Shown: positions 1-64,000 of the stretch, piece after piece
How the letters are laid out: each line of letters opens with the position of its first letter
Numbering within the stretch: the stretch's first letter is position 1
DNA from: Steroidobacteraceae bacterium
GTDB lineage: Bacteria > Pseudomonadota > Gammaproteobacteria > Steroidobacterales > Steroidobacteraceae
Assembly: GCA_036824505.1 (NCBI GenBank)
Contig: DAITAA010000007.1
Span: 6,677-70,676, forward strand
DNA length: 64,000 bases
Direction of reading: 5' to 3'
The notes under the pieces: model-generated
What the model was told of the DNA's origin: nothing
Databases searched by the model: none
What the model saw: only the letters and a program-made list of their open reading frames with translations
Made by a program: the position numbers and the translations under genes

Positions 1-1
1 C

Positions 2-373
2 GAGGAATCCGGTGGCTTCTTCGTCGAGCCGACGGTGTTCGACGGCGTCAAGATGGACATGCGCATCGCGCGCGAGGAAGTATTCGGGCCGGTGCTTTCG
101 GCACTCACATTCAGGAGCCTCAATGAAGCCGTGAAGATGGCGAATGACGTCATGTACGGGTTGGCCGCGGCGGTCTGGACCCGGGACCTCGCGACCGCGC
201 ATCGCGTCGCCAAGTCGATCCGCGCCGGCACCGTATTCGTGAACTGCTATGACGCCGATGACATCACGGTGCCATTTGGCGGCTTCAAGCAGTCCGGCAA
301 TGGCCGCGACAAGTCGCTGCATGCGCTGCACAAGTACACCGAACTCAAGACGACCTGGATTGACCTCTCATGA
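2..373 (+). CDS. Aldehyde dehydrogenase family protein, C-terminal part (5' end outside window)
   Basis: The frame is open from the window edge to TGA at 371-373. The translation ...GGFFVEPTVFDGV..REEVFGPVL..VNCY..PFGGFKQSGNGRD.. carries the conserved ALDH C-terminal blocks. Confidence 0.85.
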   Translation, partial: EESGGFFVEPTVFDGVKMDMRIAREEVFGPVLSALTFRSLNEAVKMANDVMYGLAAAVWTRDLATAHRVAKSIRAGTVFVNCYDADDITVPFGGFKQSGNGRDKSLHALHKYTELKTTWIDLS

Positions 374-1239
374 AGATCACCGTGGCAGCCACGCAGATGG
401 CCTGCGGCTCCGATCGCACGGCCAATATCGCGAATGCCGAGCGCCTGATCCGCGAAGCGGCCAGCCGCGGCGCCAATGTGATCCTGATCCAGGAGTTGTT
501 CGAATCGCCGTACTTCTGCAAGGACCATCTGGCGAAGCATTTTGAACTCGCGACGCCCATTGCCGAGAATCCCGCGATCGCGCGGCTCTCGAAGGTCGCT
601 GCGGAACTGAAAGTCGTGTTGCCCGTGTCGGTGTTCGAGCGCGCGCACAATGCCTATTTCAATACGCTCGCGATGCTGGATGCCGACGGCAGCCTGCTCG
701 GCATCTATCGCAAGTCGCACATACCCGAAGGCCCCGGCTATCACGAGAAGTTCTATTTCTCGCCCGGAGACACGGGATTCAAGGCCTGGAAGACGCGCTT
801 CGGAACGCTGGGCGTCGCGGTCTGCTGGGACCAGTGGTTTCCGGAGGCTGCGCGCGCGATGGCGCTGATGGGCGCCGAAATCCTTCTCTATCCGACGGCA
901 ATTGGCTCCGAGCCGCAGGACCCCACGCTCGATTCGCGCTGGCACTGGCAACGGACGATGCAGGGTCATGCAGCGGCGAATGTCATGCCGCTGGTGGCCT
1001 CGAATCGCATCGGCAAGGAGCGTGGCGAGAAGGTCGAAATGACGTTCTACGGGCATTCATTCATCGCGGATCACACGGGTGAAGTGGTCGCGCAGGCCGA
1101 TGACCATAGCGAGCAGATTCTCACCGCGAGCTTTGATCTCGAGGCGATTCGCCGCTATCGCCATGCCTGGGGCGTGTTCCGCGACCGGCGCCCTGATCTG
1201 TACTCGCCGTTGCTGACTCTGGACGGTGCCGCCGATTGA
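370..1239 (+). CDS. aguB: N-carbamoylputrescine amidase (nitrilase superfamily)
   Basis: 289 aa with an ATGA overlap to the upstream stop. It aligns by eye end to end with AguB (VAATQMAC..., IQELFE.PYFC, YRKSHIP.GPGY.EKFYFSPGDTGFK.W, CWDQWFPE.AR, YPTAIGSEPQD, HWQ..MQGHA.AN). Confidence 0.85.
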   Translation: MKITVAATQMACGSDRTANIANAERLIREAASRGANVILIQELFESPYFCKDHLAKHFELATPIAENPAIARLSKVAAELKVVLPVSVFERAHNAYFNTLAMLDADGSLLGIYRKSHIPEGPGYHEKFYFSPGDTGFKAWKTRFGTLGVAVCWDQWFPEAARAMALMGAEILLYPTAIGSEPQDPTLDSRWHWQRTMQGHAAANVMPLVASNRIGKERGEKVEMTFYGHSFIADHTGEVVAQADDHSEQILTASFDLEAIRRYRHAWGVFRDRRPDLYSPLLTLDGAAD

Positions 1240-2632
1240 CGCTTTGCTTGCGGGCGAGCTCGCCTGCGTCGACCTCGAGACGACGGGTGGCAATGCCTTG
1301 CGCGATCGGGTCATCGAGGCGGGGGTCGTGCTGCTTTCCGGTGGCCGCGTCATCGACGAGTATTCGACGCTCGTCAATCCGGGCGTACGCATCCCCTATG
1401 CGATCCAGCAATTCACTGGCATCACCGAGGACATGGTGGCCGATGCGCCGCCGTTCGCCGCGGTCTGCGACGAGCTGCTGGCGCGGCTCGGCGGCCGGCT
1501 GTTCGTCGCGCACAACGCGCGCTTCGACTATGGCTTCCTGCGCGGCGAATTCCGGCGACTCGGCCGGCAATTCCGCGCACCCGTGCTCTGTACCGTCCGG
1601 CTATCCCGCGCGCTGACACCGGGCGAACGCCGCCACAACCTCGACGCTGTGATGGCACGCTATGGGATCGAATGCGCGGCGCGGCATCGCGCGCTCGGCG
1701 ATGCGCAGGTATTGGCGGAGCTGTTGCGCATCGCCCGGGAACGATGGCCGCCGGATGAGCTCAATGCAATCGTCGCCAGGTTGCTGCAGGCGCCGCGGCT
1801 GCCGCCACAGCTCGACGCGGGCCTCGTGGACGAGCTCCCCGAAGGACCCGGTGTCTACCTGTTCCACGGCGAGGGAGATGCGCTGCTCTACGTCGGCAAG
1901 GCGAAGAACATCCAGTCGCGCGTGCTGGCGCATTTCGCGGCGGATACGCGCTCACGCCGCGAACTGGAACTCTCGCGCCTGGTCCGGCGCGTCGAATGGA
2001 TCGCGACGGCCGGCGAATTCGGCGCGCTGATCACCGAGGCGCGCCTGATCAAGGAGCGCCGGCCGCTCTTGAATCGCCAGCTACGCGCAAGCCCCGCTCT
2101 CTGGGTCATACGATTCGGTGACGACGCCGGGGGCGTGCGCGCAAGCATCGGCGAACTGGATCCCGGCGCGGACACGGGCGAGAGCTACGGGATGTTCCGC
2201 AGCCGCGGCGATGCCGAGCGGGCTCTCAAGGGCATTGTTCGCGATCAGGAGCTTTGCGCGAAGCGGCTGGGACTCGAATCGGGTGACGGATCCTGTTTTG
2301 CCTATCAGCTCGGACAATGCCGCGGCGCTTGCGTCGGTCAGGAGCCGGAACCAGTGCACGCGATCCGCGTGCGTCTGGCGTTTGCGCGCCTGAAGCGCCG
2401 CGACTGGCCATTCGCGGGCCGGATCGGCATCCGCGAACGCGACTGGAGCGGCGTCGAGGACATACATGTCTTCGACCGCTGGTGCTACCAGGGAAGCTAT
2501 CACGGCGGCGTTGAACCGGAAGGGCTCGAGCGCGGCCGTGGACTCTTTGATCAGGACATCTATCGGATCCTGTTGCGCACCCTGGAGCGGCCGGTCCGCG
2601 GCCTGCAGATGATCGAGCTCGATCGATCGTGA
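1226..2632 (+). CDS. DnaQ-like DEDDh 3'-5' exonuclease fused to a GIY-YIG / UvrC-homology (Cho-type) nuclease domain
   Basis: 468 aa with a GTG start at 1226. The N-terminus has CVDLETTG...FVAHNARFDYGFL...HRALGDA (exonuclease ExoI-III motifs). The centre has GPGVYLFHG..LLYVGKAKNIQSRV (GIY-YIG). The start codon is uncertain. Confidence 0.7.
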   Translation: MPPIDALLAGELACVDLETTGGNALRDRVIEAGVVLLSGGRVIDEYSTLVNPGVRIPYAIQQFTGITEDMVADAPPFAAVCDELLARLGGRLFVAHNARFDYGFLRGEFRRLGRQFRAPVLCTVRLSRALTPGERRHNLDAVMARYGIECAARHRALGDAQVLAELLRIARERWPPDELNAIVARLLQAPRLPPQLDAGLVDELPEGPGVYLFHGEGDALLYVGKAKNIQSRVLAHFAADTRSRRELELSRLVRRVEWIATAGEFGALITEARLIKERRPLLNRQLRASPALWVIRFGDDAGGVRASIGELDPGADTGESYGMFRSRGDAERALKGIVRDQELCAKRLGLESGDGSCFAYQLGQCRGACVGQEPEPVHAIRVRLAFARLKRRDWPFAGRIGIRERDWSGVEDIHVFDRWCYQGSYHGGVEPEGLERGRGLFDQDIYRILLRTLERPVRGLQMIELDRS

Positions 2633-4815
2633 CGACAAATCCTGTTTTCGTCACGGCGGCAACCGGCACGGCCGATCTGCTGGTGGCCGAGCTCGGAGCA
2701 ATCGGCATCGGCAATGCGCGCGAAGCGCAGGGCGGCGCCACCTGCACGGCGACCCTTGCCGATGCCTATCGTGCCTGCCTCTGGTCCCGCGTCGGCCTGC
2801 GCGTGCTGTGGCGCATTGCGGAATTTCCGGTGGCGAATGAGGGCGGGCTGTATGACGGCGTCCGCACCGTGGACTGGTCGGAGCACATGAGCCAGACGGA
2901 TACGCTCGCCGTCGACTTTTCCGGCAGCGTGCCCGGAATCGACCACACGCAGTTCGGCGCCCAGCGCGTCAAGGATGCGATCGTCGACCAGTTCCGCGAC
3001 AAGACCGGGGAGCGGCCGTCGGTGGATCGCGCGGCGCCTACGCTCCGCATCAATGTGCACGTCGGGCGCGGCACGGCCGTCGTCGCCATCGATCTCTCCG
3101 GCGACAGCCTTCACCGGCGCGGCTATCGCGGCGGACAGGGCGCCGCACCGCTCAAGGAGCATCTGGCGGCCGCGATCCTGTTGCGCGCCGGCTGGCAGTC
3201 GATCGCGGAAGCAGGCGGTTATTTCGTCGATCCGCTCTGCGGTTCCGGCACGCTGCCGATCGAAGCGGCGCTGGTCGCCGCCGGCATTGCGCCGGGGCTC
3301 ACGCGCGCGCGTTTTGGCTTTGAGCGCTGGCGCCGGCACGATGCGGCGCTGTGGCGCGACTTGCGCGCGGAGGCGGCATCACGCGGTTCAGCGGATCGCA
3401 TTGCACCCGGGCGCATCCGTGGCTACGACCGCGATCCGTTCGTGTTGAAGGATGCCGAAGCGAATGCCATCCGTGCAGGACTCGGTGACCGCATTGCATT
3501 CACTCGTTGTGAACTTGCCGCGCTTCCGAAGGCGCCTGCGCCATCCGGTCTGATCGCGGTCAATCCACCCTATGGCGAACGGCTTGGCGAGACCGAGGAG
3601 TTGCGCCAGCTGTATGCGCTGCTCGGTGCGCGGATGCGCGAGGGCTATCTCGGTTGGGAAGCGGCGGTCTTCACCGGCAATCCGGCGCTCGGGCGCGAGC
3701 TTGGAATCAATGCGCGGCGCACGCACCGCATGATGAACGGGCCGATCGAGTGCCGGCTGCTGCGGATCAGGATCGAGCCGGCAGAATTCGACCGACCTCA
3801 TGAACCGGGCCGGCCGCCGCCCATCGACGCGGAAGCGGCGCGTGCCCGGCCCGGCGCGCAGATGTTCGGGAATCGCCTGCGCAAGAATTTCAAGGCGCGC
3901 TCCCGCTGGGCGCGCAGGGAGGCGGTCTCCTGCTATCGCCTCTACGACGCCGATATGCCGGAGTACGCATTCGCGATCGACCTCTATCAATCGGATCCGC
4001 AGGGATCCGGCGGCCGTTGGCTGTACGTGCAGGAATACGCGCCGCCGGCCACGGTGGACCGCGCGAATGCCCGGGCGCGACGCGAAGAGGCGCTGTCCAT
4101 GATCCCCGAAGTGACCGGATTGCCGGCGGAGGCGATCTACTGGCGTACGCGGCGGCCGCAGAAAGGCGGCGGACAATACGAGGCGCTCGACGACAGCCGC
4201 GAGCGCGTCGTCGTTGAGGAGGCCGGGCTGAAATTCCTGGTCAATTTCACCGACTACCTCGATACCGGACTGTTCCTCGACCACCGCATGACGCGCGCGC
4301 GCATCCGCGACGCCGCGAGGGGCGGGCGATTCCTGAACCTGTTCTGCTATACGGGCGCGGCAAGCGTGTATGCGGCGGCGGGCGGCGCGCGGACCACGAA
4401 ATCCGTCGACATGTCGCGCACCTACCTCGACTGGGCGCGCGCCAATATGGAGATCAACGGCTTTCGCGGCGAGGTCCACCGTTTCGTGCAGGCCGACTGC
4501 CTGCAATGGCTCGACGAGGATGACGGCGAGCGCTACGACCTGCTATTCCTGGATCCACCGACATTCTCGAACTCGAAACGGATGGAGCGGGAATTCGACG
4601 TGCAGCGCGATCATGTTGCGCTGGTCCGTTCGGCCCTCGCACGGCTCGCGCCGGATGGGCTGCTGCTGTTCTCGACAAACTTCCGGAAGTTCAGGCTGGA
4701 CGCGGATGCGCTGAAGGATGTTGCGGTTACCGACATCACGCAGCAGACCATTCCACAGGATTTCGAGCGCGACCAGCGCGCTCATCACTGCTTCGAGATC
4801 CGCCTGGCGCCCTGA
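2629..4815 (+). CDS. rlmL: Bifunctional 23S rRNA methyltransferase RlmKL (m2G2445 / m7G2069)
   Basis: 728 aa with a GTGA overlap to the upstream gene. It has a THUMP-like N-terminus, two SAM-methyltransferase cores (DPLCGSGTL, NPPYGERL; LNLFCYTG..., DPPTFSNSK) and the size typical of RlmL. Confidence 0.85.
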   Translation: MTTNPVFVTAATGTADLLVAELGAIGIGNAREAQGGATCTATLADAYRACLWSRVGLRVLWRIAEFPVANEGGLYDGVRTVDWSEHMSQTDTLAVDFSGSVPGIDHTQFGAQRVKDAIVDQFRDKTGERPSVDRAAPTLRINVHVGRGTAVVAIDLSGDSLHRRGYRGGQGAAPLKEHLAAAILLRAGWQSIAEAGGYFVDPLCGSGTLPIEAALVAAGIAPGLTRARFGFERWRRHDAALWRDLRAEAASRGSADRIAPGRIRGYDRDPFVLKDAEANAIRAGLGDRIAFTRCELAALPKAPAPSGLIAVNPPYGERLGETEELRQLYALLGARMREGYLGWEAAVFTGNPALGRELGINARRTHRMMNGPIECRLLRIRIEPAEFDRPHEPGRPPPIDAEAARARPGAQMFGNRLRKNFKARSRWARREAVSCYRLYDADMPEYAFAIDLYQSDPQGSGGRWLYVQEYAPPATVDRANARARREEALSMIPEVTGLPAEAIYWRTRRPQKGGGQYEALDDSRERVVVEEAGLKFLVNFTDYLDTGLFLDHRMTRARIRDAARGGRFLNLFCYTGAASVYAAAGGARTTKSVDMSRTYLDWARANMEINGFRGEVHRFVQADCLQWLDEDDGERYDLLFLDPPTFSNSKRMEREFDVQRDHVALVRSALARLAPDGLLLFSTNFRKFRLDADALKDVAVTDITQQTIPQDFERDQRAHHCFEIRLAP

Positions 4816-5829
4816 TCAGGCACGCTTCTGAAGCAGACGAGTGCGCAGATACATCGCTGCGCCGAGCAGTCCCGGCGTGGCATGCGTGATCACCCCGATC
4901 GTGGCGGACTCGACATAGGCGGCCATGCGGCCCTTGGCGAGGAAGCGTTCGCGAAACGCGCTGCTGCGCAGGAACGGGATGAAGCGCGGCACGATGCCGC
5001 CCGCGATCATGACCGTGCGTGCGCCGTGGATCAGCGCCGCATCGCCGGCGACGCTGCCGAGCACGGCGCAAAAGCGGGCAAGCGCGCGGCGCGCGACGAG
5101 GTCGTGGCCGGCGAGCGCGGCGTCGACGATCGCGGCCGGATCGCGGAACGTCGCGCGCTGGTCGGCCGCCCGGGAGAGGTCGCCAGCGGACGCCAGTGCG
5201 GCATCGATGTGCGACAGCCCGGTACCGCTCAGCAGGCGCTCGTTCGAGACGCGGTCGAATCGTGCATTGAGCCACGCCGCAATCTGCTTCTCTTCCTCGC
5301 CGAGCGGCGCGAAACTGACATGTCCCCCTTCGGTTTCGACCACGTTCCAGCCGCGTGCGGCGTCCCCGGTCAGCAACGCAACACCGAAGCCAGTACCAGG
5401 CCCAAGCACGCTGACGGGACTGGATGGCGGCACGCGGTACTCGCCGTGCAGTGTCTCGACATCGGCCGGCGCGAGTGCCGGCACCGCCCAGGCGACGGCG
5501 CCGAAGTCGTTCAGCACGTCGAGCGCGTCCAGACCGAGGCTCTTCTGCAGTTCGCGCCGGCTGAATGACCAGGCGCGATTGGTCAGGCGGATCTCGTCGC
5601 CGCCGCCCGGCGATGCGACCGCGATTGCCGCGCGCGTGGGCTTCTCGCCGACGCTTTCGAGGTAGTACTCGGCCGCGTGCTGCAGGCTCGCGAATTCGGC
5701 ACAAGGCAGCGAGCGCTGCTGCGAAAGGGGCATTGCCCCACTTTGCAGATTGGCCAGGGCAAAGCGCGCGTTGGTACCGCCGATGTCGGCGACCATCGCG
5801 AGCGGCGCACGCCTGGAGCCCGCAGTCAT
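4816..5829 (-). CDS. glk: Glucokinase
   Basis: 337 aa. MVADIGGTNARFAL at the N-terminus and overall Glk architecture. The ATG at 5829 overlaps the GH97 stop (ATGA). Confidence 0.85.
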   Translation of the reverse strand: MTAGSRRAPLAMVADIGGTNARFALANLQSGAMPLSQQRSLPCAEFASLQHAAEYYLESVGEKPTRAAIAVASPGGGDEIRLTNRAWSFSRRELQKSLGLDALDVLNDFGAVAWAVPALAPADVETLHGEYRVPPSSPVSVLGPGTGFGVALLTGDAARGWNVVETEGGHVSFAPLGEEEKQIAAWLNARFDRVSNERLLSGTGLSHIDAALASAGDLSRAADQRATFRDPAAIVDAALAGHDLVARRALARFCAVLGSVAGDAALIHGARTVMIAGGIVPRFIPFLRSSAFRERFLAKGRMAAYVESATIGVITHATPGLLGAAMYLRTRLLQKRA

Positions 5830-7868
5830 GGTCCATCCGCCGCGGCGGCGAAGCGGATCGCCTGGCCGCCGCCGGGCGCCAGTGCGAGCTCCCAGACGTC
5901 GCCGTGCTTCGCTGCCCGGGTCTCTAGCACGATCGAATGGGCATTGGTCTTCCAGTCCGCGTCGTCGCCGTCGCGGTAGACCTGCGCGGTATAGCTGCGG
6001 CCGGGGTCCAGGAAATCGAGCGGAACGCGCAGGCGGCGCGCCTGTTCGTCAGTCACGCTGCCCAGATACCAGTCCTCGCTGTTGCGGTCCTTGCGTGCGA
6101 TCGTGGCGCAGTCGCCGACTTCGCCGTTCAGCACGCGGGTATCGGCCCAGTCCACCGGTACGTCGCGGATGAACCGGAACGGTCCGGGGTACTTCGCGTA
6201 GTTCTCCGGCAGGTCGGCCGCCATCTGGATCGGACTATAGATCACCACGTAGAGCGCCAGCTGCTTTGCGATCGTCGACTGGATCGGCTGGCCGCCACGG
6301 CCGACCAGACTCAGCACGCCGGGCGTGAAATCCATCGGGCCGGCCAGCATGCGCGTGAAGACGAGATTTGCCTCGTGCTCGGGCGGGTTTGGCGGATTGC
6401 CCCAGGCGTTGTACTCCATGCCGCGCGCGCCCTCGCGCGCAACCCAGTTGGGATAGGTGCGCCTCAAGCCCGTGTCCTTGATCGGCTCGTGCGGGTTGAC
6501 CATGATGTGGCGCTTCGCTGCCTCGGTCACCACTTTGAGATGGTGCCGCGACATCACCTGGCCATCGTGCCATTCGTAGCGGATCGCACCATCGGGGCCA
6601 CGGGCCTTGACGCCGCCGGCATCGGCGACATATCCCGTCTTGACGCTGTCGACGCCGAGGCGCGCGTAAAGGTCGAGCGCGTCCGCGAGCTGATCCTCGT
6701 AGTGGGCAATGAATCCCGATGTCTCGTGATGGCCGATCAGGTGCACGCCGCGCTCGCGGGCATAGGCCGCGACCGCGGCAAGATCGAAGTCCGGATACGG
6801 TTCGGTAAAGCTGAAGGAACTGCCATCGGCGAACCAGTCGCCGTCCCAGCCCTTGTTCCAGCCCTCGATCAGTACGCCACGGAATCCGTTCTCCGCCGCA
6901 AAATCGATATAGCGCTTCGCATGCTCCGTCGTCGCACCATGCAGCGGTCCCGAAGCCCAGGTCTCGGTGCCGAGGTGCAGGCTCCACCAGATGCCGACAT
7001 ACTTGAACGGCCGGACCCAGGAGACGTCACCCAGTGCGTTCGGCTCGTTGAGATTCAGGATCAGGTCGGACATGTAGAGGCCGGCAGCGCTGTCGGCGAT
7101 CTGCAGCGTGCGCCACGGCGTCGTGAAAGGAGCGGTGCGGCGCACGCGGGCGCCGTCGGCAGACGGAGAAAGCGTCGATTTGAGGCGCTGGCCGTCGACC
7201 CGACGCAGCCACATCGAAGCGTAGTCGACCAGGGCGGCCTCGTGGATCGCGATATGCAGGCCGGTCTCCGAGCGCATGGTCAGCGGCGTATGGGCCTGGC
7301 CCAGCTCGGGCAGTGGCGTCCGGCGGTAAAGGTATTCGTAGCGGTTCCATTCACCGGCAGGGATCCACCACGCCGTCGCGGGCTCGACCACGTCGAATTC
7401 GGTCAGCTCGTCGGCAATGTTCACCTGTTTGAGCCCCGCCTGGTCCGGGAATTCGTAGCGGAAACCCACCCCGTCGTCGTACACGCGAAAGACGATTTCC
7501 AGGCTGCGCTTGAGCGCCGTCTTTTCCCGGAGGCGGACCCGCAATTCATTGAACACGTTGCGAACGAAGCGGCGCTCACCCCAGGGCTGCTCCCAGGTCT
7601 CGTCGACGCTGCGCGTGCGGCTGTCCGTCAGCTCGAAATTGCGTTCGAGTTTCGGCGCGTCGGTCAGCAGGAAGCCGAGGCGGGACTCCTCGATGATCGG
7701 CTTGCCGTTGCGATCGATGGTGTAGCCGGGCCGGCCCTCGCCGTTGATTGTTATCGTTACCGTCAGCGTGCCGCCCGGGGAGGACACCCTGGCAACGGGT
7801 TCGGCGTTGGCAGCGGCGCACAGTACCCAGGCCAGAGTGTACAGAAACCACAAATGGCAGCGATGCAT
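5826..7868 (-). CDS. Glycoside hydrolase family 97 (SusB-type alpha-glucosidase), secreted
   Basis: 680 aa with an N-terminal signal peptide. The N-domain parallels SusB (SPGG.L.V.....G.P.Y....NGK..IE.SRLG....DETWEQPWGE....N.YNEL.V.L.....R...I.FR.YDDGVGFRYEFP.Q). Confidence 0.85.
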   Translation of the reverse strand: MHRCHLWFLYTLAWVLCAAANAEPVARVSSPGGTLTVTITINGEGRPGYTIDRNGKPIIEESRLGFLLTDAPKLERNFELTDSRTRSVDETWEQPWGERRFVRNVFNELRVRLREKTALKRSLEIVFRVYDDGVGFRYEFPDQAGLKQVNIADELTEFDVVEPATAWWIPAGEWNRYEYLYRRTPLPELGQAHTPLTMRSETGLHIAIHEAALVDYASMWLRRVDGQRLKSTLSPSADGARVRRTAPFTTPWRTLQIADSAAGLYMSDLILNLNEPNALGDVSWVRPFKYVGIWWSLHLGTETWASGPLHGATTEHAKRYIDFAAENGFRGVLIEGWNKGWDGDWFADGSSFSFTEPYPDFDLAAVAAYARERGVHLIGHHETSGFIAHYEDQLADALDLYARLGVDSVKTGYVADAGGVKARGPDGAIRYEWHDGQVMSRHHLKVVTEAAKRHIMVNPHEPIKDTGLRRTYPNWVAREGARGMEYNAWGNPPNPPEHEANLVFTRMLAGPMDFTPGVLSLVGRGGQPIQSTIAKQLALYVVIYSPIQMAADLPENYAKYPGPFRFIRDVPVDWADTRVLNGEVGDCATIARKDRNSEDWYLGSVTDEQARRLRVPLDFLDPGRSYTAQVYRDGDDADWKTNAHSIVLETRAAKHGDVWELALAPGGGQAIRFAAAADGP

Positions 7869-7895
7869 ATGCAGCTATTATCCCGTACGGTCGGA

Positions 7896-7909
7896 TGTAT
7901 ACGTATGCA
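7896..7909. promoter_or_regulatory. Candidate LacI-type operator TGTATACGTATGCA (13/14 palindrome, central CG)
   Basis: It lies in the 115-nt divergent region between GH97 and the TBDR. It shares the 11-mer ATACGTATGCA with the site at 14754..14767. Confidence 0.35.
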
Positions 7910-7983
7910 GTGTATTGCGGCCGCAACTACCGCTGCCTAACATCATCGGAATCCGGGGACCGAATTCATCTAAGGGGGATCCA

Positions 7984-10851
7984 ATGGGCAAGTATCAGCA
8001 TCGGACGAATGCCGTCCTTACAGGTTCGGGGGTTGTCGGCTCAGGTCTCAGCCGCCGCGGCATCCTGTCGATCGCGATCACCGCGGCTCTGGCCGCATCG
8101 GCGAGCGCCGCCGCCCAGGATCAGCCAGCCGGGTCGGCCGAGCTCGGCGAAGTCGTCGTTTCCGGCATTCGCGTTGGCATCGAGAAAGCAATCGCGGTCA
8201 AGCGCGATTCAGGCAGCATCGTCGAGGCGGTCTCCGCCGAGGACATCGGCAAGCTGCCGGATACCAGCATCGCCGAGTCCATCTCGCGCCTGCCGGGCCT
8301 CACCTCCCAGCGCGCCGAGGGTCGTGCATCCGCAATCAGCCTGCGCGGCACCGACCCGGGTTTCACCACCGCATTGATGAACGGCCGCGAACAGGTCAGC
8401 ACCGGCGATAACCGCAGCGTCGAGTTCGACCAATATCCCTCCGAGCTCCTGAGCTCGGTGGTCGTCTACAAGACGCCGGATTCGCAATTGATGGGCCAGG
8501 GACTCGCCGGCACCATCGACTTGCGTACGGTCCGGCCACTGCAGTACGGCCGCCGCGCTGTGGCATTGAATATCCGAGGCGAAAAGAATTCGAACGATAA
8601 TCTCGGCGCAAACGCAGACGATAACGGCTACCGGGCAAGTTTCTCTTTTATCGACCAGTTCGCTGAAGGCAGGGTCGGCTTTGCCTTCGGCTACGCGCAC
8701 CTCGACTCGCCGTTGGCGACCAAGGGCTTCGGCACTTACGAGCCGTGGAACCCGTCGGGCGGCGGCGACACCACGTTCGATTGCCCGGGCGGGAATGCGG
8801 GCGCGTGCCAGAACAATCCCGGCGTGGCGCCCGGCCAGTTCGCGACCAACGGCATGAAGGTCCGCGCCGACATGGGTTCGACAGAGCGTGATGGCGTCAT
8901 GGCGACCCTGCAGTTCGAACCGAACGACGTCTACAGCGGCATCATTGACCTGTACTACTCGACGATGAAGCAGACGGACAACGCGCGCAGCCTCGAGGTC
9001 AATCTCGGCGGTTACCCGGCGCCGTGCTGCGTCCCCGGCCCGTTCGCGGACGGTACAGTTTTTGGTTACTCGGGTACGACGATCGAGAACGACACCGTCG
9101 TTGCCGGCACACTGAACAATGTCACTCCGCTGGCGCGGAACTTCCTGTTCACGACGGACGACGAAATCGTGGCCGGTGGCTGGCGCAACGAGTTCCAGAT
9201 GAACGACACATGGTCGCTGATGGCGGACGTCAGCTACTCGAAAGCCACGCGCGACCAGCTTCAGCCGGAGATCAACGCGCAGCTCGGACCGGCCCTTGTC
9301 TTTGACACTGGCACATTCCAGCTGCGTGGCAACCACGACATGCCGTCTCTCTCGTTCCTGTTGGACTACGCCGACCCGACACAAGTGCTCGTCGGACCGA
9401 CCATCTACGGAGCCGGATACACCAAGAAGCCGCACATCGAGGATGAGCTGACCTCTTTGCGCGTGGACGCAACACGTGCCGCCGACATGGGCTGGTTCAC
9501 GAGCACGTCTTTCGGCGTCAACTACAGCGACCGCACCAAGGACAAGACATCGCCCGAGTCAGGTCTCAGCACCATTGATGGCCTGGCCCACGTGATCGAT
9601 CCCCAGTACCTGCTGAGTCCGACGAACCTGAGCTATGCGGACGCCGGCAGCGCGCTTGCTGTGGACGTGTATGGCGTTCTGAGAACGTACTTCGCCCCGA
9701 TCACCTACGGAAACCCTGAGACGCTGCCATATCTCGCGCCCAAGTACTGGGGCGTCGATGAAAAAGTCCTGACGGGTTTCGTGCGCGGCGAGATGGACCA
9801 TGACATCTCCGACACCGTCACCCTGAAGGGCAATGTCGGCCTCCAGGTCATCAACACGGACCAGAGCTCGAACTCGTTCCTGGCCGCATACGCCTTCACG
9901 CCGGACCAGGTGGTCTTGCCGGTGTCGGACGGCAGGAAGTACACCGACGTCCTCCCGCAGGTCAACTTCGCGTTCATCCTCCCGAACGAACAGAGTTTCC
10001 GGATCGGCGTGGCGAAAGAACTGGCCCGCGCCCGCATGGACGAGCTCAAGGCCACGGAGGAAAGCGGGTACGACTTCAACACCGGCATCCCGGGCGGCAG
10101 CGGCGGCAACGCGCGGCTCGAGCCGTGGCGCGCCTGGGCCCTGGATGTTTCGTACGAGAAGTACCTCGCGGACAGCAAGGGCTACGTCTCGGTCGCCGCT
10201 TTCTACAAGGACCTGGAGAGCTACATCTACAAGCAAACTGACCCCAATCATGACTTCTCTGAATTACGCGCCGCGACCCCCGATGCGTTATTCAACGTCC
10301 CCCTCGACCAAGTCCAGACGACGGGCAACTTCTCGCTGCCGGTCAATGGCCAGGGCGGCTACCTGTACGGTTTCGAGTTCTCGGCCTCCTTGCCGTTCGA
10401 GATGTTCTCCGATGCGCTGGACGGTTTCGGTGCGATCGTCAGCTACTCGTACACCAAGAGCGACATCGAGATCGTGGGTGCAGTCAGCTCGGTGTCGAAC
10501 GACCACATTCCGCTGCCGGGACTGTCGCAGGACGTGTGGAACGCGACGCTGTACTATGAGAAGTACGGCTTCGGCGCGCGCATCGCAACGCGCTACCGTT
10601 CCGAGTACATCGGCGAGGTGACGAACTTCGCGAACGAACGTGGGCTGCGTTTCGTGGACGCCGACATGATCACGGATGCGCAGTTGAGCTACCTGTTCGA
10701 AGACGGCATGCTGAAAGGTCTGCAGATCCTGGCCCAGGTCAACAACCTGACGAACGAGCCGTACATCGCCTATTCCCAGAACAAGTCGCGCCTAATCGAC
10801 TTCCAGGAGTACGGCACGCAGTACCTGCTCGGCGTCAACTACAAGTTCTGA
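7984..10851 (+). CDS. TonB-dependent outer-membrane receptor
   Basis: ATG at 7984 is preceded by TAAGGGGGA. It has a signal peptide ending ASASAAAQD, a plug region (VVVSGIR...DSGSIVEAVSAEDIGKLPDTSIAESISRLPGL), a long beta-barrel and a terminal aromatic (..GVNYKF). The upstream 240 nt of the listed ORF were rejected as coding. Confidence 0.88.
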   Translation: MGKYQHRTNAVLTGSGVVGSGLSRRGILSIAITAALAASASAAAQDQPAGSAELGEVVVSGIRVGIEKAIAVKRDSGSIVEAVSAEDIGKLPDTSIAESISRLPGLTSQRAEGRASAISLRGTDPGFTTALMNGREQVSTGDNRSVEFDQYPSELLSSVVVYKTPDSQLMGQGLAGTIDLRTVRPLQYGRRAVALNIRGEKNSNDNLGANADDNGYRASFSFIDQFAEGRVGFAFGYAHLDSPLATKGFGTYEPWNPSGGGDTTFDCPGGNAGACQNNPGVAPGQFATNGMKVRADMGSTERDGVMATLQFEPNDVYSGIIDLYYSTMKQTDNARSLEVNLGGYPAPCCVPGPFADGTVFGYSGTTIENDTVVAGTLNNVTPLARNFLFTTDDEIVAGGWRNEFQMNDTWSLMADVSYSKATRDQLQPEINAQLGPALVFDTGTFQLRGNHDMPSLSFLLDYADPTQVLVGPTIYGAGYTKKPHIEDELTSLRVDATRAADMGWFTSTSFGVNYSDRTKDKTSPESGLSTIDGLAHVIDPQYLLSPTNLSYADAGSALAVDVYGVLRTYFAPITYGNPETLPYLAPKYWGVDEKVLTGFVRGEMDHDISDTVTLKGNVGLQVINTDQSSNSFLAAYAFTPDQVVLPVSDGRKYTDVLPQVNFAFILPNEQSFRIGVAKELARARMDELKATEESGYDFNTGIPGGSGGNARLEPWRAWALDVSYEKYLADSKGYVSVAAFYKDLESYIYKQTDPNHDFSELRAATPDALFNVPLDQVQTTGNFSLPVNGQGGYLYGFEFSASLPFEMFSDALDGFGAIVSYSYTKSDIEIVGAVSSVSNDHIPLPGLSQDVWNATLYYEKYGFGARIATRYRSEYIGEVTNFANERGLRFVDADMITDAQLSYLFEDGMLKGLQILAQVNNLTNEPYIAYSQNKSRLIDFQEYGTQYLLGVNYKF

Positions 10852-10876
10852 TTTTCGGACAGCCGGTTGGAAACAT

Positions 10877-10912
10877 GCCCCTTGCCAGTTTGCTGGCAAG
10901 GGGCTTCTTTTT
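10877..10912 (+). terminator. Rho-independent terminator of the TBDR gene
   Basis: GCCCCTTGCCAG-TTTG-CTGGCAAGGGGC forms a perfect 12-bp stem followed by TTCTTTTT, 25 nt after the stop codon. Confidence 0.75.
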
Positions 10913-10913
10913 G

Positions 10914-10945
10914 GGTGCCGGGTCGGGGGTTTCGGGGGTTTGGGG
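10914..10945 (+). repeat. G-rich repeat, left copy (GGTGCCGGGTCGGGGGTTTCGGGGG TTTGGGG)
   Basis: The 25-mer at 10914..10938 is the exact reverse complement of 12018..12042. Its first 24 nt are the exact reverse complement of 11968..11991. Confidence 0.9.
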
Positions 10946-10949
10946 AACA

Positions 10950-11837
10950 CTACCGACGACAAGAGGGGTGGTGCCTTGCCACCAGCTCCCGTAACGATGA
11001 CTCGTCTCGATGCAGGTGGCGAGCCACCTCCGAAATGCTCGCTATCCGTCGCGCGACGGCCTGGTGGGCGATCCATGCGCGCACCGTCGTCAATCGTCGC
11101 TGGCGGATGTCCGACACAAGGTCGTCGAGTTCCACTTCGTGCGTCCGGCAAGCCTCTTCGATCAACTGGGAGAGGGACCCAATTGAGCTTGCTTGTCCGA
11201 TCGGTACCCCGATGCTCTTGCGAAACTCGTCATCACCGAGTATTCGAGAGTCATCAGGGTGGACATTAGAGAAAGGCGAGGAAATATTGACCGCGTGCGG
11301 CCCTTCGACGAATGCCCGATAACCCGCAACGGCCTTTGCGCGGCTGGGCCCCCACAATCTCAATGCAAAATCCGTTGTGACCCACGGCTCTGATCGGGTA
11401 CCCACGTAGACAGGATGGCTCGACCAGGGATAGTCGCAGACTTCGGCGACCAGCCCGGCGCGGACGGGGTTGAGATGAACATAGCGCAGCACGGCCAGCA
11501 GGTACCGGTCGGCATCGACCATCACTGCATGGTACCTGCGCTCGAAAAGGTGCCCGGTTGTCGAGAGCCGGGCCTGGACAGTCCTCGCGTACCGACTGGC
11601 GATGCGGAGAATGACGCGTCCAATGGGCATGTCGCCCGCCTGGATGAGCAGGTGAATGTGGTTGCTCATCCAGCAATAGGCGTGCACCCGGGCAGGGAAG
11701 CGCTCGATCGTAGCGGCCACGATGTCGCCGAGCAGCTGCCGGTCATCCTCGCAAAAGAAGATAAGCTGCCGGTGATTGCCTCGCAGTGTGACGTGATAGA
11801 AGGCGCCTGGGACATGTATGCGAAGCCGGCGGGGCAT
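10950..11837 (-). CDS. REP-associated tyrosine (Y1/HUH, IS200-like) transposase with a DnaA-domain-IV-like C-terminal HTH
   Basis: 295 aa. MPRRLRIHVPGAFYHVTLRGN, the HUH motif in WMSNHIHLLIQ, and ERRYHAVMV..DRYLLAVLRYVHLNPVRAGLV (catalytic Tyr block). The C-terminus (..RQRRLTTVRAWIAHQAVARRIASISEVARHLHRDESSL) resembles DnaA domain IV. Confidence 0.8.
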   Translation of the reverse strand: MPRRLRIHVPGAFYHVTLRGNHRQLIFFCEDDRQLLGDIVAATIERFPARVHAYCWMSNHIHLLIQAGDMPIGRVILRIASRYARTVQARLSTTGHLFERRYHAVMVDADRYLLAVLRYVHLNPVRAGLVAEVCDYPWSSHPVYVGTRSEPWVTTDFALRLWGPSRAKAVAGYRAFVEGPHAVNISSPFSNVHPDDSRILGDDEFRKSIGVPIGQASSIGSLSQLIEEACRTHEVELDDLVSDIRQRRLTTVRAWIAHQAVARRIASISEVARHLHRDESSLRELVARHHPSCRR

Positions 11838-11963
11838 CCTTGCCTCTGCAGGTTTCAGTGAAACGTCTAGTGATCATGCAGCGATCGCCGCCGGCTCAGC
11901 CGCCAACATTCTGACGCGTCCCTTCAGAAACGCCGGGTATCGCCGGAGTCGCTGCTATTCGCG

Positions 11964-12049
11964 AAAACCCCGAAACCCCCGACCCGGCACCTGACTCACG
12001 GCACCTGACTCACCTCACCCCCGAAACCCCCGACCCGGCACCTGACTCA
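11964..12049 (+). repeat. G-rich repeat, two right-hand copies (inverted relative to the left copy) plus three copies of GGCACCTGACTCA
   Basis: CCCCGAAACCCCCGACCCGGCACC lies at 11968..11991 and CCCCCGAAACCCCCGACCCGGCACC at 12018..12042. The 13-mer GGCACCTGACTCA lies at 11986, 12000 and 12037. Confidence 0.9.
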
Positions 12050-14691
12050 AGCAGGAACTTCAAGGGCACGTCGACGCGCGCGCGCCAGTCCCTTTCTGAA
12101 TGCTCGTCGCCCTGGTACTTCCTGGTGATCCAGTTGACGCCCTCGGCATAACCGGCCTCGCGCATCAGCCCGTCCACGCGACTCTGGTAGGGCCCGTAGT
12201 CGGCGTCGAGCGTCGACGTGCCGAAGTCGAAGTAGATGCGATGTTCCGCAGCAGGCGGCAGATGCTTCGCGAGGTAATCGATCACGATGCCGTCGCCGAT
12301 CGGAAAGTGCGTCGAGACGCAGCCCGCACCGCCGAAAACCCCGGGATACTCGCTGATCGCGTAAGCCGACATCAGCCCGCCCATGCTCGAGCCCATCACG
12401 AAGGTGTTCCCCCGGTCGGGCAGCGTGCGATAGGTCGAATCGATGAACGGCTTGAGCTCCTCGACGAGGAAGCGAAGGTAGCGGTCACCCAGCAGCCGCT
12501 CGGCCTTCATGCCGTCGACCCGGCTGCCGGTGACCGCCTTCTGCGGCATCAACTCCTCAAACCGCTTCGGCGTGGTCCAGACACCGACGACGATCGCTTC
12601 GCGAACCGCTCCCTGGCGGACCAGCCGCGCCATGGCCGTATCCACGCCCCAGTTGACACCCGAGATCGATCGCCACGGCGATGCGTCGAACAGGTTCTGG
12701 CCGTCGTGCATGTAAAGGACCGGGTAGCGATGCGCCGCGTCCTGGTCGTAGCCTGGCGGCAGCCAGACTTCGATGTTGCGGGCGTCCACCTGACTCGAGG
12801 CAAATTGCTGGTGGAGAACGATCCGGCCCGCAGCGCTGTCGCCCGCGGGCGTAAGTTCGAGGATCGTCGCGCTGCGGCCCGCGACCTCGAGGCCCTGGTC
12901 GAGCCGCTGCTGCCGCCCCGAAAGGACGTCGGTCGCAAGCGTATCGCCGCCGATCACTTCCTGGAACCGCGCGGTGTCGAGGCGCTGCGCATCCGGCGAC
13001 TTGTTGATCACGACCATGAGTTTCTGCCGGTCGGACTGGCGGAAATAGACGTAGCTGCCATCCACGGGCGCGAACTGCGTCAGCCGGCCACGATGAATCG
13101 CGTCCGCACCCTTCCGCCATTGCAGCAATCTACGCGTGTACTCCCGGGCCTCGCGCTGCGTAGTCTTCAGGCCCTCACCTGTGAAGCCGCTCACCGGGTC
13201 TCCGGCCCAGCCGCCGGGAAAGTCGCTGCGGATCACACCGTGAGCCTCGGTTCCCGCGTTCGACATCAGGATCTCGTCGCCGTAGAACAACTGCGGGATG
13301 CCGCGGGTGGTCAGGAAGAAAGCAAGCGCCATCCGCGCAAGCTCGGGCCGCCCGCCGAGCTGCGTCAAGATGCGGCTCATGTCGTGATTGTCGGGGAACA
13401 CCACCAGGTTGTACGGATCCGCATAGAGGGAGTCATCCGCAATTGCGCGATAGATCCTCACCAGGCCCGTCGTCCTGCCCTCTTCTTCCGTGATGGCGCG
13501 GATGGCGGCGTCCTGCAGCGGAAAGTCCATCAAGCCCGGTAGTTGCGACGCATAGCCGTCGGCCCGGGGTCTCCCACGTTGCCAGTACGACACGATGGCC
13601 GGGTCCGTGCTCCATTCCTCGCCGACGATGTTCAGTGCCGGGTACTCAGCCAGCACGCGTCGCGTCCACTCGATGAGGAAATCCTTGTCGGAGTAGGGCC
13701 AGGTGTCGACGCGCAGGCCCGAGAGCCCCGCGTACTCGATCCACCAGAGGCTGTTCTGGATCAGGTATCGCGCCAGCAACGGGTTTCTCTGGTTGAGGTC
13801 CGGCATGGTCGGCACGAACCAGCCGCTGCTCATGGCTTCCCGATCCGCGGCGGCGCCGTGGGGATCCTGCAGGGCTTCGCGGTTGTGGCTGGTGGCCACG
13901 AATTGACCGCCGTGGTTGATCCAGTCGCGGGCAGGCAGGTCGCGCATCCACCAATGCTCCGAGCCGCAATGATTCAGCACGATATCCATGATGAGCCCGA
14001 TGCCCCTGGCGTGCGCCTCGCGCGAAAGCGAACGATAGAGCGCGTTGTCACCGAAGCGCGCATCGACCTGGTAGTAGTCGGTGATTGCATAGCCGTGATA
14101 GGACCCCTGTGGCTGGTCGTTCAGGAGCACGGGATTCAGCCAGAGTTGCGTGAATCCCATGCCGGCGAGGTAATCCAGGTGATCGAGCAGGCCCTGGAGG
14201 TCGCCACCGTGGCGGCCATTGGGGTCGCGGCGATTCGGGGCCTGCCGGTAGCCCGCGATGGCGTCGTTCCCTGGAACGCCGTTCGCGAAGCGGTCAGGCG
14301 TGACCAGGTAGATCACGTCAGCAGGGCCGAAGCCGGCCCTGTCGGCGGAACCGGACTCGCGTGCGAGGAGTTCGTAGTCGTGGCTCAGCGCCGGCACGCC
14401 GTCGCGGCGGAAGTCGATGCGGAATCGGCCAGGGCGCGTATTCTCCGCGAGCGTCAGGTCAATGAACAGGAAGTTCGGGTTGTCGGTCCGAGTGACGCCG
14501 TCGATCGAGACACCGGGATAGTCGAGTGCCGGTTCCAGTTCGGCGATCTGTTCGCCGTGCACCATCAACTGCAGGTGGCTGTCCTTCATGCCAACCCACC
14601 AGAACGCGGGCTCCAGGTGCTCGATGCCGTTCGCCGCGCCTGCGCTTGAGACGAACAGCCACAGCGCGGCGGATAGCAGCCATTTCGTCAT
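12010..14691 (-). CDS. GH13 alpha-amylase/cyclomaltodextrinase-type enzyme fused to a C-terminal alpha/beta-hydrolase 'putative esterase' domain, secreted
   Basis: The start is taken at ATG 14691 (GGGAGG lies 10 nt upstream; the signal peptide is MTKWLLSAALWLFVSSAGA). The ORF track begins at 14748. GH13 regions I-IV are present: DIVLNHCG, GLRVDTWPY, VGEEW, FPDNHDMSR. The C-terminal ~270 aa read EVWLPPGYD..RYPVLYMHDGQNLF...FVMGSSMGG (esterase family). Confidence 0.8.
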   Translation of the reverse strand: MTKWLLSAALWLFVSSAGAANGIEHLEPAFWWVGMKDSHLQLMVHGEQIAELEPALDYPGVSIDGVTRTDNPNFLFIDLTLAENTRPGRFRIDFRRDGVPALSHDYELLARESGSADRAGFGPADVIYLVTPDRFANGVPGNDAIAGYRQAPNRRDPNGRHGGDLQGLLDHLDYLAGMGFTQLWLNPVLLNDQPQGSYHGYAITDYYQVDARFGDNALYRSLSREAHARGIGLIMDIVLNHCGSEHWWMRDLPARDWINHGGQFVATSHNREALQDPHGAAADREAMSSGWFVPTMPDLNQRNPLLARYLIQNSLWWIEYAGLSGLRVDTWPYSDKDFLIEWTRRVLAEYPALNIVGEEWSTDPAIVSYWQRGRPRADGYASQLPGLMDFPLQDAAIRAITEEEGRTTGLVRIYRAIADDSLYADPYNLVVFPDNHDMSRILTQLGGRPELARMALAFFLTTRGIPQLFYGDEILMSNAGTEAHGVIRSDFPGGWAGDPVSGFTGEGLKTTQREAREYTRRLLQWRKGADAIHRGRLTQFAPVDGSYVYFRQSDRQKLMVVINKSPDAQRLDTARFQEVIGGDTLATDVLSGRQQRLDQGLEVAGRSATILELTPAGDSAAGRIVLHQQFASSQVDARNIEVWLPPGYDQDAAHRYPVLYMHDGQNLFDASPWRSISGVNWGVDTAMARLVRQGAVREAIVVGVWTTPKRFEELMPQKAVTGSRVDGMKAERLLGDRYLRFLVEELKPFIDSTYRTLPDRGNTFVMGSSMGGLMSAYAISEYPGVFGGAGCVSTHFPIGDGIVIDYLAKHLPPAAEHRIYFDFGTSTLDADYGPYQSRVDGLMREAGYAEGVNWITRKYQGDEHSERDWRARVDVPLKFLLESGAGSGVSGVR

Positions 14692-14753
14692 GGTCAAAGT
14701 GCCTCCCGGCATGCGCGACAGTGAATCATCCGGCACACGACCCTTCAAGCCCC

Positions 14754-14767
14754 TGAATACGTATGCA
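14754..14767. promoter_or_regulatory. Candidate LacI-type operator TGAATACGTATGCA (13/14 palindrome, central CG)
   Basis: It lies in the divergent region between the GH13-esterase gene and the xylF-like gene. It shares ATACGTATGCA with 7896..7909 and CTGAATACG with 50511..50519. Confidence 0.35.
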
Positions 14768-14827
14768 TCCGGGGCGGCGACTGATCCGGTCCGGCTTTAT
14801 TGTTAGACTTCTTCGCCGAGGTGCCTG

Positions 14828-15901
14828 GTGAACATCCGCATTCTGCTGGTCATCGTTTCGCTGGTCGTCAGCGTCCTCATCGGCCTGACTCTGGCAAAGG
14901 GCGGACTCGACGTTGCCGGCCCGCGCAAGGCCGGCATCACGATCGGGCTGTCACTCGATACGCTGAAGGAAGCGCGCTGGCAGGCTGACCGGGACATGTT
15001 CGTCAAGCGCGCCGGAGAGCTGGGCGCGCGCGTGCTCGTGCTCGCCGCGAACAGCGACGACACGGTGCAGATCGGCGATGTCGAAAAGCTGATCACGAAC
15101 CGGGTGGACGTGCTGGTCGTGGTCCCGCATGACGGCACGGCCATGGCGAAGGCAGTCGCGATGGCGCACGACGCCGGAATTCCGGTCATCGCCTACGACC
15201 GCATCATCCGCGACAGCGATCCGGACCTGTATGTCAGCTTCGACAACGTGCACGTCGGCGAGCTGCAGGCACGCTACCTGATCGAGCACCTGCCGACGCC
15301 GGGCAGGGGCAGGATCGTCCGCATCTACGGCGCCAAGACGGACAACAACGCGGCTCAGTTCAAGCAGGGCCAGGATCTCGTGCTCGAACCCCTGATCGCC
15401 CGCGGCGATATCAAGGTTCTCCACGAGGACTGGGCCGAGGACTGGAAGCCCGAGAACGCGAAGCGCATCGTCAATGCGGCAATCACCGCGAATGGCCCGG
15501 ACATCGACGCGGTGCTCGCGAGCAACGACGGCACTGCCGGTGGCGCAATCCAGGCGCTCAGCGAAGAGGGCCTGGCGGGCAAGGTGATGGTGACGGGCAT
15601 GGATGCCGAGATCGTCGCGCTGCAACGCATCGCTGCCGGGACGCAGACGATGACCATCTACAAGCCGCTGCGCACGTTGGCGCAGGGTGCAGCGGAACTT
15701 GCGGTCCGCCTCGCCGGACGCCGCGTCGTGGTGGCACGCCAGACGGTGAACAACGGCCAGACCGACGTGCCCGCAGTGCTCTATGACGTGGTCACCGTCA
15801 CGAAAAACAACATCATCGACACCGTCGTCCACGACGGGCTCGCCAGCTACGACGAGGTCTACCGCGGCATTCCCGAATCCGCGCGACCACCGCGCCCGTG
15901 A
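14828..15901 (+). CDS. xylF: D-xylose-type ABC transporter periplasmic sugar-binding protein
   Basis: 357 aa with a GTG start. Strong by-eye colinearity with E. coli XylF (RWQ.DRD.FVK.A..LGA.V.V..AN......Q....E..I...VDVLV..P......A.DRII.D.D.D.Y.SFDN..VGELQA..L; ASNDGTAGGAIQALS..GLAGKV.V.G.DA......RIAAGTQTMT.YKP). Confidence 0.8.
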   Translation: MNIRILLVIVSLVVSVLIGLTLAKGGLDVAGPRKAGITIGLSLDTLKEARWQADRDMFVKRAGELGARVLVLAANSDDTVQIGDVEKLITNRVDVLVVVPHDGTAMAKAVAMAHDAGIPVIAYDRIIRDSDPDLYVSFDNVHVGELQARYLIEHLPTPGRGRIVRIYGAKTDNNAAQFKQGQDLVLEPLIARGDIKVLHEDWAEDWKPENAKRIVNAAITANGPDIDAVLASNDGTAGGAIQALSEEGLAGKVMVTGMDAEIVALQRIAAGTQTMTIYKPLRTLAQGAAELAVRLAGRRVVVARQTVNNGQTDVPAVLYDVVTVTKNNIIDTVVHDGLASYDEVYRGIPESARPPRP

Positions 15902-17427
15902 GCGGTGACGTCATTCTGTCGGCCCACGGCGTCATCAAGCGTTTTGGCGGCGTCACGGCGCTCGATGGCGTGAGCTTCGAGCTGCGCGCGGGCGAAGTGC
16001 ACGCGCTCTGCGGCGAGAACGGCGCGGGCAAGTCGACGCTCATCAAGCTGCTGGCCGGCGTGCACGTCCATGGCAGCTACGAAGGCGAGGTGCAGATCGA
16101 CGGGAAGCCGGCGTCCTTCCGCTCGACCCGCGACGCCGAGCGTGCAGGGATCGCCATCATCCACCAGGAACTCGCACTGTTTCCCGAGATGTCGGTCGGC
16201 GAGAACCTGTTCCTCGGCGCGCTGCCGCTCCATCACGGCTTGATCGACTGGGACCAGGTGTATGCGCGTGCGGCCAAGACTCTCTCGGAATGCGGCATGC
16301 GTCTCGACCCGGCGACCCGCGTCGCCGATCTGGGGGTTGGCCAGCAGCAGCTCGTCGAGATCGCGCGCGCGATTGCGCGCAAGCCGCGCGTGCTGGTGCT
16401 GGACGAGCCGACGGCGGCGCTCGCTCAGCACGAAATCGACGCGCTGCTCGGCCTGGTCCGCGAACTGCGCAAGCGCGGCACGGCCTGCATCTACATTTCG
16501 CACAAGCTGGACGAGGTATTCGCGATCGCCGACCGGATAACGGTGCTGCGTGACGGCGCCGCGCAGGGAACCCTCGATGTCCGCGCCACCTCCGTCGATG
16601 AGGTGATACGGCTGATGGTCGGCCGCCGGATCGAGGACTTCTTCCCGCGCCGCCAGCCCGCGCCGGGCAAGACGCTGCTTGCCGTCCGCGGGCTCAGCGT
16701 GGCGCTGACGGAGGAGTCACCGCCGCTGTTGCGCGACATCGGATTCGAGGCGAAGGCGGGCGAAGTACTCGGCATCGGCGGGCTGATGGGTGCCGGCCGC
16801 ACGGAGCTGCTGCTGCACCTGATCGGGCTCTGGGGCACCCGCACGGGCGGTACCGTGGAGCTCGACGGCGCAACACTCGATGCACATGGGCCACGTGCGG
16901 CATTGCGTGACGGGCTGGTGCTCGTGTCGGAGGACCGCAAACGCTACGGTCTCGTGCTGCCGCAAGGCGTGGCGTTCAATGTGTCGTTGTCCTCGCTGGC
17001 AAGATTGTGCCGCGGACCATTCATCGATGACGACCTCGAGATCAAGCAAACGAAGGCCACCGTCGCGGACCTGCGCATCAAGGCACACACACTCGACCAG
17101 CCTGTCGCCACGCTGTCGGGCGGCAACCAGCAGAAGGTCGTCCTGGGCAAAGTACTGATGACCTTGCCGAAGGTGCTGTTGCTCGACGAGCCGACGCGCG
17201 GCATCGACGTCGGCGCAAAACTCGAGGTTTACGAACTCATCAATCGCCTGACCGGCGACGGCAAGGCCATCGTGCTGGTGTCGAGCGAACTCGGGGAACT
17301 CATCGGGATGAGCGATCGCATCGTGATGCTTTGCGAGGGCCGGATCGGTGGCGTATTCACGCGCGCCGAGGCGACCCAGGAACGGCTGCTCGCGGCCGCG
17401 ATGGGCCGGCTCAACCAGGCGGCCTGA
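15898..17427 (+). CDS. xylG: Sugar ABC transporter ATP-binding protein (two ABC domains)
   Basis: 509 aa with a GTGA overlap. Walker A is GENGAGKST and the signature is LSGGNQQK in the second half. The duplicated NBD architecture is typical of CUT2 transporters. Confidence 0.85.
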   Translation: MSGDVILSAHGVIKRFGGVTALDGVSFELRAGEVHALCGENGAGKSTLIKLLAGVHVHGSYEGEVQIDGKPASFRSTRDAERAGIAIIHQELALFPEMSVGENLFLGALPLHHGLIDWDQVYARAAKTLSECGMRLDPATRVADLGVGQQQLVEIARAIARKPRVLVLDEPTAALAQHEIDALLGLVRELRKRGTACIYISHKLDEVFAIADRITVLRDGAAQGTLDVRATSVDEVIRLMVGRRIEDFFPRRQPAPGKTLLAVRGLSVALTEESPPLLRDIGFEAKAGEVLGIGGLMGAGRTELLLHLIGLWGTRTGGTVELDGATLDAHGPRAALRDGLVLVSEDRKRYGLVLPQGVAFNVSLSSLARLCRGPFIDDDLEIKQTKATVADLRIKAHTLDQPVATLSGGNQQKVVLGKVLMTLPKVLLLDEPTRGIDVGAKLEVYELINRLTGDGKAIVLVSSELGELIGMSDRIVMLCEGRIGGVFTRAEATQERLLAAAMGRLNQAA

Positions 17428-17428
17428 G

Positions 17429-18556
17429 TTGAAGAAGATCGCCACCCGCGAGCTGTCGATGGCGATCGCGCTGATCGCGATCTGGGCGTTCTTCGCCTGG
17501 CAGGAGCCGGTATTCCTGTCGCCGCGCAACCTGTCGCTGCTGTCGGTCGAGCTCGCCGTAACCGCGATCCTCGCGCTTGGCATGCTGATCGTGCTGTTGC
17601 CGGGCCAGATCGACCTGTCGGCTGGCAGCGGCGTCGGGCTTGCGGGCGCGGTCGCGGCCGTGCTCGTGTTCTGGCACGACGTGCCGGCGCCGTTCGCGCT
17701 CCTGATCGCCACGATCGGGGCCGTGGTGGTCTGGGCCGGCATGGGCGCGCTCGTCGCGATCGAACGGATCCCGGCCTTCATCATGACCCTGGGCGGGCTG
17801 CTGGTGTTCCGCGGCCTGCACTGGCTCACGATCCACAACCAGACGGTCCCGGTCGTGGAGGGCGGCAACCAGAACCTGTATTCGCTGCTGACGACGTACT
17901 ACCTGCCGGCCGGCGCGGGCTACGTGCTCGCGACCGCAGTCGTGCTCGCGCTGGCGGCATCGATGCTGCGCGCTCGCGCGCGTCGCAAGGCTCATGGCTT
18001 CGAAATCGATGACGGCGAGCTGACGTTCCTCAAGCTGTTTGTGCTGGCGCAATTCGTGTTACTGGTCCTGCTCGTGACGAACAACTATCGTGGTGTGCCG
18101 CTTGCGCTCGTGATCCTCGGGGCCGTTGCCACACTCGTGCATCAGCTGACGACCAATACGCCGTTCGGCCGGTATCTGTACGCGATTGGCGGCAATGAAG
18201 ACGCGGCAACGGTTTCGGGCGTGCCGGTGCGCGCGACCATCATCGGCGCCTTTGCGCTCATGGGAGGCATCGTCGCGCTGACTGGATTCATGCAGACCGC
18301 GTATTCCGGCGCATCCACCTCGACCGTCGGTTCATTGATGGAGCTCGATGCCGTTGCCGCCTGCGTCATCGGCGGCACGAGCCTGCGTGGCGGGCGGGGC
18401 ACGGTACTCGGCGTGCTGTTCGGCGCGCTGATCATGGCGAGCCTGCTGAACGGCATGACGCTGATGGCCGTGTCGCCCGAGGCCAAGTACATCGCGCGCG
18501 GGCTGGTGCTGGCGCTCGCGGTCTGGCTGGACCTGCGCATGGCGAAAGGCAACTAG
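17429..18556 (+). CDS. xylH: Sugar ABC transporter permease (CUT2, XylH-like)
   Basis: Polytopic membrane protein. ..FLSPRNLSLLSVELAVTAILALGMLIVLLPGQIDLSAGS.. parallels XylH. The start is taken at TTG 17429, just after the xylG stop; ATG 17459 is an alternative. The 5' 81 nt of the listed ORF overlap xylG and were rejected. Confidence 0.75.
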   Translation: MKKIATRELSMAIALIAIWAFFAWQEPVFLSPRNLSLLSVELAVTAILALGMLIVLLPGQIDLSAGSGVGLAGAVAAVLVFWHDVPAPFALLIATIGAVVVWAGMGALVAIERIPAFIMTLGGLLVFRGLHWLTIHNQTVPVVEGGNQNLYSLLTTYYLPAGAGYVLATAVVLALAASMLRARARRKAHGFEIDDGELTFLKLFVLAQFVLLVLLVTNNYRGVPLALVILGAVATLVHQLTTNTPFGRYLYAIGGNEDAATVSGVPVRATIIGAFALMGGIVALTGFMQTAYSGASTSTVGSLMELDAVAACVIGGTSLRGGRGTVLGVLFGALIMASLLNGMTLMAVSPEAKYIARGLVLALAVWLDLRMAKGN

Positions 18557-18584
18557 GCGCTGCGGGAAACCCTGTCGTCCTTCA

Positions 18585-20222
18585 ATGAACCGGCCTGCGC
18601 TGAATCGGGTACGAATCGCGGCAATGCTGCTCGGAATCGTCGGGCTGCAGGCCGCCGCATGCGCCGAAGCGATCCTCTTCGTCGGCAACAGCTTCACATT
18701 CGGCGGGGACTCGCCGCCGGTGCAGGCCTATCGGCCAGAGACCGTGACGGACCTCAATCACGAGGGCATCGGTGGTGTACCGGCATTGTTCAAGTGCTTC
18801 ACCCGCGAGGCGGGCCTGGCCTATGAGGTCAGTCTCGAAACGGCCCCCGGCACGAACCTGGATTTTCACCATGAGCAGAAGGCAGCGCTGATCGCAGGCG
18901 CCTGGGATCACGTGGTCCTGCAGGGCTACAGCACGCTCGATGCGGATTCGCCCGGCGATGCCGGCAAGATCATCGACTACTCGGCGCGGCTCGCAGAGCT
19001 GTTCCACGCTGCGAATCCAAAGGTCGACGTGCGCCTGGTCGCGACCTGGTCGCGGGCCGATCAAACCTATCTTGCATCCGGCCACTGGTTCGGCAAGCCC
19101 ATCGAAACCATGGCGGTCGATGTGCGCGCCGCGTATGACCAGGCGGCCGAGCACTCTGCACACATCCGCGCCGTGATACCGGTCGGCCAGGCCTGGAACC
19201 GGGCCATCGACCAAGGAATCGCGGCACGTAATCCCTATCAGGCGATTGGCCCCGGGCAAATCAATCTCTGGGCCGCCGACAACTACCATGCGAGCGTGTA
19301 CGGCTACTATCTCGAGGCGCTCGTCATCTTCGGCAGCGTCACCGGCCACGATCCGCGCAGCCTGGGACGCAAGGAACAGGCCGCGGCCCAGCTGGGGATT
19401 TCACCGGCCATGGCGCTCGCGCTTCAGCGCATTGCTTTCGAAACGCTCGCGGGCGAACGAACGAAAAAAGTGAATCCGGCGACCGTCGACGCCACGCCCA
19501 TCGGAAAATGGAATCTGGTCGTTGCAGCGTCGGATGAATTCGACGGTATCACTCTCGATGCCGCCAAGTGGAAGAAGGGCCTTTGGTACGACACATCGGG
19601 CGTTCTGGCGTTCAGGCAGGAGAACATCGCCGTATCCGGCGGCAATCTGGTTCTGACCGCAAGAAAAGAAGCGTTCAATGAAAAATCCTACACCGGTGGT
19701 GCTGTGGAATCCCTTTTTGATGTGCCGGGAGTGATCGGTTACGTGGAAGTCCGGGCCAAGGCGCTGCATCGCGATGCAAATGTGCTGAGCGCCATCTGGT
19801 TGCAGTCTTCACCCTTGACCTTGGCTGACAATCCAAATCCCGAAATAGACATTCAGGAAACCTTCAACTACGACGGCGTGGTCAGCACCCTGCACACCTG
19901 GGCCATCGGTCCTGAAACTCCTGCCCCGACTGCCCCGGATGAATATATTCATACCCAGACTGCCCCGAATGAATTCAAGACAGGGGTGGACGTCAGTGCG
20001 GGCTACCATGTCTATGGCCTGGAACGAAGCCATGGGAAACTTCGCTTCTATTTCGACGGAAAACTGGCCTGGGAAGTCGTGCCGTCAGATCCTTCGTTCG
20101 TGAACATGCCGCGCCATGTGGTGCTCAGTCTCGAAGGCCATCTGGGCGACCCAGTGGATAGGTATCTGCCCCAAAGTTTTCTGGTGGACTACGTGCGTAC
20201 CTACATCCCCGCGGCCGATTAG
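18585..20222 (+). CDS. Secreted fusion protein: N-terminal SGNH/DUF4886-like esterase domain + C-terminal GH16 domain
   Basis: 545 aa with a signal peptide. Block I is ILFVGNSFTFGG and block V-like is WAADNYHAS. The C-terminal half has SDEFDG..LD..KW....W and the GH16 catalytic motif EIDIQE. Confidence 0.7.
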   Translation: MNRPALNRVRIAAMLLGIVGLQAAACAEAILFVGNSFTFGGDSPPVQAYRPETVTDLNHEGIGGVPALFKCFTREAGLAYEVSLETAPGTNLDFHHEQKAALIAGAWDHVVLQGYSTLDADSPGDAGKIIDYSARLAELFHAANPKVDVRLVATWSRADQTYLASGHWFGKPIETMAVDVRAAYDQAAEHSAHIRAVIPVGQAWNRAIDQGIAARNPYQAIGPGQINLWAADNYHASVYGYYLEALVIFGSVTGHDPRSLGRKEQAAAQLGISPAMALALQRIAFETLAGERTKKVNPATVDATPIGKWNLVVAASDEFDGITLDAAKWKKGLWYDTSGVLAFRQENIAVSGGNLVLTARKEAFNEKSYTGGAVESLFDVPGVIGYVEVRAKALHRDANVLSAIWLQSSPLTLADNPNPEIDIQETFNYDGVVSTLHTWAIGPETPAPTAPDEYIHTQTAPNEFKTGVDVSAGYHVYGLERSHGKLRFYFDGKLAWEVVPSDPSFVNMPRHVVLSLEGHLGDPVDRYLPQSFLVDYVRTYIPAAD

Positions 20223-20241
20223 GCTGCTCCCGGAAAGGAAT

Positions 20242-21441
20242 TCATGCCTCCAATACTCGCCGCGGCAGCAGGCGGGCCAGCAGTGCCGGAGCGCCCGTGG
20301 CACGCAGATGCGGATGATCCGCGAGAAAGCTGCGTCGCGCGCTCGCCGCCGTGTGCGACTCGTCGCCGGGCGCCCAGCCCGGCGGCATCACAAGGTAAGC
20401 GAGCCGCTCGCGCCAGCCGCGCGCGCTGCGCACGTCGCGCGCCAGCAACAGCAGCTCGCCGAAGTAGAAATCGACGAAGCTGGTGACATTGATGTCGCGC
20501 GTGATGCCGTATTCGATTTTCACTTCATCGCGCAGCGGCTGCAATGTGCCGAACATCCAATCCCAGAACGGCAGCAGCGTGCAGAAGTTGGTGTCCATGT
20601 AGAGCGGGTTGCGGGCGTGATGAACCCGATGGTAGGACGGCGTGATGATGAAATAGCGCGCCGGGCCGAAGCGGCCCGTGCGAAACGAGCGTTCACCGGC
20701 GTGGATGAAGGTTCCCCAGGTAACCTCGAAGGCCATGATCACGACCAGCATGGCAGGCTCAACGCCGAGCAGCATCAACAGCGGCGCCTGCACCAGCGCG
20801 GAGTAATAGCCTTCAGCGAAGAAGTGCACCCAGGCCACCGTCATGTTCAGATTCTGGGGAGCGTGGTGTGGTGAGTGCAGGCACCACAGCAGGCGCACCT
20901 TGTGCGCGCCGTAGTGCCAGATCCAGGTGGACAGCTCCCACATCAGCAGGGCATAGAGCCATCCGTACCAGTGGTAGCCGACTCGAAACAGTGCAAATGG
21001 CTGGAAGTAAGGCAACAGCAACCAGAACACATCGATGACGATCAGCCGCGGCAGCAGGCCGAGCAGCAGTCCGGTAAAAAAGGTGGGCTGGTATTCGAGC
21101 GCCGTCGCCCGAAACAGCCGCGCCGCCATGCCCGGGCCGCGCCCCTGGGCGCGCTCCTCGCGGGCCAGCACGATGAGGAAACGCAACAACTCCCACAACG
21201 TGAGCAGTGAAATCAGCAGTCCCACCACTGCCAGCACACTGTCGTGGTAATGCCCGTCATTGAAAGGCTTGAGCAGGTCGGTGATGAAACCCTGGCCCGC
21301 TGCCGTCGTTTGCGCATAGTGCACGAGGCCGGCGGCGAGACCCCAGGTGGTGTAGACGAACACGCCGGCGAATAGCAATGCTTCGAGATGCCGCCATAAC
21401 GGCGGCGTGTGGCGCCACGCCGGAACATCACGCTGTGTCAT
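20242..21441 (-). CDS. Fatty acid hydroxylase / sterol desaturase family membrane di-iron oxygenase
   Basis: 399 aa and polytopic. Three His boxes: HYGAH, HSPHH, HRVHH. ATGA overlap with the upstream GH16 stop. Confidence 0.8.
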   Translation of the reverse strand: MTQRDVPAWRHTPPLWRHLEALLFAGVFVYTTWGLAAGLVHYAQTTAAGQGFITDLLKPFNDGHYHDSVLAVVGLLISLLTLWELLRFLIVLAREERAQGRGPGMAARLFRATALEYQPTFFTGLLLGLLPRLIVIDVFWLLLPYFQPFALFRVGYHWYGWLYALLMWELSTWIWHYGAHKVRLLWCLHSPHHAPQNLNMTVAWVHFFAEGYYSALVQAPLLMLLGVEPAMLVVIMAFEVTWGTFIHAGERSFRTGRFGPARYFIITPSYHRVHHARNPLYMDTNFCTLLPFWDWMFGTLQPLRDEVKIEYGITRDINVTSFVDFYFGELLLLARDVRSARGWRERLAYLVMPPGWAPGDESHTAASARRSFLADHPHLRATGAPALLARLLPRRVLEA

Positions 21442-22775
21442 CTGATGCGCGCGAATTCGACCGCGTCGATGTGGACCGCTCCCGACTCGTCAAAGACCTG
21501 GCCGAAGGCCAGCGACAGCCGGGCCTCGACCGCTCCGGCCGGGGCCACCGCTTCCAGTTCGTAGTCGTGCCAGGCATCGGTCGGCGTCGTCCCGTCGGCA
21601 ATCGCCCGCTCCTGGAATCCGAGCATTGCCGGGCCGCCGAAGTAGTCGCCCCAGTGGTTGTAGAACTCAATCTTCATCGTGGCGTGGTCTTGTGAGCCGG
21701 CCAGATCCTCTGCCGAACGCACGAACGCCGAGAGCCTGGCACGAACCCGCTCGCCGCCGGCGACGCTGATGCTTTGAGTCACGCCGGAATAATTTACCTC
21801 GCCAATCGCCTGACCGGAAATCTTCAATGCGTAAGTGCCATCGCGCACCACCTGCCGATGCACGAGCACATTCGGTTTGTCGTCGATGCGATTGCCGAAG
21901 ATGTGCCAGCCGGCCAGCGAGCCGCCGTGCTCGTCGAAACCGCCGTTGCGAAACGTGCGGCTGCCCGGTTCGTCGGTGAGCTCGTAGACGCGGACCCAAT
22001 CCACGAGCATTCGCTGCGGCCAGGCCGTCGTTTCGTTCGGCGGCGGCAGGAAGTCGCCGCCGATCGCCGTATCGATGATCAGTCGCATCGGCACGGTGAG
22101 TTTCGGCAGGAAGTATCCGACTTCGTCGTTGTAGAAAGTGCCGTGGTGGATGTCATCCACGTAGAACCGGAGCTGGTTCTCGACCCATTCGCAGGCGAAC
22201 GTGTGAAATCCGTCGGCGTAAGCGACGAGTTGGTCGGCGATCGCCGCTTGATGCTCGACCGCGAACGAATCCTGCGAAGCGGGATCATGCGTCGCCCAGC
22301 GGAATGCGCTCGACACGACCGTGGGCCGATCGCCGCGATGCTCCAGGATGTCGATCTCGCCCGCGGTCGGCCGCGGTGCGTCGGGCAGCAGCCGGATCGC
22401 GGGCCACAAGCCCCTCGAACCGGGCAGCCGGGCTCGCACTTCCCAGCGGCCGAACCGCTGTGCGCGCCGGCTGACGATCCGGCCCGAGCGATAAGGCAGG
22501 GCGCGCGACGGCTCGTTCTCGGACAGGATCTCCAGCTTGCCGTCCATGACGCGGATCTGTTCCGGCCGATAGTCCTGCAGCGAGGTATTCGTCGGCCGGC
22601 TGTCGTCGATCACATCCCATTTGTCGCGATCGAGCGTGTCGAAGTTGTCGCTCCACGCCAGGTGCCACTTGGGCGGCGGAACAACGACCGACTCCGCTTC
22701 ATCCGCGCCGATCGCCTGCGCCGCGCCCCACAGCAGCAGGCCAAGGGAGGCAAGGCCGGAACATGATCGCGCCAT
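21438..22775 (-). CDS. Secreted GH16 glucanase with C-terminal CBM4/9-like module
   Basis: 445 aa with a signal peptide. W.D.FD.LD..KW, catalytic EIDILE, then ..FRNGGFDEHGGSLAGWHIFGN.. typical of CBM_4_9. Confidence 0.8.
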   Translation of the reverse strand: MARSCSGLASLGLLLWGAAQAIGADEAESVVVPPPKWHLAWSDNFDTLDRDKWDVIDDSRPTNTSLQDYRPEQIRVMDGKLEILSENEPSRALPYRSGRIVSRRAQRFGRWEVRARLPGSRGLWPAIRLLPDAPRPTAGEIDILEHRGDRPTVVSSAFRWATHDPASQDSFAVEHQAAIADQLVAYADGFHTFACEWVENQLRFYVDDIHHGTFYNDEVGYFLPKLTVPMRLIIDTAIGGDFLPPPNETTAWPQRMLVDWVRVYELTDEPGSRTFRNGGFDEHGGSLAGWHIFGNRIDDKPNVLVHRQVVRDGTYALKISGQAIGEVNYSGVTQSISVAGGERVRARLSAFVRSAEDLAGSQDHATMKIEFYNHWGDYFGGPAMLGFQERAIADGTTPTDAWHDYELEAVAPAGAVEARLSLAFGQVFDESGAVHIDAVEFARIR

Positions 22776-25276
22776 CAGCGCCAGCGCACCACGATTTCCG
22801 GCGCATCGTCGATTTCGAGCGTCGCCTGCGGCTTCATCGGCTCCATCTGCCGCAGGCGCTCGAGGTACTGCTTGTCGTAATAGACGTCGCTCAGGGCTTC
22901 CAGAGGATCGAGCATGCGAACGACGCGCGATTGCACGGCAGCCGCCACCCCATTGACGGTCGCCCCGGTGACCGCATCGAAGCCATGCAGGATCACCTGG
23001 ATCCTGCGAAACGGCGAGGAATAGTTTCCGTCAGGGCGCGAGAAGCTGAGCTGCCTCGTGGCCGGATCGAACGCGATGAGCCGCCTGCGGAATTGCCCCT
23101 TGCGGTAGTCCAGCGTTTCACCGTCATCGTCGTAGTAAACGAATTCGCTCCGCTCGGCGCCGTTGAACAGGTGCACGGTGAGCACCGGTCCGGGATCGTC
23201 CCGGGTCGATTGCACCTTTCGCTGCATGGGAATGATTGCGGAAGCCTTCGCGAAGATCGGGATCCTGTGGCCCGCATACTCCGAGCGGATGACGCGACCG
23301 CCATCGAGCCGTTCGTCGGTGAAGAGATCAAACCATTGCCCGGCGGGCAGGTACGTGGACTTCTCCTGCTCCTTGCTGGTCATGGGATTCACCAGGAGCC
23401 CCGGACCGAACAGAAATTCGTACTGAAAGTCCGGCTTGAATACGTTGGCGTCGAAGGAATGGTCGATGCTCAAGCTGCGGCTCACGGGCATGCCGGTCTG
23501 AGTGGCTTCGTAGAACGCCGAATAGAGATAAGGCATCAGTTGGTACCGGAATCCGATATAGGCCTTCGAAATCGCCTCGACTTCCTCGCCGTAGGCCCAG
23601 GGCTCGTTGGCGGCGGTGAACTGCCCGCGATGATTGCGCAGATACGGGGCGAAGACGCCGACTTCGACCCAGCGACGGAACAGGTCCTTGTTGCCATCGC
23701 CGATATAGCCGCCGAGGTCGGGACCGGTGAACGGCACGCCGGACAATCCCATCTGGTTGACGAGCAGGGCGCCGAGCAGGATGTGCTCGTCCTTGGCCTG
23801 ATTGTCGCCGCTCCACACCGCGGCGTAGCGCTGGATGCCTGCGAATCCCGAACGGCTTAGAACGAAGGGTCGCCGGTTGCCGCCATATTGCTCGGCCGAT
23901 TCGAACGCGGCGCGCGCCATCAGCATGCCGTAGTAGTTCTGCGCTTCGAGCGCCGAGGTCTTCTGGCCGTCGAAATTGAACACCACGTTGTCCGGCATGG
24001 CCTGGCCGTCGATTGCAGGTTCGTTCATGTCGTTCCACAAGCCGTGGATCCCGAGATCCTGGTAAAGCTTCATATTGTCGATCCACCAGCGCCGCCCGCG
24101 CGGATCGGAAAAATCCACGAAGTGATTGGTGTTGGGCGCGATGTCCGCGACCCACAGCTCGCCGTCAGCGTAGCGCAGGAACACGTTCTCCTTCAGACCG
24201 CTCTTGTATTGTTCGTACGTGTCGTCGATGGCAATGCCGGGATTGACCGAGGCAGTGAGTTCGACGTTCATGCCGCGCAGGGTATCGGCGAGGCGCCGCA
24301 TGTCCGGGAAGCGCTCGCGATTGATGCGAAACGGCTGGTATCGGTGCAGGTAGTCGGCATCGAGTGTGATTCCGTCCAGAGGAATCCGCTTGGCGCGAAA
24401 TGTGTTGGCGATGAACATCACCTGTTCTTCCGGATAGTAGCTGCAGCGCGACTGCTGATAGCCGAGGCTCCAGCGCGGCGGCAGCGGCATCCTTCCGGTG
24501 AGCGAGGTGTAGTGCTCCAGGATCTTGCTAACCGACGCATCGAAAATGAAGAACTGGTCCAGAGAGCCGCCGTCGAAGCTAAAGGACGCGAAGCGGCGAT
24601 TGGACGCGCCGAAGTTGAATACGGATCGAAAGGAATTGTTGAAGAAGAGTCCATAGGCCTTGCCGTCATGCAGCCCCATGAAAAACGGAATGCTCACGTA
24701 CATCGGAACCTTGGGATCGTCGTACCGATAGTTGTCCGTGTTCTTGAGCGTAAGAACGGTCCCGCGCCGGTCGAGATTGCCGAGCTGCTCGCCCATGCCG
24801 ATGAAGCGCTCGTCGCTCTGCAGCCGCTTGTACACGGTGATCTTGTCGCCGACGAGCGTCATGCCGAGCTCTTTGCCGGGCAGATCCTCGTTGATGACGT
24901 TGCCGTTTGCATCCTTGAACGTGATGCGCAGGTCGGGGCGTAGCTCCACCTCGGCCGCGATGCTCAAAGTCTTGAGCACGACGACGGGGCCGGCGGCGCT
25001 GACGCTGAACTGCGAAAAATCGGGCGGCTCGTCCGTGGTCAGGGCATAGCCGACGTGTCGCGGCGACCCCAGAGGCGTCACGCGCACCCGGATAATGTGA
25101 GGTGAATACGCATCGACTGAGAATTCGGCCATGGCGGTTCGCCCGGCGATGCCGTGCGCAGTTTTCTCATACGACTGCACGGCGCCAAGATTGGCGGCGC
25201 GCGCTGCGGGAGCGAGGCTGCCCAGCATCAGAAGGCTGACGCTGGCCACCCGGATGAACGCTCGAATTGCCGTCAT
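22775..25276 (-). CDS. GH31 alpha-glucosidase (or alpha-xylosidase-type), secreted
   Basis: 833 aa with a signal peptide. The GH31 nucleophile block is GLWNDMNEP and the acid/base region is RSGFAGIQRYAAVWSGDN. Confidence 0.85.
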   Translation of the reverse strand: MTAIRAFIRVASVSLLMLGSLAPAARAANLGAVQSYEKTAHGIAGRTAMAEFSVDAYSPHIIRVRVTPLGSPRHVGYALTTDEPPDFSQFSVSAAGPVVVLKTLSIAAEVELRPDLRITFKDANGNVINEDLPGKELGMTLVGDKITVYKRLQSDERFIGMGEQLGNLDRRGTVLTLKNTDNYRYDDPKVPMYVSIPFFMGLHDGKAYGLFFNNSFRSVFNFGASNRRFASFSFDGGSLDQFFIFDASVSKILEHYTSLTGRMPLPPRWSLGYQQSRCSYYPEEQVMFIANTFRAKRIPLDGITLDADYLHRYQPFRINRERFPDMRRLADTLRGMNVELTASVNPGIAIDDTYEQYKSGLKENVFLRYADGELWVADIAPNTNHFVDFSDPRGRRWWIDNMKLYQDLGIHGLWNDMNEPAIDGQAMPDNVVFNFDGQKTSALEAQNYYGMLMARAAFESAEQYGGNRRPFVLSRSGFAGIQRYAAVWSGDNQAKDEHILLGALLVNQMGLSGVPFTGPDLGGYIGDGNKDLFRRWVEVGVFAPYLRNHRGQFTAANEPWAYGEEVEAISKAYIGFRYQLMPYLYSAFYEATQTGMPVSRSLSIDHSFDANVFKPDFQYEFLFGPGLLVNPMTSKEQEKSTYLPAGQWFDLFTDERLDGGRVIRSEYAGHRIPIFAKASAIIPMQRKVQSTRDDPGPVLTVHLFNGAERSEFVYYDDDGETLDYRKGQFRRRLIAFDPATRQLSFSRPDGNYSSPFRRIQVILHGFDAVTGATVNGVAAAVQSRVVRMLDPLEALSDVYYDKQYLERLRQMEPMKPQATLEIDDAPEIVVRWR

Positions 25277-25848
25277 TTCCGCTCGCCGCCGCGGAAGGTC
25301 ATTCGCTGCAGCGTCGGCACACGGTCAAACCACTGGTGCTTGAACGCGCCAATCAGGTGCGCCGCGAGCAGGGCGTAAAACAGGTAGCTCAGCCATTCGT
25401 GCACGGTGTGGGCCAACTCGTCGAGCGCCTTTTTCGGCTCCGGCGCCATGTTTGCCACCCAGGCGATCCGCGGCATCTCGAAGAGCCCGAAAACGTTGAT
25501 CGGGACATCGGCAGCATATTCCCACGCCGAATCGTAGATCCACCCCGAGAGCGGCATCGCCAGGATCATGAAATACAGGGCGGCATGGCCTGTGCGCGCG
25601 GCGACGACCTGCCAACGGGGTATCGCCGGGCTGAACGGAGGAGGGCGATGCCCGATCCGCCACAGGAGCCTCATCAGCGCGAGACCCAGCACCGTAATGC
25701 CGAAGGTCTTGTGCGTGTCGGTGACGGATTGCGTCCACGAGTAATCCGGCCAAATCTTGAACGTCCATGCCAGGACCATATTGGCGATGACCAGGACGGC
25801 AATGACCCAGTGGAAAATAATCGCCGTTCGCGTGTAGCGATCGCTCAC
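25273..25848 (-). CDS. Cytochrome b561 family (CybB-like) membrane di-heme protein
   Basis: GTG start at 25848 (VSDRYTRTAIIFHWVIAVLV...), overlapping the PhyH stop as GTGA. It has four TM segments with conserved His (HW.., H.T.G, H..LY, H....HL). The 407-aa ORF in the track is an out-of-gene extension. Confidence 0.75.
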   Translation of the reverse strand: MSDRYTRTAIIFHWVIAVLVIANMVLAWTFKIWPDYSWTQSVTDTHKTFGITVLGLALMRLLWRIGHRPPPFSPAIPRWQVVAARTGHAALYFMILAMPLSGWIYDSAWEYAADVPINVFGLFEMPRIAWVANMAPEPKKALDELAHTVHEWLSYLFYALLAAHLIGAFKHQWFDRVPTLQRMTFRGGERK

Positions 25849-26684
25849 CGCGGCAGATTCCGCGCAGTCGTGTCGCGCTCTTCGGCAAGCCAGACGTCGC
25901 TCGCCTCGTCGCCGATGAAGCGCCGCGATCCGTACTCGCGAATGCGGCTGTCCGGAACCTTGACGAGCGGCGTATAGCGAGGATGCTGCGATTCCTTGTA
26001 AGGGTCGTTGCGCGCGGCGTTGTAGCTGCAGATCATCGACCAGCGCGGGTGCTTCGACTTGTTCTGATCCGACCGGTGTAGCGTATTGCAATGGAAGAAG
26101 AGGACGTCGCCCGGTTCCATGTCGACGTGCACGAGCTCCAGGCGCTTGAGGACTTCCTTCACTCGTTCCATATCCGCGCCGGCCTGTTCGCCGGTGAGGG
26201 CGTGATCGAGACGACCCAGCTGATGCGAGCCGCGCACCACCTGCAGACAGCCGTTCTCGCGCGTGGCGCGGTCGACCGCGATGAAGGCGCTGGCCATCCA
26301 CGGATTGAGGACGCCGTTGTGATACCAGTAGCCGTAGTCCTGGTGCCAGGTCCACGCGCCTCCGATCAGCGGGTCTTTCATGATCATCTTCGAGTGATAG
26401 TGGTAGACCTCGCCGCCCAGGAGTTTTTCCATTGAGCCGACGATCGACTCCGAGCGCGCGATCATGCCGTAGATCGTGTCGGTAGGATGGTTCCACAGTG
26501 ACAGGCGCACTGTACCGCCTTCGCCGTCCGCCCGGCCGAAGGAATGCTGGTCGAGCACGCGGTCGGCGCGCGCCGCGCGCCCGAGCAGGTCGACCTCGAC
26601 GGCGTCGAGCATGCCGCGTACCAGCACAAAGCCGTCAGCGTTGAACGCGCCGACTTCCGCATCGCCGATCGGTCCCCTGGCCAT
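25845..26684 (-). CDS. Phytanoyl-CoA dioxygenase (PhyH) family Fe(II)/2-oxoglutarate oxygenase
   Basis: 279 aa. WHQDYGYW (HxD), ATRENGCLQVVRGSH, and FFHCNTLHRS (distal His). A GAGGAGAAG RBS lies upstream. Confidence 0.8.
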   Translation of the reverse strand: MARGPIGDAEVGAFNADGFVLVRGMLDAVEVDLLGRAARADRVLDQHSFGRADGEGGTVRLSLWNHPTDTIYGMIARSESIVGSMEKLLGGEVYHYHSKMIMKDPLIGGAWTWHQDYGYWYHNGVLNPWMASAFIAVDRATRENGCLQVVRGSHQLGRLDHALTGEQAGADMERVKEVLKRLELVHVDMEPGDVLFFHCNTLHRSDQNKSKHPRWSMICSYNAARNDPYKESQHPRYTPLVKVPDSRIREYGSRRFIGDEASDVWLAEERDTTARNLPR

Positions 26685-26699
26685 TGGCTTCTCCTCGCC

Positions 26700-28058
26700 T
26701 CAGATCCGTGTCTGGCGGCGCAGCGTCCGCGCCGGCACCGGCGTTTCCGACCAGTACTTCTCGATCTCCTCCAGCGTCCGGTTCCTGGTTTCCGGCACGT
26801 ACTTCCAGGTAAATAGCGCCTGCGCCAGCGAAAACGCGGCCAGGATCGCGAAAGTCGGCGCCTGCCCCAGCCGATGCAATGCCGCGGGGAACAACAGGAC
26901 CACCACGGCGTTCGCCACCCACTGTGTCAGCACCGGCACGATCATCGCCGTGCCGCGGATGCGGGTCGGCAGGATTTCCGGCACCAGCGTCCAGAATACC
27001 GGACCGATGCACGAGCAGAAGAAAATCAGATATCCAAGGATCAGGATGAGAGCCAATGGACCCTTGAAATGTCCGAGCAACACGGCGATGGTCAGCGCGG
27101 AGAGCATCGCGGCCATCCCCAGCGATCCGACGATGTACAAAGGGCGGCGGCCGTAGCGATCGATCGTCCAGAAGGCCACCAGTGTGAACGCGAAGTTGGT
27201 GAGGCCCACGACGAACGTCGAAAGCAGGGCCGCATCCATCTGCCATCCCGCCGACAGGAAGATGACGGGCGCATAGTCGATGACGGTATTGATGCCGGAG
27301 AAGTGAATCAGAATGGCGAGCCAGAAGCCGACGAACACCGCGCGGCGCACGCCCGGCTGGAAAACTTCCCTCCACGAGTGATGGGTGGTCGCCGGCGCCG
27401 AAGCGCTGGCCAGTGAAACCTCGTACTGCGAGTCTCCGAGTTTCTCCATGACGGCGCGCGCCACGTCGGGGCGTCCTGCCATGAAGAGGAACCGCGGCGT
27501 CTCGGGGGCACGCAACAACAATCCGAAAAAAATCACGGACGGGATCACGCCCGTGCCGAACATCCAGCGCCAGTTGTCCGGACCGATGTCGTGCAGCAGA
27601 TAGTTGATGCAATAGGACACCAGAATGCCCGTGACGATGGACATCTGATAGAGCGCGCCCAACCTCCCGCGCACGGCCGCTGGTGCGACTTCCGCGATGT
27701 ACATCGGCGAGACCAGCGACACTCCACCAACGGCGAGGCCACCGATGAATCGCGCGGCGAGAAAGCTCGGAAAATCCCAGGCAATGGCCGTCGCGACCGA
27801 GGTCAACGCGAACAGCATTGCAATCCACAGCAGAACGTAACGGCGGCCGTAGCGATCGCTCAATCGACCGGCAATGGCGGCACCGATAGCGCAGCCGAAC
27901 AGCAGCGAGCTGAACGCCACCCCCAACCCAAAATCACCGAGCTCGAAATGCCGGGCCAGAAACGGGCCCGCGCCGCTGATGATGGCCACGTCGAATCCAA
28001 ACAGCAGGCCACCGGTTGCGGCTGTGCAGGCGAGAAACAGGACGTAGCGGAGGTTCAT
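26700..28058 (-). CDS. MFS sugar porter family transporter
   Basis: 452 aa with 12 TM segments. [18 protein letters not shown] and [12 protein letters not shown] are sugar-porter signatures. Confidence 0.85.
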
Positions 28059-30310
28059 GGCTGCTTACCGGTCTCTACGGCGAGCTTTTTCAGCATCTCA
28101 CCGATCTCGGGATTCGACATGAACGCGCGCCACAGCAGGCCGGAGCGATGGTTCTCGACCATGGCGACGATCGGTGCCTGGTTGAGGCCCATGTAGTGAT
28201 AGGCGAGCCAGTCCTGGCTCGGGTTGTAGTTGTCGCGCGGGCCGTAGATGCCCCAGAGCTCGGCGCCGAGCTCGCGGTAAAAGTGCTTGAAGGCGGCCAT
28301 CGACGCTTCGGGCGTGAACGGGAACGACGCCAGCGCCCCGGTCAGCGTGATCGTGCCGTCGTCGTTCCACTGGTCGGGTGCGGGCGTCGTGTAGCCGTTC
28401 CAGCCGAAGCTCGCCGTCAATCCCCAAGCGTCCGGGCCGTAGCCCTTGAAGCCCTTGGGGTTCGCGATGCAATACGCGCGATTGATGGCGGCGATGCTGC
28501 GGCTATTGTCGAAGTAGGACGCAGTGTAACGGTCGCGCAACTGGCGCGGATCGAATCCCATGAAGATGTAGTGGATGAAGAACAGCGGACCGCCGGTGCT
28601 GACGCCGACGTCGAGCTTGATCCCGTAATAGCTGTTGCCGTTGGCATAGAGCCGGCCGTCCGGGCTGCCCGACCAGCCCTGCCGGTAATCCTGCGCGCGC
28701 TGCTCCTGGCTCGCCCAGCCGCTGTAGTACATGGATGCCGGCACCGGATGCGTGGGCGATGCGATCGCGAACAGATAGGTCGGGACCGTCTCGTTGAATC
28801 CGATCAGCGGGTGCTGGATCCGGTGACCCCACTGTGGCGACCAGTGCCAGTACAGATACGGACTGTCAGGCGACATCCGGAACCAGTCCCATTCCACGGC
28901 TTCCCAGAGCGCCGTGATGCGATCGCGCAGCGACTGCTCGCGCTTCTCCTTGCGGTCGAAATAGCCGCGCGCCGTGAGCAGGCCCTGGATCACGTACGAT
29001 GTCTCGATGATGTCGCCGCCGTTGTCGTACATGCCGAAGAGCGGCATGGTCTCGCCGGTCTCGTCGTTGTAGTAATGCGACCAGGCGCCGTGGAAGCGCG
29101 GCGCGCGCTCGAGGAACGACAGGAGTTTTTCGAGCCGCCCGAGGCCCTGGTCGCGCGTGATGAACTGGCGGTGGACCGCCGCCACGAGGGCGCTGATGCC
29201 GAGCCCAGTCGCGCCCGTCGCGACGATGCGGTCGTCTCCCGGAAGGTTCTCGTGGGCCATGCCGGTATTGGCGCCTGAAGCTTCCCAGTAATAGCGGAAT
29301 GCCGCTTCCTGCAGCATGTCGAGCAGCTCCTCGTCGCTCAGCTCGCGCGTCGCCGCCGTGACGACGGCCGACGGCCCCGATTCGCGTCCCTCCCAGTCGG
29401 CAGCCGCGACGCGGTAGCTCGCCTTCGCGCCCGAACGGCCGATGAAGTCGGCGTAGCGATTGACGCCCGGCCGCTGCGTGCCGACCGGCAGAAACGGACC
29501 GCCGTCGATCGAGCGGGAAACAACGTAATAGGCGGCGGCGTTTTCCGCGGGCGCCTGCCATTGCACGTCGATGTGGCGGTCGAAGCCCTTCGCCGATACG
29601 CCGTCCGGTACCGGCAGCGTCGCGGCGGCGGCCGCCGGCTCGTCGTCGATCCGGATGTCGTCGACGATCAGCACGCGCTTCTTTCCGTCCGCGCGCCGCT
29701 GGTGGAAGATGACGCTTTGCAGGCGCTCGGAGCGGAACTGGTATACCGAGGCTGAGCGGAGCTTCTCGAACGGAATGCGGACCGGAACCCATTTTCCCGC
29801 AGGCAGGTCGCCCGTGTAGGTCGCGAGCGGTTCCTCGACGGTGAAGCTGCCCGGCATCGTCGCCACCTGGAGGCCGCCGCGCGCATCGGACAGCACCACG
29901 TTGGGCAGGTCATCGGCCGCGATGGCTTCCGGCGAATAGACCCAGAAAAAAAGCGTCCCCCCGGCGAAATCCGGAAATCGGTTCGGGAAGCTGACGAATT
30001 GAATCTGTGCGTCCCAGCTGCCGCCGGGCGCCGACTGCCATTCGATGCGGATGGCGTTCGGCGGCGTGCGGAAATGCTTCGCTTCCACGGGCAGGCGCCA
30101 ACCGACCGAGCGGAGCTCGCTCGGCGCGGTCTTTGCCGCGCTGCTCTGGAAGTACACCTCGCGCTGGAGGCTGTTGTCGAAGAACACGTGGCGGTAGTAA
30201 TCCGATTGCGCCGCGGCAGGATCGACGCAAAAGCTGGCCATGAGAAGGAGAATTCCCGACACTCGAATATTCATCCGCATGCTTTGGCTCCGTACCGCTA
30301 GCCGCTTCAT
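28055..30310 (-). CDS. Secreted multidomain 'glucoamylase family' (PF10091 / GH144-like beta-glucanase) protein with N-terminal CBM-like and Fn3-like modules
   Basis: 751 aa. The core ..[74 protein letters not shown].. matches my memory of the PF10091 family block (RFHGAW.H..N..TG......DDGGD.VET). The family assignment needs an HMM search. Confidence 0.6.
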
Positions 30311-31908
30311 GGCCGGTATCCGCCGGCCGTGAGGGCGGGTCCGAGCGTTGCGACGTGTGGCGCGAGCTCCCTCGCGAAATGCCGCCAGCGCCCGACCGAG
30401 CGGTCATTGACCTTCTCCGCGACGCGCGCGTAGCTCGGTGTCGGCGCATAGCGCCGGTTCTCATGAAAGTGCAGGCACGCATCCTCGAAGGGCAGGCCGA
30501 CGTGCGCAAGCAGGCGGCGCGTCTCCGCTTCCGGGTCCGCCACGAACAGCTCGTATTGCAGCACGTACGCCGTGCGCCCGAATTCGCGCTGGTAGCCCGC
30601 GATCAACGTGTCGGTTGCCGCCAGATGATGCACGATGTCCTCGATCCGGAACGCGCAATGGAATCCATGCGAAAGGTTGTTCGATAGCATCGAGACGGCG
30701 ACATCGCGTGGGTCGCGCTTCACCAGGACGAGCTTCGCTTCCGGGAAGGCCATGAGCAGGAGCGGCAGGTTGATCTCGTTAAACGGCGTCTTGTCGGTGA
30801 ACAAGCGCGCGCCCGGGCCGGTGAGGCCCGCAGTCTCCGCGCGCGCGAAGTAGTGGTCGCGTAGAACCGCGGCAAGATGCCGCTCGTCCGCCGCTGCGGT
30901 CGAGTCGAGGCAGCCGGGGAAGTCCCCCCCGTGCGGGCACAGGCGCTGCGCCACGGCGCGCAGCTCGCTGAGCCATGCGTGTTCGCCTCCCGCGCGCACG
31001 GCACTGTGTGCTGAGAGCACCTGCTCAATCAGAGTCGTGCCGGAGCGCGGCGCCCCCAGGATAAAGACCGGCTGCGGCACGTCGCCGCGCGTGGTCGCGC
31101 GCGGCATCCGCGCCATCGTCGTGGCGCTGAAGTATTCGCGCAACGCGCGGTAGAGAGCCGCGACGCCCGCGGCGTCGTAGGCAAGGCCGCCCAGCTCGGC
31201 CGCGAGCTTGCGCTTGCCTTCGACGTAGTCGGCCCAGGCCTCGACATGACGGCCGACGCGCTCGTAGAGTCGCCCCCGCTCGAGTTGCCCTTCACCGTTG
31301 ATGTTGCGGGCCGCCTCGATGATCGCGAGTGCCTCGGCGTCGCGCCCGGTCCGGGCGAGGTATTGCACGCGCAGCAGGTTGATTGCCTCGGCGGAGGACG
31401 CCGCCTGCGCGGCGTCGAGGAGCCGCTCCGCGCCAGCGAAGTCACCCTGCACCTCCCGGAGCTTCGACCAGTGCGCGAGGATCCGGAAGGTCCGCGGCGC
31501 GAGCCGGTCCGCCTCCGTAAAGGCCGCCTCCGATTCGGCGGTGCGTCCCTGCTGCATCAAGTTGAGTGCGAGGTTCGCAAGCGGCCCCGCGTTCGTCCCA
31601 CCGGTCTCGAGCGCACGCCTGAAGTGCCATTCGCCCGCCGGAAGGTCGTTTTCCACGGACAGCAGGGTACCCAACTGGTCGTGCGCAGCCGCATTGTCGG
31701 GATTCGCGACGATGGCGCGGCGCGCGACGACGAGCGCATCCGCGCGCCCGCCGTGATTCGCCAGCAGGGAGATGAGATTGACGAAGGCCCAGTCAGCGCG
31801 GCGATCGATTTCAATGATGCCGGTCAGTACCTTTGCGGCACCCGCCACGTCCCCGCGCGCAATCGCCTCGCGCACCGCCGCAGGTGTCGGTTCAATTAAC
31901 TTGGACAT
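30307..31908 (-). CDS. TPR-repeat protein fused to a PAPS-dependent sulfotransferase domain
   Basis: The start is taken at ATG 31908 (MSKLIEP...). The longer listed ORF runs antisense-overlapping into GH3. The N-terminal ~300 aa are TPR-like. The C-terminal domain has the 5'-PSB loop GAPRSGTTL and the 3'-PB motif [10 protein letters not shown]. Confidence 0.75.
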
Positions 31909-34135
31909 CGCGAATGTCGACCTCCTGCACCAGGGGCAGTATCCGCGACGATGCGCCGACGTGCATACGATAGCGCCCGGCAGGGTGGCGCCACTCGCTT
32001 GCGCTCGTGTCCCAGACTCGAAGAGCGTAGGGATCCGCTGCGATCCGAACGCGACGCCGCTCGCCGGGCGCCAGCTCCACGCGAACCCAGCCCGCCAGCC
32101 GCTTCGCGGGTTCGCCGGCCGCCGGCGGAAACTCAACATACAACTGCGCGACTTCCACGCCCGCGCGCTTTCCGGTGTTGGTCAGGTCGAAAGTCACCGA
32201 GAGATCCGGATCCACCGCGAGGTTCGCATACGCGAAGGTCGTGTAGGAGAGCCCGAAGCCGAACTCGTATGCCGGGACCTTGTTTCGCGAGACGTACCAT
32301 CGGTAGCCGACCGCCAGCCCTTCGTCCAGCGCGACGACCGGGGATCGCGCCGGAACAGAATCAGGCTTCATGGGGTCGGCCTGCGGCTCGGGCGGGTAGG
32401 GGCGCGGCAGGTCCGCCTCGGCGCGCGGAAAGCTGATCGGCAGCCGGCCGGAGGGATCGACGCGGCCGAACAGGATGGCGGCGATCGCCTCCGCGCCGCG
32501 ATTGCCCGGATACCAGGCTTCGAGGATGGCGCCAGCCTGCGCCGCCCAGGGCGTCAGCACCGCACCGCCGGTCTGCAGGACGACGACGGTCCGGGGATTG
32601 GCGGCCGCTACTTTCCGGATCAGCTCGTCCTGACCGGCCGGCAGCGACAGGTTGGAAAGGTCCTTGCCTTCCGTGCGTGCCTGCCAGGCGAAGACGATTG
32701 CCACGTCGGCGGATGCCGCGAGGCGCGCTGCCGCCTCGACATCTTCACCGGATGCGAACGTCACATCCGCCGAGGGCGACTCGGCTTCGATCGCCGTCAC
32801 CGGCGACGAGTGATGCCAGACGGTGCTGGCGAACTGGACCAGCTCGGCCGCGGTGCCGGGCGGCGTATCGTCGATCGTGACGCCGCCGATCGACTCGACG
32901 CAGGACGAGCCGCCGCCGGCCAGCACGCCCACATCGGCGCGACGGCCGATCACTGCGATCTTTCCGGCGGAATCCGCCCGCAGCGGCAGCAGACCGTCGC
33001 GGTTCTGGAGGAGGACGATGCCGCTTTCGGCCACTCGCCGCGCGACGGCGAGTCCGGCTGTCGTATCGACGGGCCTCACGGCCTCCTGCCGGTCCAGTGC
33101 ACCGACCGAGGCGAGGCCGCGCAGGATGCGGCGGGCCATGTCGTTGACGCGCGATTCGGAGACCTCTCCTTTCTCCACTGCTGTCTTCAGCGCGCCCGCG
33201 AAGTAGCGCTCCTGGTAGAACTCCTGGTCGAGTCCGGCTTGCGCCGACTGCACGGTGCTGTGGGTTGCGCCCCAGTCGGACATGACCCAGCCCTTGAAGC
33301 CCCATTCGGTTTTCAGGATGCCGTCGAGGAGCCGGGCGTTCTCGCAGGCGTAGACGCCGTTCACCTTGTTGTAGGCGCACATGACGCTGCCGGCGCCCGA
33401 TTCCTTCACGGCGATCTCGAACGGCAAGAGGTCGATCTCGCGCAGCGCCCGCTCGTCGACGACCATGTCGACGGTATGGCGGTTCGTCTCCTGCGTGTTG
33501 GCGACGAGGTGCTTGACGGTGGATACGACGCCCTGCGACTGGATGCCGCGCAGCTGCGCCGTCACCAGGCGCCCTGCCAGGACCGGGTCTTCGCCCAGGT
33601 ACTCGAAGTTGCGGCCGTTCCAGGCGTCGCGCTCGACGTTGGCGCCGCCGGCGAGCAGCACGTTGAACCCGCGGTCGCGGGCCTCGCGGCCCATGATTCG
33701 CCCGCTTTCGAACGCGAGCTCCGGGTCGAAGCTCGCGGCCAGTGCCTGCGCGGAAGGGAAGGCCGTCGCGCGGCCGTCCGCACCGCCGGAGATGTTCCTC
33801 ACGCCGAGGGGTCCGTCGTTCAGCTGCAGCGCGGGGATGCCGAGGCGCGGCAGCGGCGCGATGAAGCCGGCTCCGCCTCCCGCTCCGGCCGGCGTCGGCT
33901 GCCCCGCGTAGGCAAACCCGAGCGGTCCGTGGAGCAGGTGAATCTTCTCGTCCAGCGTCATCTGCCGGACGAGCGCCAGGGCGCGCTGGTCCGGGTCCGG
34001 GCTCTCGTCACGCGGGACCTCACTTGCCTGCACGGTCAGGACCATCGCAGCGGAAACAGCCAGGCCGCCTGCGACGCAGAGGAGGTACGGGGCCGCACCG
34101 GCCCAGCGCCTGGGCGCATGGCCGGCGGGACCCAT
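31892..34135 (-). CDS. GH3 beta-glucosidase, secreted/periplasmic
   Basis: 747 aa. MTLDEKI..L, GFKGWVMSDWGA (GH3 nucleophile block SDW), and a C-terminal Fn3-like domain (FGFGLSYTTF). Confidence 0.85.
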   Translation of the reverse strand: MGPAGHAPRRWAGAAPYLLCVAGGLAVSAAMVLTVQASEVPRDESPDPDQRALALVRQMTLDEKIHLLHGPLGFAYAGQPTPAGAGGGAGFIAPLPRLGIPALQLNDGPLGVRNISGGADGRATAFPSAQALAASFDPELAFESGRIMGREARDRGFNVLLAGGANVERDAWNGRNFEYLGEDPVLAGRLVTAQLRGIQSQGVVSTVKHLVANTQETNRHTVDMVVDERALREIDLLPFEIAVKESGAGSVMCAYNKVNGVYACENARLLDGILKTEWGFKGWVMSDWGATHSTVQSAQAGLDQEFYQERYFAGALKTAVEKGEVSESRVNDMARRILRGLASVGALDRQEAVRPVDTTAGLAVARRVAESGIVLLQNRDGLLPLRADSAGKIAVIGRRADVGVLAGGGSSCVESIGGVTIDDTPPGTAAELVQFASTVWHHSSPVTAIEAESPSADVTFASGEDVEAAARLAASADVAIVFAWQARTEGKDLSNLSLPAGQDELIRKVAAANPRTVVVLQTGGAVLTPWAAQAGAILEAWYPGNRGAEAIAAILFGRVDPSGRLPISFPRAEADLPRPYPPEPQADPMKPDSVPARSPVVALDEGLAVGYRWYVSRNKVPAYEFGFGLSYTTFAYANLAVDPDLSVTFDLTNTGKRAGVEVAQLYVEFPPAAGEPAKRLAGWVRVELAPGERRRVRIAADPYALRVWDTSASEWRHPAGRYRMHVGASSRILPLVQEVDIRDVQVN

Positions 34136-34172
34136 CGCTCAGCTGCGGAACTTCATGTCGGCGCGTACCCCG

Positions 34173-37100
34173 CTACCACTTGAAGTTCAGGCTCAGCTTG
34201 AAGGTGCGCGGCACGCCCGAGATGTCCCCGTCCTTGAAGTAGTCCGGCGGCCCTGGGAACGTGTTGATGAACTGGACGTAGTTCTTGTGATTCGTGACAT
34301 TGAGCGCGTCGAGGCGGACCTGGATCGCCGACCCGTTGCCGAACTCGAATGACTTCGTCAGCTGCAGGTCGAGCGCCATGTAGCCGATGTCGTCCTTCGG
34401 AAACTGCGAGAGCTTGAAGTAGTTGTAGTTGAGGCCGTTCGGCGGATCGGTTCGTCCGGGCGAGGTGCCGATGCCGTTGAACCCGGTGTTCGCTTTTGGC
34501 GATTCGATGACGAACTTGGCTCCCCCCAGCATTCCCCAGGGCAAGTCCATGGTGCCGATCGCGACCAGGCGGTTCTTCGCAACCTGGTCCGAGAGCACGT
34601 ACAGCGAGTAGTACGGAGAGGCGTATTGGAACTGGTAGTCGCCGGGAAAGTCGCGAACCTTGGCCCACGTGTACGTGTACGCAATGCTTGCGGACCAGGG
34701 CGATTCACTGCTGTAGGGTTTGTCGGCGGAGATCAGGAGCTGCGTGCTCCGGGTCGCCTCGGCGTTGTCGAAGAGGTAAAGCCCGCCGCCGCCGGCGTTC
34801 GGGACTGGTGCTTGAAAGGCGGCGTAATCAAACGTGTCATACCAGTACCAGGTTCCGTCACCAAAGCGGTTACCGTTGCTTGCGATCACGCCTTTGTAGC
34901 TCTTGATGTATGCCAATGCGACGCTCGTGTTCCAGTCAGCCACCCGGTTGCGCATGCCGAGCGTGAACTGGTCGGAATAGGGAGTCTCGAGATTGTTGTT
35001 GATGAAGTGCATCTCGCCGAAGTTGCCCGGGGCGATTGACGCCAGCCCTTCCGGCGTCAGGTAGGCGTCGTTCCACTCGATGCACTGGGGGCTGGCGTCC
35101 ACCGGGCCTTCGCAGCCCGGATTGTTCGCGTTCCAGAACTGGGTCGTCGGTGTGTACAGCGTCGCCTTGTTGCTCTCGAGCTGCAGGATGCTGAACGTAT
35201 TGCGGTCGTAGCTGCGGGCGGCGCCGCCGAAGATCACGTGCGCCTGGTCGGCGAAGAGGTCGTAGGAAAAGCCGAACCGCGGCGCGATCTGGTCCGTGGG
35301 ATTGCTGCGATTGTGGCCGTTGCTGATGTAGTCGTTGATGTCGATGCCGCCATTAGCCAGCGATTCGGCGTACGTCTGGCCGGGTACGTGGCAACTGGGG
35401 GTGTTGACGGGGCAGGCGTTGGTATCGAGGGCGAAGATCGCGTCCACGAAGCGCTGCGGCGTGACGTAATCCGTGTACGTCGGCGTCTCTTCGTAGTCGT
35501 AACGCACGCCGATGTTCAGCACCAGCTTGTCGTTGACCACCCAGTCGTCCTGGAGGTAGATGCCGTATTGCTTGTTCTTCGAGATCGCGGTCGCGTTGAT
35601 GGTGGGGTCAGCCTGTGCGCCGAAGAGCACCTCGAAGGGATCCGCCTCGACGCCATTGTCGGGGATGGCGGGATCGACAAAGAACGTATAGAGCGCTTCG
35701 GTCGAGGCATCGCTCATCTGCAGCTCGACGTCCTTGAACTTGACGCCCGTCTTGATCGTGTGCTCGCCATGCCAGCTGAAGTCGGTGAACGTGATGTCGT
35801 CCTGGAGGGAGTAGCCGCTCTGTGCCGCGAAGAAGTAACCCAGGGGGTCGACGCCGTCGACCTGCAGGATGATGTCGAAACCCGTGCCCCGGGTCCCCAG
35901 GGCCCGGTACCTCTTGCCCGGCTCGCTGCCCGCCTTCGACGGTGAGTCCTCCGTGTCCTCGTAGGTGACGGTCGCTTCGTTGAAATAGCGCTCGCCGGAG
36001 TGCTCCCAGCGCAGCGCCAGTCGCTTGTCGTCGTTGACGTAGGTCGTCGCCGCGGACTCGGCAACCACGCCGGCGGCGCCGGTCTGCTGCCGCTCCTCGC
36101 GGGACTTGGCCGACAGCTCGAGGCGATCGGAGTAGCCGAGTTCCCAGTCCAGCTTGACGAAGATCAGATCCTCGTCGAACGGATTCGCCACCGGGCCGTA
36201 GTTCTCCCGAAGCTCCGGCGTCAGCGCGCCAACCCAGTCGAGCGCGACGTTGTTGTCGTCGACCAGATTCTGCGGCGCCTGCACGGTGTTGGGTGTCGTG
36301 AAATCCTTGCGCTCGTATGTGACGAAAAAGTGCATCTTGTCCTTGATGATCGGACCGCCGAGCGAAAAGCCGTACTCCTGGCTGTCGCCGCCCTCCTTGC
36401 CAGTACCGGCGAACTCCTCGGCCGGGGTCTTCTCCCGCAGGCTTGCGTCCGTATACGTCATGAACGCGGAGGCCTCGAATTCGTTCGTTCCCGACTTGGT
36501 GACGGCCGTGATCGCAGCGCCGGAGACCTGGTCGTACTCGGCCTTGTAGTTCGACGTGATGACTTTATATTCGGCGATCGCGAGCTGCGGGAAAGGGTTG
36601 CCGGAGGAGCCCACCGTACTCTGGTTCGCACCAGACCTCGGGTTGGAATCGACGCCGGCTTGCCCGCTCGCTCCGCTCGGACGCACGTAGTTCTTCTGCC
36701 CGACGCCGTCGATGTAGACGTTGGTGGTACCCGTATTGAGGGCGCCGCTGCGGATCTGGTTTCTGCCCTTGGCGTCTACCGAAAACTGCATGCCGGGCAC
36801 TGCGTCGGCGAACTCGAGGAAGTTGCGCGTGATCTGGGGCGAAACCTCGATCTGGCGCAGCGAGATGCCGCTGCCGACTTCCGAAGTCCTGACCTCGCGC
36901 AGTCTTGCGCCGCTGACTCTCACTTCGCCGAGTGCGGTGGCCTGCGCCGCATCGAAATCCAGTGTGGCGGTGGAGGCGACGCCGAGGCTGACAACGTACT
37001 CGCTGCCTCCGCCCGTGACCCGGTAGGTGCCGGGCGGCAGGCCGACGAGCACGTAGTTGCCGTCGCTGCCCGACTGGACGCTGCGAGTCAGTCCGGTCTC

Positions 37101-37274
37101 GGTGTTGGTTGCCTTGACTTCAGTGCTGGCTGGCGCCTTGCCGCGCAGGGCCGCGCTCGCCGACTGTGCCGCGGCTTGTTGCGGAAGTGCGCTCGACAGC
37201 AGGATCGCACTGATCGCCGTCGCAAGGCGCCAATCACGCCGGGCCGCCGTCTTCATCTTTGTGCTAGTGTTCAT
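34173..37274 (-). CDS. TonB-dependent receptor, Oar-like (N-terminal carboxypeptidase-regulatory-like domain)
   Basis: ATG at 37274 is preceded by AAGGGA. Signal peptide ..LPQQAAAQS, then TGLTRSVQSGSDGNYVLVGLPPGTYRV (CarboxypepD_reg), a long barrel and a terminal ..LSLNFKW. Confidence 0.85.
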   Translation of the reverse strand: MNTSTKMKTAARRDWRLATAISAILLSSALPQQAAAQSASAALRGKAPASTEVKATNTETGLTRSVQSGSDGNYVLVGLPPGTYRVTGGGSEYVVSLGVASTATLDFDAAQATALGEVRVSGARLREVRTSEVGSGISLRQIEVSPQITRNFLEFADAVPGMQFSVDAKGRNQIRSGALNTGTTNVYIDGVGQKNYVRPSGASGQAGVDSNPRSGANQSTVGSSGNPFPQLAIAEYKVITSNYKAEYDQVSGAAITAVTKSGTNEFEASAFMTYTDASLREKTPAEEFAGTGKEGGDSQEYGFSLGGPIIKDKMHFFVTYERKDFTTPNTVQAPQNLVDDNNVALDWVGALTPELRENYGPVANPFDEDLIFVKLDWELGYSDRLELSAKSREERQQTGAAGVVAESAATTYVNDDKRLALRWEHSGERYFNEATVTYEDTEDSPSKAGSEPGKRYRALGTRGTGFDIILQVDGVDPLGYFFAAQSGYSLQDDITFTDFSWHGEHTIKTGVKFKDVELQMSDASTEALYTFFVDPAIPDNGVEADPFEVLFGAQADPTINATAISKNKQYGIYLQDDWVVNDKLVLNIGVRYDYEETPTYTDYVTPQRFVDAIFALDTNACPVNTPSCHVPGQTYAESLANGGIDINDYISNGHNRSNPTDQIAPRFGFSYDLFADQAHVIFGGAARSYDRNTFSILQLESNKATLYTPTTQFWNANNPGCEGPVDASPQCIEWNDAYLTPEGLASIAPGNFGEMHFINNNLETPYSDQFTLGMRNRVADWNTSVALAYIKSYKGVIASNGNRFGDGTWYWYDTFDYAAFQAPVPNAGGGGLYLFDNAEATRSTQLLISADKPYSSESPWSASIAYTYTWAKVRDFPGDYQFQYASPYYSLYVLSDQVAKNRLVAIGTMDLPWGMLGGAKFVIESPKANTGFNGIGTSPGRTDPPNGLNYNYFKLSQFPKDDIGYMALDLQLTKSFEFGNGSAIQVRLDALNVTNHKNYVQFINTFPGPPDYFKDGDISGVPRTFKLSLNFKW

Positions 37275-37338
37275 GAAATTTCCCTTGCTCGTTGATTCCT
37301 GCAGCGCCGCCCTACGCCGGCGCAGCCCCAAGTCCACG

Positions 37339-38295
37339 TCACCGAACCGTCGAGCCCTCGACGGCGCTCAAAGCCGCACCGATCATTCCGCCGCGCGCGC
37401 CGAGGCGCGCGCGGCGCACGCGCACGCGTCGTGCGTATCGCCCCCAGGTGAACCTCGGAAGCGCGGCGCGAAAACTGTTCCAGTACCGACCGGGAGCCGC
37501 GCCCACGCCGCCGCCCAGGACGACCAGCGACGGGTCCAGTGCATTGACCAGGATCGCGACGTGGGCGGCGAGGTCGGTCGCGGCGGAATCGACCACGCGG
37601 CGAGCGATGCCCGATTGCGCGCGCGCTGCGCGGCAAACTTCCGCCGCGTCCCCGGCGTGATAGCCCAGGGCCTTTGCACGGCTAACCAATGCCGGTCCCG
37701 ACGCGCGGGATTCGAGTGGGGCGAAAACCGTTCTGCCATCGCTGGCCGTAGCCGCGCATGTCGGGCCGCTCGCGAACGCGATGGCGTGACCATGCGCGCC
37801 GAGATAAGGCCGGCCATCGATGAACAAGGTCGAGCTGATGCCCGTGCCGACGCCGACATAGAGGAAGTTGGGACTGCCGCGCGCCGCCCCGAGGCGCGCT
37901 TCGGCGAGCGCCGCTGCCCGCACGTCGGATTCGATGGTCACCTCGCCATAAGCAGCGAACACCCTGCGGACGCCGGCAGAACGCCACGACAGGATGGCGG
38001 CGCTCTCGATCTCGCCTCCGGGGCCGACCAGCTCGGGTACGCCGATTCCAACTTTGTGCACCGTCAATCCGGCGCGGCTGCCGGCTTCGACGACTTCGCG
38101 CGCAACCGCCGCCGCGCGTGCGAGCGCCTGGCGTGCGCCGTTCGTCGCGTCCGTGTGGATCGCGCGGACGTGCCGCAGCGACCCGGAGCGTGGAACGAAG
38201 AGGCCGGCGCGAATGCTGGTTCCGCCGACGTCGATGCCGAGCACGCACCGCTGGCGCTGACGCATCCGCGTCGAGCGGCGCGCGGCGCGGCTCAC
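37339..38295 (-). CDS. ROK family sugar kinase
   Basis: VLGIDVGGTSIRAGL, and later GVGTGI..... with ROK-like Gly-rich blocks. The GTG at 38295 overlaps the bicupin stop (GTGA); ATG 38265 is an alternative start. Confidence 0.75.
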   Translation of the reverse strand: MSRAARRSTRMRQRQRCVLGIDVGGTSIRAGLFVPRSGSLRHVRAIHTDATNGARQALARAAAVAREVVEAGSRAGLTVHKVGIGVPELVGPGGEIESAAILSWRSAGVRRVFAAYGEVTIESDVRAAALAEARLGAARGSPNFLYVGVGTGISSTLFIDGRPYLGAHGHAIAFASGPTCAATASDGRTVFAPLESRASGPALVSRAKALGYHAGDAAEVCRAARAQSGIARRVVDSAATDLAAHVAILVNALDPSLVVLGGGVGAAPGRYWNSFRAALPRFTWGRYARRVRVRRARLGARGGMIGAALSAVEGSTVR

Positions 38296-39137
38296 GGCAG
38301 GTACCTCGGCGCGACGCCGAGCAAGGCGGTAGCGGATCCGGAGAACGACAGGATTTCGTATTGCGCGGTCTCGGGAATGAACACGGCATCGCGCGGGCCG
38401 AGCTCCATCGTTGCAACCTGGGACTTCCAGTACGTGCGGATCATCAGCTCGCCTGACAGGCCAACGATCATCGCATCGCCGCCGTGCGCGGTTCTCTCGC
38501 CAGCGGCTCCCGCCGGCACGTTCAGCTCCGCAACAGTGAGATGCTCGGTGCTGACGATCAGGCCGACGGCGATTTCGCCCTCCAGCCGCAGCGAGCGCTC
38601 ACGCGCCCCGATTCGATGCAGGGTCGCAGGCGGAGCCGCGCCGACGTAATTGCCGAGTAACTCGTCGCGCTTATAGACCGGCGTTTCCAGGTATTCCTGA
38701 TTCATCGCGTAGGCACCGCTCGTGCCCTGCGATGGGGGCGGTGCGAAGAATTCAAGTATACGCAGCGGCTCGGCGCCCTGCGCTCGCACGTGGTGCCAGG
38801 TGTCCTTGCGAAAGAACAAGGATTCGCCGGCCAGGCATTCGACGACCTCTCCAGTCTGCGGATTGCAGGCGAGCATCGCACCCTGCAACACGTAGAGGAC
38901 TTCGTCCGCGGCAAACACGGTTCGGTACGCCCTCGAATGCTTGAACCAGCATCCGGGAGCCAATCTGAACTCGAGAACGTGAACCTTGTTGGTGGAAGCG
39001 TACAACCAGTCGCCCACCAGGCCGGACTGCTTGTCGCCCCAGATGTGGTGCTTGATGTCGCTGCGACGAACGAGCGTAGGAGCATCGTAGGTCGGTCGCG
39101 GCGAGGGCGCGTATCCCGTTGAAGCACTATCGGCCAA
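38292..39137 (-). CDS. Bicupin-fold protein of unknown function
   Basis: There are two cupin-like halves (..VLEFRLAPGCWF.HS.....DEVLYVLQG... and ..VAELNVPAGAAGERTAHGGDAMIVGLSGEL..). The start is uncertain: TTG 39137 (GGCGGA upstream) or ATG 39233. The 39138..39233 stretch has atypical third-position usage and contains the 10-bp repeat array. Confidence 0.55.
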   Translation of the reverse strand: MADSASTGYAPSPRPTYDAPTLVRRSDIKHHIWGDKQSGLVGDWLYASTNKVHVLEFRLAPGCWFKHSRAYRTVFAADEVLYVLQGAMLACNPQTGEVVECLAGESLFFRKDTWHHVRAQGAEPLRILEFFAPPPSQGTSGAYAMNQEYLETPVYKRDELLGNYVGAAPPATLHRIGARERSLRLEGEIAVGLIVSTEHLTVAELNVPAGAAGERTAHGGDAMIVGLSGELMIRTYWKSQVATMELGPRDAVFIPETAQYEILSFSGSATALLGVAPRYLP

Positions 39138-39215
39138 TGCCCATCCGCCTTCTTCGAGGTGGTGATTCGACGACCAGGGCTCTGGCCCGGAATATAGGCG
39201 AGCCCTCGCGCCCTT

Positions 39216-39255
39216 GCAACCAGTAGCAACCATTGGGAACCAGTCGGAACCAGGG
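39216..39255. promoter_or_regulatory. Four tandem 10-bp repeats G(C/G)AACCAnnn (candidate operator array)
   Basis: GCAACCAGTA GCAACCATTG GGAACCAGTC GGAACCAGGG are contiguous, in the bicupin/GntR divergent region. Confidence 0.4.
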
Positions 39256-39405
39256 TCGATGGCGCGGCAGTCGCGCAGGCGAGGCGACGCGGGTACAGCG
39301 GTTTACAGCGCAGTTTGGGCGCGTTGCGCCCGTATGGCGTTGCCTCGTCGCAGGACACTCGGTAATCTGCGCGGGCGGACGCAGGCGGCGATGCTGCACC
39401 GCAAG

Positions 39406-39425
39406 ACAACCAAAGGCAACCAAGG
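39406..39425. promoter_or_regulatory. Two more tandem 10-bp repeats (ACAACCAAAG GCAACCAAGG)
   Basis: Same core (C)AACCA at the same 10-bp period, ending 13 nt upstream of the GntR start codon. Confidence 0.35.
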
Positions 39426-39438
39426 TGATCGGTCGACC

Positions 39439-40212
39439 ATGACCCGGACGAGACACCGCCGTCGTCCCCGCTCGCCTCTGGCGAGGCTCAATACCACGTC
39501 CCTCTACGAAACCTGCGCCACAGCGCTCAACCGCGAAATCGAAACGGGCGCCCTGCGGCCAGGACAACGCTTGCCGTCGGAACGCTCCCTCGGCGATGCG
39601 CTCGGATTCACGCGTCTCACCGTGCGGCGCGCCTTGCAGGTGCTCGCCCAGCGCGGCCTGCTCGAGCCGGACGAACGCCGCGGCTGGCAGGTGCGCGGCG
39701 GCCAGGTCAGCGACAGCCTGTCGACGCTCATGGGCTTCACGCAGATGGCCCGGATGCGGGGGCTGGTGGCCAGCTCGCGCATCCTGTCGCTCGAATACCG
39801 CGACGCGACCTTCGACGAGTCGGAAGCATTGCGGGTGGCACCCGGCGCGCCGATCCTGGATCTCTCGCGATTGCGCCTTCTCGATGACCGGCCCACAGCG
39901 ATTGAGCGCCTGCGCATGCCGACGAGCCGCCTGCGCTGGCCGGACGGTTTCGACTTCACCGGCTCGATCTACGCCGCCCTGGAATCGCAAGGCATCGTTC
40001 CCACGATCGCGGATGCCTACGTCGACGTCGTCGATGCGACCGAAGCCGAGGCAAGTTTGTTCGGCGTCGCGACGGGACGGGGCCTCTTGCGTATGAACTG
40101 CGTGACCAACGACGCCGACGGGGTGGCCATCAGCCTCGAAACGTCCATGTACCATCCAGATCGCTATCGATTCCGCGCGATTCTGCAGAAGCGCGCCAAA
40201 CGATGGACTTGA
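39439..40212 (+). CDS. GntR family (HutC subfamily, UTRA effector domain) transcriptional regulator
   Basis: ATG at 39439 (AAGGTGA upstream). The winged HTH is ..LRPGQRLPSERSLGDALGFTRLTVRRALQVLAQRGLL.., followed by a UTRA-like C-terminal half. Confidence 0.8.
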   Translation: MTRTRHRRRPRSPLARLNTTSLYETCATALNREIETGALRPGQRLPSERSLGDALGFTRLTVRRALQVLAQRGLLEPDERRGWQVRGGQVSDSLSTLMGFTQMARMRGLVASSRILSLEYRDATFDESEALRVAPGAPILDLSRLRLLDDRPTAIERLRMPTSRLRWPDGFDFTGSIYAALESQGIVPTIADAYVDVVDATEAEASLFGVATGRGLLRMNCVTNDADGVAISLETSMYHPDRYRFRAILQKRAKRWT

Positions 40213-41564
40213 TCCCGAGAGCCCGGCGTCGCTACGCGCTGCACGGTTTGATGGCGGCGCTGGTCATCGCAGGGATCTTGGTTGGTTGCGGCTCGAACGA
40301 TCGTGACGGCGCGGTTGAGCCCGGGCGCGATGCGGCCGCAGGCGGCCGCCACGCCCTGGAGGTCTGGACGCCAGAGAGCGGAACACGCCTGCAACTGGTG
40401 CAGCGGCGCGCAGATGAGTTTTCCGCCGCGCATCCCGACGTGAAGGTCAACTTCACTATCCGCGACTTCGGCTCCTACCCCGCACAGCTCAAGCTGGCGC
40501 TCGCGTCGGACAGTGCGCCGGATGTCGTCATCGGCAACCTCGGATGGTCTCTCGACGGCCCATTGATCAAAGCCGGCCAGCTGCGCGCTCTCGACCCATG
40601 GGCGACGCGCTACGGTTGGGACAAGCGCTTTGCGGAGGTGGCGCAGCGGCAGATGCGCTTTACCGACGACGGCAAGCAATTTGGCCGCGGCTCGATTTTC
40701 GGCATCCCATACGCCGCCGACGTCATCGGCTGGTTCTACAACGTCGGCAAGCTCAAGATTCTCAATATCGGCGTCCCGGCCACTCTGGACGAGCTCGAGG
40801 CGGCCCTCGGGACCGCTCGCAGGGCGGGCGAAGTGCCGATCATGCTGGGAAACAGGCCGCAATGGCCCGGACTGCACCTTTTCTATCTTGTCAGCGGCGA
40901 TCTTGCGTCCGACCGTGAGATCAACGGCATCGTCTTCGGCGACCGATCGGTGAAGTGGACGGCCCCGAGCTTCGTCGCAAGTGCCCGCAAACTGGCGCAA
41001 TGGAATGCCAAGGGATACATCGCGGCCGGTGCCAACAGCATGTCACCGGACGATGCCCTCGCAAAATTCGTCCGCGGCACCGGCGTTTTCCTGCCGACCG
41101 GTTCCTGGAATGCCGCGGAACTCTCGGCCGCCATGGATGACAACGTCGCGTTCTTTCTGACGCCGCCGATCCGCAAGGGGGACCCGCGTCGCGCGACAGG
41201 CAGCGTCGGCTATGGCTGGCACATCACGGCAGCGAGTCGCCAGGCGGATCTCGCCGCCGAATTCATTGACTTCATGACTCAGGAAGCGTTCGCAATCCAA
41301 CTGGCGGCGAGCGGCGACATATCGCCGCTCGCAATTGGCGGCGGCCTGCCACAGGCACCCTCCCGCCTGGCCGGTGAAATCTTCGCGGCCTGGCAAAGCG
41401 TCCTTGCGAACGGCACATTGCTGCCGTATCTCGATTTTTCGGCGCCGGACGGGGCCGAAGTCCTCTATCCGACGATGCAGTCGATCATTGCGGGCCAGGA
41501 AACACCGGAGCGGGGCCTCGCCCTCATCGAGCAGTCACGCGAAAGATTCCTGGATTCGCTGTGA
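40203..41564 (+). CDS. ABC transporter extracellular solute-binding lipoprotein (family 1, CUT1 sugar type)
   Basis: 453 aa. Lipobox LVGC in ..AGILVGCGSN. The size and pattern are those of sugar SBP_bac_1 proteins. Confidence 0.75.
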   Translation: MDLIPRARRRYALHGLMAALVIAGILVGCGSNDRDGAVEPGRDAAAGGRHALEVWTPESGTRLQLVQRRADEFSAAHPDVKVNFTIRDFGSYPAQLKLALASDSAPDVVIGNLGWSLDGPLIKAGQLRALDPWATRYGWDKRFAEVAQRQMRFTDDGKQFGRGSIFGIPYAADVIGWFYNVGKLKILNIGVPATLDELEAALGTARRAGEVPIMLGNRPQWPGLHLFYLVSGDLASDREINGIVFGDRSVKWTAPSFVASARKLAQWNAKGYIAAGANSMSPDDALAKFVRGTGVFLPTGSWNAAELSAAMDDNVAFFLTPPIRKGDPRRATGSVGYGWHITAASRQADLAAEFIDFMTQEAFAIQLAASGDISPLAIGGGLPQAPSRLAGEIFAAWQSVLANGTLLPYLDFSAPDGAEVLYPTMQSIIAGQETPERGLALIEQSRERFLDSL

Positions 41565-42436
41565 AGACCAGGCGTGGCCGCGCGGCGTTGCCGTATCTCT
41601 ACCTGTTGCCCGCGTTCCTTTTCTTCGTGCCTTTCGTTCTCGTGCCGTTTGCCCACACGGTGGGCCTGTCCTTCTACGATTGGGATGGACTCACGCGGGC
41701 TGCATTCACCGGATTCGAAAATTATCGCGAGGCCTTCGCCAGCCCGCTCGTGCGGTCGGCCTTCGGCCACGCGCTCGTACTCATATTCTTCTTCGGTGTG
41801 CTTCCCGTCTTGCTGGCCCTGCCGCTTGCCGTCGGCAGCTCGCGGACGAGCGTCCCGGGCCGCAACACGCTTCGAACCCTGATCTTCCTGCCGCAAGCGA
41901 TATCCACGGTCGTGGTCGGGGTGAGCTGGGGCTGGATCCTGGCCCTGGACGGCCCGATCAATGCCGGATTGCGCGCACTGGGCCTCGATTGGGCCGCGGT
42001 CGACTGGCTCGGGAGCTTCACCTGGGCTCTGCCAAGCCTCGGTATCGTCGGCACGTGGACGCTGATCGGATTATGCGTCACCCTGTTTTTCGCGGGCCTT
42101 CAGCAGATTCCTGTCTCGCTCTACGATGCGGCGGCAGTCGATGGGGCCGGACCTTGGCGGGAATTCCTTGCCGTCACCTTGCCAGGCCTCAAGGGCCCGA
42201 TCGCGGTCGCGTTGACCGTCACCGTGATCTCCGCGTTGCGGGCATTCGATCTCATATTCGTGACGACGCGCGGCGGCCCTGGCACGGAGACCGTCGTGCC
42301 GGGGATCCTGATCTATCGGCGCGCCTTTGAAGACGGCCGGCTGGGCTCCGCGGCGGCGATTGCCGTGATACTGAGCATCGTCGTGTTTGCCGTGACCTTC
42401 CTCATCAACCGGATTGCGGACCGCAGAGCGCCGTGA
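41561..42436 (+). CDS. Carbohydrate ABC transporter permease (MalF-type)
   Basis: 291 aa with 6 TM segments. EAA-loop region ..LYDAAAVDGAGPWREFLAVTLPGL... GTGA overlap. Confidence 0.85.
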   Translation: MKTRRGRAALPYLYLLPAFLFFVPFVLVPFAHTVGLSFYDWDGLTRAAFTGFENYREAFASPLVRSAFGHALVLIFFFGVLPVLLALPLAVGSSRTSVPGRNTLRTLIFLPQAISTVVVGVSWGWILALDGPINAGLRALGLDWAAVDWLGSFTWALPSLGIVGTWTLIGLCVTLFFAGLQQIPVSLYDAAAVDGAGPWREFLAVTLPGLKGPIAVALTVTVISALRAFDLIFVTTRGGPGTETVVPGILIYRRAFEDGRLGSAAAIAVILSIVVFAVTFLINRIADRRAP

Positions 42437-43257
42437 CCGCAGCGCCGAGAACGGGGACCCTGGGCGCCGCGATCCTGATCGCGTTCGCGGCGATCACCGT
42501 ATTGCCGATCCTCGGTGTCGTGCTCCTCAGCCTGCAGCCGGAACAGACCCAGCTGTCCGGATTCGAGTTGCCGGACCGCCTGCACTTCGAAAATTACGCG
42601 CGCGCCTTCGACGTTGCGCACTTCGCGAACTACCTGCAATCGAGCCTGATCGTCAGCATCGCGGTGGTCGTGGGAACCGTCGTGGTGTCCACGTTGAGCG
42701 GCTATGCCTTCGGCACCATGCGCTTTGCCGGTGAGAACGCCCTCTTTTACCTGCTCCTGGCCGGTCTCATAATTCCTTTCGAGGCGGTCATCGTGCCGCT
42801 GTATGTCGAGTTGCGGGCCGGGCACCTCACGAACTCCTACTGGTCGGTCATCCTGCCGCTGATCGGCACGAATTCCGCGTTCGGCACGTTCTGGATGCGC
42901 GCGTATTTTCGCGCCGTGCCGCGCCAGCTGATGGAAGCGGCGGCGCTGGACGGCGCGGGTTCGTTGCGCATTCTCTGGAAGGTCCTGTTGCCCGGGGCCC
43001 GCCCGGCGTTGCTGACGCTGGTGGTGCTCGTGTTCATGTGGTCCTGGAACGAGTTTCTGCTTCCGCTCGTTATGTTGTCGCGCGAGGATCTGCGCACGGC
43101 TCCGCTCGGCCTCGCTTTCTTCGCTGGCCGCTACACGACCGACCGCGTCGGCATGGCCGCCGCAGCCGTGATGGTCGCGCTGCCGGTGGTGGTATTGTTC
43201 ATCGCCACGCATCGGCGCTTCGTGCACGGCATGTGGGTGGGAGCATTGAAGCAATGA
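42433..43257 (+). CDS. Carbohydrate ABC transporter permease (MalG-type)
   Basis: 274 aa with 6 TM segments. EAA loop ..LMEAAALDGAGSLRILWKVLLPG... GTGA overlap. Confidence 0.85.
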   Translation: MTAAPRTGTLGAAILIAFAAITVLPILGVVLLSLQPEQTQLSGFELPDRLHFENYARAFDVAHFANYLQSSLIVSIAVVVGTVVVSTLSGYAFGTMRFAGENALFYLLLAGLIIPFEAVIVPLYVELRAGHLTNSYWSVILPLIGTNSAFGTFWMRAYFRAVPRQLMEAAALDGAGSLRILWKVLLPGARPALLTLVVLVFMWSWNEFLLPLVMLSREDLRTAPLGLAFFAGRYTTDRVGMAAAAVMVALPVVVLFIATHRRFVHGMWVGALKQ

Positions 43258-44018
43258 CGGCTCAAGGCCTGCCAGCACCTCTTCGGCTGACGGATGCGCA
43301 GCTGGCATCGTTCCAGCGCGACGGGTTCCTTTGCATCGACGCGCTCACCGACGACGCCGAGGTCGAAGTCCTGCTCGGGCTATACGACGAGTTGTTTCAG
43401 CGGGACGGCGGCTTCGATGCTGGCGATCGCATCGAATTGAACGCAGACGTGGCTCGTGCGCCGCTGCCGCAGATCGTCAACCCCGAGCGTTATGCGCCAC
43501 GACTTATTCAGGGACTGGCGTATCGCAATGCGCGAGAGATCGCGCGACAGTTGCTGGGATCCGGCTGCGTGCCGACCGGCAATCACGCCATCCTGAAGCC
43601 GCCTCGAATCGGCGGCGCCACGCCCTGGCACCAGGACGAAGCGTACTGGGACCCCCGATACGCTCATCGTGCCGTGAGCATCTGGCTTGCGCTGCAACCC
43701 GCGACGCGCGAGAACGGCTGCATGCAGTTCCTCCCCGGGAGTCATCGCGGACCCGTGTTGCCGCACGAGCTGATTTCCGCCGATTCGCATGGACTGCGTT
43801 TGAGTAGGATGCCGCCCGATGCTGCGGAAACCACTTGCGAACTGCCGGCGGCCGGGGCGACCATCCACGATGGACGCACGCTCCATGGGGCCGGGCCCAA
43901 TTTGTCCGGGCGGCCGCGCCGCGCACTCGTGTTCGGGTTCGGCCTCCCTCCCGTCCGGCTCGACACGCCCAATCACTATCCCTGGCAGAGGCCGGAATGG
44001 TTGAGCGGCATCCACTGA
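43254..44018 (+). CDS. Phytanoyl-CoA dioxygenase (PhyH) family Fe(II)/2OG oxygenase, second copy
   Basis: ATG at 43254 overlaps the permease stop (ATGA). ..QRDGFLCI.., PWHQDEAYW (HxD), ATRENGCMQFLPGSH, IHDGRTLHGA. The upstream 216 nt of the listed ORF were rejected. Confidence 0.8.
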   Translation: MTAQGLPAPLRLTDAQLASFQRDGFLCIDALTDDAEVEVLLGLYDELFQRDGGFDAGDRIELNADVARAPLPQIVNPERYAPRLIQGLAYRNAREIARQLLGSGCVPTGNHAILKPPRIGGATPWHQDEAYWDPRYAHRAVSIWLALQPATRENGCMQFLPGSHRGPVLPHELISADSHGLRLSRMPPDAAETTCELPAAGATIHDGRTLHGAGPNLSGRPRRALVFGFGLPPVRLDTPNHYPWQRPEWLSGIH

Positions 44019-44052
44019 ATCGAAGGCCTCTCCGTCAAGGACACTGTCACAC

Positions 44053-45156
44053 ATGCTTCGACTCGGAGTACTTGGACTCGGTAGCGTCTTTCAGGGGCCA
44101 TACGGCAAATTGATTCGCCAGCTCGAGCAAAGCGGCCAGGCTCGACTGACCGCCGTGTTCGACATCGACCGCGACAAGACGGCGGCGGTCGCGAGCCTGT
44201 ATCCATCGATCGCGACGCCCGCCACTGCGGCGGCGCTCATCGCGCGTGACGATGTCGATGCGATTCTCGTGCTGACCAGCATGAATGAGCACGCCGAACT
44301 GGCGCAGGCCGGCCTCCAGGCGGGCAAACACGTCCTGGTCGAAAAGCCGATGGCGACCAGCATCGCCGCGGCGCACGATCTGCTGAGGCTCAGCAAGGAC
44401 GCGAAGGGTCTCCTGGTCTGCGCGCCGCACATCGTGCTGTCGCCGACCTACCGGGCCATGCATGCCGAGGTGGTCTCGGGAAAAATTGGCAAGATCCTGC
44501 TGGCTCGCGCACGTTACGGATGGGCCGGTCCCTGGTGGGGGCAATGGTTCTACCGCCCGGGCGGGGGAGCCCTGTTCGATCTTGGCGTCTACAACCTGAC
44601 GAGCCTCTGCGGATTCATGGGATCCGTGCGACGCGTGTGCGCAATGGTCGGCACGGCGATCCCGCAGCGCATGGCCGAAGGCGTCAAGATCGCCGTCCAG
44701 GCGGATGACAATGCGCAGGTGCTGCTCGATTTCGGGGACAGCCGATTTGCCTGTATCACCACCGGCTTCACGATGCAGAAGTACCGCAGCCCTGCCATCG
44801 AGCTCTACGGCACGGAAGGCGTCCTGCAATTGCTCGGCGACGATTGGGCGCCCCAGGGTTTTGAGCGATGGACCAAGGAACGCGGGGTGTGGGAAATAAA
44901 TGAGGAAAGCGAGCCGCAGTGGCCGTGGACTGCAGGCTTGCGCCACCTCGTCGAGTGCGTTGCCGCCGGAACACGGCCTGTCAGCCAGCCTGAGCACGCC
45001 TTGCACTGTCTGGAGGTCATGCTGGCGGCTCAAGCCTCGGCTCGAGAAGGACGATTCGTGTCGATCGAATCCGGTTTTCCGGCGCTCGACTACCAGCACA
45101 TGCCGGCGGGCGGGGCGGACAGTCATCGGCGCCGGCATGATCCGAGAACTGCGTAG
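44053..45156 (+). CDS. Gfo/Idh/MocA family NAD(P)-dependent oxidoreductase
   Basis: 367 aa. Rossmann N-terminus LGVLGLGSV and the family motif HVLVEKPMA. Confidence 0.8.
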   Translation: MLRLGVLGLGSVFQGPYGKLIRQLEQSGQARLTAVFDIDRDKTAAVASLYPSIATPATAAALIARDDVDAILVLTSMNEHAELAQAGLQAGKHVLVEKPMATSIAAAHDLLRLSKDAKGLLVCAPHIVLSPTYRAMHAEVVSGKIGKILLARARYGWAGPWWGQWFYRPGGGALFDLGVYNLTSLCGFMGSVRRVCAMVGTAIPQRMAEGVKIAVQADDNAQVLLDFGDSRFACITTGFTMQKYRSPAIELYGTEGVLQLLGDDWAPQGFERWTKERGVWEINEESEPQWPWTAGLRHLVECVAAGTRPVSQPEHALHCLEVMLAAQASAREGRFVSIESGFPALDYQHMPAGGADSHRRRHDPRTA

Positions 45157-45171
45157 GGATCGAGCACAACG

Positions 45172-46272
45172 ATGGCATCGATCTCGATCGAAGGCGCCAG
45201 CCGCACTTTTGCCGACGGTACCCGGGCTCTGGATGACGTGAACCTTGCCATCGGAGATGGCGAATTTCTGGTGCTCGTGGGGCCTTCCGGTTGTGGCAAG
45301 TCGACGCTGCTGCGCGCTGTAGCGGGCCTGGAACAGCTCGACCGCGGTCGTGTGCTCATCGGTGAGGCCGACGTCACCGGCAAGCCCGCGGGCGAGCGCG
45401 ATATCGCGATGGTGTTCCAGAATTACGCGCTGTACCCGCAGATGTCGGTTCGCGACAACATTGAATTCGGCCTCAAGTCACGCCGCATGAGCGAGCGCGA
45501 GCGGCGCGAGCGCGTTGCCGATATCGCCGGTTTGCTCGGACTCGGATCGCTGCTGTCGCGGCGCCCGGCCGAACTATCCGGTGGTCAGCTGCAGCGCGTC
45601 GCCATGGGCCGCGCCATCGCGCGACGGCCGCAGGCGTTCCTGATGGACGAGCCACTCTCCAATCTGGATGCGCAATTGCGCACGTCCATGCGCGCCGAAC
45701 TGGCCAGGATGCGCGAGCGGCTCGGGGTCACGACCCTCTACGTCACGCACGATCAGATCGAAGCCATGACGCTGGGCGAGCGGGTGGCCGTAATGTGCGA
45801 AGGCACGATCCAGCAATGCGACACTCCGCGCAGACTCTACGATCAGCCCCGCAACGTATTCGTGGCGACATTCATGGGTTCGCCGCCGATGAACCTGTTG
45901 AAGGCGAATTTCACCGCGGGAGGCATTCGCTTCGGCCGGTTCGAGCTGCCACTGCAAGCGGGCGTCAGGATACCGAAAGCGATCCCATCGACATTGCTCA
46001 TGGGTCTGCGGCCCGGCGATCTGGCACTCGATCGCAGTGCGCCCGGCCATTGGCCGCGAATCGAGGTCGTGCCGCATGCCGTGGAGGAATACGGCCACCA
46101 GCGGATCGTGCGCTTTCGCTGCGATGCCCCGCCCGAAGCAGGCGCTGAGCTTGACGTCAGCGCGCTGTTGAGCGGCCGGGATGTCATCGCAGTCGGCGAG
46201 CGGCTAAGTCTTGGCGTCGACACGGCGCATCTGCATTTCTTCGATCCGGAAAGCGGTAATGCCCTGGCCTGA
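45172..46272 (+). CDS. Sugar ABC transporter ATP-binding protein (MalK/UgpC/MsiK type)
   Basis: 366 aa. Walker A GPSGCGKST, signature LSGGQLQRV, Walker B FLMDEPLSNLD, and a C-terminal TOBE-like domain. Confidence 0.88.
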   Translation: MASISIEGASRTFADGTRALDDVNLAIGDGEFLVLVGPSGCGKSTLLRAVAGLEQLDRGRVLIGEADVTGKPAGERDIAMVFQNYALYPQMSVRDNIEFGLKSRRMSERERRERVADIAGLLGLGSLLSRRPAELSGGQLQRVAMGRAIARRPQAFLMDEPLSNLDAQLRTSMRAELARMRERLGVTTLYVTHDQIEAMTLGERVAVMCEGTIQQCDTPRRLYDQPRNVFVATFMGSPPMNLLKANFTAGGIRFGRFELPLQAGVRIPKAIPSTLLMGLRPGDLALDRSAPGHWPRIEVVPHAVEEYGHQRIVRFRCDAPPEAGAELDVSALLSGRDVIAVGERLSLGVDTAHLHFFDPESGNALA

Positions 46273-46328
46273 ATGCAGGGCTTTCACGTGATGAGCGCGG
46301 TTCACCAACTGGAACGGGTGAGACTCAA

Positions 46329-48674
46329 ATGATGCGAAAACTGTGCACCACAATTGGCGTTTCTGTCTTGCTGATGTGCCACGCCCTGGAGGCACAGGCT
46401 GGCACGCCGACCTCAGCGACTGATGCCCGCGCCGGTATCTATAACTCCAGTCTCGACGCTCGGGTGGAAACCCTGCTCGGCAAGATGACGCTGGAGGAGA
46501 AGGTTGGCCAGCTGGTCCAGTATTCAGCGGGCCAACCGACGGGCCCTGGCACCGGCCGCACGGACTACGAGGACATGATCGCCAAAGGGCAGATCGGCGC
46601 CCTGTTCAACATCTCGACGGCAAAAGAAACCAACGCGTACCAGCGAATTGCGGTCGAGAAATCCCGCCTCCGGATTCCGATCATTTTCGGACTGGATGTC
46701 ATTCACGGTTTCCGCACGGTATTTCCGGTTCCGCTGGCTCTCGCATCAACCTGGGATCCGCCCCTGGTGGAGCAGGCGGCGAGGGTAGCGGCGCGCGAAG
46801 CCTCGGCAACCGGAATTCGCTGGACGTTTTCTCCCATGGTCGACATTGCCCGCGACGCTCGCTGGGGCCGCATCACGGAAGGTGCCGGAGAAGATCCATT
46901 CCTTGGTTCAGAGATGGCGGCTGCTTACGTTCGTGGCTATCAAGGAACGCGCCTGGACGCACCAGATAGCATCGCCGCCTGCGCCAAGCACTTCGTCGGA
47001 TACGGAGCGGCCGAGGGCGGACGCGAGTACAACACCACGGAGATCTCCGAGCACACGTTGCGCCAGATCTATCTGCCTCCTTTTCATGCAGCCGTAGACG
47101 CCGGAGCGGCAACCATTATGGCTGCTTTCAACTCGATCAACGGCGTGCCGGCATCCGCCAATCCGCTCACCCTGCGGCAGGTTCTGCGCGAGGAGTGGGG
47201 ATTTCGCGGCGTCGTCGACAGTGACTGGGAATCGGTGAGCGAACTGATTCAGCACGGGATCGCCAACGATCGCGCTACGGCGGCCCGCAAGGGTTTTCTG
47301 GCTGGCGTAGACATGGACATGGCCAGCAGCGTTTATCACGATCACCTTGCGTCTTTGGTGAGTTCCGGTCAGGTTTCACAAGAACGTCTCGACGAGTCGG
47401 TGCGGAACGTCTTGCGATTGAAGTTCGCACTCGGCCTTTTCGAGCACCCCTATGCCGATGAAACACGCGAGGCTGAAGCCATGCTGCGGCCGGAGAGCGT
47501 CACTCTGGCCCAACGGGCGGCTGAGCGCTCCTTTGTATTGCTGAAGAATTCCCCCGGACCGGATAACGCGCTGATACTCCCGCTGTCGAACCGCGTTCAA
47601 CGCATCGCCCTGATCGGGCCGCTTGCCGACGATCTGCCGAGTGCGTTGGGATCCTGGGCCGGACTGGGTCGCGGCGAGGACGTGATCTCTTTTCACGCTG
47701 CACTCGCCAAACACGTGGGAGAGCAGAATCTGATTCACCTCAGGGGCGTCGGCATCAAGGGCGGGTCTGACGAAGACCTGGCCGCCGCTGTGGCTGCTTC
47801 CGGGAAAGCGGACGTCGTCATCCTGGCACTGGGGGAGAGTGGCGGGGAAATGACGGGCGAGGCCACGTCGCGGGCATATCTCGGACTGCCGGGGCGTCAA
47901 CAGGAGCTGCTCGAGAAGATCGTCGCCACAGGCAAGCCGGTGGTTCTCATTCTGTTCAGCGGACGCCCCCTGACATTGCCCTGGGCGTTTGAGCACGTTC
48001 CGGCGGTGCTGGCCGCGTGGCTCCCCGGCATCCAGGCGGGACCGGCTCTCGTGCGCACGCTGTATGGCGAATCCATTCCCACCGGAAAGCTGGTGGTGAG
48101 CTGGCCTCGCAGCGTAGGACAGGAGCCGCTCTACTACAACGCGCTCAATACGGGACGCCCGGCGGACAAGACTGATCTCACGAATCCTCCCGGCGGAAGC
48201 GACGACACCTACGTTTCGCGTTACATCGACGAGCGAAACGATCCGCAATTTCCATTTGGCCACGGCCTTTCCTACACCACCTTTCGCTACGGCCCAACCG
48301 AGATCAGCGGGAGTCAGCTCAAAGCCTCCGAACTTTCGGCGGGCCTCCACGACAGTACAGATCGGACCAAGGCTGTGTTGACAGCCAGTGTTGACGTTAC
48401 GAACACAGGCTCACGCCCGGGCGAAGAGGTTGTTCAACTTTATGTCCGGCTCAACGGAACCAGTGTTGCTCAGCCGGTTCGCGCCCTGAAGGGTTTTCAG
48501 CGAATCTCGCTGGCTCCTGGTGAAACGAAGAAAGTAGCATTTGCCCTGGTGCCCGATGCTTTCGCGCTGTGGAATGACCGCAATCAGTGGGTCGTCGAGC
48601 CGGAGAAAGTGACCGTGTGGATCAGTCCTGATTCGGCGCATGGTTCGCCCGCCACTGTCCAGATTCTGCCGTAG
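46329..48674 (+). CDS. GH3 beta-glucosidase (BglX-like), secreted; compositionally atypical
   Basis: 781 aa with a signal peptide. MTLEEKVGQL, GFRGVVDSDW (nucleophile block) and FGHGLSYTTF. Hand-counted GC is about 53-58% on three 60-nt lines, against about 72-77% in the flanking genes. Confidence 0.85.
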   Translation: MMRKLCTTIGVSVLLMCHALEAQAGTPTSATDARAGIYNSSLDARVETLLGKMTLEEKVGQLVQYSAGQPTGPGTGRTDYEDMIAKGQIGALFNISTAKETNAYQRIAVEKSRLRIPIIFGLDVIHGFRTVFPVPLALASTWDPPLVEQAARVAAREASATGIRWTFSPMVDIARDARWGRITEGAGEDPFLGSEMAAAYVRGYQGTRLDAPDSIAACAKHFVGYGAAEGGREYNTTEISEHTLRQIYLPPFHAAVDAGAATIMAAFNSINGVPASANPLTLRQVLREEWGFRGVVDSDWESVSELIQHGIANDRATAARKGFLAGVDMDMASSVYHDHLASLVSSGQVSQERLDESVRNVLRLKFALGLFEHPYADETREAEAMLRPESVTLAQRAAERSFVLLKNSPGPDNALILPLSNRVQRIALIGPLADDLPSALGSWAGLGRGEDVISFHAALAKHVGEQNLIHLRGVGIKGGSDEDLAAAVAASGKADVVILALGESGGEMTGEATSRAYLGLPGRQQELLEKIVATGKPVVLILFSGRPLTLPWAFEHVPAVLAAWLPGIQAGPALVRTLYGESIPTGKLVVSWPRSVGQEPLYYNALNTGRPADKTDLTNPPGGSDDTYVSRYIDERNDPQFPFGHGLSYTTFRYGPTEISGSQLKASELSAGLHDSTDRTKAVLTASVDVTNTGSRPGEEVVQLYVRLNGTSVAQPVRALKGFQRISLAPGETKKVAFALVPDAFALWNDRNQWVVEPEKVTVWISPDSAHGSPATVQILP

Positions 48675-48725
48675 CCAGCGCGCGGTCTGACTGAACCTGC
48701 GCATGGCGAAGCGCAAATAGGCGAT

Positions 48726-50420
48726 TCAGGGCACCCTGGCGTCTGGCAGTCTTGCGAAGAACGCGCCGAACGCCGGAATCTCAACGGCGCCCGGCGACGG
48801 CCTGCAGCGAGCGAAGCCGTGGCCGCTCAGTTCCTTTGGATCGAGGCCGGCCAGATCCACCTTGCAGGCGCTCGAAGAGAAGTTGAAACAGGCCAGCATC
48901 GACTGGCCCTCATGCTCGCGGATGAAGCAAAGCGTGTCGGCGGGCGACTCGATGAACCGGATGCCGCCGTGGCGCAGCACCGGATGCTGCCGCCGCCAGC
49001 GCAGGAACGTGCGGTAAGAACTCAGGACCGATTCCGGGTCGGCCTGCTGCCGGCTCACGGCGCTGGCGCGGTGCTGCGCGGGTATCGGCAGCCAGGGTTT
49101 CGCGCTCGAGAAGCCGCAGGCATCGCCCTGCGCGTTCCAGGGAAGCGGCGTGCGGCAGCCATCGCGCCCCTTGAACGCGGGCCAGAAAGCGAGCCCGTAT
49201 GGGTCCTGCAGGACTTCCCTTGGCAGATCGGCTTCCTGCAAGCCGAGCTCCTCGCCCTGATAGCTGCACACGGTGCCCTTCAAAGAAAGAAGGAAGGCAT
49301 TGAGCAGCTTCGCTCGTGGCTCCGATGCATTGCGGCCCCACCAGCGGGTGGCGACGCGCGCCACGTCGTGATTGCCGATGGCCCAGCAGGGCCAGCAGTC
49401 CACTGCCCTGGACTCGAGCATCTCGATCACGTTGCGGATGTGCGAGGTCGAGAATGTATCGACCAGCAACTCGAAGTTGTAGGCCATGTGCAGGCGCTTG
49501 TTGCCGCTCGTGTACTGGACGGTCGTGGCGAGCGGGTCCTCGCTGGACACTTCCCCGAGCGTGATCGCCGGAGGATAGCGGTCGATCAGACGGCGCAGCG
49601 CTTCGAGGAAGTCCAGAGCCTCTGGCCGCGTGTTGTCGTAAACATGGAACTGGTAGGCATAGGGGTTATCGGCCGTATAGCCGCGACCCTTGCGTTGCGA
49701 CGCGGGCTTCGCCGGGTTGTCCCGCAGCAGCGGGTCGTGGAAGCAGAAGTTGATCGCGTCGAGTCTCAGCCCGTGCACGCCGCGCTTCAGCCAGAACTCC
49801 ACTTCCTCCAGCATCTGCGCGACGACTGCGGGACTGTGGTAGTTCAGGTCCGGCTGGCTGACCAGGAAGTTGTGCAGGTAGTACTGCGCGCGCCGCGGTT
49901 CCCACTGCCAAGCCGAGCCGCCGAAAATCGACAACCAGTTACTGGGCGGGGAGCCGTCGGGCTTGGGCTCGGCCCAGACGTACCAGTCGGACTTGTCGTT
50001 GGTACGGTCCTGCCGGCTGGCCTGGAACCACGGATGCTGGTCCGATGTGTGGCTCAGCACCTGATCGATGATGATCCTGATTCCGCGCCGGCGGGCCTGG
50101 CTGACGAGTTGATCGAAGTCGTCGAGCGTTCCGAAGATCGGGTCGACCTGACGGTAGTCGCTGACGTCGTAGCCGAAATCCTTCATCGGCGACACGAAGA
50201 ACGGAGTGATCCAGACGGCATCGACGCCGAGCCCCGCGAGGTAGTCCAGGTGCTCGATCACGCCGCGCAGGTCGCCGGTCCCGTCGCCGCTGCTGTCGGC
50301 GAAGCTGCGCAGGTAGATCTGGTAGATGACGGCACCGCGCCACCAGTCCTTGTCCGGTTGCGCCGAAACGAGCGCGGACACATCGCCCGGCCTGTTTTCT
50401 GCGTCGTCGAAATTCAGCAT
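48726..50420 (-). CDS. GH13 alpha-glucosidase / oligo-1,6-glucosidase type (cytoplasmic)
   Basis: ATG at 50420 (MLNFDD..DWWRGAVIYQIYLRSFADS.GDGTGDL.G). GH13 regions DQVLSHTS, GLRLDAINF, GEVSSE, GNHDVAR. The 48 N-terminal codons of the listed ORF were rejected. Confidence 0.85.
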   Translation of the reverse strand: MLNFDDAENRPGDVSALVSAQPDKDWWRGAVIYQIYLRSFADSSGDGTGDLRGVIEHLDYLAGLGVDAVWITPFFVSPMKDFGYDVSDYRQVDPIFGTLDDFDQLVSQARRRGIRIIIDQVLSHTSDQHPWFQASRQDRTNDKSDWYVWAEPKPDGSPPSNWLSIFGGSAWQWEPRRAQYYLHNFLVSQPDLNYHSPAVVAQMLEEVEFWLKRGVHGLRLDAINFCFHDPLLRDNPAKPASQRKGRGYTADNPYAYQFHVYDNTRPEALDFLEALRRLIDRYPPAITLGEVSSEDPLATTVQYTSGNKRLHMAYNFELLVDTFSTSHIRNVIEMLESRAVDCWPCWAIGNHDVARVATRWWGRNASEPRAKLLNAFLLSLKGTVCSYQGEELGLQEADLPREVLQDPYGLAFWPAFKGRDGCRTPLPWNAQGDACGFSSAKPWLPIPAQHRASAVSRQQADPESVLSSYRTFLRWRRQHPVLRHGGIRFIESPADTLCFIREHEGQSMLACFNFSSSACKVDLAGLDPKELSGHGFARCRPSPGAVEIPAFGAFFARLPDARVP

Positions 50421-50511
50421 GCCTGGCCCCGTTCCGCCTCGCGCATTGGCCGCAGCGCGTCGGCGGGCGGCCAGGCACAATTGTCGGCCGAATCGCGGGC
50501 GTACCGACCAC

Positions 50512-50525
50512 TGAATACGATTGCA
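50512..50525. promoter_or_regulatory. Candidate LacI-type operator TGAATACGATTGCA (central CG, weaker symmetry)
   Basis: It lies in the divergent region between the GH13 alpha-glucosidase and the MFS/amylase operon. It matches the 14754 site at 12/14 positions. Confidence 0.3.
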
Positions 50526-50576
50526 TCGCGTTGTGCGGCTCGCCGGCCGGCGTGAGACTCGCAAGCAGGGGGGAAC

Positions 50577-52082
50577 ATGCGCGAAAAACCGGGGCTGAGT
50601 TTCTGGCAGATCTGGAACATGAGTTTCGGGTTCCTAGGGATCCAGTTCGGATTCGCGCTTCAAAACGCCAACGTGAGCCGTATCTTCCAGTCGCTCGGAG
50701 CGTCGGTCGACGCCCTGCCTATCCTCTGGCTGGCCGCGCCGGCCACGGGGCTCCTGGTGCAACCGATCATCGGGTACATGAGCGACCGGACTTGGGGCCG
50801 GCTCGGCAGACGCAGGCCCTATTTCCTGGTTGGTGCCATCCTCGCGACGCTGGCGCTAATAGTGATGCCCAACAGCCCCTGGCTTTGGGTTGCTGCGGGC
50901 ACCCTGTGGATCCTCGATGCCTCCATCAACATCACCATGGAACCGTTCCGCGCGCTGGTCGGCGACATGCTGCCCGACCGGCAGCGAACCTTCGGCTTCT
51001 CCTTGCAGAGTCTGTTCATCGGCGTCGGGGCAGTGGTCGCTTCGGCGCTGCCCTGGATCCTCGCCAACTGGGCCGGGGTCAGCAATGTCGCCGTCGACGG
51101 CGGTATTCCGGACTCCGTCAAATGGGCTTTCTATCTGGGTGCTTTCGCGTTCATCGGCGCAGTGCTGTGGACCATTGCCTCCACGAAAGAGTATTCGCCG
51201 GCGGAGCTCGCCGGTTTCAGCTCCACACGCGAAGCGGCGGTCGCGGCGGCGACGACCGTGGCTCGCGGCACGAAGCGCTACCTGGCTTCGGGGGCGGCCT
51301 GGATCCTCGCGGGCGGTGCTTTCAGCGTTGCCGTCGCAATACTCGATTGGGAAAAGCAGCTTTACGTGCTCGGCATCGGCAGCCTGGTTTTCGGCGTGCT
51401 GCAGCTCGCCACTGCATGGCTCCAGTCCAGGGGCCGAACCGGGGGCGCGCTCTACGGCATCGTCAACGACCTGTTCGACATGCCCCGGGCCATGCGCCAG
51501 CTCGCAGTGGTCCAGTTCCTGTCGTGGTTCGGGCTGTTCGCGATGTGGATCTATACGACCTCCGCGGTGACCAGCCGCTTCTACGGCACCACGGACACTG
51601 CATCGGCAGCCTTCAACGAAGGCGCCAACTGGGTCGGCGTGCTGTTTGCCGCTTACAATGGCTTTGCCGCGCTGGCTGCAATCATGATTCCGTTCATCGC
51701 CGCGCGGATCGGGCGCAGGCGCGCCCATCTACTCAGTCTCTCGCTCGGCGGGGCCGGCCTGATCGCATTCCTGTTGATCGACGATCCGCACATGCTGCTG
51801 CTGGCAATGGTCGGGGTCGGGATCGCCTGGGCCTCGATCCTCTCGCTGCCCTACGCGATGCTGTCGGGTGCCGTGCCGCCGGCGAAAATGGGCGTGTACA
51901 TGGGCATCTTCAACTTCTTCATCGTCATCCCGCAGATCATGGCAGCCAGCGTTCTCGGGGTAATGGTGCGGGTCCTGTTCGGCGGTCAGAGCGTCTATGC
52001 GCTCGCGACTGGCGGCGTGTTGATGGTATTCGCTGGGCTGGCGACGCTGCGGGTGGATGATCACGAGGATCCAAAGCGATGA
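50577..52082 (+). CDS. MFS transporter, SLC45/GPH-like (candidate maltose/maltodextrin inner-membrane symporter)
   Basis: 501 aa with 12 TM segments. The N-terminal block ..[26 protein letters not shown]......[31 protein letters not shown].. is typical of SLC45-like sugar/H+ symporters. Confidence 0.75.
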
Positions 52083-53794
52083 GCAACGCCTGGAGTCGGC
52101 GATGCATCTTGGCGACGGGCTCGCTCGTGCTTGCCGCTTGCACGACGACGATGCAGGCGGGTTATTACGGCACGTCCGAGCCGTTCGCATCGGAAGCCGT
52201 CTACTTCGTGCTGACCGATCGGTTCGTCGATGGAGACAGTACGAACGATCATCGCGAGCAGGGCGGTGCGAATCGCACTTTCGACCGGCCGCTGCCCGGG
52301 GCGAACGGCGTGATGGACAATATCGGCTACCTCGGCGGCGATTTCCGCGGCCTGCTTGACAACGCTGAGTACATCCGTGAGATGGGGTTCACCGCTGTCT
52401 GGATCACGCCGATCGTGGACAACCCGGACGAAGCCTTTACAGGCGGATTCAGGATCGGCGAAGGATTCTTTGCGGACCATGGCAAGACCGGCTACCACGG
52501 CTACTGGGGCGTCAACTTTTACCGGGTGGACGAGCACCTCGAGTCGACGGGTCTGAGCTTCGCCGATTTCGCGCGCCGTATGCGCTCCGAACACGGCCTG
52601 CGGATCGTCCTCGACATCGTCTGCAACCACGGCTCACCGTCCTACACCATGCCCGTGGACCAGCCGGGCTTCGGCGAGATCTACGACAGGAACGGCAAGC
52701 TTGTGGCGGACCACCAGAACTTGCGGCCCGAGAAACTCGACCCGGCAAATCCGCTGCACCGCTGGTTTCACCGCGAGCCGGATCTTGCGGAGCTCTCCAA
52801 CCTCGACGACACGAATCCCCAGGTCATGAACTACCTGGTGGGCGCCTACCTGCAATGGATCGACCAGGGCGCGAGCGCATTTCGTATCGACACGATGGGC
52901 CAGATGCCGCTCGCCTTCTGGCGTGAGTTCACGGCGCGCATCCGGGCCAAGCACCCCGGCTTCTTCATGTTCGGCGAAGACTTCAACTACGACGCGAACA
53001 GGATCGCCGAGCACACCTGGCCCGAGAACGGCGCCGTCAGCGTGCTGGACTTCCCCGGCCGCGCGAGCATCGTCGAGGTGTTCGAAAACCCGGGCAGCGA
53101 TTACGCGCGCCTGCTCGACTACCTGCACCTCGAGGACGGCGTCTACCGGAATCCCTACGAGTTGATGACCTTCTACGATAACCATGACATGACGCGCATG
53201 AAGGCGAGCGAGGACGGCTTCATCGACGCGCACAACTGGCTGTTCACGTCGCGCGGCATCCCGGTCGTCTACTACGGCTCCGAGATGGCGTTCATGGCCG
53301 GCAACAAGGAGCACGAGGGCAACCGCAATTACTTCGGCACCGAGGGAATGATGGCTGCCCGCGAAAGCCGCATTCGCCGCGCGCTTTCACAGATCGCGCA
53401 GATCCGCCGCGCGTCGCCCGCGCTGCAACGCGGCCTGCAACTCAATCTCGGAATCGGCGGCGACCGGGCGGCGTTATTGAGGGTCTACGAGAAGGGCGGC
53501 GTCAACCAGACGGCGCTGGTCCTGCTGAACAAAGGCGCGGCGGAGGCGCACTTCGCGATCGACCACTGGTTGAGCGCCGGGTGGTGGCGCGATGCGTCGT
53601 CCGGGGAGCAGGTCGAAGTGAAGGGAGGTGGCGGGCCGCTAGAGTTGGCCGTCCCGGCGCATGGCGTGCGAGTGCTGCTGCGGAATTTGCGCAACGACGA
53701 TCCGCGCCTGCTGGCGGAACTGAAACGCGCAATGAGTGCCGGAATCGCGGCCTCAGGCCGGCATCTGGCCGCCACAGGAGGAGCGAACCACTAG
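52079..53794 (+). CDS. GH13 alpha-amylase family lipoprotein
   Basis: 571 aa with an ATGA overlap. Lipobox LAAC. GH13 regions DIVCNHGS, AFRIDTMGQMP, FGEDF, FYDNHDMTR. Confidence 0.85.
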   Translation: MSNAWSRRCILATGSLVLAACTTTMQAGYYGTSEPFASEAVYFVLTDRFVDGDSTNDHREQGGANRTFDRPLPGANGVMDNIGYLGGDFRGLLDNAEYIREMGFTAVWITPIVDNPDEAFTGGFRIGEGFFADHGKTGYHGYWGVNFYRVDEHLESTGLSFADFARRMRSEHGLRIVLDIVCNHGSPSYTMPVDQPGFGEIYDRNGKLVADHQNLRPEKLDPANPLHRWFHREPDLAELSNLDDTNPQVMNYLVGAYLQWIDQGASAFRIDTMGQMPLAFWREFTARIRAKHPGFFMFGEDFNYDANRIAEHTWPENGAVSVLDFPGRASIVEVFENPGSDYARLLDYLHLEDGVYRNPYELMTFYDNHDMTRMKASEDGFIDAHNWLFTSRGIPVVYYGSEMAFMAGNKEHEGNRNYFGTEGMMAARESRIRRALSQIAQIRRASPALQRGLQLNLGIGGDRAALLRVYEKGGVNQTALVLLNKGAAEAHFAIDHWLSAGWWRDASSGEQVEVKGGGGPLELAVPAHGVRVLLRNLRNDDPRLLAELKRAMSAGIAASGRHLAATGGANH

Positions 53795-54787
53795 CTGCGG
53801 CGCGATCAGCGTCGAGTCCACGGTCTCGCCCTCGATCAGCTTGATCACATTGCCGACCAGCAATTCGCCCGCCAGGCGAGTGTCCTGGCGCACCGTCGTG
53901 AGCGGCGGATTGACATGAGCGGCGGAGGCGATGTCATCGAATCCCACGACGGCCACATCGCCCGGCACCGTCAGGCCTCGGTCCTGCAGCGCGTGGATGA
54001 CGCCCATTGCGATCAGGTCACTGGCCGACATCACCGCGTCGAACTTCACGCCAGAGTCCAGCAGTTGCGTGGCCGCGCGGTAGCCATCGTTCTCGAGGCT
54101 TTGCGCATCGGCCTGCAGACGCGGGTCCGGCGCGTGGCCGGCCGCGCGCAGGGCCTCGACGTGGCCAAGGTAACGCAGCTGAAACTCGGGGTAATTGTCC
54201 GAGGCGCTGCCGGCGAAAGCGATGCTGCGCCGGCCGAGGCGCAGCAGATGCTGCGTCGCCAGCTTTGCGCCGAGCGCGTTGTCGCAGCACAGGTAATGAC
54301 CCGGCTGGTTTTCCACGACGGGTCCCCAGATGACGAAATGCGCGTCGGTCTCGGCCAGCTGGCGCAGCCGGCCGGCATAGCTCAGGTAGTCGCCGTAGCC
54401 GAGCAGGATCAGGCCATCCGCACGGTTGCAGACCTCATAGTCGGTATGCCAGTCGTCGCTGAGCTGCTGGAAGGCGACCAACAGGTCGAATTTCCGCCGC
54501 GCGGCCGCCCGCGTGACGTGTCCGAGCATGGACAGGAAGAACGGGTTGATCGGCGCTTCATCCGATGATTCTTCGAAGAGCAGAAGTGCCAGAGTCTGGC
54601 TGCGCCTCGTGCGTAAACCTGCGGCACTGCGGTCGGTCCGGTAGTGCAGTTCGCGGGCGAATTCCTGAATGCGTTCGCGGGTCTCCGGCCGGACCAGCGG
54701 GCTGTCGCGGAGCGCGCGCGACACGGTCGCCTGCGACACGTGTGCAAGCTCCGCTATATCGAGTGATGTTGGCTTGGTTATCTTCAC
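53753..54787 (-). CDS. LacI family transcriptional regulator
   Basis: GTG start at 54787 (VKITKPTSLDIAELAHVSQATVSRAL = LacI HTH). A periplasmic-binding-fold effector domain follows. The 66 extra N-terminal codons of the listed ORF were rejected. Confidence 0.85.
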   Translation of the reverse strand: MKITKPTSLDIAELAHVSQATVSRALRDSPLVRPETRERIQEFARELHYRTDRSAAGLRTRRSQTLALLLFEESSDEAPINPFFLSMLGHVTRAAARRKFDLLVAFQQLSDDWHTDYEVCNRADGLILLGYGDYLSYAGRLRQLAETDAHFVIWGPVVENQPGHYLCCDNALGAKLATQHLLRLGRRSIAFAGSASDNYPEFQLRYLGHVEALRAAGHAPDPRLQADAQSLENDGYRAATQLLDSGVKFDAVMSASDLIAMGVIHALQDRGLTVPGDVAVVGFDDIASAAHVNPPLTTVRQDTRLAGELLVGNVIKLIEGETVDSTLIAPQLVVRSSCGGQMPA

Positions 54788-55045
54788 TGAAGAAATTCCC
54801 GAAAAGCCCGGATCGGCAATCGGTTCCTGGCACCGTCCATGCCCGGCTGGCTGGCCTGATCCTAGCGCGGCTGCGCGCTCAACGCATCCCCCAGAGCTGA
54901 CCGGACCAACGGCATGGCACGCTACTGGCAGCCTGGCCCCTGTTTGATCCAGTATTATGCAATGCAGCGCGGCAGCAGGTAGCACGCTTGCTTATGCGGG
55001 CTATGTCCTGTACTGCCTGGACGGCACATTCTGGATGATGCTTGC

Positions 55046-57613
55046 ATGGCCCAGTTGATCGAAGTCACGTCCGTTGTTCCCGAATCGCTTCAACGCCTGA
55101 GGGAGCTGGCGGGCAATCTGTTCTTCAGCTGGCATCGGCCGACGCGTGCGTTGTTCGAGGATCTGGATCCCGAATTGTGGGAACAGGTCAACGGCAACCC
55201 GCGGCTGCTGCTGCGCTGTGTTGACCAGCAGCATCTCGATTGGGCCGCGGCCAATCCGGAGTATCTGGCGCGCTATGAGCGCGTGGTGAACACCTTCGAT
55301 GCTTACCTGGCCGCGCCCGTGCCGCCAGCCGACGCGCCGCTGGTGGCTTACTTCTGCGCGGAATATGGCTTCCATGAAAGCTTTCCAATCTACTCAGGTG
55401 GCCTCGGAATTCTGGCCGGCGACTACTGCAAGGCGGCGAGCGACGAACAGCTGAACTTCGTGGCGGTCGGTTTGTTGTATCGGCAGGGCTACTTCTCCCA
55501 GTCCGTGGACAGTGATGGCACGCAGCATGCGCGTTACGCGGACAGCGACCCGCGCGATCTGCCGGTGGAACCGGTGCGTGACGCGCACGGCACGTGGCTC
55601 ACCGTGAAGATCCCGATCGCCGCCGGGGAGGTGACGGCGCGCGTGTGGAAAGCGCAGGTCGGCCGCGTATCGGTCTATCTTCTCGACTCCGACTACTCGG
55701 ACAATTCGCCGGCTGATCGCGACATCACGCACCGCCTCTATGGCGGGGATGAAAGCCTGCGCATCCGCCAGGAAATGATTCTGGGAATGGGCGGCGTGCG
55801 CACGCTGCGCGCACTGGGGCTCGCACCGTCGGTCTGGCATGTCAACGAAGGGCACGCGGCGTTCCTGATCCTCGAGTTGCTGCGCGAGAATCTGGCCCGG
55901 GGGCTGGACTTCAATGCGGCGCTGGAACTGGCCGCGGCGGCCTGTGTATTCACCACGCACACGCCGGTCGCCGCCGGTCACGATGCATTCAGGGATGATT
56001 TGTTCACGAGTTGCTTTGCGGATTTCGCGAAGTCGCTGGGTGTTTCCATGGAGCGGCTGCTGGAACTGGGGCGGGCTCCCGGCGTGCCGAACTGGTTCAA
56101 CATGACACGCCTGGCGCTCGCGGGCTCCCGCTACGTGAATGGCGTGAGCCGCATTCACGGCGGTGTTTCGGCGCAGCTGTGCGCGGATCGCTGGCCGGAG
56201 ATCAGCGCCGCAGAAAACCCGGTCGGCTATGTCACCAACGGTGTCCACGTACCGACCTTTCTCGCGCAGACCTGGCATGCATTCTTCGACAGCCACATCG
56301 GCCGCGATTGGCGCGAGCGCTTGTCCGACAACAGTTACTGGCAGGCGCTCGAAGCGGTGCCCGATGAGTTGTTCTGGGAAGTGGCGCAGGACACCAAGGC
56401 ACGCATGCTGGCCGGAGTGCGGGGAAGGCTGCAGCGCGAATTCGCACGCAAGTCCCTGAGCGCCGCGCAATTGCGTCATGTCACGCGACTGCTCGACCCG
56501 GAGCGACCAGGCGTGCTGACGATCGGCTTTGCGCGGCGATTCGCAACTTACAAACGTGCCGCGCTGCTGCTGCGTGACCGCGCCCGGCTGGCGCGCCTGC
56601 TGGATGGATCAGAACGCCCGGTGTTGTTCCTGTTCGCCGGCAAGGCGCATCCGGCCGACCAGCCCGGCCAGGAGATATTGCGCGATATCAAGCAGCTGAT
56701 GCTCGCGCCCGAGTTTGCGGGCAATGTCGTGTTTCTCGAGGATTACGACATGCAGCTGGGGCGCTGGCTGGTGTCGGGTGTCGATGTGTGGCTCAACACG
56801 CCGATCGCACCGCTCGAAGCCAGCGGCACTTCCGGCATGAAGGCGGCCATCAACGGCCGTCTGAACCTGAGCATCCTCGATGGCTGGTGGGCCGAGGGCT
56901 TCGATGGCAGCAACGGATGGGGCATCCCGCCAACCCAGACGCAAGACCCGGACCGGCGCGATGCGCTCGACAGCGACGCGATCATCGACACGCTGGAAGA
57001 AGAGGTGGTGCCGCTGTATTACGAACGCGGCAGCGCCGGGCTGTCCCCGGAATGGGTGCATTACTGCAAGCGCGCGATGATGACCGTGATTCCGCAGTTC
57101 AACATGCGCCGCATGGTCGCCGATTACGTACGCGGCATGTATCGGCCGGCGGCTGCGCATGGCGCGGCGCTGCTGGCCGGAGACGCGGCAGGTGCGCGCG
57201 ACCTGGGCCAATGGAAGCAAGTTGTTGCGACTGCCTGGCCGGGCGTGTCGCTGCGCGGCATGTCGGATGTACCGCGCGAGCTGGCGCACGGCGGCCATCT
57301 GCAGGTACGTGTGGCTGTGGCACTGAACGGGCTCGCGCCCAAAGACGTCGCAGTTGAATTCTACGGCCAGCGTTTGCTGCCACGTGGCGGACACGAGCCG
57401 CCGCCATTGTGCTCGTTCGACCACCAGGCGGACGACGACGCCTGGCGTGCGACGCTGACCCCGAGTGGCGAAACCGACAGCGACGGCTCGCAGATCTACA
57501 CGCTCGACTCGGCGCCACCCAGCGCCGGGCAGTTCAGCACCGAAGTGCGCATCCGCCCGGCGCATCCGCTGCTATCGCACCCGCTCGAGCTCGGTCTGCA
57601 GAAGCGCCTCTGA
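55046..57613 (+). CDS. glgP: Alpha-glucan (glycogen/maltodextrin) phosphorylase, GT35, 'alpha-glucan family' type
   Basis: 855 aa. N-terminal DUF3417-like block (LAGNLFFSWH....LF..LDPELWE...NP), FPIYSGGLGILAGD, and the PLP-lysine region EASGTSGMKAA.NG. Confidence 0.85.
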   Translation: MAQLIEVTSVVPESLQRLRELAGNLFFSWHRPTRALFEDLDPELWEQVNGNPRLLLRCVDQQHLDWAAANPEYLARYERVVNTFDAYLAAPVPPADAPLVAYFCAEYGFHESFPIYSGGLGILAGDYCKAASDEQLNFVAVGLLYRQGYFSQSVDSDGTQHARYADSDPRDLPVEPVRDAHGTWLTVKIPIAAGEVTARVWKAQVGRVSVYLLDSDYSDNSPADRDITHRLYGGDESLRIRQEMILGMGGVRTLRALGLAPSVWHVNEGHAAFLILELLRENLARGLDFNAALELAAAACVFTTHTPVAAGHDAFRDDLFTSCFADFAKSLGVSMERLLELGRAPGVPNWFNMTRLALAGSRYVNGVSRIHGGVSAQLCADRWPEISAAENPVGYVTNGVHVPTFLAQTWHAFFDSHIGRDWRERLSDNSYWQALEAVPDELFWEVAQDTKARMLAGVRGRLQREFARKSLSAAQLRHVTRLLDPERPGVLTIGFARRFATYKRAALLLRDRARLARLLDGSERPVLFLFAGKAHPADQPGQEILRDIKQLMLAPEFAGNVVFLEDYDMQLGRWLVSGVDVWLNTPIAPLEASGTSGMKAAINGRLNLSILDGWWAEGFDGSNGWGIPPTQTQDPDRRDALDSDAIIDTLEEEVVPLYYERGSAGLSPEWVHYCKRAMMTVIPQFNMRRMVADYVRGMYRPAAAHGAALLAGDAAGARDLGQWKQVVATAWPGVSLRGMSDVPRELAHGGHLQVRVAVALNGLAPKDVAVEFYGQRLLPRGGHEPPPLCSFDHQADDDAWRATLTPSGETDSDGSQIYTLDSAPPSAGQFSTEVRIRPAHPLLSHPLELGLQKRL

Positions 57614-57618
57614 AGCGG

Positions 57619-59793
57619 CTATTCAGGCGCGAGGATCAGCGCGCCGAGTGGCGGCAACGTGATCGTCAGCGAATGCCGCTGCCCCTGGTGCGAGTGAGTG
57701 CCGGCGCGCAGGCGCCCGGCGTTGCCGAGGTTGCTGCCGCCGTAATGGCCGGAGTCGGAATTGAATAATTCACGGTAATTCCCGTCATGGGGTGCGCCGA
57801 CGCGATAGCCGTGACGCGGCACCGGAGTGAAATTCAGCGCGACGATCAGGTGCCGCCCGTCACCCCAACGCAGATAGCTCAGGACTGAGCTGGCGGCGTC
57901 ATCGCAATCGAGCCAGCTGAAGCCACCCGGTTCGAATTCCAGCTTGTGCAGCGCGGGCTCGCTGCGATAGAGACGATTCAGGTCAGTGACCGTGCGCTGC
58001 ACGCCGCGATGCTCGGCATGATCCAGCAGCCACCACGGCAATGATTGGCGGAAGTCCCACTCCCACGGCTGAGCAAGCTCGCCGCCCATGAACAGGAGCT
58101 TCTTGCCCGGAAACGTCCACATATAGGAGTACAGCAGGCGTAGATTCGCGAATTGCTGCCAGCGATCGCCCGGCATGCGGCCGAGCAGCGAGCGCTTCAG
58201 GTGCACCACTTCGTCGTGTGACAGCGGTAACACGAAGTTCTCCGTGTACGCGTACATCATGGCAAATGTCAGCTTGTGGTGATGATGCCGGCGATGCACC
58301 GGGTCTTCCGTGAAATAGTCCAGCGTGTCGTGCATCCAGCCCATGTTCCATTTCATCGAAAACCCGAGGCCGCCGCCGTCGGCAGGCCGGCTGACCTGCG
58401 GCCAGTCGGTCGATTCTTCGGCGATGACCAGCGTGCCGGGGAAACGCAGGTGCGTGGTCGCATTCAGCGCGCGCAGGAAATCGATTGCCTCGAGGTTGTG
58501 GCGTCCGCCGTAGCGGTTTGGCACGAAGTCATCCTTGCGCCCGAAGTCCAGGTAGAGCATGGAAGCCACGGCGTCGACGCGCAGTCCGTCGAAATGAAAT
58601 TCCTCCAGCCAGTAACAGGCGCTGGAAAGCAGAAAAGAGCGCACCTCGTGCCGCTCATAGTTGAATATCAGCGTGCCCCAGTCGCGGTGCTCAGCCCTGC
58701 GCGGATCGTGATACTCATACAGCGCGGCCCCATCGAAATTCGCCAGGCCATGGGCGTCGCGCGGGAAATGCCCGGGCACCCAGTCGAGCAATACGCCGAT
58801 GCCGGACTGATGGCACTGATCGATGAACTGGCGCAGCTCGTCCGGGGAACCGTGACGGCTGGTGGGCGCAAAGAAGCCGGTGGTTTGATAACCCCAGGAG
58901 TCATCCAGCGGGTGTTCGGTGATCGGCAACAGTTCGATATGCGTGAAGCCGGCATCGCGGACATACGGGATCAATTCGGAGGCGAGCTCGCTCCACGAAT
59001 AAAAGCGTCCGTCGCCATGCCGTCGCCATGAGCCGCAGTGCACCTCATAGATGCTCGCCGGTGCGTGCAGCCAGTCGCGCTGCGTGCGCGCCGCCAGCCA
59101 GTCGCCATCGCGCCACTGGTAGCCGGACTGCACGACGAGCGAAGCGGTACCGGGGCGTTGCTCGGCGGCCCGGCCGTATGGATCGGTCTTGAGCATGACA
59201 GCGCCGGTGGTGCGATTCCGGATCTCGAACTTGTAAAGCGCGCCAGTCTCGAGTCCGGGGAGGAATATCTCCCACACGCCGCTCGCGCCCAGCACGCGCA
59301 TCGGAAAGCGCCGGCCGTCCCAGTCGCAAAAGGGGCCCACCACGCTGACGCGTTCGGCATTGGGCGCCCAGGTGGAAAAGCGCACGCCGTCAATGCCGTC
59401 GATGCGCATGGGTTGGGCGCCGAGCAGTTGCCAGGCGCTGGTGTGGTGGCCCTCCGAGAAGGCGGCCAGCCCCCCGGTGTCGATGGCGGGAGCGAAACTG
59501 TACGGATCGATCTGCGCCCGCGCGATGCCGTGGCTGTCGGTCCAATTCAGCAAGTAGTGTGCCGGCAGCTGACCCGCGGAGCCCTGCCAGCAGAAGAAAT
59601 CGCTGTCCCGGAGACGCTCGAGTTCGTGGTCTCCGGCCTGCACAGCCCGCACGGACGGCAGGTATGCGAGCAGGGTCAACCTGCCCTGGCGCTCATGCGC
59701 TCCGAGCACGGCATGCGGATCGTGGTGACGGCCCGATGCGATGCGGTCCAGATCCTGCTGCAGCGGCCCCAGCCAGCCGAAGACCGTATTCAC
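57619..59793 (-). CDS. glgB: 1,4-alpha-glucan branching enzyme
   Basis: 724 aa. [32 protein letters not shown], and [10 protein letters not shown] (GH13_9 regions). Confidence 0.9.
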
Positions 59794-59868
59794 GTTGACG
59801 CCTGTTACCGAATGACGAAAGGCGGGATCATGGCCGCCCCGGTCACGGTACTATACTTTCTTGTACAT

Positions 59869-61149
59869 ATGCCGAAGACCCCCAAACGCACCTCGTCAGG
59901 CCGATACGTCAGCCGGCTCACCAGCGGCGCGCTGGCCGTCGTCATGGCCGGCGGCCGCGGCGAGCGCCTGTACGATCTGACGGCTCACCGCTGCAAACCG
60001 GCCACGCCGTTCGGCGGCAAGTTCCGCATCATCGATTTCGTGCTCTCGAACTGCGTCAATTCCGGCATCCGCCAGATTTTCCTGATGACCCAGTACAAGG
60101 GGCAATCCCTGATCCAGCACGTGCAGCGCGGCTGGAGTTATCTGCGCGGCGAATTCGGCGAGTTCATCGATGTGGTACCGGCGCAGCAGCAGATCGGCCC
60201 GCACTGGTACCAGGGCACAGCGGACTGCGTGTACCAGAATCTGGATCTGATCCGCTCGCAACGCCCGCGGTACGTGCTGGTGCTGGCCGGCGATCACATC
60301 TACAAGATGGACTACGGCCCGATGATCGCCTCGCACGTCGAGAAGGGTGCCGATATCACCGTGGGCGTCGTGCAGGTGCCGCTGGCGAAGGCACGTGACT
60401 TCGGCGTGCTGTCGGTGACCGACCTGAATCGCGTGACGAGTTTCGATGAAAAACCGGACAGCCCGAATCCGATGCCCGGCAATCCGGAAGTCGCTCTGGC
60501 GTCAATGGGCATCTATGTGTTCAATAACCGGCTGCTGGACCAGCTGCTGAATGACGATGCCGAGAATCCGAATTCGGCGCACGATTTTGGCAAGGACATC
60601 ATACCGGCGTCGATCGACAAGCTGCAGGTGTACGCCTATCCATTCTCCGATGTGAGGACGCGCGCGCAGTACTACTGGCGTGACGTCGGCACCGTGGATG
60701 CATTTTACGATGCCAATATCGAACTCGTGCATATCGCGCCAGAATTGAACCTGTATGACGAGCAATGGCCGATATGGACCTACCAGCCGCATCAGCCACC
60801 GGCCAAGTTCGTGCTGGATGAAGATGGCCGGCGCGGCATCGCCATCAATTCGATGGTCTCCGGCGGCTGCATCATCTCGGGTGCGCGTGTCGAGCAGTCG
60901 CTGCTGTTCTCGGACGTGCATGTCGACGAGCGCTCGAAAATCTTTCGTTCGGTTGTGATGCCGAACGTCAGAATCGGTGCCGACTGCACTATTCGTAATG
61001 CCATTCTCGATGAGGGCTGCGAAGTGCCGCAGGGAACGGAGATCGGCGTCGACCGCGCCGCCGATTCGCGGCGCTTTCATGTGACCGGCAATGGCGTGGT
61101 GCTGGTGACGGCCGACATGCTGCAAGCAATTACCCCCGCTAAAGCATGA
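59869..61149 (+). CDS. glgC: Glucose-1-phosphate adenylyltransferase
   Basis: ATG at 59869. VMAGGRGERLYDLT..R.KPA.PFGGKFRIIDF.LSNC.NSGI and later FDEKP. About 426 aa. The 277 upstream codons of the listed ORF are antisense to glgB and were rejected. Confidence 0.9.
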   Translation: MPKTPKRTSSGRYVSRLTSGALAVVMAGGRGERLYDLTAHRCKPATPFGGKFRIIDFVLSNCVNSGIRQIFLMTQYKGQSLIQHVQRGWSYLRGEFGEFIDVVPAQQQIGPHWYQGTADCVYQNLDLIRSQRPRYVLVLAGDHIYKMDYGPMIASHVEKGADITVGVVQVPLAKARDFGVLSVTDLNRVTSFDEKPDSPNPMPGNPEVALASMGIYVFNNRLLDQLLNDDAENPNSAHDFGKDIIPASIDKLQVYAYPFSDVRTRAQYYWRDVGTVDAFYDANIELVHIAPELNLYDEQWPIWTYQPHQPPAKFVLDEDGRRGIAINSMVSGGCIISGARVEQSLLFSDVHVDERSKIFRSVVMPNVRIGADCTIRNAILDEGCEVPQGTEIGVDRAADSRRFHVTGNGVVLVTADMLQAITPAKA

Positions 61150-62867
61150 AAGCGGCGTTCCGCCATCCGGTCGTGCTGCTGTGGCACATGCACCAGCCGC
61201 AATACCGGGATCCCCTGAGTGGCGAATACATCCTGCCCTGGGTGTACCTGCACGCCATCAAGGACTATGTGGACATGGCCGCGCACCTGGAGGCCAATCC
61301 GGCGGCGCGTGCAGTAATCAATTTCACGCCCGTATTGCTCGAGCAGCTGGAAGACCTGGCGGACCGCGTTGCGGCGCATCTGCGTGATGGCCGAAGATTG
61401 CCTGATCCGGTGCTCGCCATGCTGGCCGAAGAGCCGTTGCCGGCCGATGCGGAGCTGCGATTGCAGCTGCTGCAAGCCTGCCTGCGGGCTAACCGCCAGC
61501 ACCTGGTCGAGCGCTATCCGCGCTACGCGGAGCTGGTCGAGCTTGCCGGCCCGCTGGCGACGACAGACCGCGTGAATTTTGCCTCAGACCAGTATCTCCG
61601 TGATCTGGCCATGTGGTTCCACATCGCCTGGCTGGGTGAAACCGTCAAGCGTTCGGACCCGCGCGTCGCGGCGCTGATTGAACGTGGGCACAATTTCACG
61701 GCACAGCACCGCCGCACAATGCTCGAACTGATCAGCGGGCTGCTGAGCGGTGTGTTGCCGCGTTACCGGATGCTGCAGAAACAGGGGCGGGCAGAACTTG
61801 CCACTTCACCCTATGCGCATCCGCTGATGCCACTGCTCGTGGATTTCCACAGTGCGCGCGATGCCATGCCGGACGTTCCGTTGCCGCGCGCCGGGAAATA
61901 CCCGGGCGGCACGGAACGTGCGCTCTGGCACATGCGCGTCGGCACGCAGGTATTCGAAGAGATATTCGGCGTGCGCCCGGCCGGCTGCTGGCCATCCGAG
62001 GGCGCCATCAGCTCGAAGACGCTTGAGATCATCGAGAATTGCGGCTATCGCTGGACGGCGAGTGGCGGCAACGTGCTGCGCGGCTGCCTAGCGGCGCAGG
62101 CTGATGGGACCCGGAACGACGCGGCGCCGGCAGAGCTCGGTCGCGCCTGGCGGGTGCCGGATCAACGCTTGCAAGTCTTCTTCAGGAACGACGAGCTGTC
62201 TGACCTGATCGGCTTTACCTACTCGAGCTGGCACGGAGACGATGCCGTCGGGCATCTTGTCAGCGAGCTTGAACGCATTGCACGGCAGGATTCAGGACAG
62301 CTTGGGCGCCTGACGCTGATTGCGCTTGATGGAGAAAATGCCTGGGAACACTATCCATTCAACGGCTTCTACTTTCTGAACGGCCTGTATGCCGCGTTGG
62401 CCGATCACGCCGAACTCGAGCTGATGACGCTTTCGACGTTTCTCGATCGCGGCCACGAGCCGACCCCGCTCTCCAAAGTGACGGCCGGCAGCTGGGTGTA
62501 TGGCACGCTCAGCACGTGGATCGGCGAGCGCGACAAGAATGCCGCCTGGGACTTGCTGGTCGAAGCAAAGCGCGCTGCCGATCTGGTGCTGTCGCAACCG
62601 GATCTTGCCGCGTCGGCGCGCGCACGCATCGAACAGCATCTGGCCCTGTGTGAAAGTTCCGACTGGTTCTGGTGGCTCGGGGAATATAACCCGGCCGAAT
62701 CGGTGCGCGAGTTCGATGAGTTGTTCCGGCATCGGTTGTCACGCCTGTACGACGCCCTTGGGCAGCCCGTGCCGGCAATTCTGGGGCAACCGCTGTCGGT
62801 GGGGCGGGGGCAGCCGGCGACTGGAGGCGTGATGCGCCGCGCCAGCAAGCACGGCGGACAACACTGA
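61146..62867 (+). CDS. Glycoside hydrolase family 57 protein (alpha-glucan acting)
   Basis: 573 aa with an ATGA overlap. GH57 signatures: LLWHMHQPQY, ALDGENAWEHY, and ESSDWFWW. Confidence 0.8.
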   Translation: MKAAFRHPVVLLWHMHQPQYRDPLSGEYILPWVYLHAIKDYVDMAAHLEANPAARAVINFTPVLLEQLEDLADRVAAHLRDGRRLPDPVLAMLAEEPLPADAELRLQLLQACLRANRQHLVERYPRYAELVELAGPLATTDRVNFASDQYLRDLAMWFHIAWLGETVKRSDPRVAALIERGHNFTAQHRRTMLELISGLLSGVLPRYRMLQKQGRAELATSPYAHPLMPLLVDFHSARDAMPDVPLPRAGKYPGGTERALWHMRVGTQVFEEIFGVRPAGCWPSEGAISSKTLEIIENCGYRWTASGGNVLRGCLAAQADGTRNDAAPAELGRAWRVPDQRLQVFFRNDELSDLIGFTYSSWHGDDAVGHLVSELERIARQDSGQLGRLTLIALDGENAWEHYPFNGFYFLNGLYAALADHAELELMTLSTFLDRGHEPTPLSKVTAGSWVYGTLSTWIGERDKNAAWDLLVEAKRAADLVLSQPDLAASARARIEQHLALCESSDWFWWLGEYNPAESVREFDELFRHRLSRLYDALGQPVPAILGQPLSVGRGQPATGGVMRRASKHGGQH

Positions 62868-62870
62868 TTC

Positions 62871-64000
62871 ATGGACGCTGAGGCTCCCCGGTTACCGGTG
62901 TTTGATCGACGGCGCGCCGGCGTGCTGCTTCATCCCACGGCGCTGCCGGGGGAGCGCGGCGCCTTCGGGGCGGCGGGGCGCGCGTTTGTCGACTGGCTAT
63001 CCAGCGGCGGTTTCTCGGTCTGGCAGGTGCTGCCGCTTGGCCCGGTCACGGAGAGCCGGTCACCGTACTGGACACGCTCCGATTTCGCATTGGATGCACA
63101 GTTCATCGACCACAGTGAGACTGTCGATCCGCAGCAGCAGCGTGGCGCATTCGAAGCGTTCCGCGAGGGCAATGCAGACTGGCTCGAGGACTATGCGCTG
63201 TTCGTGGCGCTGGGCGAGGACTGCGGCGGAGTGGCCTGGTGGGACTGGCCGGCGCCGCTGCGGTATCGGAAACGCACCGCGCTTGAGTCCGCGTGCCGGC
63301 GGCTGGCGCCGCGCCTGGACCAGCTTCGCACCGAACAATGGCAAGCCGCAAGGCAGCTCGCGGCGTTGCGCGAATATGCGCAACAGCGCGAGGTGCGCCT
63401 GTTCGGCGATCTGCCGTTCTATGTGGCGCCGGATTCGGCGACCACCTGGGCCCACCAGGAGCAACTGCAGCTGGCTGCGACTGGCAGGCCCGCGCTTCTC
63501 GCGGGCGTGCCACCGGACTATTTCTCCCCGGACGGTCAGCTGTGGGGCTACCCGCTATATGACTGGAACCAGGCGCAACGCGATCATTTTGCTTTCTGGC
63601 GCATGCGGCTGCGGGTGCAGCTCCGGCTCTTCGACGTGTTGCGCATCGATCATTTCCGGGGTCTGGTCGATTACTGGGCCGTGCCGGCGGACGCCGCCAA
63701 CGCGCGCAACGGTGCCTGGCATGCGGCGCCGGGCCGCGCCTTGCTCGAGACAGTCAGGCACGACTGGCCGGATTTGCCGTTCGTAGCGGAGGACCTGGGC
63801 GACATCACCAAGGCAGTCGAGGCGCTGCGCCGCGAATTCGGGTTGCCGGGCATGCGCGTGCTGCAGTTCGCATTCGATGGTTCGCCCGGCAATCCGCACC
63901 TGCCGCACCAGATCCAGCGCGACGCGGTGGTCTATACGGGTACACATGACAATGACACGACTCTCGGCTGGTATCGCGCGCTTGATCACGCAGCGCGTCA
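62871..64000 (+). CDS. malQ: 4-alpha-glucanotransferase (amylomaltase, GH77), 3' end outside window
   Basis: This gene is not in the ORF track because it runs off the window. I translated from ATG 62871 by hand: MDAEAPRLPVFDRRRAGVLLHPTALPGERGAFGAAGRAFVDWLSSGGFSVWQVLPLGPV..SPYW... and near the end ..VVYTGTHDNDTTLGWY.., both classic MalQ blocks. Confidence 0.85.
   Translation, partial: MDAEAPRLPVFDRRRAGVLLHPTALPGERGAFGAAGRAFVDWLSSGGFSVWQVLPLGPVTESRSPYWTRSDFALDAQFIDHSETVDPQQQRGAFEAFREGNADWLEDYALFVALGEDCGGVAWWDWPAPLRYRKRTALESACRRLAPRLDQLRTEQWQAARQLAALREYAQQREVRLFGDLPFYVAPDSATTWAHQEQLQLAATGRPALLAGVPPDYFSPDGQLWGYPLYDWNQAQRDHFAFWRMRLRVQLRLFDVLRIDHFRGLVDYWAVPADAANARNGAWHAAPGRALLETVRHDWPDLPFVAEDLGDITKAVEALRREFGLPGMRVLQFAFDGSPGNPHLPHQIQRDAVVYTGTHDNDTTLGWYRALDHAAR

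Follow-up and report, generated by a model that had tools for sequence, protein, structure and literature searches.

A modular, putative TonB-receptor operon with a predicted beta-1,2-glucan core and two oxygenases in a soil Steroidobacteraceae bacterium

The window, a 64,000-nt stretch of DNA from a soil Steroidobacteraceae bacterium, contains twelve co-directional open reading frames (ORFs) spanning 20242-39233, all on the minus strand as originally predicted. Their order is bicupin, ROK kinase, TonB-dependent receptor (TBDR), GH3, TPR-sulfotransferase (TPR-ST), PF10091/GH144, MFS importer, PhyH, cytochrome b561, GH31, GH16 and a fatty-acid-hydroxylase-superfamily protein (FAH). Families were assigned by Pfam search, and named functions were judged against NCBIfam equivalog or subfamily cut-offs. 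Pfam confirmed all twelve family calls of the original prediction, but not the CBM placed on the GH16 protein, whose C-terminal 176 aa gave no Pfam hit, no PDB sequence match and no recognised CBM family. The putative operon and its upstream neighbourhood comprise the following features.

38292..39137, minus strand: bicupin (Cupin_2), 281 aa, predicted cytoplasmic
37339..38295, minus strand: ROK-family sugar kinase (PF00480)
34173..37274, minus strand: Oar-type TonB-dependent outer-membrane receptor (CarboxypepD_reg, OMP_b-brl_4 and TonB_dep_Rec_b-barrel)
31892..34135, minus strand: GH3 beta-glucosidase-like enzyme (GH3 N, GH3 C and Fn3-like domains)
30307..31908, minus strand: TPR and PAPS-type sulfotransferase, predicted cytoplasmic (Sulfotransfer_3, 123 bits, and TPR)
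28055..30310, minus strand: PF10091 / BDI_3064-type GH144 (PF10091, 213 bits)
26700..28058, minus strand: sugar-porter-family MFS importer (Sugar_tr, 359 bits)
25845..26684, minus strand: PhyH-family Fe(II)/2-oxoglutarate dioxygenase, predicted cytoplasmic (PF05721, 124.5 bits)
25273..25848, minus strand: cytochrome b561, CybB-like di-haem membrane protein (PF01292, 108 bits)
22775..25276, minus strand: GH31 alpha-glucosidase-like enzyme (GH31 Pfam)
21438..22775, minus strand: GH16 laminarinase-like enzyme with a 176-aa C-terminal domain (GH16 Pfam)
20242..21441, minus strand: FAH, membrane di-iron oxygenase of the fatty-acid-hydroxylase superfamily (PF04116, 85.6 bits)
39191..39253, minus strand: promoter-like -35 TTGCAA / -10 TATATT with four overlapping CTGGTTSC repeats of 10-bp period
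39403..39423, minus strand: second TGGTTG pair of 10-bp period, on the GntR side of the intergenic region
39439..40212, plus strand: GntR/UTRA (HutC-type) regulator heading the neighbouring ABC sugar operon
40203..48674, plus strand: sister ABC sugar operon (SBP, two permeases, PhyH, GFO/IDH/MocA, MalK-like ATPase, GH3)
43254-44018, plus strand: second PhyH, within the sister operon
44053-45156, plus strand: GFO/IDH/MocA oxidoreductase, within the sister operon
46329-48674, plus strand: GH3 of the sister operon, predicted secreted

Six junctions of the operon are 4-nt overlaps (bicupin/ROK, TPR-ST/PF10091, PF10091/MFS, PhyH/b561, b561/GH31 and GH16/FAH). GH31 and GH16 overlap by 1 nt (TGATG) and GH3 and TPR-ST by 17 nt, and gaps of 37 nt and 15 nt separate TBDR from GH3 and MFS from PhyH. 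With the TBDR starting at ATG 37274, which gives a protein of 1033 aa (orthologues, 1034-1043 aa), the ROK/TBDR gap is 64 nt. All of these junctions agree exactly with those first reported. The original prediction took the interleaved, overlapping arrangement as an argument for stoichiometric co-expression and a shared substrate. However, overlaps of 4-14 nt were also found in 10 of the 13 other same-strand neighbour pairs of the window, and functionally unrelated genes overlap too (CN_hydrolase/RNase_T and RNase_T/RlmL). The coupling of the operon genes is at the background rate for the genome and is nothing special. Moreover, the GH31/GH16 TGATG junction was made by a ~1.9-kb deletion of GH97. 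Because overlaps are generic in this genome, neither they nor the interleaving argue for stoichiometry on a shared substrate. Terminator-like sites numbered 12, compared to 12.8 expected from shuffles.

The gene order was found again in independent assemblies, the close comparator contigs all being MAG or metagenome sequences, and this recurrence is more than chance. The genes form one conserved co-directional string behind one conserved promoter-like region, and the arrangement is not unique to one strain. For the bicupin, TTG 39137 is the most likely start in place of the one first drawn: the bicupin orthologues are 281 aa, matching this start, and GAAGGCGGA lies directly upstream of it. The -35/-10 pair at 39219-39191 falls within the ORF as first drawn. 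The repeat motif that overlaps this pair has 12 matches across the window compared to 3.3 expected, 3 of them at 39191..39253, and repeats and hexamers are both kept in seven relatives (L002-L006, L081 and L082). The second TGGTTG site is a tandem pair in five of the seven related contigs, L002 and L082 having one exact TGGTT and a TGGTC variant. All syntenic contigs have the GntR regulator, with 84-96% identity, in divergent orientation to the bicupin, and we infer that the repeats at 39191..39253 are a candidate operator for it. The sister operon is conserved in five contigs (L005, L006, L099, L103 and L109).

The PF10091 protein aligns end to end with Parabacteroides distasonis BDI_3064 (5z06; E 1.8e-206; query residues 39-743 on chain residues 6-700), long N-terminal extension included. 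By family, the product is predicted to be a BDI_3064-type exo-sophorohydrolase that would release sophorose from the non-reducing end. Since this protein is a full-length BDI_3064 homologue, we read the core of the operon as a TonB-receptor beta-1,2-glucan utilisation locus. Like the GH144 loci of Bacteroidota (Chitinophaga pinensis endo-glucanase CpSGL, 5gzh; P. distasonis sophorohydrolase BDI_3064), it combines a BDI_3064-type GH144 carrying the N-terminal extension with a GH3 partner, whose N-terminus is signal-peptide-like when read by eye, and an outer-membrane TonB-dependent importer. In contrast to those loci, the operon is proteobacterial, its receptor is Oar-type without SusD, and it adds MFS-PhyH-b561, bicupin-ROK, GH31, GH16, FAH and the sulfotransferase. 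No endo-beta-1,2-glucanase or endo-GH144 is present in the window; endo-type PF10091 paralogues, GH3 and MdoG/GH186 are present in related loci. Proteobacterial TonB-dependent carbohydrate-utilisation (CUT) loci were reportedly described for Xanthomonas by Blanvillain et al. in 2007. As in those loci, a TBDR is co-localised here with secreted glycoside hydrolases, a sugar transporter of the inner membrane and a regulator, and the set is conserved: the operon and its neighbour encode one TBDR, kept in all syntenic contigs, four predicted secreted glycoside hydrolases, a sugar porter, a kinase and the divergent GntR. Unexplained redox genes are common near such receptors (for example TBDR-Trp_halogenase and 2OG-FeII_Oxy_5 in L088 and L089), but the accessory set of the operon is a different one, consisting of PhyH, b561, FA_hydroxylase, bicupin and TPR-sulfotransferase.

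The AF2 model of the bicupin (pLDDT 90.5) contains two cupin barrels, and Foldseek returned only generic bicupins (9-15% identity, probability 1.0, TM 0.6-0.7). The ROK kinase scored below every NCBIfam equivalog cut-off tested, including that for glucokinase (TIGR00744, 94.9 bits compared to a cut-off of 260), and is assigned to the ROK family only. The two genes are paired in other sugar loci (L090, L092 and L178), which points to a recurrent cytoplasmic sugar-processing pair.

The MFS importer, at 349 bits, exceeds the TIGR00879 cut-off and, among orthologues, invariably adjoins PhyH. The PhyH facial triad (H114-x-D116, H203) and the 2-oxoglutarate-binding R214 are invariant in 20 orthologues, and orthologues across phyla are 72-94% identical. 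Some sources name these orthologues ectoine hydroxylase EctD; the score for this function was 72.5 bits compared to a cut-off of 336.5 (TIGR02408), and the name was rejected. Besides close relatives, MFS-PhyH occurs in L011/L088, L017, L020, L022, L023, L052, L179-181 and L182, the last with a glucokinase alongside. In Gammaproteobacteria and Acidobacteria PhyH adjoins the orthologous MFS, often with a BDI_3064-type GH144, and in Bacteroidota and Alteromonadaceae it adjoins other sugar porters, so that the adjacency spans three phyla (Gammaproteobacteria, Acidobacteria and Bacteroidota), with porter identities ranging from 95% to as low as 29-39%. The glycoside hydrolase partners vary, and include GH36 (GH36-PhyH-porter in Spirosoma), GH16/sulfatase (porter and PhyH beside sulfatases and GH16 in Catenovulum) and GH125. 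The decorated glucan that was first proposed as substrate is therefore not specifically indicated by PhyH, as PhyH accompanies the porter in these settings too. PhyH orthologues away from any porter or GH144 occur in L083 and L084. Cytochrome b561 follows PhyH in close relatives and also, at 49% identity, in L088; its score for the CybB equivalog PRK11513 was 54.5 bits compared to a cut-off of 170. From these neighbourhoods, MFS-PhyH(-b561) appears to be a widespread importer-linked cassette. The most likely role of PhyH in it is to oxidise the sugar after import or to free that sugar of a substituent through hydroxylation. We found no open-access papers tying PhyH to TonB-dependent carbohydrate loci.

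GH31 has a signal-peptide-like N-terminus, read by eye in the translation, and scores as MalA-type (430 bits) rather than YihQ-type (153 bits). The specificities of GH31 and GH16 are guesses from family membership. In relatives, GH16 forms the C-terminal portion of a longer ORF, GH97-GH16, and wherever the contig of a close relative includes the upstream sequence, FAH comes after GH97(-GH16). In L099, L103 and L109, GH97(-GH16)-FAH is separate from the operon and convergent with the ABC operon. These arrangements indicate that GH16-FAH is part of a unit of its own, GH97-GH16-FAH. The FAH histidine boxes are invariant (HxxxH, H176/H180; HxxHH, H189/H192/H193; HxxHH, H271/H274/H275), and they are conserved together with the C-terminal extension from Gammaproteobacteria to 45%-GC contigs. 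Ornithine-lipid hydroxylase OlsE was rejected as an identity for FAH (44.6 bits compared to a cut-off of 475). Two 45%-GC Bacteroidota-like contigs (L112 and L113) have an FAH of 52% identity, flanked on one side by GH144 genes and on the other by a GH31 orthologue of 51% identity; a phosphodiesterase adjoins the GH144 genes in these Bacteroidota-like loci. The FAH-GH31-GH144 linkage is shared by 64%-GC and 45%-GC organisms at ~50% protein identity. Some FAH orthologues occur alone. FAH probably provides a genuine step at the membrane that is linked to GH144/GH31 loci.

The TPR-ST translation carries PRSGTT and RDPRD, which we take to be the 5'-phosphosulfate loop and the 3'-phosphate motif of PAPS sulfotransferases. 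The solved structures nearest to its catalytic domain are the protein-tyrosine sulfotransferases TPST1/2. The carbohydrate sulfotransferase NoeE was rejected as an identity (50.9 bits compared to a cut-off of 500). TPR-ST is present in five of nine syntenic contigs (the window, L001, L002, L081 and L082) and missing from L003-L006. It is probably an accessory insertion and a recent passenger. Nevertheless, its position and both overlapping junctions are kept where the GH144 of the contig is only 82-92% identical, suggesting that selection maintains TPR-ST and that it is not a pure passenger. Linkage of the accessory genes to glycan genes elsewhere, which the original prediction had raised, was seen for PhyH, FAH and the bicupin (with ROK) and not for TPR-ST, whose nearest cultured homologue (Azospirillum, 40%) lies outside a glycan context.

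Other genes vary similarly. Both b561 and GH3 are missing from L005 and L006, ROK is missing from L006, and GH31 is not followed by GH16 and FAH in L082, L002, L003, L005 and L006. The full order including TPR-ST is found in L002, L081 and L082, and partially in L001. For TPR-ST, b561, GH3, ROK and GH16-FAH alike, there are close relatives that lack the one and keep the rest. The operon is an assembly of separable modules, not one indivisible pathway, and its non-CAZyme genes fall into three classes: MFS-PhyH(-b561), bicupin-ROK, and the TPR-ST and GH97/GH16-FAH add-ons.

Together, these results suggest, with a probability of roughly 0.6, that the string is a modular catabolic operon, controlled by GntR and dependent on a TonB receptor, whose substrates are beta-1,2-glucans of bacteria and related glucans. 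From the observed gene order, families, conservation and presence or absence of modules, we infer its substrates, protein locations and order of steps as follows. Oligosaccharides would enter the periplasm via the Oar-type receptor, where the secreted BDI_3064-type GH144 would free sophorose and GH3 would then free glucose. GH31 would handle alpha-linked glucose, a candidate being the one alpha-1,6 linkage in cyclic glucans of the Xanthomonas/Ralstonia type, and GH16 would handle beta-1,3-linked glucans. The sugar-porter MFS would import the monosaccharide, and the ROK kinase and bicupin would pass it into metabolism.

Two uncharacterised oxygenases, PhyH and FAH, recur by glycan genes in distant bacteria. 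We tentatively suggest that the importer-linked PhyH and the GH144/GH31-linked FAH may be signs of an oxidative step, as yet undescribed, by which bacteria catabolise glycans. PhyH could hydroxylate the imported hexose and so rid it of a substituent (ether, ester or phospho), or could cleave it oxidatively, and a dehydrogenase (GFO/IDH/MocA), the bicupin and the ROK kinase would bring the product back into central metabolism. FAH, for its part, would work at the membrane, on a portion of the glucan that is linked to lipid or glycerol. PhyH is sometimes accompanied by b561 and a GFO/IDH/MocA oxidoreductase, and a GFO homologue lies immediately upstream of the MFS-PhyH-GH144 string in L017, L020, L022 and L023 (before ROK where ROK is present).

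Oxygenases in glycan loci are not unprecedented. Porphyran loci encode a cytochrome P450 6-O-methyl-D-galactose demethylase that removes a decoration by hydroxylation at the monosaccharide level (PMC6292453, PMC10033563), and in Catenovulum PhyH has GH16, GH2 and sulfatase genes of an algal-galactan-like locus as its neighbours. However, the P450 is a haem-thiolate enzyme, whereas the operon PhyH is an Fe/2-oxoglutarate enzyme of a different family. SqoD, an Fe/2-oxoglutarate dioxygenase, acts on imported sulfoquinovose within a GntR-regulated cluster that includes a transporter, and an oxidoreductase regenerates glucose (PMC10507154, PMC12951627). The dioxygenase, GntR and transporter are common to both systems, but SqoD is of the TauD family (PF02668), not PhyH, and the operon GH31 scores as MalA-type rather than YihQ-type and has a signal-peptide-like N-terminus. 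The nearest solved PhyH-family enzymes, EctD and the leucine hydroxylase GriE, share the fold family and the metal and 2-oxoglutarate ligands; the similarity is only E 1e-17 to 1e-22, and the operon PhyH lies in a context of sugar uptake rather than ectoine or amino-acid metabolism.

The original interpretation, which is partly supported overall, can be taken further, so that all twelve products serve a single substrate, a decorated glucan or a glycoconjugate (for example, a cyclic glucan with substituents or a sophoroside/glycolipid), with bicupin, sulfotransferase, PhyH, b561 and FAH processing the decoration or aglycone and coupling setting the stoichiometry. We consider this unlikely. Natural beta-1,2-glucans do include alpha-1,6-cyclised and substituted forms, the substituents being succinyl, acetyl, phosphoglycerol and phosphoethanolamine (PMC11842490), and the phosphodiesterase by GH144 in the Bacteroidota-like loci would suit phospho-substituted glucans. 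The recurrence of the full order with TPR-ST is in keeping with one substrate, and an integrated pathway fits the recurrence of FAH and PhyH beside GH144 in distant lineages equally well. Nevertheless, there is for every accessory gene a close relative that does without it, PhyH goes with the porter whatever the glycoside hydrolase partner, and the overlaps are at background rate, one of them being a deletion scar. Furthermore, a PAPS sulfotransferase adds a group rather than removing it, and this one resembles protein-tyrosine sulfotransferases in its catalytic domain and has a homologue elsewhere unlinked to glycan genes.

It is more doubtful that the oxygenase, cytochrome and sulfotransferase genes are unrelated passengers on a glucan-operon transcript, their recurrent neighbourhoods arising from joint horizontal transfer. 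Gain and loss of accessory genes among close relatives, the overlap of unrelated genes in this genome and the solitary PhyH and FAH orthologues would all be consistent with this. Hitch-hiking alone is hard to accept, however, given the phylogenetic breadth of MFS-PhyH across divergent porters, the second, independent PhyH within an ABC sugar operon and the FAH-GH31-GH144 linkage between organisms of such different GC content. Finally, the sulfotransferase, the MdoG and several GH144 genes in one related locus, and the existence of transglycosylating members in the glycoside hydrolase families of the operon could suggest that the locus serves to build or remodel a glucan of the periplasm or cell surface, for example by sulfation or hydroxylation, instead of catabolising an external one, but this is very improbable, as the string has no glycosyltransferase, exporter or lipid-carrier gene, encodes a TonB-dependent importer, exo-hydrolases, a sugar importer and a kinase beside a HutC-type repressor, and is surrounded by a catabolic glucan island of GH13, GH97, glucokinase and ABC sugar systems.

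The string of twelve minus-strand genes at 20242-39233 was reproduced by ORF listing and translation, and Pfam searches confirmed all twelve family assignments: bicupin, ROK kinase, Oar-type TonB-dependent receptor (TBDR), GH3, TPR-sulfotransferase, GH144 (PF10091), MFS sugar porter, PhyH oxygenase, cytochrome b561, GH31, GH16 and a fatty-acid-hydroxylase-superfamily membrane di-iron oxygenase (FAH). The "CBM" label attached to the GH16 protein is unverified, because its C-terminal 176 aa had no match in Pfam or among PDB sequences. Every junction in the original prediction was recovered by a script reading start and stop codons:

38292-38295, 30307-30310, 28055-28058, 25845-25848, 25273-25276 and 21438-21441, minus strand: 4-nt ATGA/GTGA overlaps
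22775, minus strand: 1-nt TGATG overlap
GH3/sulfotransferase junction, minus strand: 17-nt overlap
Two further junctions of the string, minus strand: gaps of 37 nt and 15 nt
Gap of 64 nt, minus strand: depends on ATG 37274 as the receptor start

The ATG 37274 start gives the receptor the same length as its orthologues. Coupling of this kind is not exceptional in the window: 10 of the 13 other same-strand neighbour pairs also overlap, by 4-14 nt, including the C-N hydrolase/RNase T-like exonuclease pair and the RNase T-like exonuclease/RlmL-type methyltransferase pair. The observation is confirmed, and its interpretation, that interleaving of redox and tailoring genes argues for co-expression and a shared substrate, is partly supported.

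We scanned species-representative genomes with a GH144 alignment, which yielded 80 loci, mapped synteny by tblastn with the proteins of the window and added two further contigs from exact-protein look-ups. The close comparators are metagenomic, and the nearest homologues were from Steroidobacteraceae MAGs. The full order, a divergent GntR gene followed by bicupin-ROK-TBDR-GH3-TPR-sulfotransferase-GH144-MFS-PhyH-b561-GH31, was found in the comparison contigs L002, L081 and L082 and in part in L001. Other genomes thus share the arrangement with this strain. Modules of the string are variably present: L003 and L004 are without the sulfotransferase, L005 is without GH3, sulfotransferase and b561, and L006 is without these three and also without ROK. 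No GH16 or FAH gene follows GH31 in L082, L002, L003, L005 or L006. In L004, L081, L095 and L116, a GH97-GH16 ORF comes after GH31, with FAH next in line. Alignment revealed that ~1.9 kb with GH97 has been lost from the window and that this loss made the GH31/GH16 overlap, so one "coupled" junction, at least, is the scar of a deletion. The relatives' GH97 and GH16 are called as a single 1052-aa ORF between GH31 and FAH (L081 18250-21408). The signal-peptide-like segment of the window's GH16 is still alignable inside this long ORF, suggesting that the "fusion" may be two genes.

At the upstream end, the bicupin gene itself stood but its start is probably not the one proposed. The most likely start is TTG 39137, giving 281 aa, the length of all bicupin orthologues, and the purine-rich GAAGGCGGA lies directly 5' of this TTG. 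A -35 TTGCAA/-10 TATATT pair at 39219-39191 falls within the longer ORF first assigned. Two sets of TGGTT-containing repeats look like an operator array:

39216-39253: four CTGGTTSC repeats with a 10-bp period, overlapping the -35 element
39403-39423: two further TGGTTG repeats with a 10-bp period, near the start of the GntR gene

Seven related contigs share the repeats nearest the promoter, in three or four clear copies, together with the hexamers and the CAGATTACCGAG block, which reads GAGATTACCGAG in L006; the second TGGTTG repeats are retained as a pair in five of the seven. Conservation of repeats, hexamers and block argues for a single genuine promoter with an operator, which is probably the site for the GntR protein. 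Terminator-like sites within the string were not above shuffle expectation.

PhyH lies directly 3' of the orthologous sugar-porter MFS gene in all close relatives. Its orthologues share 72-94% identity across Steroidobacteraceae and Acidobacteria, with invariant metal and 2-oxoglutarate ligands. The MFS-then-PhyH order was also found in the loci L011/L088, L017, L020, L022, L023, L052 and L179-181 (with GH144 and GH3), and in L182 beside glucokinase and GH125. Distant homologues (41-50%) occur in three cultured organisms, in the orders GH36-PhyH-sugar porter in Spirosoma, porter|PhyH beside sulfatases, GH16 and GH2 in Catenovulum, and DUF1080-GFO-TIM barrel-PhyH-TIM barrel in Runella; the order on an acidobacterial contig is PhyH-TIM barrel-sugar porter. 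PhyH orthologues stand without a porter in L083, L084, L014/L089 and L016. The sister operon runs along the plus strand at 40203-48674. In it, a second PhyH (43254-44018), 27% identical to the first, follows the ABC permeases and is itself followed by a GFO/IDH/MocA oxidoreductase, an ATPase and, at the operon end, a secreted GH3. Since this ABC operon under the same divergent GntR gene has its own PhyH, the window holds two systems for sugar uptake, and both include a PhyH. A homologue of the GFO oxidoreductase is directly upstream of the MFS-PhyH-GH144 string in L017, L020, L022 and L023, and in L017 and L020 it stands before the string's ROK gene. These neighbourhoods place PhyH with sugar importers generally, and not with decorated glucans in particular. 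Ectoine hydroxylase was rejected as a name for PhyH (72.5 bits against a cut-off of 336.5), and its AF2 model, for which the alignment was shallow (72-94% identity), was too poor to use (pLDDT 50.7). In cultured Rudaea cellulosilytica DSM 22992 (L016, NZ_KB899241.1), the PhyH orthologue (71%) adjoins a GH144 (66%) of the type of BDI_3064, the Parabacteroides distasonis sophorohydrolase, with an endo-type PF10091 gene, ABC permeases and an Oar-type TBDR also near.

FAH, with conserved histidine boxes and C-terminal extension, follows GH97 or GH97-GH16 in all close relatives with upstream sequence on the contig. In L099, L103 and L109, the GH97(-GH16)-FAH unit is separate from the GH144 string and converges on the ABC operon. 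Two 45%-GC contigs (L112 and L113) have the order phosphodiesterase-GH144-FAH-(GH144)-GH31, with FAH at 52-53% and GH31 at 51%; L113 encodes a CHU_C type IX secretion domain, and its string runs on as GFO-GFO-SDR-ROK-SIS. These loci (L112 3457-11298, L113 327-20616) hold two or three GH144 paralogues and a type I phosphodiesterase together with the FAH orthologue and GH31, and in L112 a sulfatase and DUF2961 are close by. The phosphodiesterase would suit phospho-substituted periplasmic glucans. One 46% FAH homologue stands alone. The OlsE name for FAH scored below the curated cut-off.

Cytochrome b561 follows PhyH in close relatives and recurs at 49% identity in L088 as Sugar_tr-PhyH-b561, adjoining three PF10091 genes, a TBDR and MdoG. 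In the gammaproteobacterial GH144 loci L088 (14941-19482) and L089 (12297-17765), a TBDR is followed by Trp_halogenase-family and 2OG-FeII_Oxy_5 genes, which are another recurrent, unexplained redox companion of TonB-dependent receptors. Three other sugar loci also combine the bicupin with ROK: L090 (ROK-cupin), L092 (GntR|SIS-ROK-MFS-HAD-cupin-EamA-GFO) and a Shinella ABC sugar operon (TIM barrel, ROK, GFO, cupin). Its model (pLDDT 90.5) retrieved generic bicupins only, at 9-15% identity, and quercetinase or oxalate decarboxylase is unjustified on such matches. The sulfotransferase has PAPS-binding motifs and a catalytic domain nearest to protein-tyrosine sulfotransferases; the name NoeE scored far below the curated cut-off. 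Its best cultured homologue (40%), from Azospirillum, has acyl-CoA genes and an autotransporter as neighbours.

Residues 39-743 of the PF10091 protein align with residues 6-700 of BDI_3064 (PDB 5z06; E 1.8e-206). GH3 is nearest to beta-glucosidases, GH31 to alpha-glucosidases and GH16 to laminarinases. Read by eye from the translations, GH144, GH3, GH31 and GH16 have signal-peptide-like N-termini, and the bicupin, ROK, sulfotransferase and PhyH do not. With substrates assigned by family homology, the locus appears to be a proteobacterial, TonB-receptor-based beta-1,2-glucan utilisation system. An inositol-type pathway (IolB-like cupin, IolG, IolT) was dismissed, as there was no KduI/IolB Pfam match and the kinase type was wrong; the glucokinase name for ROK scored below the curated cut-off. 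Also rejected was a sulfoquinovose reading, with GH31 as sulfoquinovosidase acting with a dioxygenase: GH31 scores as a MalA-type enzyme (430 bits, versus 153 bits for the YihQ type) and carries a signal-peptide-like N-terminus (by eye), and sulfoquinovose dioxygenase (SqoD) is a TauD-family enzyme and not a member of PhyH.

What was observed is the gene order, the protein families, their conservation and the turnover of modules; for the mechanism of beta-1,2-glucan use, we infer that the receptor would take in beta-1,2-glucooligosaccharides or small cyclic glucans, GH144 would release sophorose and GH3 would produce glucose. GH16 may cut beta-1,3 glucans, and hexose would be brought in by MFS and phosphorylated by ROK. 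The lone alpha-1,6 linkage in cyclic glucans of the Xanthomonas/Ralstonia type may be cleaved by GH31; such alpha-1,6-closed glucans are known from the literature, as are succinyl, acetyl, phosphoglycerol and phosphoethanolamine substituents (PMC11842490). PhyH might hydroxylate the imported sugar or its substituent, with GFO, bicupin and ROK completing the processing, and FAH might work at the membrane on part of the substrate. The sulfotransferase could be a passenger or have a protein target. Oxygenase precedents in glycan loci are the P450 6-O-methylgalactose demethylase (PMC6292453, PMC10033563) and SqoD (PMC10507154). If PhyH or FAH acts on a sugar-derived substrate, an oxygen-dependent step would be added to glycan catabolism, comparable to that of the P450 methyl-sugar demethylase or SqoD.

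More than the interleaving itself, the main interest lies in two recurrent uncharacterised links isolated by the comparison, a sugar porter and PhyH cassette in three phyla and an FA_hydroxylase-type oxygenase among GH144 and GH31 genes. We found both undescribed in the open-access literature searched, in which no paper linked PhyH to sophorose, TonB-dependent loci or polysaccharide utilisation. Beta-1,2-glucans (cyclic glucans, osmoregulated periplasmic glucans) serve as factors in symbiosis and virulence, and to our knowledge their turnover in soil is poorly known except in a small number of systems from Bacteroidota and Listeria.

The window as a whole forms a glucan island, also holding GH97, glucokinase, a second TBDR, GH13 enzymes, MFS, LacI, glucan phosphorylase, GlgB and GH57. 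Alpha-glucan genes flank the string on one side at 4816-10851 (GH97-glucokinase with a 4-nt overlap, divergent from the second TBDR) and on the other at 48726-62867 (GH13, MFS, GH13, LacI, glucan phosphorylase, GlgB, GH57). The HutC-type GntR gene, divergent from the string, overlaps the first gene of the ABC sugar operon. The best solved matches of the ABC substrate-binding protein are weak, to chitin-oligosaccharide binders (E 3e-19), and no beta-1,2-glucooligosaccharide binder was named among its solved-structure matches. Two composite genes lie on the FAH side:

12010-14748, minus strand: GH13 cyclomaltodextrinase-type protein (N, catalytic and C domains) with a C-terminal putative esterase, 912 aa
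18585-20222, plus strand: DUF4886 (SGNH-like) and GH16 protein, converging on FAH

In the relatives L099, L103 and L109, the DUF4886-GH16 gene is placed elsewhere, at the end of the ABC/PhyH2/GH3 operon (PhyH2 being the second PhyH); the region has therefore been rearranged.

Follow-up and report, generated by a model that had tools for sequence, protein, structure and literature searches.

A conserved pairing of a sugar porter and a PhyH-family oxygenase, and its cytochrome b561 neighbor, in a bacterial glucan-utilization operon

The adjacency of the genes for an MFS sugar porter and a PhyH-family Fe(II)/2OG oxygenase is the most conserved feature of the oxygenase subfamily described here, and the two form a conserved unit. 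In the stretch of DNA that was analyzed, the oxygenase gene overlaps a gene for a cytochrome b561; neither gene is disrupted, and purifying selection acts on both. The idea that the oxygenase and the b561 constitute a special redox pair is weakly supported. We consider it probable that the b561 plays an accessory part, as a membrane cytochrome linked to quinone and co-expressed with O2-dependent iron enzymes, and that the working unit consists of the MFS porter and the PhyH protein, with PhyH catalysis independent of the b561.

The operon and the two overlapping genes

The analyzed DNA, hereafter the window, is 64,000 nucleotides long, and its source organism is a wetland bacterium. Its minus strand holds a glucan-utilization operon with genes for the MFS sugar porter, PhyH, b561 and GH31, and with the following features:

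28055..30310, minus strand: GH144-like (PF10091) putative beta-1,2-glucanase, 751 aa (Pfam E 5e-63)
28058..26700, minus strand: MFS sugar-porter family transporter, 452 aa (Pfam PF00083, E 5e-107)
26696..26691, minus strand: GAGGAG Shine-Dalgarno site, 6 nt 5' of the PhyH ATG (read in the sequence)
26684..25845, minus strand: PhyH-family Fe(II)/2OG oxygenase, 279 aa (open reading frame and sequence; Pfam PF05721, E 9e-36)
25845..25848, minus strand: GTGA overlap of 4 nt, PhyH stop and b561 start (read in the sequence)
25848..25273, minus strand: CybB-type cytochrome b561, 191 aa, GTG start (Pfam PF01292, E 5e-31)
25273..25276, minus strand: ATGA overlap, b561 stop and GH31 start (read in the sequence)
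22775..25276, minus strand: GH31 alpha-glucosidase-like enzyme with a signal peptide, 833 aa (Pfam PF01055, E 7e-98, and flanking GH31 domains)
20242..21441, minus strand: membrane di-iron FA_hydroxylase, the last gene of the operon (Pfam PF04116, E 5e-24)

The operon also encodes GH3 and GH16 enzymes, as identified by Pfam. The porter scored over the cut-off of NCBIfam TIGR00879 (349 bits), and the GH31 protein scored under that of the NCBIfam MalA-like family. A scan of the operon for consensus promoters and terminators gave results at chance level. The porter gene ends 15 nt before the PhyH ATG. The PhyH stop codon TGA (25847..25845) shares its first two nucleotides with the b561 GTG (25848..25846), and the b561 stop (25275..25273) overlaps the GH31 ATG (25276..25274) in the same manner. 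Overlaps of 4 nt were read directly in the sequence at the GH144-like/MFS and b561/GH31 junctions as well, and the overlap is thus not special to PhyH and b561. We propose that it reflects operon compaction rather than a specific stoichiometric PhyH-b561 complex.

The PhyH protein matches PF05721 with 124.5 bits (cut-off 22) over profile positions 1-211 of 213, and its HxD...H triad is intact in the motifs WHQDYGYW (H114, D116) and CNTLHRS (H203). An alignment of 50 orthologs from several phyla contains 61 invariant columns, and these three residues are invariant in it together with R214, which we take, by analogy with the family, to be the basic residue for the C5 carboxylate of 2OG. The dN/dS ratio is about 0.09. 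No signal peptide was seen in the protein, which is predicted to be cytoplasmic. The AF2 model (pLDDT 83.7) has the double-stranded beta-helix fold according to Foldseek, with TM scores of 0.70-0.76 and E-values of about 1e-18 to 7dzz, 5nci and 4mhr. The best fold match is proline hydroxylase H11 (7dzz, TM 0.76), followed by GriE and EctD. The same enzymes also lead the sequence comparison (E 1e-22 to 1e-17), namely H11 (7DZZ, trans-3/4-proline hydroxylase), GriE (5NCH, leucine) and EctD (4MHR, ectoine). They share the triad with the PhyH protein, are likewise small and soluble, and act on free small molecules. However, the identity is about 25%, and the surrounding genes in the window concern the catabolism of sugars rather than the metabolism of amino acids or osmolytes. 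Ectoine hydroxylase EctD (TIGR02408) was rejected as an assignment, as the protein reached 72.5 bits where the cut-off is 336.5 and no ectoine genes are nearby. Many PhyH homologs are named ectoine hydroxylase EctD at JGI.

The b561 matches PF01292 with 108.4 bits (cut-off 30.1). The match starts at residue 4 and covers profile positions 1-177 of 179, which indicates that the GTG start yields a complete domain. Four transmembrane helices were found in the AF2 model (residues 7-32, 39-66, 78-107 and 136-174; pLDDT 92.9), and H13, H46, H88, H150, H164 and H171 are invariant across 45 homologs. The protein is a CybB-type di-haem cytochrome in which the putative haem ligands are conserved, judging from sequence and model. 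PF01292 was the only family detected in a Pfam scan at E-values up to 0.01, which gave no match to the eukaryotic ascorbate-dependent type, PF03188. With a median dN/dS of 0.22, and with conservation of 72-91% at nine related loci and of 48% at one more, the frame is, by its sequence features, a real gene. Taken together, the first-pass annotation was correct in identifying an oxygenase with an intact triad, a b561 that starts at GTG 25848 inside the PhyH stop codon, and the ATGA overlap with GH31.

Conservation of the transporter-oxygenase unit and gain of the b561

The first-pass annotation had also tied the oxygenase to an imported sugar-derived molecule, which is borne out by the conservation of the MFS-PhyH adjacency. 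Within the proteobacterial clade the porter adjoins PhyH in every one of the 15 members, and it does so at six acidobacterial loci; the module ranges from Acidobacteriota to Planctomycetota and Bacteroidota at 58-80% identity. Genes for Gfo/Idh/MocA dehydrogenases, xylose-isomerase-like TIM barrels (lyase/isomerase-like), LacI and 3-keto-disaccharide hydrolase recur next to the PhyH orthologs, and the module is also found near GMC oxidoreductase and GH144-like genes.

A related b561 is absent at 87 other loci with PhyH orthologs (58-80% identity, at least eight phyla). None of the first 80 loci (58-72% identity; at least 700 nt of downstream sequence in 73) has one, and seven further close relatives (74-80% identity; L171-L174, L177-L179) have MFS-PhyH but no b561. 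The only PF01292 gene among the first 80 loci, in L066, is unrelated (22% identity) and convergent, and no such gene was found at that place in the sister locus L069.

The first-pass annotation had named a lack of conserved adjacency in relatives as grounds for abandoning its claim, and the PhyH-b561 adjacency is indeed conserved, in 10 loci when the window is counted. The PhyH proteins with a b561 neighbor form one clade, with a support of 100/80 in an alignment of 90 rows and 82/71 when more sisters were added, and no PhyH in the 10 loci of this clade lacks a b561 directly downstream. Six of the 10 junctions, including that of the window, have 4-nt overlaps, with GTGA also in L082, L087, L175 and L176, and TTGA in L084. 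Three others (L081, L083, L085) contain instead a spacer of 30-60 nt with its own Shine-Dalgarno site. The b561 genes of the relatives start with GTG or TTG at the same overlap position or else four codons earlier, in which case they have their own AGGAG or AAGGAAG site on the 5' side. The trio MFS-PhyH-b561 has been kept in two very different operon layouts, one of which is the stand-alone MFS-PhyH-b561 operon of L169, where the b561 is 48% identical to that of the window. Its retention despite this divergence hints at some functional tie.

In the b561 tree, the PhyH-linked proteins and 39 GT2-linked proteins form one clade with a support of 100/100, distinct from the YceI-linked b561s. These 39 closest outgroup proteins (42-53% identity; 39 genomes) are all encoded next to a GT2 glycosyltransferase, in tandem or divergently, and none has a PhyH or other oxygenase neighbor. 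The GT2-b561 pair is not accompanied by a common third gene; in 11 Paraburkholderia genomes, the b561 of the sister group has a catalase gene upstream. More distant b561s (27-41% identity) often adjoin YceI. The topologies of the PhyH clade and the b561 tree fit a single gain of the b561, directly downstream of an existing MFS-PhyH, in one gammaproteobacterial branch.

In three loci, MFS-PhyH has been deleted and the b561 is intact. One of them, L086, is nested inside the PhyH-b561 clade, while L180 and L181 have deletion scars in which the 5' end of the MFS gene and the 3' end of PhyH are left. The b561 dN/dS ratio between L169 and L180/L181 is 0.08-0.09. A GH144-like gene is located within about 5 kb of every PhyH-clade b561, including the three without PhyH. 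Thus, the single gain, the absence of a related b561 at 87 loci, the spacers, the survival of the b561 without PhyH and the GT2 pairing of its nearest relatives speak against taking the tight coupling, called unusual in the first-pass annotation, as a sign that the oxygenase and the haem protein work as a pair.

Possible roles of the b561

In the explanation that we prefer, the GH144-like, GH3, GH31 and GH16 enzymes would release a small sugar-derived molecule in the periplasm, and the MFS porter would import it into the cytoplasm. There, PhyH would oxidize it with O2 and 2-oxoglutarate, presumably by hydroxylation at a C-H bond, an inference that extends to both the substrate and the details of the reaction. 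Cleavage of an ether or of another substituent is a further possible outcome of this step. PHYHD1/FJS are 2'-O-methyl-ribonucleoside demethylases (PMC12709175), and these enzymes and EvdO/AviO (4XAB, 4XAA; orthosomycin oxygenases) oxidize a sugar moiety, which provides a precedent for sugar-ether cleavage driven by hydroxylation. PHYHD1 (E 3e-9) and EvdO2 (E 2e-5) are distant homologs of the PhyH protein, far more so than the amino-acid hydroxylases, and share no gene context with the window, so the analogy concerns the type of reaction and not membership.

The b561, for its part, would connect the periplasmic face of the membrane with the quinone pool and have a value of its own, separate from PhyH. 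Most likely its part would be an accessory one, in redox chemistry or antioxidant defense, as a membrane electron sink or source like the characterized family members CybB and LcoA, co-expressed with the O2-activating iron enzymes of the operon. CybB of E. coli (5OC0) belongs to the same PF01292 family and has the same four-helix fold (Foldseek against the AF2 model, TM 0.79/0.86, rmsd 2.6 A) and the same predicted topology, with cytoplasmic N and C termini. The two proteins are 27% identical (phmmer E 5.5e-13), and all five shared histidines in the pairwise alignment are conserved. However, the periplasmic loop between TM3 and TM4 is about 11 residues longer in the window b561, which is, unlike CybB, encoded in a glycan operon, and its score against the NCBI CybB equivalog NF008566 is 53.2 bits (cut-off 170). 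CybB acts reversibly as a superoxide:quinone oxidoreductase, and its haems lie at +48 and -23 mV (bioRxiv 10.1101/2021.12.23.473985). By a crude charge count, the net charges of the periplasmic loops are about -1 and -3.5 in the window b561, compared with about +1 and 0 in CybB, which suggests that the positive patch at the periplasmic entry to the outer haem, proposed to attract superoxide, is not evidently conserved. A superoxide-oxidase role for the window b561 would be an extrapolation.

LcoA, a b561 paired with the YceI lipocalin, guards against lipid peroxidation, and LcoA-BcnA is a lipid-peroxyl detoxification system in Burkholderia cenocepacia (PMC9113575). A b561 gene in Burkholderia is induced by H2O2 and NaOCl (PMC2830190). 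LcoA-BcnA resembles the window in that a CybB-type b561 shares an operon with a functional partner, and relatives of the window b561 at 27-41% identity adjoin YceI; no YceI gene adjoins the b561 in the window, the 13 clade loci or the rest of the subfamily.

Alternatively, the b561 could be a dedicated redox partner that docks PhyH at the membrane, so that the two proteins would make up a 2OG oxygenase of two components, tethered to the membrane. The b561 would then pass on electrons of the quinol pool to re-reduce Fe(III) left by uncoupled turnovers, taking the place of ascorbate in bacteria, or it would gate PhyH in some other way. Such a partnership is consistent with the invariable position of the b561 directly 3' of PhyH in the clade, the six overlaps, and the persistence of the pair across deep divergence and in the stand-alone operon of L169. 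Moreover, the cytoplasmic loop (+3) and the C-terminal tail (+4) of the PhyH-clade b561s are more positive than elsewhere (+1 and about +1; crude charge count). However, PhyH has the same active-site residues at the 87 orthologous loci without b561, and the PhyHs of the b561 clade differ from their sisters at about eight positions, none of them among 79 near-invariant residues. The loss of PhyH from three genomes that kept the b561 and the lack of oxygenase neighbors in the sister subfamily further argue against a dedicated partner, and 2OG oxygenases turn over without an external electron donor. We therefore consider it unlikely that the b561 is a true partner of PhyH.

Another explanation, drawn purely from context and given a similarly low weight, is that all members of the b561 subfamily, whether linked to GT2 or to PhyH/GH144, conduct electrons across the membrane for an unrecognized periplasmic redox step on a glycan, with a partner other than PhyH. 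The separation of this clade from the YceI-linked b561s points in this direction, as do its extended periplasmic TM3-TM4 loop of 36 residues with the motif DSAW..P..FGLF..PR, the membrane GT2 next to every outgroup member and the GH144-like gene near each PhyH-clade b561, with or without PhyH. However, the GH144, GH3, GH31 and GH16 enzymes are hydrolases according to Pfam, leaving the operon without a periplasmic redox enzyme, and the GT2-b561 pair has no common third gene. It is an equally doubtful proposition that an undescribed glycan-linked, CybB-like di-haem subfamily, encoded beside GT2 or MFS-PhyH/GH144, supplies or removes electrons for a glycan redox step and was perhaps co-opted, in this lineage, to draw on the quinol pool and so keep a sugar-oxidizing 2OG oxygenase in its reduced state. 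Such an arrangement would parallel, in bacteria, the way in which ascorbate/b561 supports oxygenases in eukaryotes.

Least of all do we expect the b561 to donate electrons to the di-iron FA_hydroxylase of the operon, as cytochrome b5 does for eukaryotic members of that family, which receive their electrons from a b-type haem protein: both genes are located in one operon in the window, L082, L199 and L220, but among the orthologs of at least 81% identity a b561 is present only at L199 and L220 and absent at L201, L203, L204, L206, L207 and L211 (8 kb upstream seen), it is found at none of about 55 homologs of 40-55% identity, no FA_hydroxylase occurs within the 5-8 kb seen at the b561 loci L083, L086, L169, L175, L176, L180 and L181, and the conserved partner of the hydroxylase is GH16, which is located directly upstream in several loci without b561.

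Implications

Should the b561 prove to be a true partner after all, it would give the first demonstrated case of a membrane haem protein that serves a 2OG oxygenase in bacteria, and would hint at how such enzymes stay reduced in bacteria without ascorbate. The lead that stands is the MFS-PhyH module, a highly conserved unit located among genes for sugar oxidation. It suggests that soil and aquatic bacteria break down sugars by way of an O2-dependent step that is yet to be described.

Integrity of the two genes and of their operon

The genes for the PhyH oxygenase and the cytochrome b561 lie in a run of minus-strand genes, with the layout below.

Genes of the window between 39233 and 20242, in order of transcription
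39233..38292, minus, cupin protein
38295..37339, minus, ROK kinase
37337..34173, minus, TonB-dependent receptor
34135..31892, minus, GH3
32139..30307, minus, TPR-sulfotransferase
30310..28055, minus, GH144-like PF10091 protein
28058..26700, minus, MFS sugar porter
26684..25845, minus, PhyH
25848..25273, minus, cytochrome b561
25276..22775, minus, GH31
22775..21438, minus, GH16
21441..20242, minus, FA_hydroxylase

A consensus scan for promoters and terminators across positions 20000-39600 gave matches at chance level and did not set the limits of the operon. The G+C content of the window is 64.5%, and its nearest relatives are metagenome-assembled genomes of Steroidobacteraceae. Matches to DNA sequencing runs place it in wetland and sediment metagenomes. 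The b561 gene was found in no RNA run. A second PhyH-family gene (PF05721, E-value 8e-34) is located at 43038-44018 on the plus strand in a neighbouring ABC sugar operon, adjoining a Gfo/Idh/MocA dehydrogenase (44053-45156); its product is absent among the close relatives of the operon PhyH (26684..25845).

PhyH and b561 are both real genes. The first-pass annotation had described an intact iron-binding triad and tight translational coupling, and these features were all recovered: the triad consists of H114, D116 and H203, the PhyH stop codon (TGA, 25847..25845) overlaps the b561 start codon (GTG, 25848..25846) in a GTGA, and the b561 stop codon overlaps the ATG of GH31 in an ATGA (25273-25276). 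The ATG of PhyH is preceded 6 nt upstream by its own GAGGAG site. The PF01292 match of b561 runs from the fourth residue through the end of the profile, and the GTG start thus yields a full domain. Relatives that share the overlap have GTG or TTG at this position. Three of the homologous loci from other genomes (L081, L083 and L085) have in place of the overlap a spacer of 30-60 nt with an AGGAG or AAGGAAG site, and their b561 starts four codons earlier.

The b561 proteins of the related loci (n=10) are 72-91% identical to that of the window, except for 48% in L169, and have a median pairwise dN/dS of 0.22, while the corresponding values for PhyH are 79-92% and 0.09. Six histidines in b561 are invariant across 45 homologues, and its AlphaFold2 model (pLDDT 92.9) superimposes on E. 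coli CybB with TM-scores of 0.79/0.86. The PhyH model has a pLDDT of 83.7, with proline hydroxylase H11, GriE and EctD as the nearest folds. In one long-read metagenome-assembled genome (L084:3564-8001), four genes (GH144, MFS, sulfotransferase and PhyH) are split into several pieces apiece, with five in-frame stops in PhyH. Because these breaks are most likely assembly indels, this PhyH was excluded from the trees and from the dN/dS analysis.

Genomic neighbourhoods of the b561 and PhyH subfamilies

Only 267 proteins match b561 at an E-value below 1e-5, and the best 120 of these are all at least 71% identical to it. The close loci (L081-L085, L087, L175 and L176) share the layout GH144-MFS-PhyH-b561-GH31. 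L169, from a low-GC gammaproteobacterium, carries MFS-PhyH-b561 as a stand-alone operon, in which PhyH is 80% and b561 48% identical to the proteins of the window. The next b561 relatives, at 42-53% identity in 39 genomes that include Paraburkholderia, Sphingomonas, Acetobacteraceae and Polaromonas, each adjoin a 507-aa PgaC-like glycosyltransferase (GT2), in tandem in Burkholderiaceae and divergently elsewhere. A catalase is located upstream of the GT2-linked b561 in 11 Paraburkholderia, and no PhyH, MFS porter or glycoside hydrolase was found near any of these b561s (39 genomes). Still more distant relatives often adjoin a YceI-family lipocalin.

The genes for this b561, of a sister subfamily to that of the window, and for the PgaC/IcaA-like GT2 form a conserved two-gene pair in about 40 Alpha-, Beta- and Gammaproteobacteria (L095-L132, L134 and L183), as exemplified by L131 (b561 at 6001-6558 and GT2 at 6568-8091). 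A literature search retrieved nothing on this pair.

The PhyH subfamily is large, with at least 7,989 proteins at an E-value below 1e-10, and reaches 58-72% identity in Acidobacteriota, Planctomycetota, Verrucomicrobiota, Bacteroidota, Gemmatimonadota and Chloroflexota, among others; 61 columns are invariant in 50 sequences. The proposal that PhyH and b561 are an unusual functional pair is not supported by a co-occurrence screen: a b561 of the window's type was present in none of 80 loci with PhyH orthologues of 58-72% identity, with both flanks covered to at most 8 kb. A re-scan with the profile HMM and Pfam identified a single PF01292 gene, in L066, at a distance of 2 kb from a PhyH gene with 61% identity. 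This cytochrome b (L066:10816-11523, minus strand) was rejected as a relative of b561, being unrelated, 22% identical and convergently oriented. No PF01292 gene was found at the corresponding place in the sister locus L069, and we judge its position to be a coincidence.

The recurrent neighbours of PhyH are Gfo/Idh/MocA oxidoreductases (35 loci), xylose-isomerase-like TIM barrels (24 loci) and LacI regulators (15 loci), as well as ThuA, MFS sugar porters, and PQQ dehydrogenase with cytochrome c. Literature searches retrieved nothing on PhyH in combination with sugar genes of the MocA and TIM-barrel types, and nothing on PhyH in beta-1,2-glucan clusters. The closer PhyH relatives (74-80% identity; L171-L174 and L177-L179) have no b561 in any of their layouts.

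Layouts of the closer PhyH loci
L173, L174: MFS-PhyH alone
L171, L178: ROK-MFS-PhyH-GH144
L177, L179: 3-keto-disaccharide hydrolase-MFS-PhyH, with a GMC oxidoreductase adjoining
L172: PhyH-TIM-MFS

The slot immediately downstream of PhyH, occupied by b561 in the window, contains in at least 12 loci a divergent TIM-like protein of about 295 aa, from Acidobacteriota, Planctomycetota and one proteobacterium (for example L179:5861-6742, L002:8876-9763, L007:8858-9733, L028:8779-9681 and L064:8855-9751). The copies share 47-77% identity with one another, Pfam gives them a single, sub-threshold hit to a xylose-isomerase-like TIM barrel, and the gene overlaps PhyH by 4 nt in L179.

Gain and loss of b561

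PhyH proteins that have b561 as a neighbour group into a single clade of their tree, nested within a proteobacterial clade (support 100/99) in which MFS and PhyH are adjacent throughout. In the b561 tree, a clade with 100/100 support unites the GT2-linked with the PhyH-linked proteins and is separate from the YceI-linked ones. Both trees fit a single insertion of b561 downstream of a pre-existing MFS-PhyH module.

MFS-PhyH was lost after the gain of b561, and b561 was kept, in L086, L180 and L181. L086 is the sister of L085, and its b561 follows GH144 behind the same Shine-Dalgarno-bearing spacer and is itself followed by a 30-nt stub of GH31. The b561s of L180 and L181 are intact, 90% identical to that of L169 and surrounded by the same flanking genes. 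Directly upstream lie deletion scars (L181:5717-6000 and L180:5879-6000), in which the first ~200 nt of the MFS region run straight into the final 60-110 nt of PhyH, with 79-89% blastn identity to L169; in L181, an internal deletion has fused the 5' end of MFS to the 3' end of PhyH. The reverse situation, a PhyH of the b561-linked clade without b561, was found in none of 10 loci.

Likely roles of PhyH and b561

We read PhyH as a cytoplasmic oxygenase that would act on an imported sugar-derived small molecule, because its conserved partner is a sugar porter and its context is one of oxidative sugar catabolism. Sugar-oxidising members of the PhyH family are on record, namely the PHYHD1/FJS demethylases (PMC12709175). 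The nearest solved relatives, however, are amino-acid and ectoine hydroxylases, which share about 25% identity with PhyH, and PhyH scores below the ectoine-hydroxylase equivalog cut-off. In the nearest b561-less loci (L177:290-5840 and L179:466-5864), a 3-keto-disaccharide hydrolase (PF06439) precedes MFS-PhyH, and a divergent GMC oxidoreductase with a Gluconate_2-dh3 small subunit makes up a glucoside-3-dehydrogenase-like set beside it. This gene set hints that the PhyH substrate derives from an oxidative route of glycoside cleavage.

For b561, the best reading is that it would be an accessory specific to its lineage, with its own function, and expressed together with O2-dependent iron enzymes; its exact role is only tentatively assigned. 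Characterised CybB-type members are quinone-linked and protective: CybB is a superoxide:quinone oxidoreductase (bioRxiv 10.1101/2021.12.23.473985), LcoA works with the lipocalin BcnA (PMC9113575), and a Burkholderia b561 is induced by reactive oxygen species (PMC2830190). The b561 of the window scores below the CybB equivalog cut-off, and the periplasmic loop of its subfamily is longer than in CybB, with a net negative charge in the window's clade.

Judging from its GT2 and GH144 contexts, the subfamily as a whole may be tied to a redox step on periplasmic glycans, though no candidate partner was found. A direct electron-transfer partnership with PhyH would be in line with their long-retained adjacency and with the more basic cytoplasmic face of b561 in the window's clade. 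However, the co-occurrence data speak against it, as does the fact that b561 survives where PhyH is gone. PhyH proteins have the same active-site residues whether or not a b561 gene adjoins theirs, and the chemistry is therefore independent of the cytochrome. A search for remodelling of the PhyH surface after the gain of b561 identified only about eight scattered clade-specific substitutions with no pattern, and a literature search found no paper connecting 2OG oxygenases to a b561 of the PF01292 family. That b561 serves the FA_hydroxylase of the operon is not supported by synteny, as the conserved neighbour of the latter is GH16 and most of its orthologues and all distant homologues have no b561 nearby.

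GH16 and the membrane FA_hydroxylase gene that comes after it are kept as a pair in close relatives (window 20242-22775; L199-L213). Farther out, at about 52% identity, homologues of the FA_hydroxylase (L216 and L217) adjoin GH144-like and GH31 genes without PhyH or b561, which connects the di-iron enzyme to glucan loci in its own right. A periplasmic GMC oxidoreductase was rejected as an electron donor to b561: GMC and Gluconate_2-dh3 genes adjoin MFS-PhyH in no loci other than L171, L177 and L179, which have no b561, and no GMC oxidoreductase gene was found in the window.

The three-gene MFS-PhyH-b561 arrangement is a variant limited to one lineage. Each of the two proteins clearly belongs to a known family, but to a subfamily without a characterised member. 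The PhyH-b561 pairing is of modest interest, and more promising leads are the MFS-PhyH module and the pairing of b561 with GT2.

Follow-up and report, generated by a model that had tools for sequence, protein, structure and literature searches.

A putative TPR-containing sulfotransferase, apparently relocated from a GlcNAc utilisation locus into a beta-1,2-glucan operon of Steroidobacteraceae

The TPR-sulfotransferase and its described relatives

The closest relatives of solved structure for the sulfotransferase domain described here, human TPST1 and TPST2 and a tick TPST (PDB 3ap1, 5wri, 8w5z), are Golgi-lumenal type II membrane proteins devoid of TPR. The bacterial tyrosine sulfotransferase RaxST from Xanthomonas oryzae, which acts on RaxX (PMC6637879, PMC4646787), also lacks TPR repeats; its gene is accompanied by that of the substrate, raxX, and by raxA and raxB for the exporter. 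NoeE, the Nod-factor fucose sulfotransferase of Sinorhizobium fredii NGR234, is likewise devoid of TPR, has another C-terminal extension and belongs to a nodulation gene context. The TPR~Sulfotransfer architecture was given in 2005 for Mlr4028 from M. loti and XAC3051 from X. axonopodis (PMC554113); this listing was the only relevant result of our literature search on TPR-sulfotransferases in TonB-dependent receptor (TBDR), CUT, NAG, beta-hydroxylase or halogenase contexts, and no published function was found in the literature searched for any member of the TPR-containing sulfotransferase family. TBDR-containing loci for carbohydrate utilisation are known as CUT loci (Blanvillain et al. 2007, PMC1790865); the word "sulfotransferase" has no occurrence in the paper that describes them.

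The window (the whole 64-kb stretch of Steroidobacteraceae DNA analyzed here) encodes a protein that fuses N-terminal TPR repeats and a C-terminal sulfotransferase domain in one polypeptide, according to both Pfam and an AlphaFold model (pLDDT 87.5, pTM 0.86) in which the helices are followed by a sulfotransferase fold (Table 1). Its homologues are named [quoted passage not shown] by NCBI, and the family comprises 3,655 representative clusters at E <= 1e-30. The start codon, ATG 31908, is backed by homologues of 531-533 aa that share the position of an "MS..." start. Neither a signal peptide nor a membrane helix was found at the N-terminus of the 533-aa sequence, in agreement with the original prediction of a cytoplasmic-looking enzyme; judged from this N-terminus, the protein is cytoplasmic.

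The domain content predicted from the sequence alone (a TPR region and a PAPS-dependent sulfotransferase) proved correct. The Pfam search proposed along with it recovered Sulfotransfer_3 (PF13469; 123.3 bits for a cut-off of 27, E 2.3e-35, full-length match of model positions 1-216 to aa 280-476), Sulfotransfer_1 (E 1e-9), and TPR_19 and TPR_14, which both score over their Pfam cut-offs. Both announced PAPS-binding motifs are read directly in the protein, the HMM match is strong and no catalytic residue is missing. Residues R288, S289, G290, T291, T292, E309, K373, R398 and S406, and the PRSGTT stretch as a whole, are invariant in 39 homologues; in the alignment with TPST2, R288-T292 correspond to R78-T82, E309 to E99, K373 to K158, R398 to R183 and S406 to S191. 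Given the strong Sulfotransfer_3 match, the invariant 5'-phosphosulfate-binding (5'-PSB) and 3'-phosphate-binding (3'-PB) motifs, Glu and Lys, and the confident model, the domain is apparently catalytically active and PAPS-dependent.

The TPR region consists of about eight helix pairs in the model; the repeats precede the catalytic domain as predicted, but over about 260 aa and not about 300. This solenoid matches consensus TPR proteins and the TPR domains of O-GlcNAc transferase (OGT) and SPINDLY (SPY) in Foldseek and phmmer searches, the last two being its best natural TPR matches. OGT and SPY also associate an N-terminal TPR superhelix with a nucleotide-donor-dependent transferase; however, their catalytic domain is unrelated (GT41 versus sulfotransferase fold) and the resemblance is an analogy only. 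Since the TPR domain is conserved to the same degree as the catalytic one (76 vs 73% identity with a homologue 75% identical overall, 51 vs 58% with one 55% identical overall) and contains invariant blocks (GEWHFRRAL and one 11-residue block), it seems to behave as a specific binding module.

TPST1/2 and the tick TPST are the closest solved relatives both by sequence (E about 3e-14) and by fold (TM 0.62-0.77, 23-25% identity), and no carbohydrate sulfotransferase is found among the top 50 fold matches. The 5'-PSB loop, the 3'-PB Arg and Ser, the Lys and the Glu at the catalytic-base position are common to both. However, where TPSTs have a lumenal location and an N-terminal membrane anchor, the window protein has a soluble TPR N-terminus, and the peptide-binding Arg101 and Arg105 of TPST2 face Ala311 and Glu315. 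RaxST is another TPST-like, bacterial, cytoplasmic and PAPS-dependent enzyme and provides a precedent for the sulfation of a polypeptide before its export, but none of its partner genes is present in the window. NoeE is as similar to the domain (27-31% identity over the catalytic domain, with the PRSGTT loop) as the TPSTs and has the same Glu, so that homology cannot decide between a protein and a sugar acceptor. The catalytic Glu, considered as a sign of a peptide acceptor, was dropped because it is present in this sugar enzyme (alignment A3). Other TPR-containing sulfotransferases have the same two-domain architecture, but the window copy is unusual in being located inside a beta-1,2-glucan TBDR operon after leaving a NAG locus.

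Table 1. Features of the TPR-sulfotransferase gene and of the surrounding operon in the window
Feature	Position	Strand	Basis or remark
TPR-sulfotransferase gene	30307..31908	-	533 aa + stop; ORF list, translation, Pfam, homologue N-termini
TPR-like helical solenoid, aa 9-267, 16 helices	31108..31884	-	AlphaFold; Foldseek/phmmer matches
Sulfotransferase domain, aa 279-528	30325..31074	-	Pfam; TPST1/2 and tick TPST are best solved relatives
5'-phosphosulfate-binding loop GAPRSGTTL, aa 285-293	31030..31056	-	Read in sequence; aligns with TPST2 GVPRSGTTL
Glu309	30982..30984	-	Aligned with TPST2 catalytic base Glu99; invariant
3'-phosphate-binding motif (10 residues), aa 397-406	30691..30720	-	R398 and S406 invariant
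Overlap of GH3 3' end and sulfotransferase start, 17 nt	31892..31908	-	Junction comparison with L093
Spacer after sulfotransferase stop, 26 nt	30281..30306	-	Compared with L093
GH3 beta-glucosidase, periplasmic, signal-like N-terminus	31892..34135	-	Pfam; PDB beta-glucosidases E 1e-126
GH144 beta-1,2-glucan-active enzyme	28055..30280	-	PF10091; probable start 30280, ORF extends to 30310
TBDR (CarboxypepD_reg + OMP_b-brl_4 type)	34173..37337	-	Pfam; two genes upstream of sulfotransferase
MFS sugar transporter	26700-28058	-	Pfam/NCBIfam, gene calls
PhyH dioxygenase	25845-26684	-	Pfam/NCBIfam, gene calls
Cytochrome b561	25273-25848	-	Pfam/NCBIfam, gene calls
GH31	22775-25276	-	Pfam/NCBIfam, gene calls
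GH16	21438-22775	-	Pfam/NCBIfam, gene calls
OlsE-like fatty-acid hydroxylase, operon end	20242-21441	-	Pfam/NCBIfam, gene calls
Rest of operon downstream of GH144	20242..28058	-	
ROK kinase	37339-38295	-	Pfam
Cupin	38292-39233	-	Pfam
GntR/UTRA regulator, divergent	39214-40209	+	Pfam; starts uncertain
ROK/cupin/GntR-UTRA block	37339..40209		

Host operon and relocation from a GlcNAc locus

The operon has the defining gene set of CUT loci: TBDR, inner-membrane transporter (MFS), degradative enzymes (GH3, GH144, GH31 and GH16) and GntR-UTRA regulator, clustered on one strand with gaps of at most 40 nt. The arrangement of ROK kinase, cupin and divergent GntR-UTRA genes recurs in two comparison loci (L004 and L167); the OlsE-like gene and GH16 are absent from both and therefore lie outside the conserved locus. 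The predicted location between a GH3 and a GH144-like glucanase holds: the upstream product has Glyco_hydro_3 N and C and Fn3-like domains (Pfam), and the downstream neighbour is, from its sequence matches, a genuine GH144 (full-length match to 5z06 BDI_3064, E 2e-206 over aa 39-743; 5gzh endo-beta-1,2-glucanase, E 5e-114). A cytoplasmic enzyme amid secreted hydrolases had appeared unexpected; it is indeed cytoplasmic, but not the sole non-secreted product, as the ROK kinase, cupin, PhyH, cytochrome b561, MFS and fatty-acid hydroxylase are also encoded there. A biosynthetic role for part of the locus, which had also been envisaged, finds no support since the neighbours are all catabolic or transport-related. 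Neither PAPS-supply genes nor a sulfatase were found among all called genes of the window. A promoter and terminator scan of the 20-40 kb region detected no more sites than in shuffled sequence; the operon has a single promoter-like site at its head.

In the next-closest loci, whose GH144 is about 80% identical, GH3 is directly followed by GH144. Presence of the sulfotransferase between these genes is confined to loci whose GH144 shares at least 83% identity with that of the window; the gene is absent at 79-80% and below. The "long GH144" ORFs of four loci (L087-L089 and L128) are gene-caller artefacts, the sulfotransferase being found there by tblastn. At the junction, the GH3 tail is RDVQVN* in the window versus ...EIDIAR* in L093, which has no sulfotransferase. 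Two traces of the ancestral order persist in the spacer, a remnant of the former GH3 stop (TAG 30298-30300) and the original ribosome-binding site of GH144 (GGAG 30288-30291), as seen by aligning AGCGGCTAGCGGTACGGAGCCAAAGC-ATG from the window with GCCCGCTAGAGCCGGCGGCACGGAGCCACAGC-ATG from L093. The overlap with the GH3 3' end noticed initially is real: like the new GH3 tail, it arose when the ORF was inserted immediately ahead of the stop that ended the ancestral GH3. The other reported overlap, between the sulfotransferase stop and the next start, exists as the letters ATGA (30307-30310); however, comparison with sulfotransferase-free loci and annotated orthologues indicates that GH144 probably starts 26 nt past the stop, at ATG 30280-30278 (MRMNIR..., with a signal peptide and GGAG 7 nt upstream), and translational coupling through ATGA is probably not real.

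An orthologue with 90% identity occupies the same glucan locus, and homologues with 75, 70 and 56% identity are located in NAG (GlcNAc/chitin) loci beside a TBDR, with intergenic flanks of 10-110 nt. On a 3.33-Mb contig of the window lineage (ctg4075637), the gene is present in the glucan locus and absent from the contig's own NAG locus, which is syntenic with L001 (genes 62-90% identical). At the level of sequence, the comparison of these loci shows that the sulfotransferase entered this position recently, as a bare ORF, and that its ancestral place is beside the TBDR of a GlcNAc (NAG) utilisation locus, from which it moved in this Steroidobacteraceae lineage. Considering its absence from the next-closest glucan loci, the clean junction, the homologues in NAG loci and the pattern of ctg4075637, the gene is best described as a relocated accessory gene and not as a step of beta-1,2-glucan catabolism, for which it is probably dispensable. 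The predicted link to carbohydrate genes is thus retained, the homologues being found in carbohydrate loci, but not the link to beta-glucan, since the closest ones outside the lineage (56-75%) belong to GlcNAc/chitin TBDR loci. Through insertion into the end of the GH3 gene, it became co-transcribed with another TBDR uptake operon. The move into another TBDR operon could be chance.

Linkage to TBDRs and candidate acceptors

Of the 278 genes lying at most two genes from the sulfotransferase, 21 are TBDRs, versus 3 of 419 at a distance of over four genes (odds ratio 11, p = 1e-6, uncorrected for phylogeny). Annotated members of the family are TBDR-adjacent in Pseudoalteromonas, Novosphingobium (alpha-glucosidase locus) and Asticcacaulis, and distant members adjoin TBDRs in maltodextrin (alpha-glucan) loci and in peptidase loci, the latter holding several sulfotransferase paralogues. 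This link does not cover the whole family, since no TBDR was found near the members of the 33-40% identity branch (Acetobacteraceae, Azospirillum, Stellaceae); their neighbours (TPR plus GT-like; 850-aa unknown) gave only TPR matches, or nothing, in a PDB sequence search. No Tyr-rich, acidic N-terminal or other motif is common to the sulfotransferase-adjacent TBDRs, among 32 N-termini inspected. The TBDR that ancestrally adjoined the gene has been replaced in the window lineage (32% identity), and the one now beside it belongs to another TBDR type, which argues against a strictly cognate TBDR substrate; orthologues of this present neighbour occur whether or not a locus contains the sulfotransferase. 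In GlcNAc proteomics of C. crescentus (PMC13046382 supplement), one "sulfotransferase family protein" is not induced, this protein being tied neither to a NAG locus nor to the TPR-sulfotransferase family.

We tentatively favour, with a probability of about 40%, a joint reading in which a relocated accessory gene encodes an active cytoplasmic PAPS-dependent sulfotransferase with a TPR-recruited, likely protein, acceptor common to TBDR uptake systems. The conserved solenoid would recruit a macromolecular acceptor, most likely a protein, which the TPST-like domain would O-sulfate in the cytoplasm. Candidates for this acceptor, which would be common to TBDR nutrient-uptake systems and not to one sugar, are a component of the envelope that is modified before its export and a conserved protein that acts with the uptake machinery. 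The enzyme probably serves outer-membrane nutrient-uptake systems generally, not beta-glucan chemistry. Among the three options of the original prediction, a protein or peptide partner recruited by the TPR domain is our best guess, whereas sulfation of an imported gluco-oligosaccharide is disfavoured by the recent insertion, the absence from the next-closest beta-glucan loci and the relatives in other-sugar and peptidase loci. A wider role is unlikely, in which TPR-sulfotransferases would form a common but overlooked accessory module of TonB-dependent uptake loci and would post-translationally sulfate a protein of the uptake machinery (for example the receptor precursor or another envelope component) in the cytoplasm before export; outer-membrane transport would then be tuned much like eukaryotic receptors by sulfotyrosine, and relocation would reflect selection for co-expression with a TBDR operon. 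PAPS is cytoplasmic while TBDRs and hydrolases are exported, which counts against the favoured reading.

A sugar acceptor in a broader sense, i.e. an imported mono- or oligosaccharide (gluco- here, GlcNAc or chito- in NAG loci) sulfated in the cytoplasm, for example to act as inducer or signal or to be stored or exported, is rather unlikely. Every examined relative with at least 40% identity sits in a carbohydrate locus, NoeE can be detected as a homologue and shares the catalytic Glu, and chitin oligomers are the substrate of NodH-type enzymes. However, loci for different sugars harbour 75% identical enzymes whose TPR domains are equally conserved, distant members occur in peptidase loci, the pathway of the nearest relatives runs without the gene and the NoeE equivalog model (NCBIfam NF052394) gives 50.9 bits for a cut-off of 500. 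Furthermore, the sugar of NAG loci enters through a PTS as GlcNAc-6-P while the window encodes a ROK kinase and an MFS transporter of the monosaccharide type, and the lack of a sulfatase in the window also counts against this acceptor.

Sulfation of an envelope glycoconjugate or lipid (LPS, capsular or exopolysaccharide precursor, or membrane lipid) on induction of polymer-foraging operons, changing the surface charge around the uptake machinery, is unlikely. Rhizobia have the LPS and capsule sulfotransferases LpsS and KpsS. Family members are often beside Asp/Asn beta-hydroxylase homologues, whose bacterial relatives LpxO and OlsC hydroxylate lipids, and an OlsE-like hydroxylase closes the window operon. 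Nevertheless, this last gene, like GH16, is outside the conserved locus, no glycosyltransferase or export genes are nearby and the TPR domain has no obvious role for a lipid acceptor.

It is improbable that the acceptor is a small molecule (aglycone, phenolic or metabolite) sulfated for detoxification or signalling, the TBDR linkage being mere co-regulation during foraging. PAPS-dependent small-molecule sulfotransferases are common, GH3 enzymes free aglycones from glycosides and one homologue, in Ralstonia, is located close to cysC and has no TBDR around it, but the closest folds are TPSTs and not cytosolic SULT-type enzymes (CurM and Stf1 reach only E about 0.01), and a conserved 260-aa TPR solenoid is unusual for such an enzyme. 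A RiPP- or RaxST-type system, in which a small ribosomal peptide encoded nearby would be sulfated and then exported, could be evoked from the TPST/RaxST-like catalytic domain and from the sulfotransferases included in some lasso-peptide clusters (gene list, PMC10040529), but it is very improbable, and what the locus contains largely refutes it: a RiPP or RaxX-like precursor was rejected because the flanks (overlap and spacer here, intergenic regions in NAG loci) leave no room for its gene and neither a peptidase-containing ABC exporter nor RaxA/B-like genes are present in the window.

Overall, TPR-sulfotransferases recur beside TBDRs in chitin, beta-glucan, alpha-glucan and peptide loci, and the copy studied here is tied to no single sugar. 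In bacteria, sulfation from PAPS is an uncommon and little understood process. This large, named and uncharacterised family raises a testable question: which molecule is sulfated when outer-membrane uptake is switched on? With a sugar or lipid as acceptor, the product would be a new bacterial sulfated metabolite. If a protein of the uptake machinery is the acceptor, its sulfation would add a further level at which soil and aquatic Proteobacteria control their scavenging of nutrients, one not described before.

A TPR-sulfotransferase with conserved catalytic and solenoid parts

The TPR-sulfotransferase was predicted to carry TPR repeats ahead of a C-terminal PAPS-using domain, and our analysis confirmed this architecture. 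In Pfam searches, the protein matches the whole Sulfotransfer_3 model (E 2.3e-35, aa 280-476) and also Sulfotransfer_1 (1e-9), and TPR_19 and TPR_14 exceed their cut-offs within its N-terminal third. Both expected PAPS-binding motifs are present, GAPRSGTTL at aa 285-293 and the second one at aa 397-406. Throughout the alignments of 16 and 39 homologues (52-90% identity), no substitution is seen in the PRSGTT loop, Glu309, Lys373, Arg398 and Ser406, which align (phmmer) with R78-T82, E99, K158, R183 and S191 of the human tyrosylprotein sulfotransferase TPST2, E99 being the catalytic base of that enzyme. From the 39-sequence alignment, AlphaFold2 gives a confident model (mean pLDDT 87.5, pTM 0.86) that predicts 16 helices (aa 9-267) followed by an alpha/beta sulfotransferase fold (aa 279-528). 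The start at ATG 31908 is supported by the close homologues, which all open at the same 'MS' and have lengths of 531-533 aa; neither a signal peptide, as anticipated, nor a membrane helix was found at this N-terminus. Judging from its sequence, the protein is a sulfotransferase of the PAPS type, cytoplasmic and apparently active, whose TPR solenoid is conserved. The TPR domain is conserved as strongly as the catalytic one, also between copies from the beta-glucan locus and from GlcNAc/chitin utilisation (NAG) loci, which points to a single conserved binding partner rather than a locus-specific one.

Among solved structures, the catalytic domain is closest in sequence to TPST2 and TPST1 (E ~3e-14), whereas CurM and mycobacterial Stf1 score just ~0.01. 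Tick TPST and human TPST1/2 are also the best non-TPR fold matches (TM 0.62-0.77, 23-25% identity), no carbohydrate sulfotransferase is found among the top 50 fold matches of the model, and the best natural matches to the TPR part are the TPR domains of OGT and SPY. This combination of two domains appears in a 2005 listing (Mlr4028 and XAC3051; PMC554113), and NCBI annotates members of the family as 'tetratricopeptide repeat-containing sulfotransferase family protein'. Our search of full-text literature found no functional study of TPR-sulfotransferases and no mention of their association with TonB-dependent receptors (TBDRs), TBDR-containing carbohydrate utilisation (CUT) loci or NAG loci.

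Insertion into a beta-glucan operon and origin of the gene

The names of the database hits assign the source organism to Steroidobacteraceae (Gammaproteobacteria). The gene belongs to an operon of about 12 minus-strand genes separated by gaps of at most 40 nt, in the order cupin, ROK kinase, TBDR, GH3, sulfotransferase, GH144, MFS sugar transporter, PhyH dioxygenase, cytochrome b561, GH31, GH16 and OlsE-like fatty-acid hydroxylase, with a divergent GntR/UTRA regulator. The GH144-like glucanase proposed as downstream neighbour is a genuine GH144, with a full-length match to Parabacteroides BDI_3064 (5z06, E 2e-206) and a match to a Chitinophaga endo-beta-1,2-glucanase (5gzh, 5e-114). The operon is a locus of the CUT type, directed at beta-1,2-glucan and other beta-glucans. 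Other cytoplasmic products are encoded in it, and the sulfotransferase is not, as had been thought, a lone cytoplasmic product among secreted hydrolases. The 64-kb window is a glucan island that also includes GH97, several GH13, a second TBDR and GH3, two sugar ABC systems and glycogen genes; PAPS-supply and sulfatase genes are absent from it.

Features of the window considered in this analysis
Feature	Coordinates	Strand	Remarks
IS200-like Y1 transposase domain protein	10953-11837	-	295 aa; GC3 0.71 (lower); between second TBDR and cyclomaltodextrinase gene
Secreted fusion protein	12013-14748	-	912 aa; cyclomaltodextrinase (GH13, N- and C-terminal domains) with C-terminal esterase domain
DUF4886 and GH16-like fusion	18585-20219	+	Low third-position GC
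OlsE-like fatty-acid hydroxylase	20242-21441	-	Operon end
GH16	21438-22775	-	Operon end
Cytochrome b561	25273-25848	-	Coupled to PhyH gene
PhyH dioxygenase	25845-26684	-	Beta-glucan operon; translationally coupled to cytochrome b561
TPR-sulfotransferase	30307-31908	-	533 aa
Second PhyH-type dioxygenase	43233-44015	+	Between ABC permease genes and GFO/IDH/MocA oxidoreductase
Second GH3	46329-48671	+	Low third-position GC

Several other genes of the window deserve mention. Two PhyH-type Fe/2-oxoglutarate dioxygenase genes lie within sugar-uptake operons, and the PhyH-cytochrome b561 pair is kept in the related loci L004, L167 and L093, with or without the sulfotransferase. The OlsE-like hydroxylase and GH16 genes are missing from the orthologous loci L004 and L167, so that the operon tail differs between close relatives. 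The third-position GC of the DUF4886/GH16-like fusion and of the second GH3 (0.69-0.71 compared to 0.8-0.88 for neighbours) suggests that they were acquired more recently, and the Y1 transposase protein may be a REP-associated or domesticated transposase.

A metagenome scan using the GH144 protein retrieved 80 related loci. Of these, only loci whose GH144 shares at least 83% identity with that of the window have the sulfotransferase gene between GH3 and GH144. The gene was detected by tblastn at 86-92% identity in L086-L090, L092, L095 and L128; L093 and L096, which come next in similarity (GH144 79-80% identical), lack it, and none of the loci whose GH144 is at most 66% identical is labelled as encoding it. 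The GH3-GH144 junction reads ...GACATTGCCCGCTAG AGCCGGCGGCACGGAGCCACAGC ATGCGTAAGAAC... in L093 and ...GACATTCGCG[ATG - sulfotransferase - CCATGA]AGCGGCTAGCGGTACGGAGCCAAAGC ATGCGGATGAAT... in the window. This comparison places the insertion point immediately ahead of the ancestral GH3 stop codon; downstream of the insert, the TAG persists as a relic together with the original ribosome-binding site of GH144, and a new GH3 tail (RDVQVN, then stop) arises from a 17-nt read-in to the insert. Therefore, the 17-nt overlap between the GH3 3′ end and the sulfotransferase start, correctly noted in the original prediction, is a by-product of the insertion. The ATGA read as an overlap with the next gene does exist but its coupling to GH144 is probably coincidental, since the junction comparison places the true GH144 start at ATG 30280-30278 (MRMNIR..., with a signal peptide), 26 nt past the sulfotransferase stop. 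The orthologous GH144 genes in L004 and L167 are annotated from the downstream ATG. With this one correction the initial observation was borne out, its interpretation being overall partly supported. The sulfotransferase gene is accessory and entered a beta-1,2-glucan TBDR operon recently, as a bare ORF.

A 90% identical orthologue (P0002) occupies the same locus. The next relatives, P0023 (75%), P0029 (70%) and P0078 (56%), occupy a GlcNAc utilisation locus, where the sulfotransferase gene and a TBDR gene converge; the former diverges from GH20 and PTS genes and adjoins genes encoding GntR, a NagB-type SIS protein and NagA. Using the GH20 of this locus as a query, we found a homologue on a 3,326,278-base contig that also carries a window-type sulfotransferase, P0004. 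This contig harbors the beta-glucan locus with the sulfotransferase and, 240 kb away, a NAG locus syntenic gene for gene (protein identity 62-90%) with L001, a NAG locus that includes the sulfotransferase; neither the gene nor a remnant was found in the NAG locus of this contig. Its TBDR (L166 7292-9892) is of a different barrel family and just 32% identical to that of L001 (11612-14281), compared to 62-90% for the other genes, indicating that the TBDR was replaced. The ancestral TBDR-sulfotransferase pair of the NAG locus was lost in the window lineage, with a non-orthologous TBDR in its place. The sole copy detected there at 54% identity or more is the glucan-operon one, and the window gene derives from the copy found elsewhere in the NAG TBDR locus.

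Genomic context across the family

With 3,655 representative clusters at E <= 1e-30, and 17,651 when the threshold is set at E <= 1e-10, the family is very large. Our family scan, based on one genome per species, gave 80 loci whose genes were called with a GC3-based caller and clustered, the cluster representatives being annotated. At 50% identity or more to the window protein (nine loci), a TBDR is adjacent in seven. The 16 loci of the 40-50% class are NAG loci from Woeseiaceae, Lysobacterales, Caulobacter, Asticcacaulis and Sphingomonadales, with a TBDR at most two genes away in five and a GH20 at most four genes away in seven. The 33-40% class (42 loci from Acetobacteraceae, Stellaceae and Azospirillum) has no TBDR link (one of 42 within two genes), while 19 of its loci adjoin another TPR protein with a weak GT9-like C-terminus. 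Below 33% identity (15 loci, 10 of them with several paralogues), a TBDR lies within two genes in six, and neighbours include M24 and S10 peptidases, a beta-lactamase-fold hydrolase, FKBP and Asp/Asn beta-hydroxylase homologues. Counted over the loci where the sulfotransferase gene was called, TBDRs account for 21 of 278 genes at most two positions away and for 3 of 419 beyond four positions (odds ratio 11, Fisher p 1e-6, a statistic that pools loci and ignores phylogeny). RefSeq replicons display similar arrangements: (i) TBDR then sulfotransferase on Pseudoalteromonas pPBSW1, (ii) LacI, alpha-glucosidase, TBDR, sulfotransferase and TBDR on Novosphingobium pentaromativorans pLA3, and (iii) TBDR, sulfotransferase, beta-hydroxylase and sulfotransferase in Asticcacaulis. 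The recurrent partner of the family is a TBDR uptake locus of varied substrate rather than beta-glucan, although this association is not universal.

Some distant branches have peculiar organizations. In L085, L069, L075 and L171, two to four paralogues are interleaved with TBDRs, peptidases (M24, S10, beta-lactamase fold), FKBP and Asp/Asn beta-hydroxylase homologues, the order in L085 being TBDR, two sulfotransferases, another gene, TBDR, sulfotransferase and TBDR. P0243, P0250, P0276 and P0297 are giants of 1,650-2,500 aa in which the query matches five to seven distinct stretches, making them multi-domain TPR-sulfotransferase arrays. In the 33-40% class (L020-L063, e.g. L029 3007-4419 and L024 2-2554), the TPR/GT9-like protein and a frequently adjacent protein of about 850 aa, devoid of any Pfam or PDB match, may form a separate protein-modification module. 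On the Ralstonia solanacearum megaplasmid (L173), a 700-aa homologue (4618-6720) lies about 2 kb from cysC (APS kinase, 8782-9336), a plausible dedicated PAPS supply for that branch.

Candidate acceptors

We favour, with a probability of about 40%, a TBDR-linked sulfation of a macromolecular acceptor recruited by the TPR domain, regardless of the sugar. The acceptor would not depend on the sugar in use and would most likely be a macromolecule that the TPR domain binds, as in OGT or SPY. With RaxST, there is a precedent for a polypeptide being sulfated in the cytoplasm and then exported (PMC6637879, PMC4646787). The TBDR enrichment beside family members in loci for different nutrients supports this model. 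However, a shared motif was looked for in the neighbouring TBDRs and none was seen, the ancestral neighbouring TBDR was replaced while the enzyme was retained, and a TBDR link is missing from one large branch of the family.

Sulfation of a sugar is rather unlikely. NoeE, the Nod-factor fucose sulfotransferase of NGR234, aligns with the enzyme at 27-31% identity and shares the Glu, so that, alongside the likeness to TPSTs, homology does not separate a peptide from a sugar acceptor; the NCBIfam model of NoeE gives 51 bits, compared to a cut-off of 500. Three observations weaken the sugar model: copies of the enzyme from loci for different sugars are 75% identical, the sugar of the NAG locus enters through the PTS as GlcNAc-6-P, and the sulfotransferase gene is dispensable in sister loci. 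Sulfation of an envelope glycoconjugate or lipid is unlikely as well, and that of a small molecule appears improbable. A RiPP-type system is very improbable, as there is no room for a precursor-peptide gene beside the sulfotransferase gene and no exporter is present. Part of the probability is assigned to none of these models.

Overall, the sulfotransferase is a member of a known, functionally uncharacterised family, whose recurrent linkage to TBDRs and documented relocation are the new and useful parts of this work. This finding offers a clear and testable entry to a bacterial sulfation system that is still uncharacterised.
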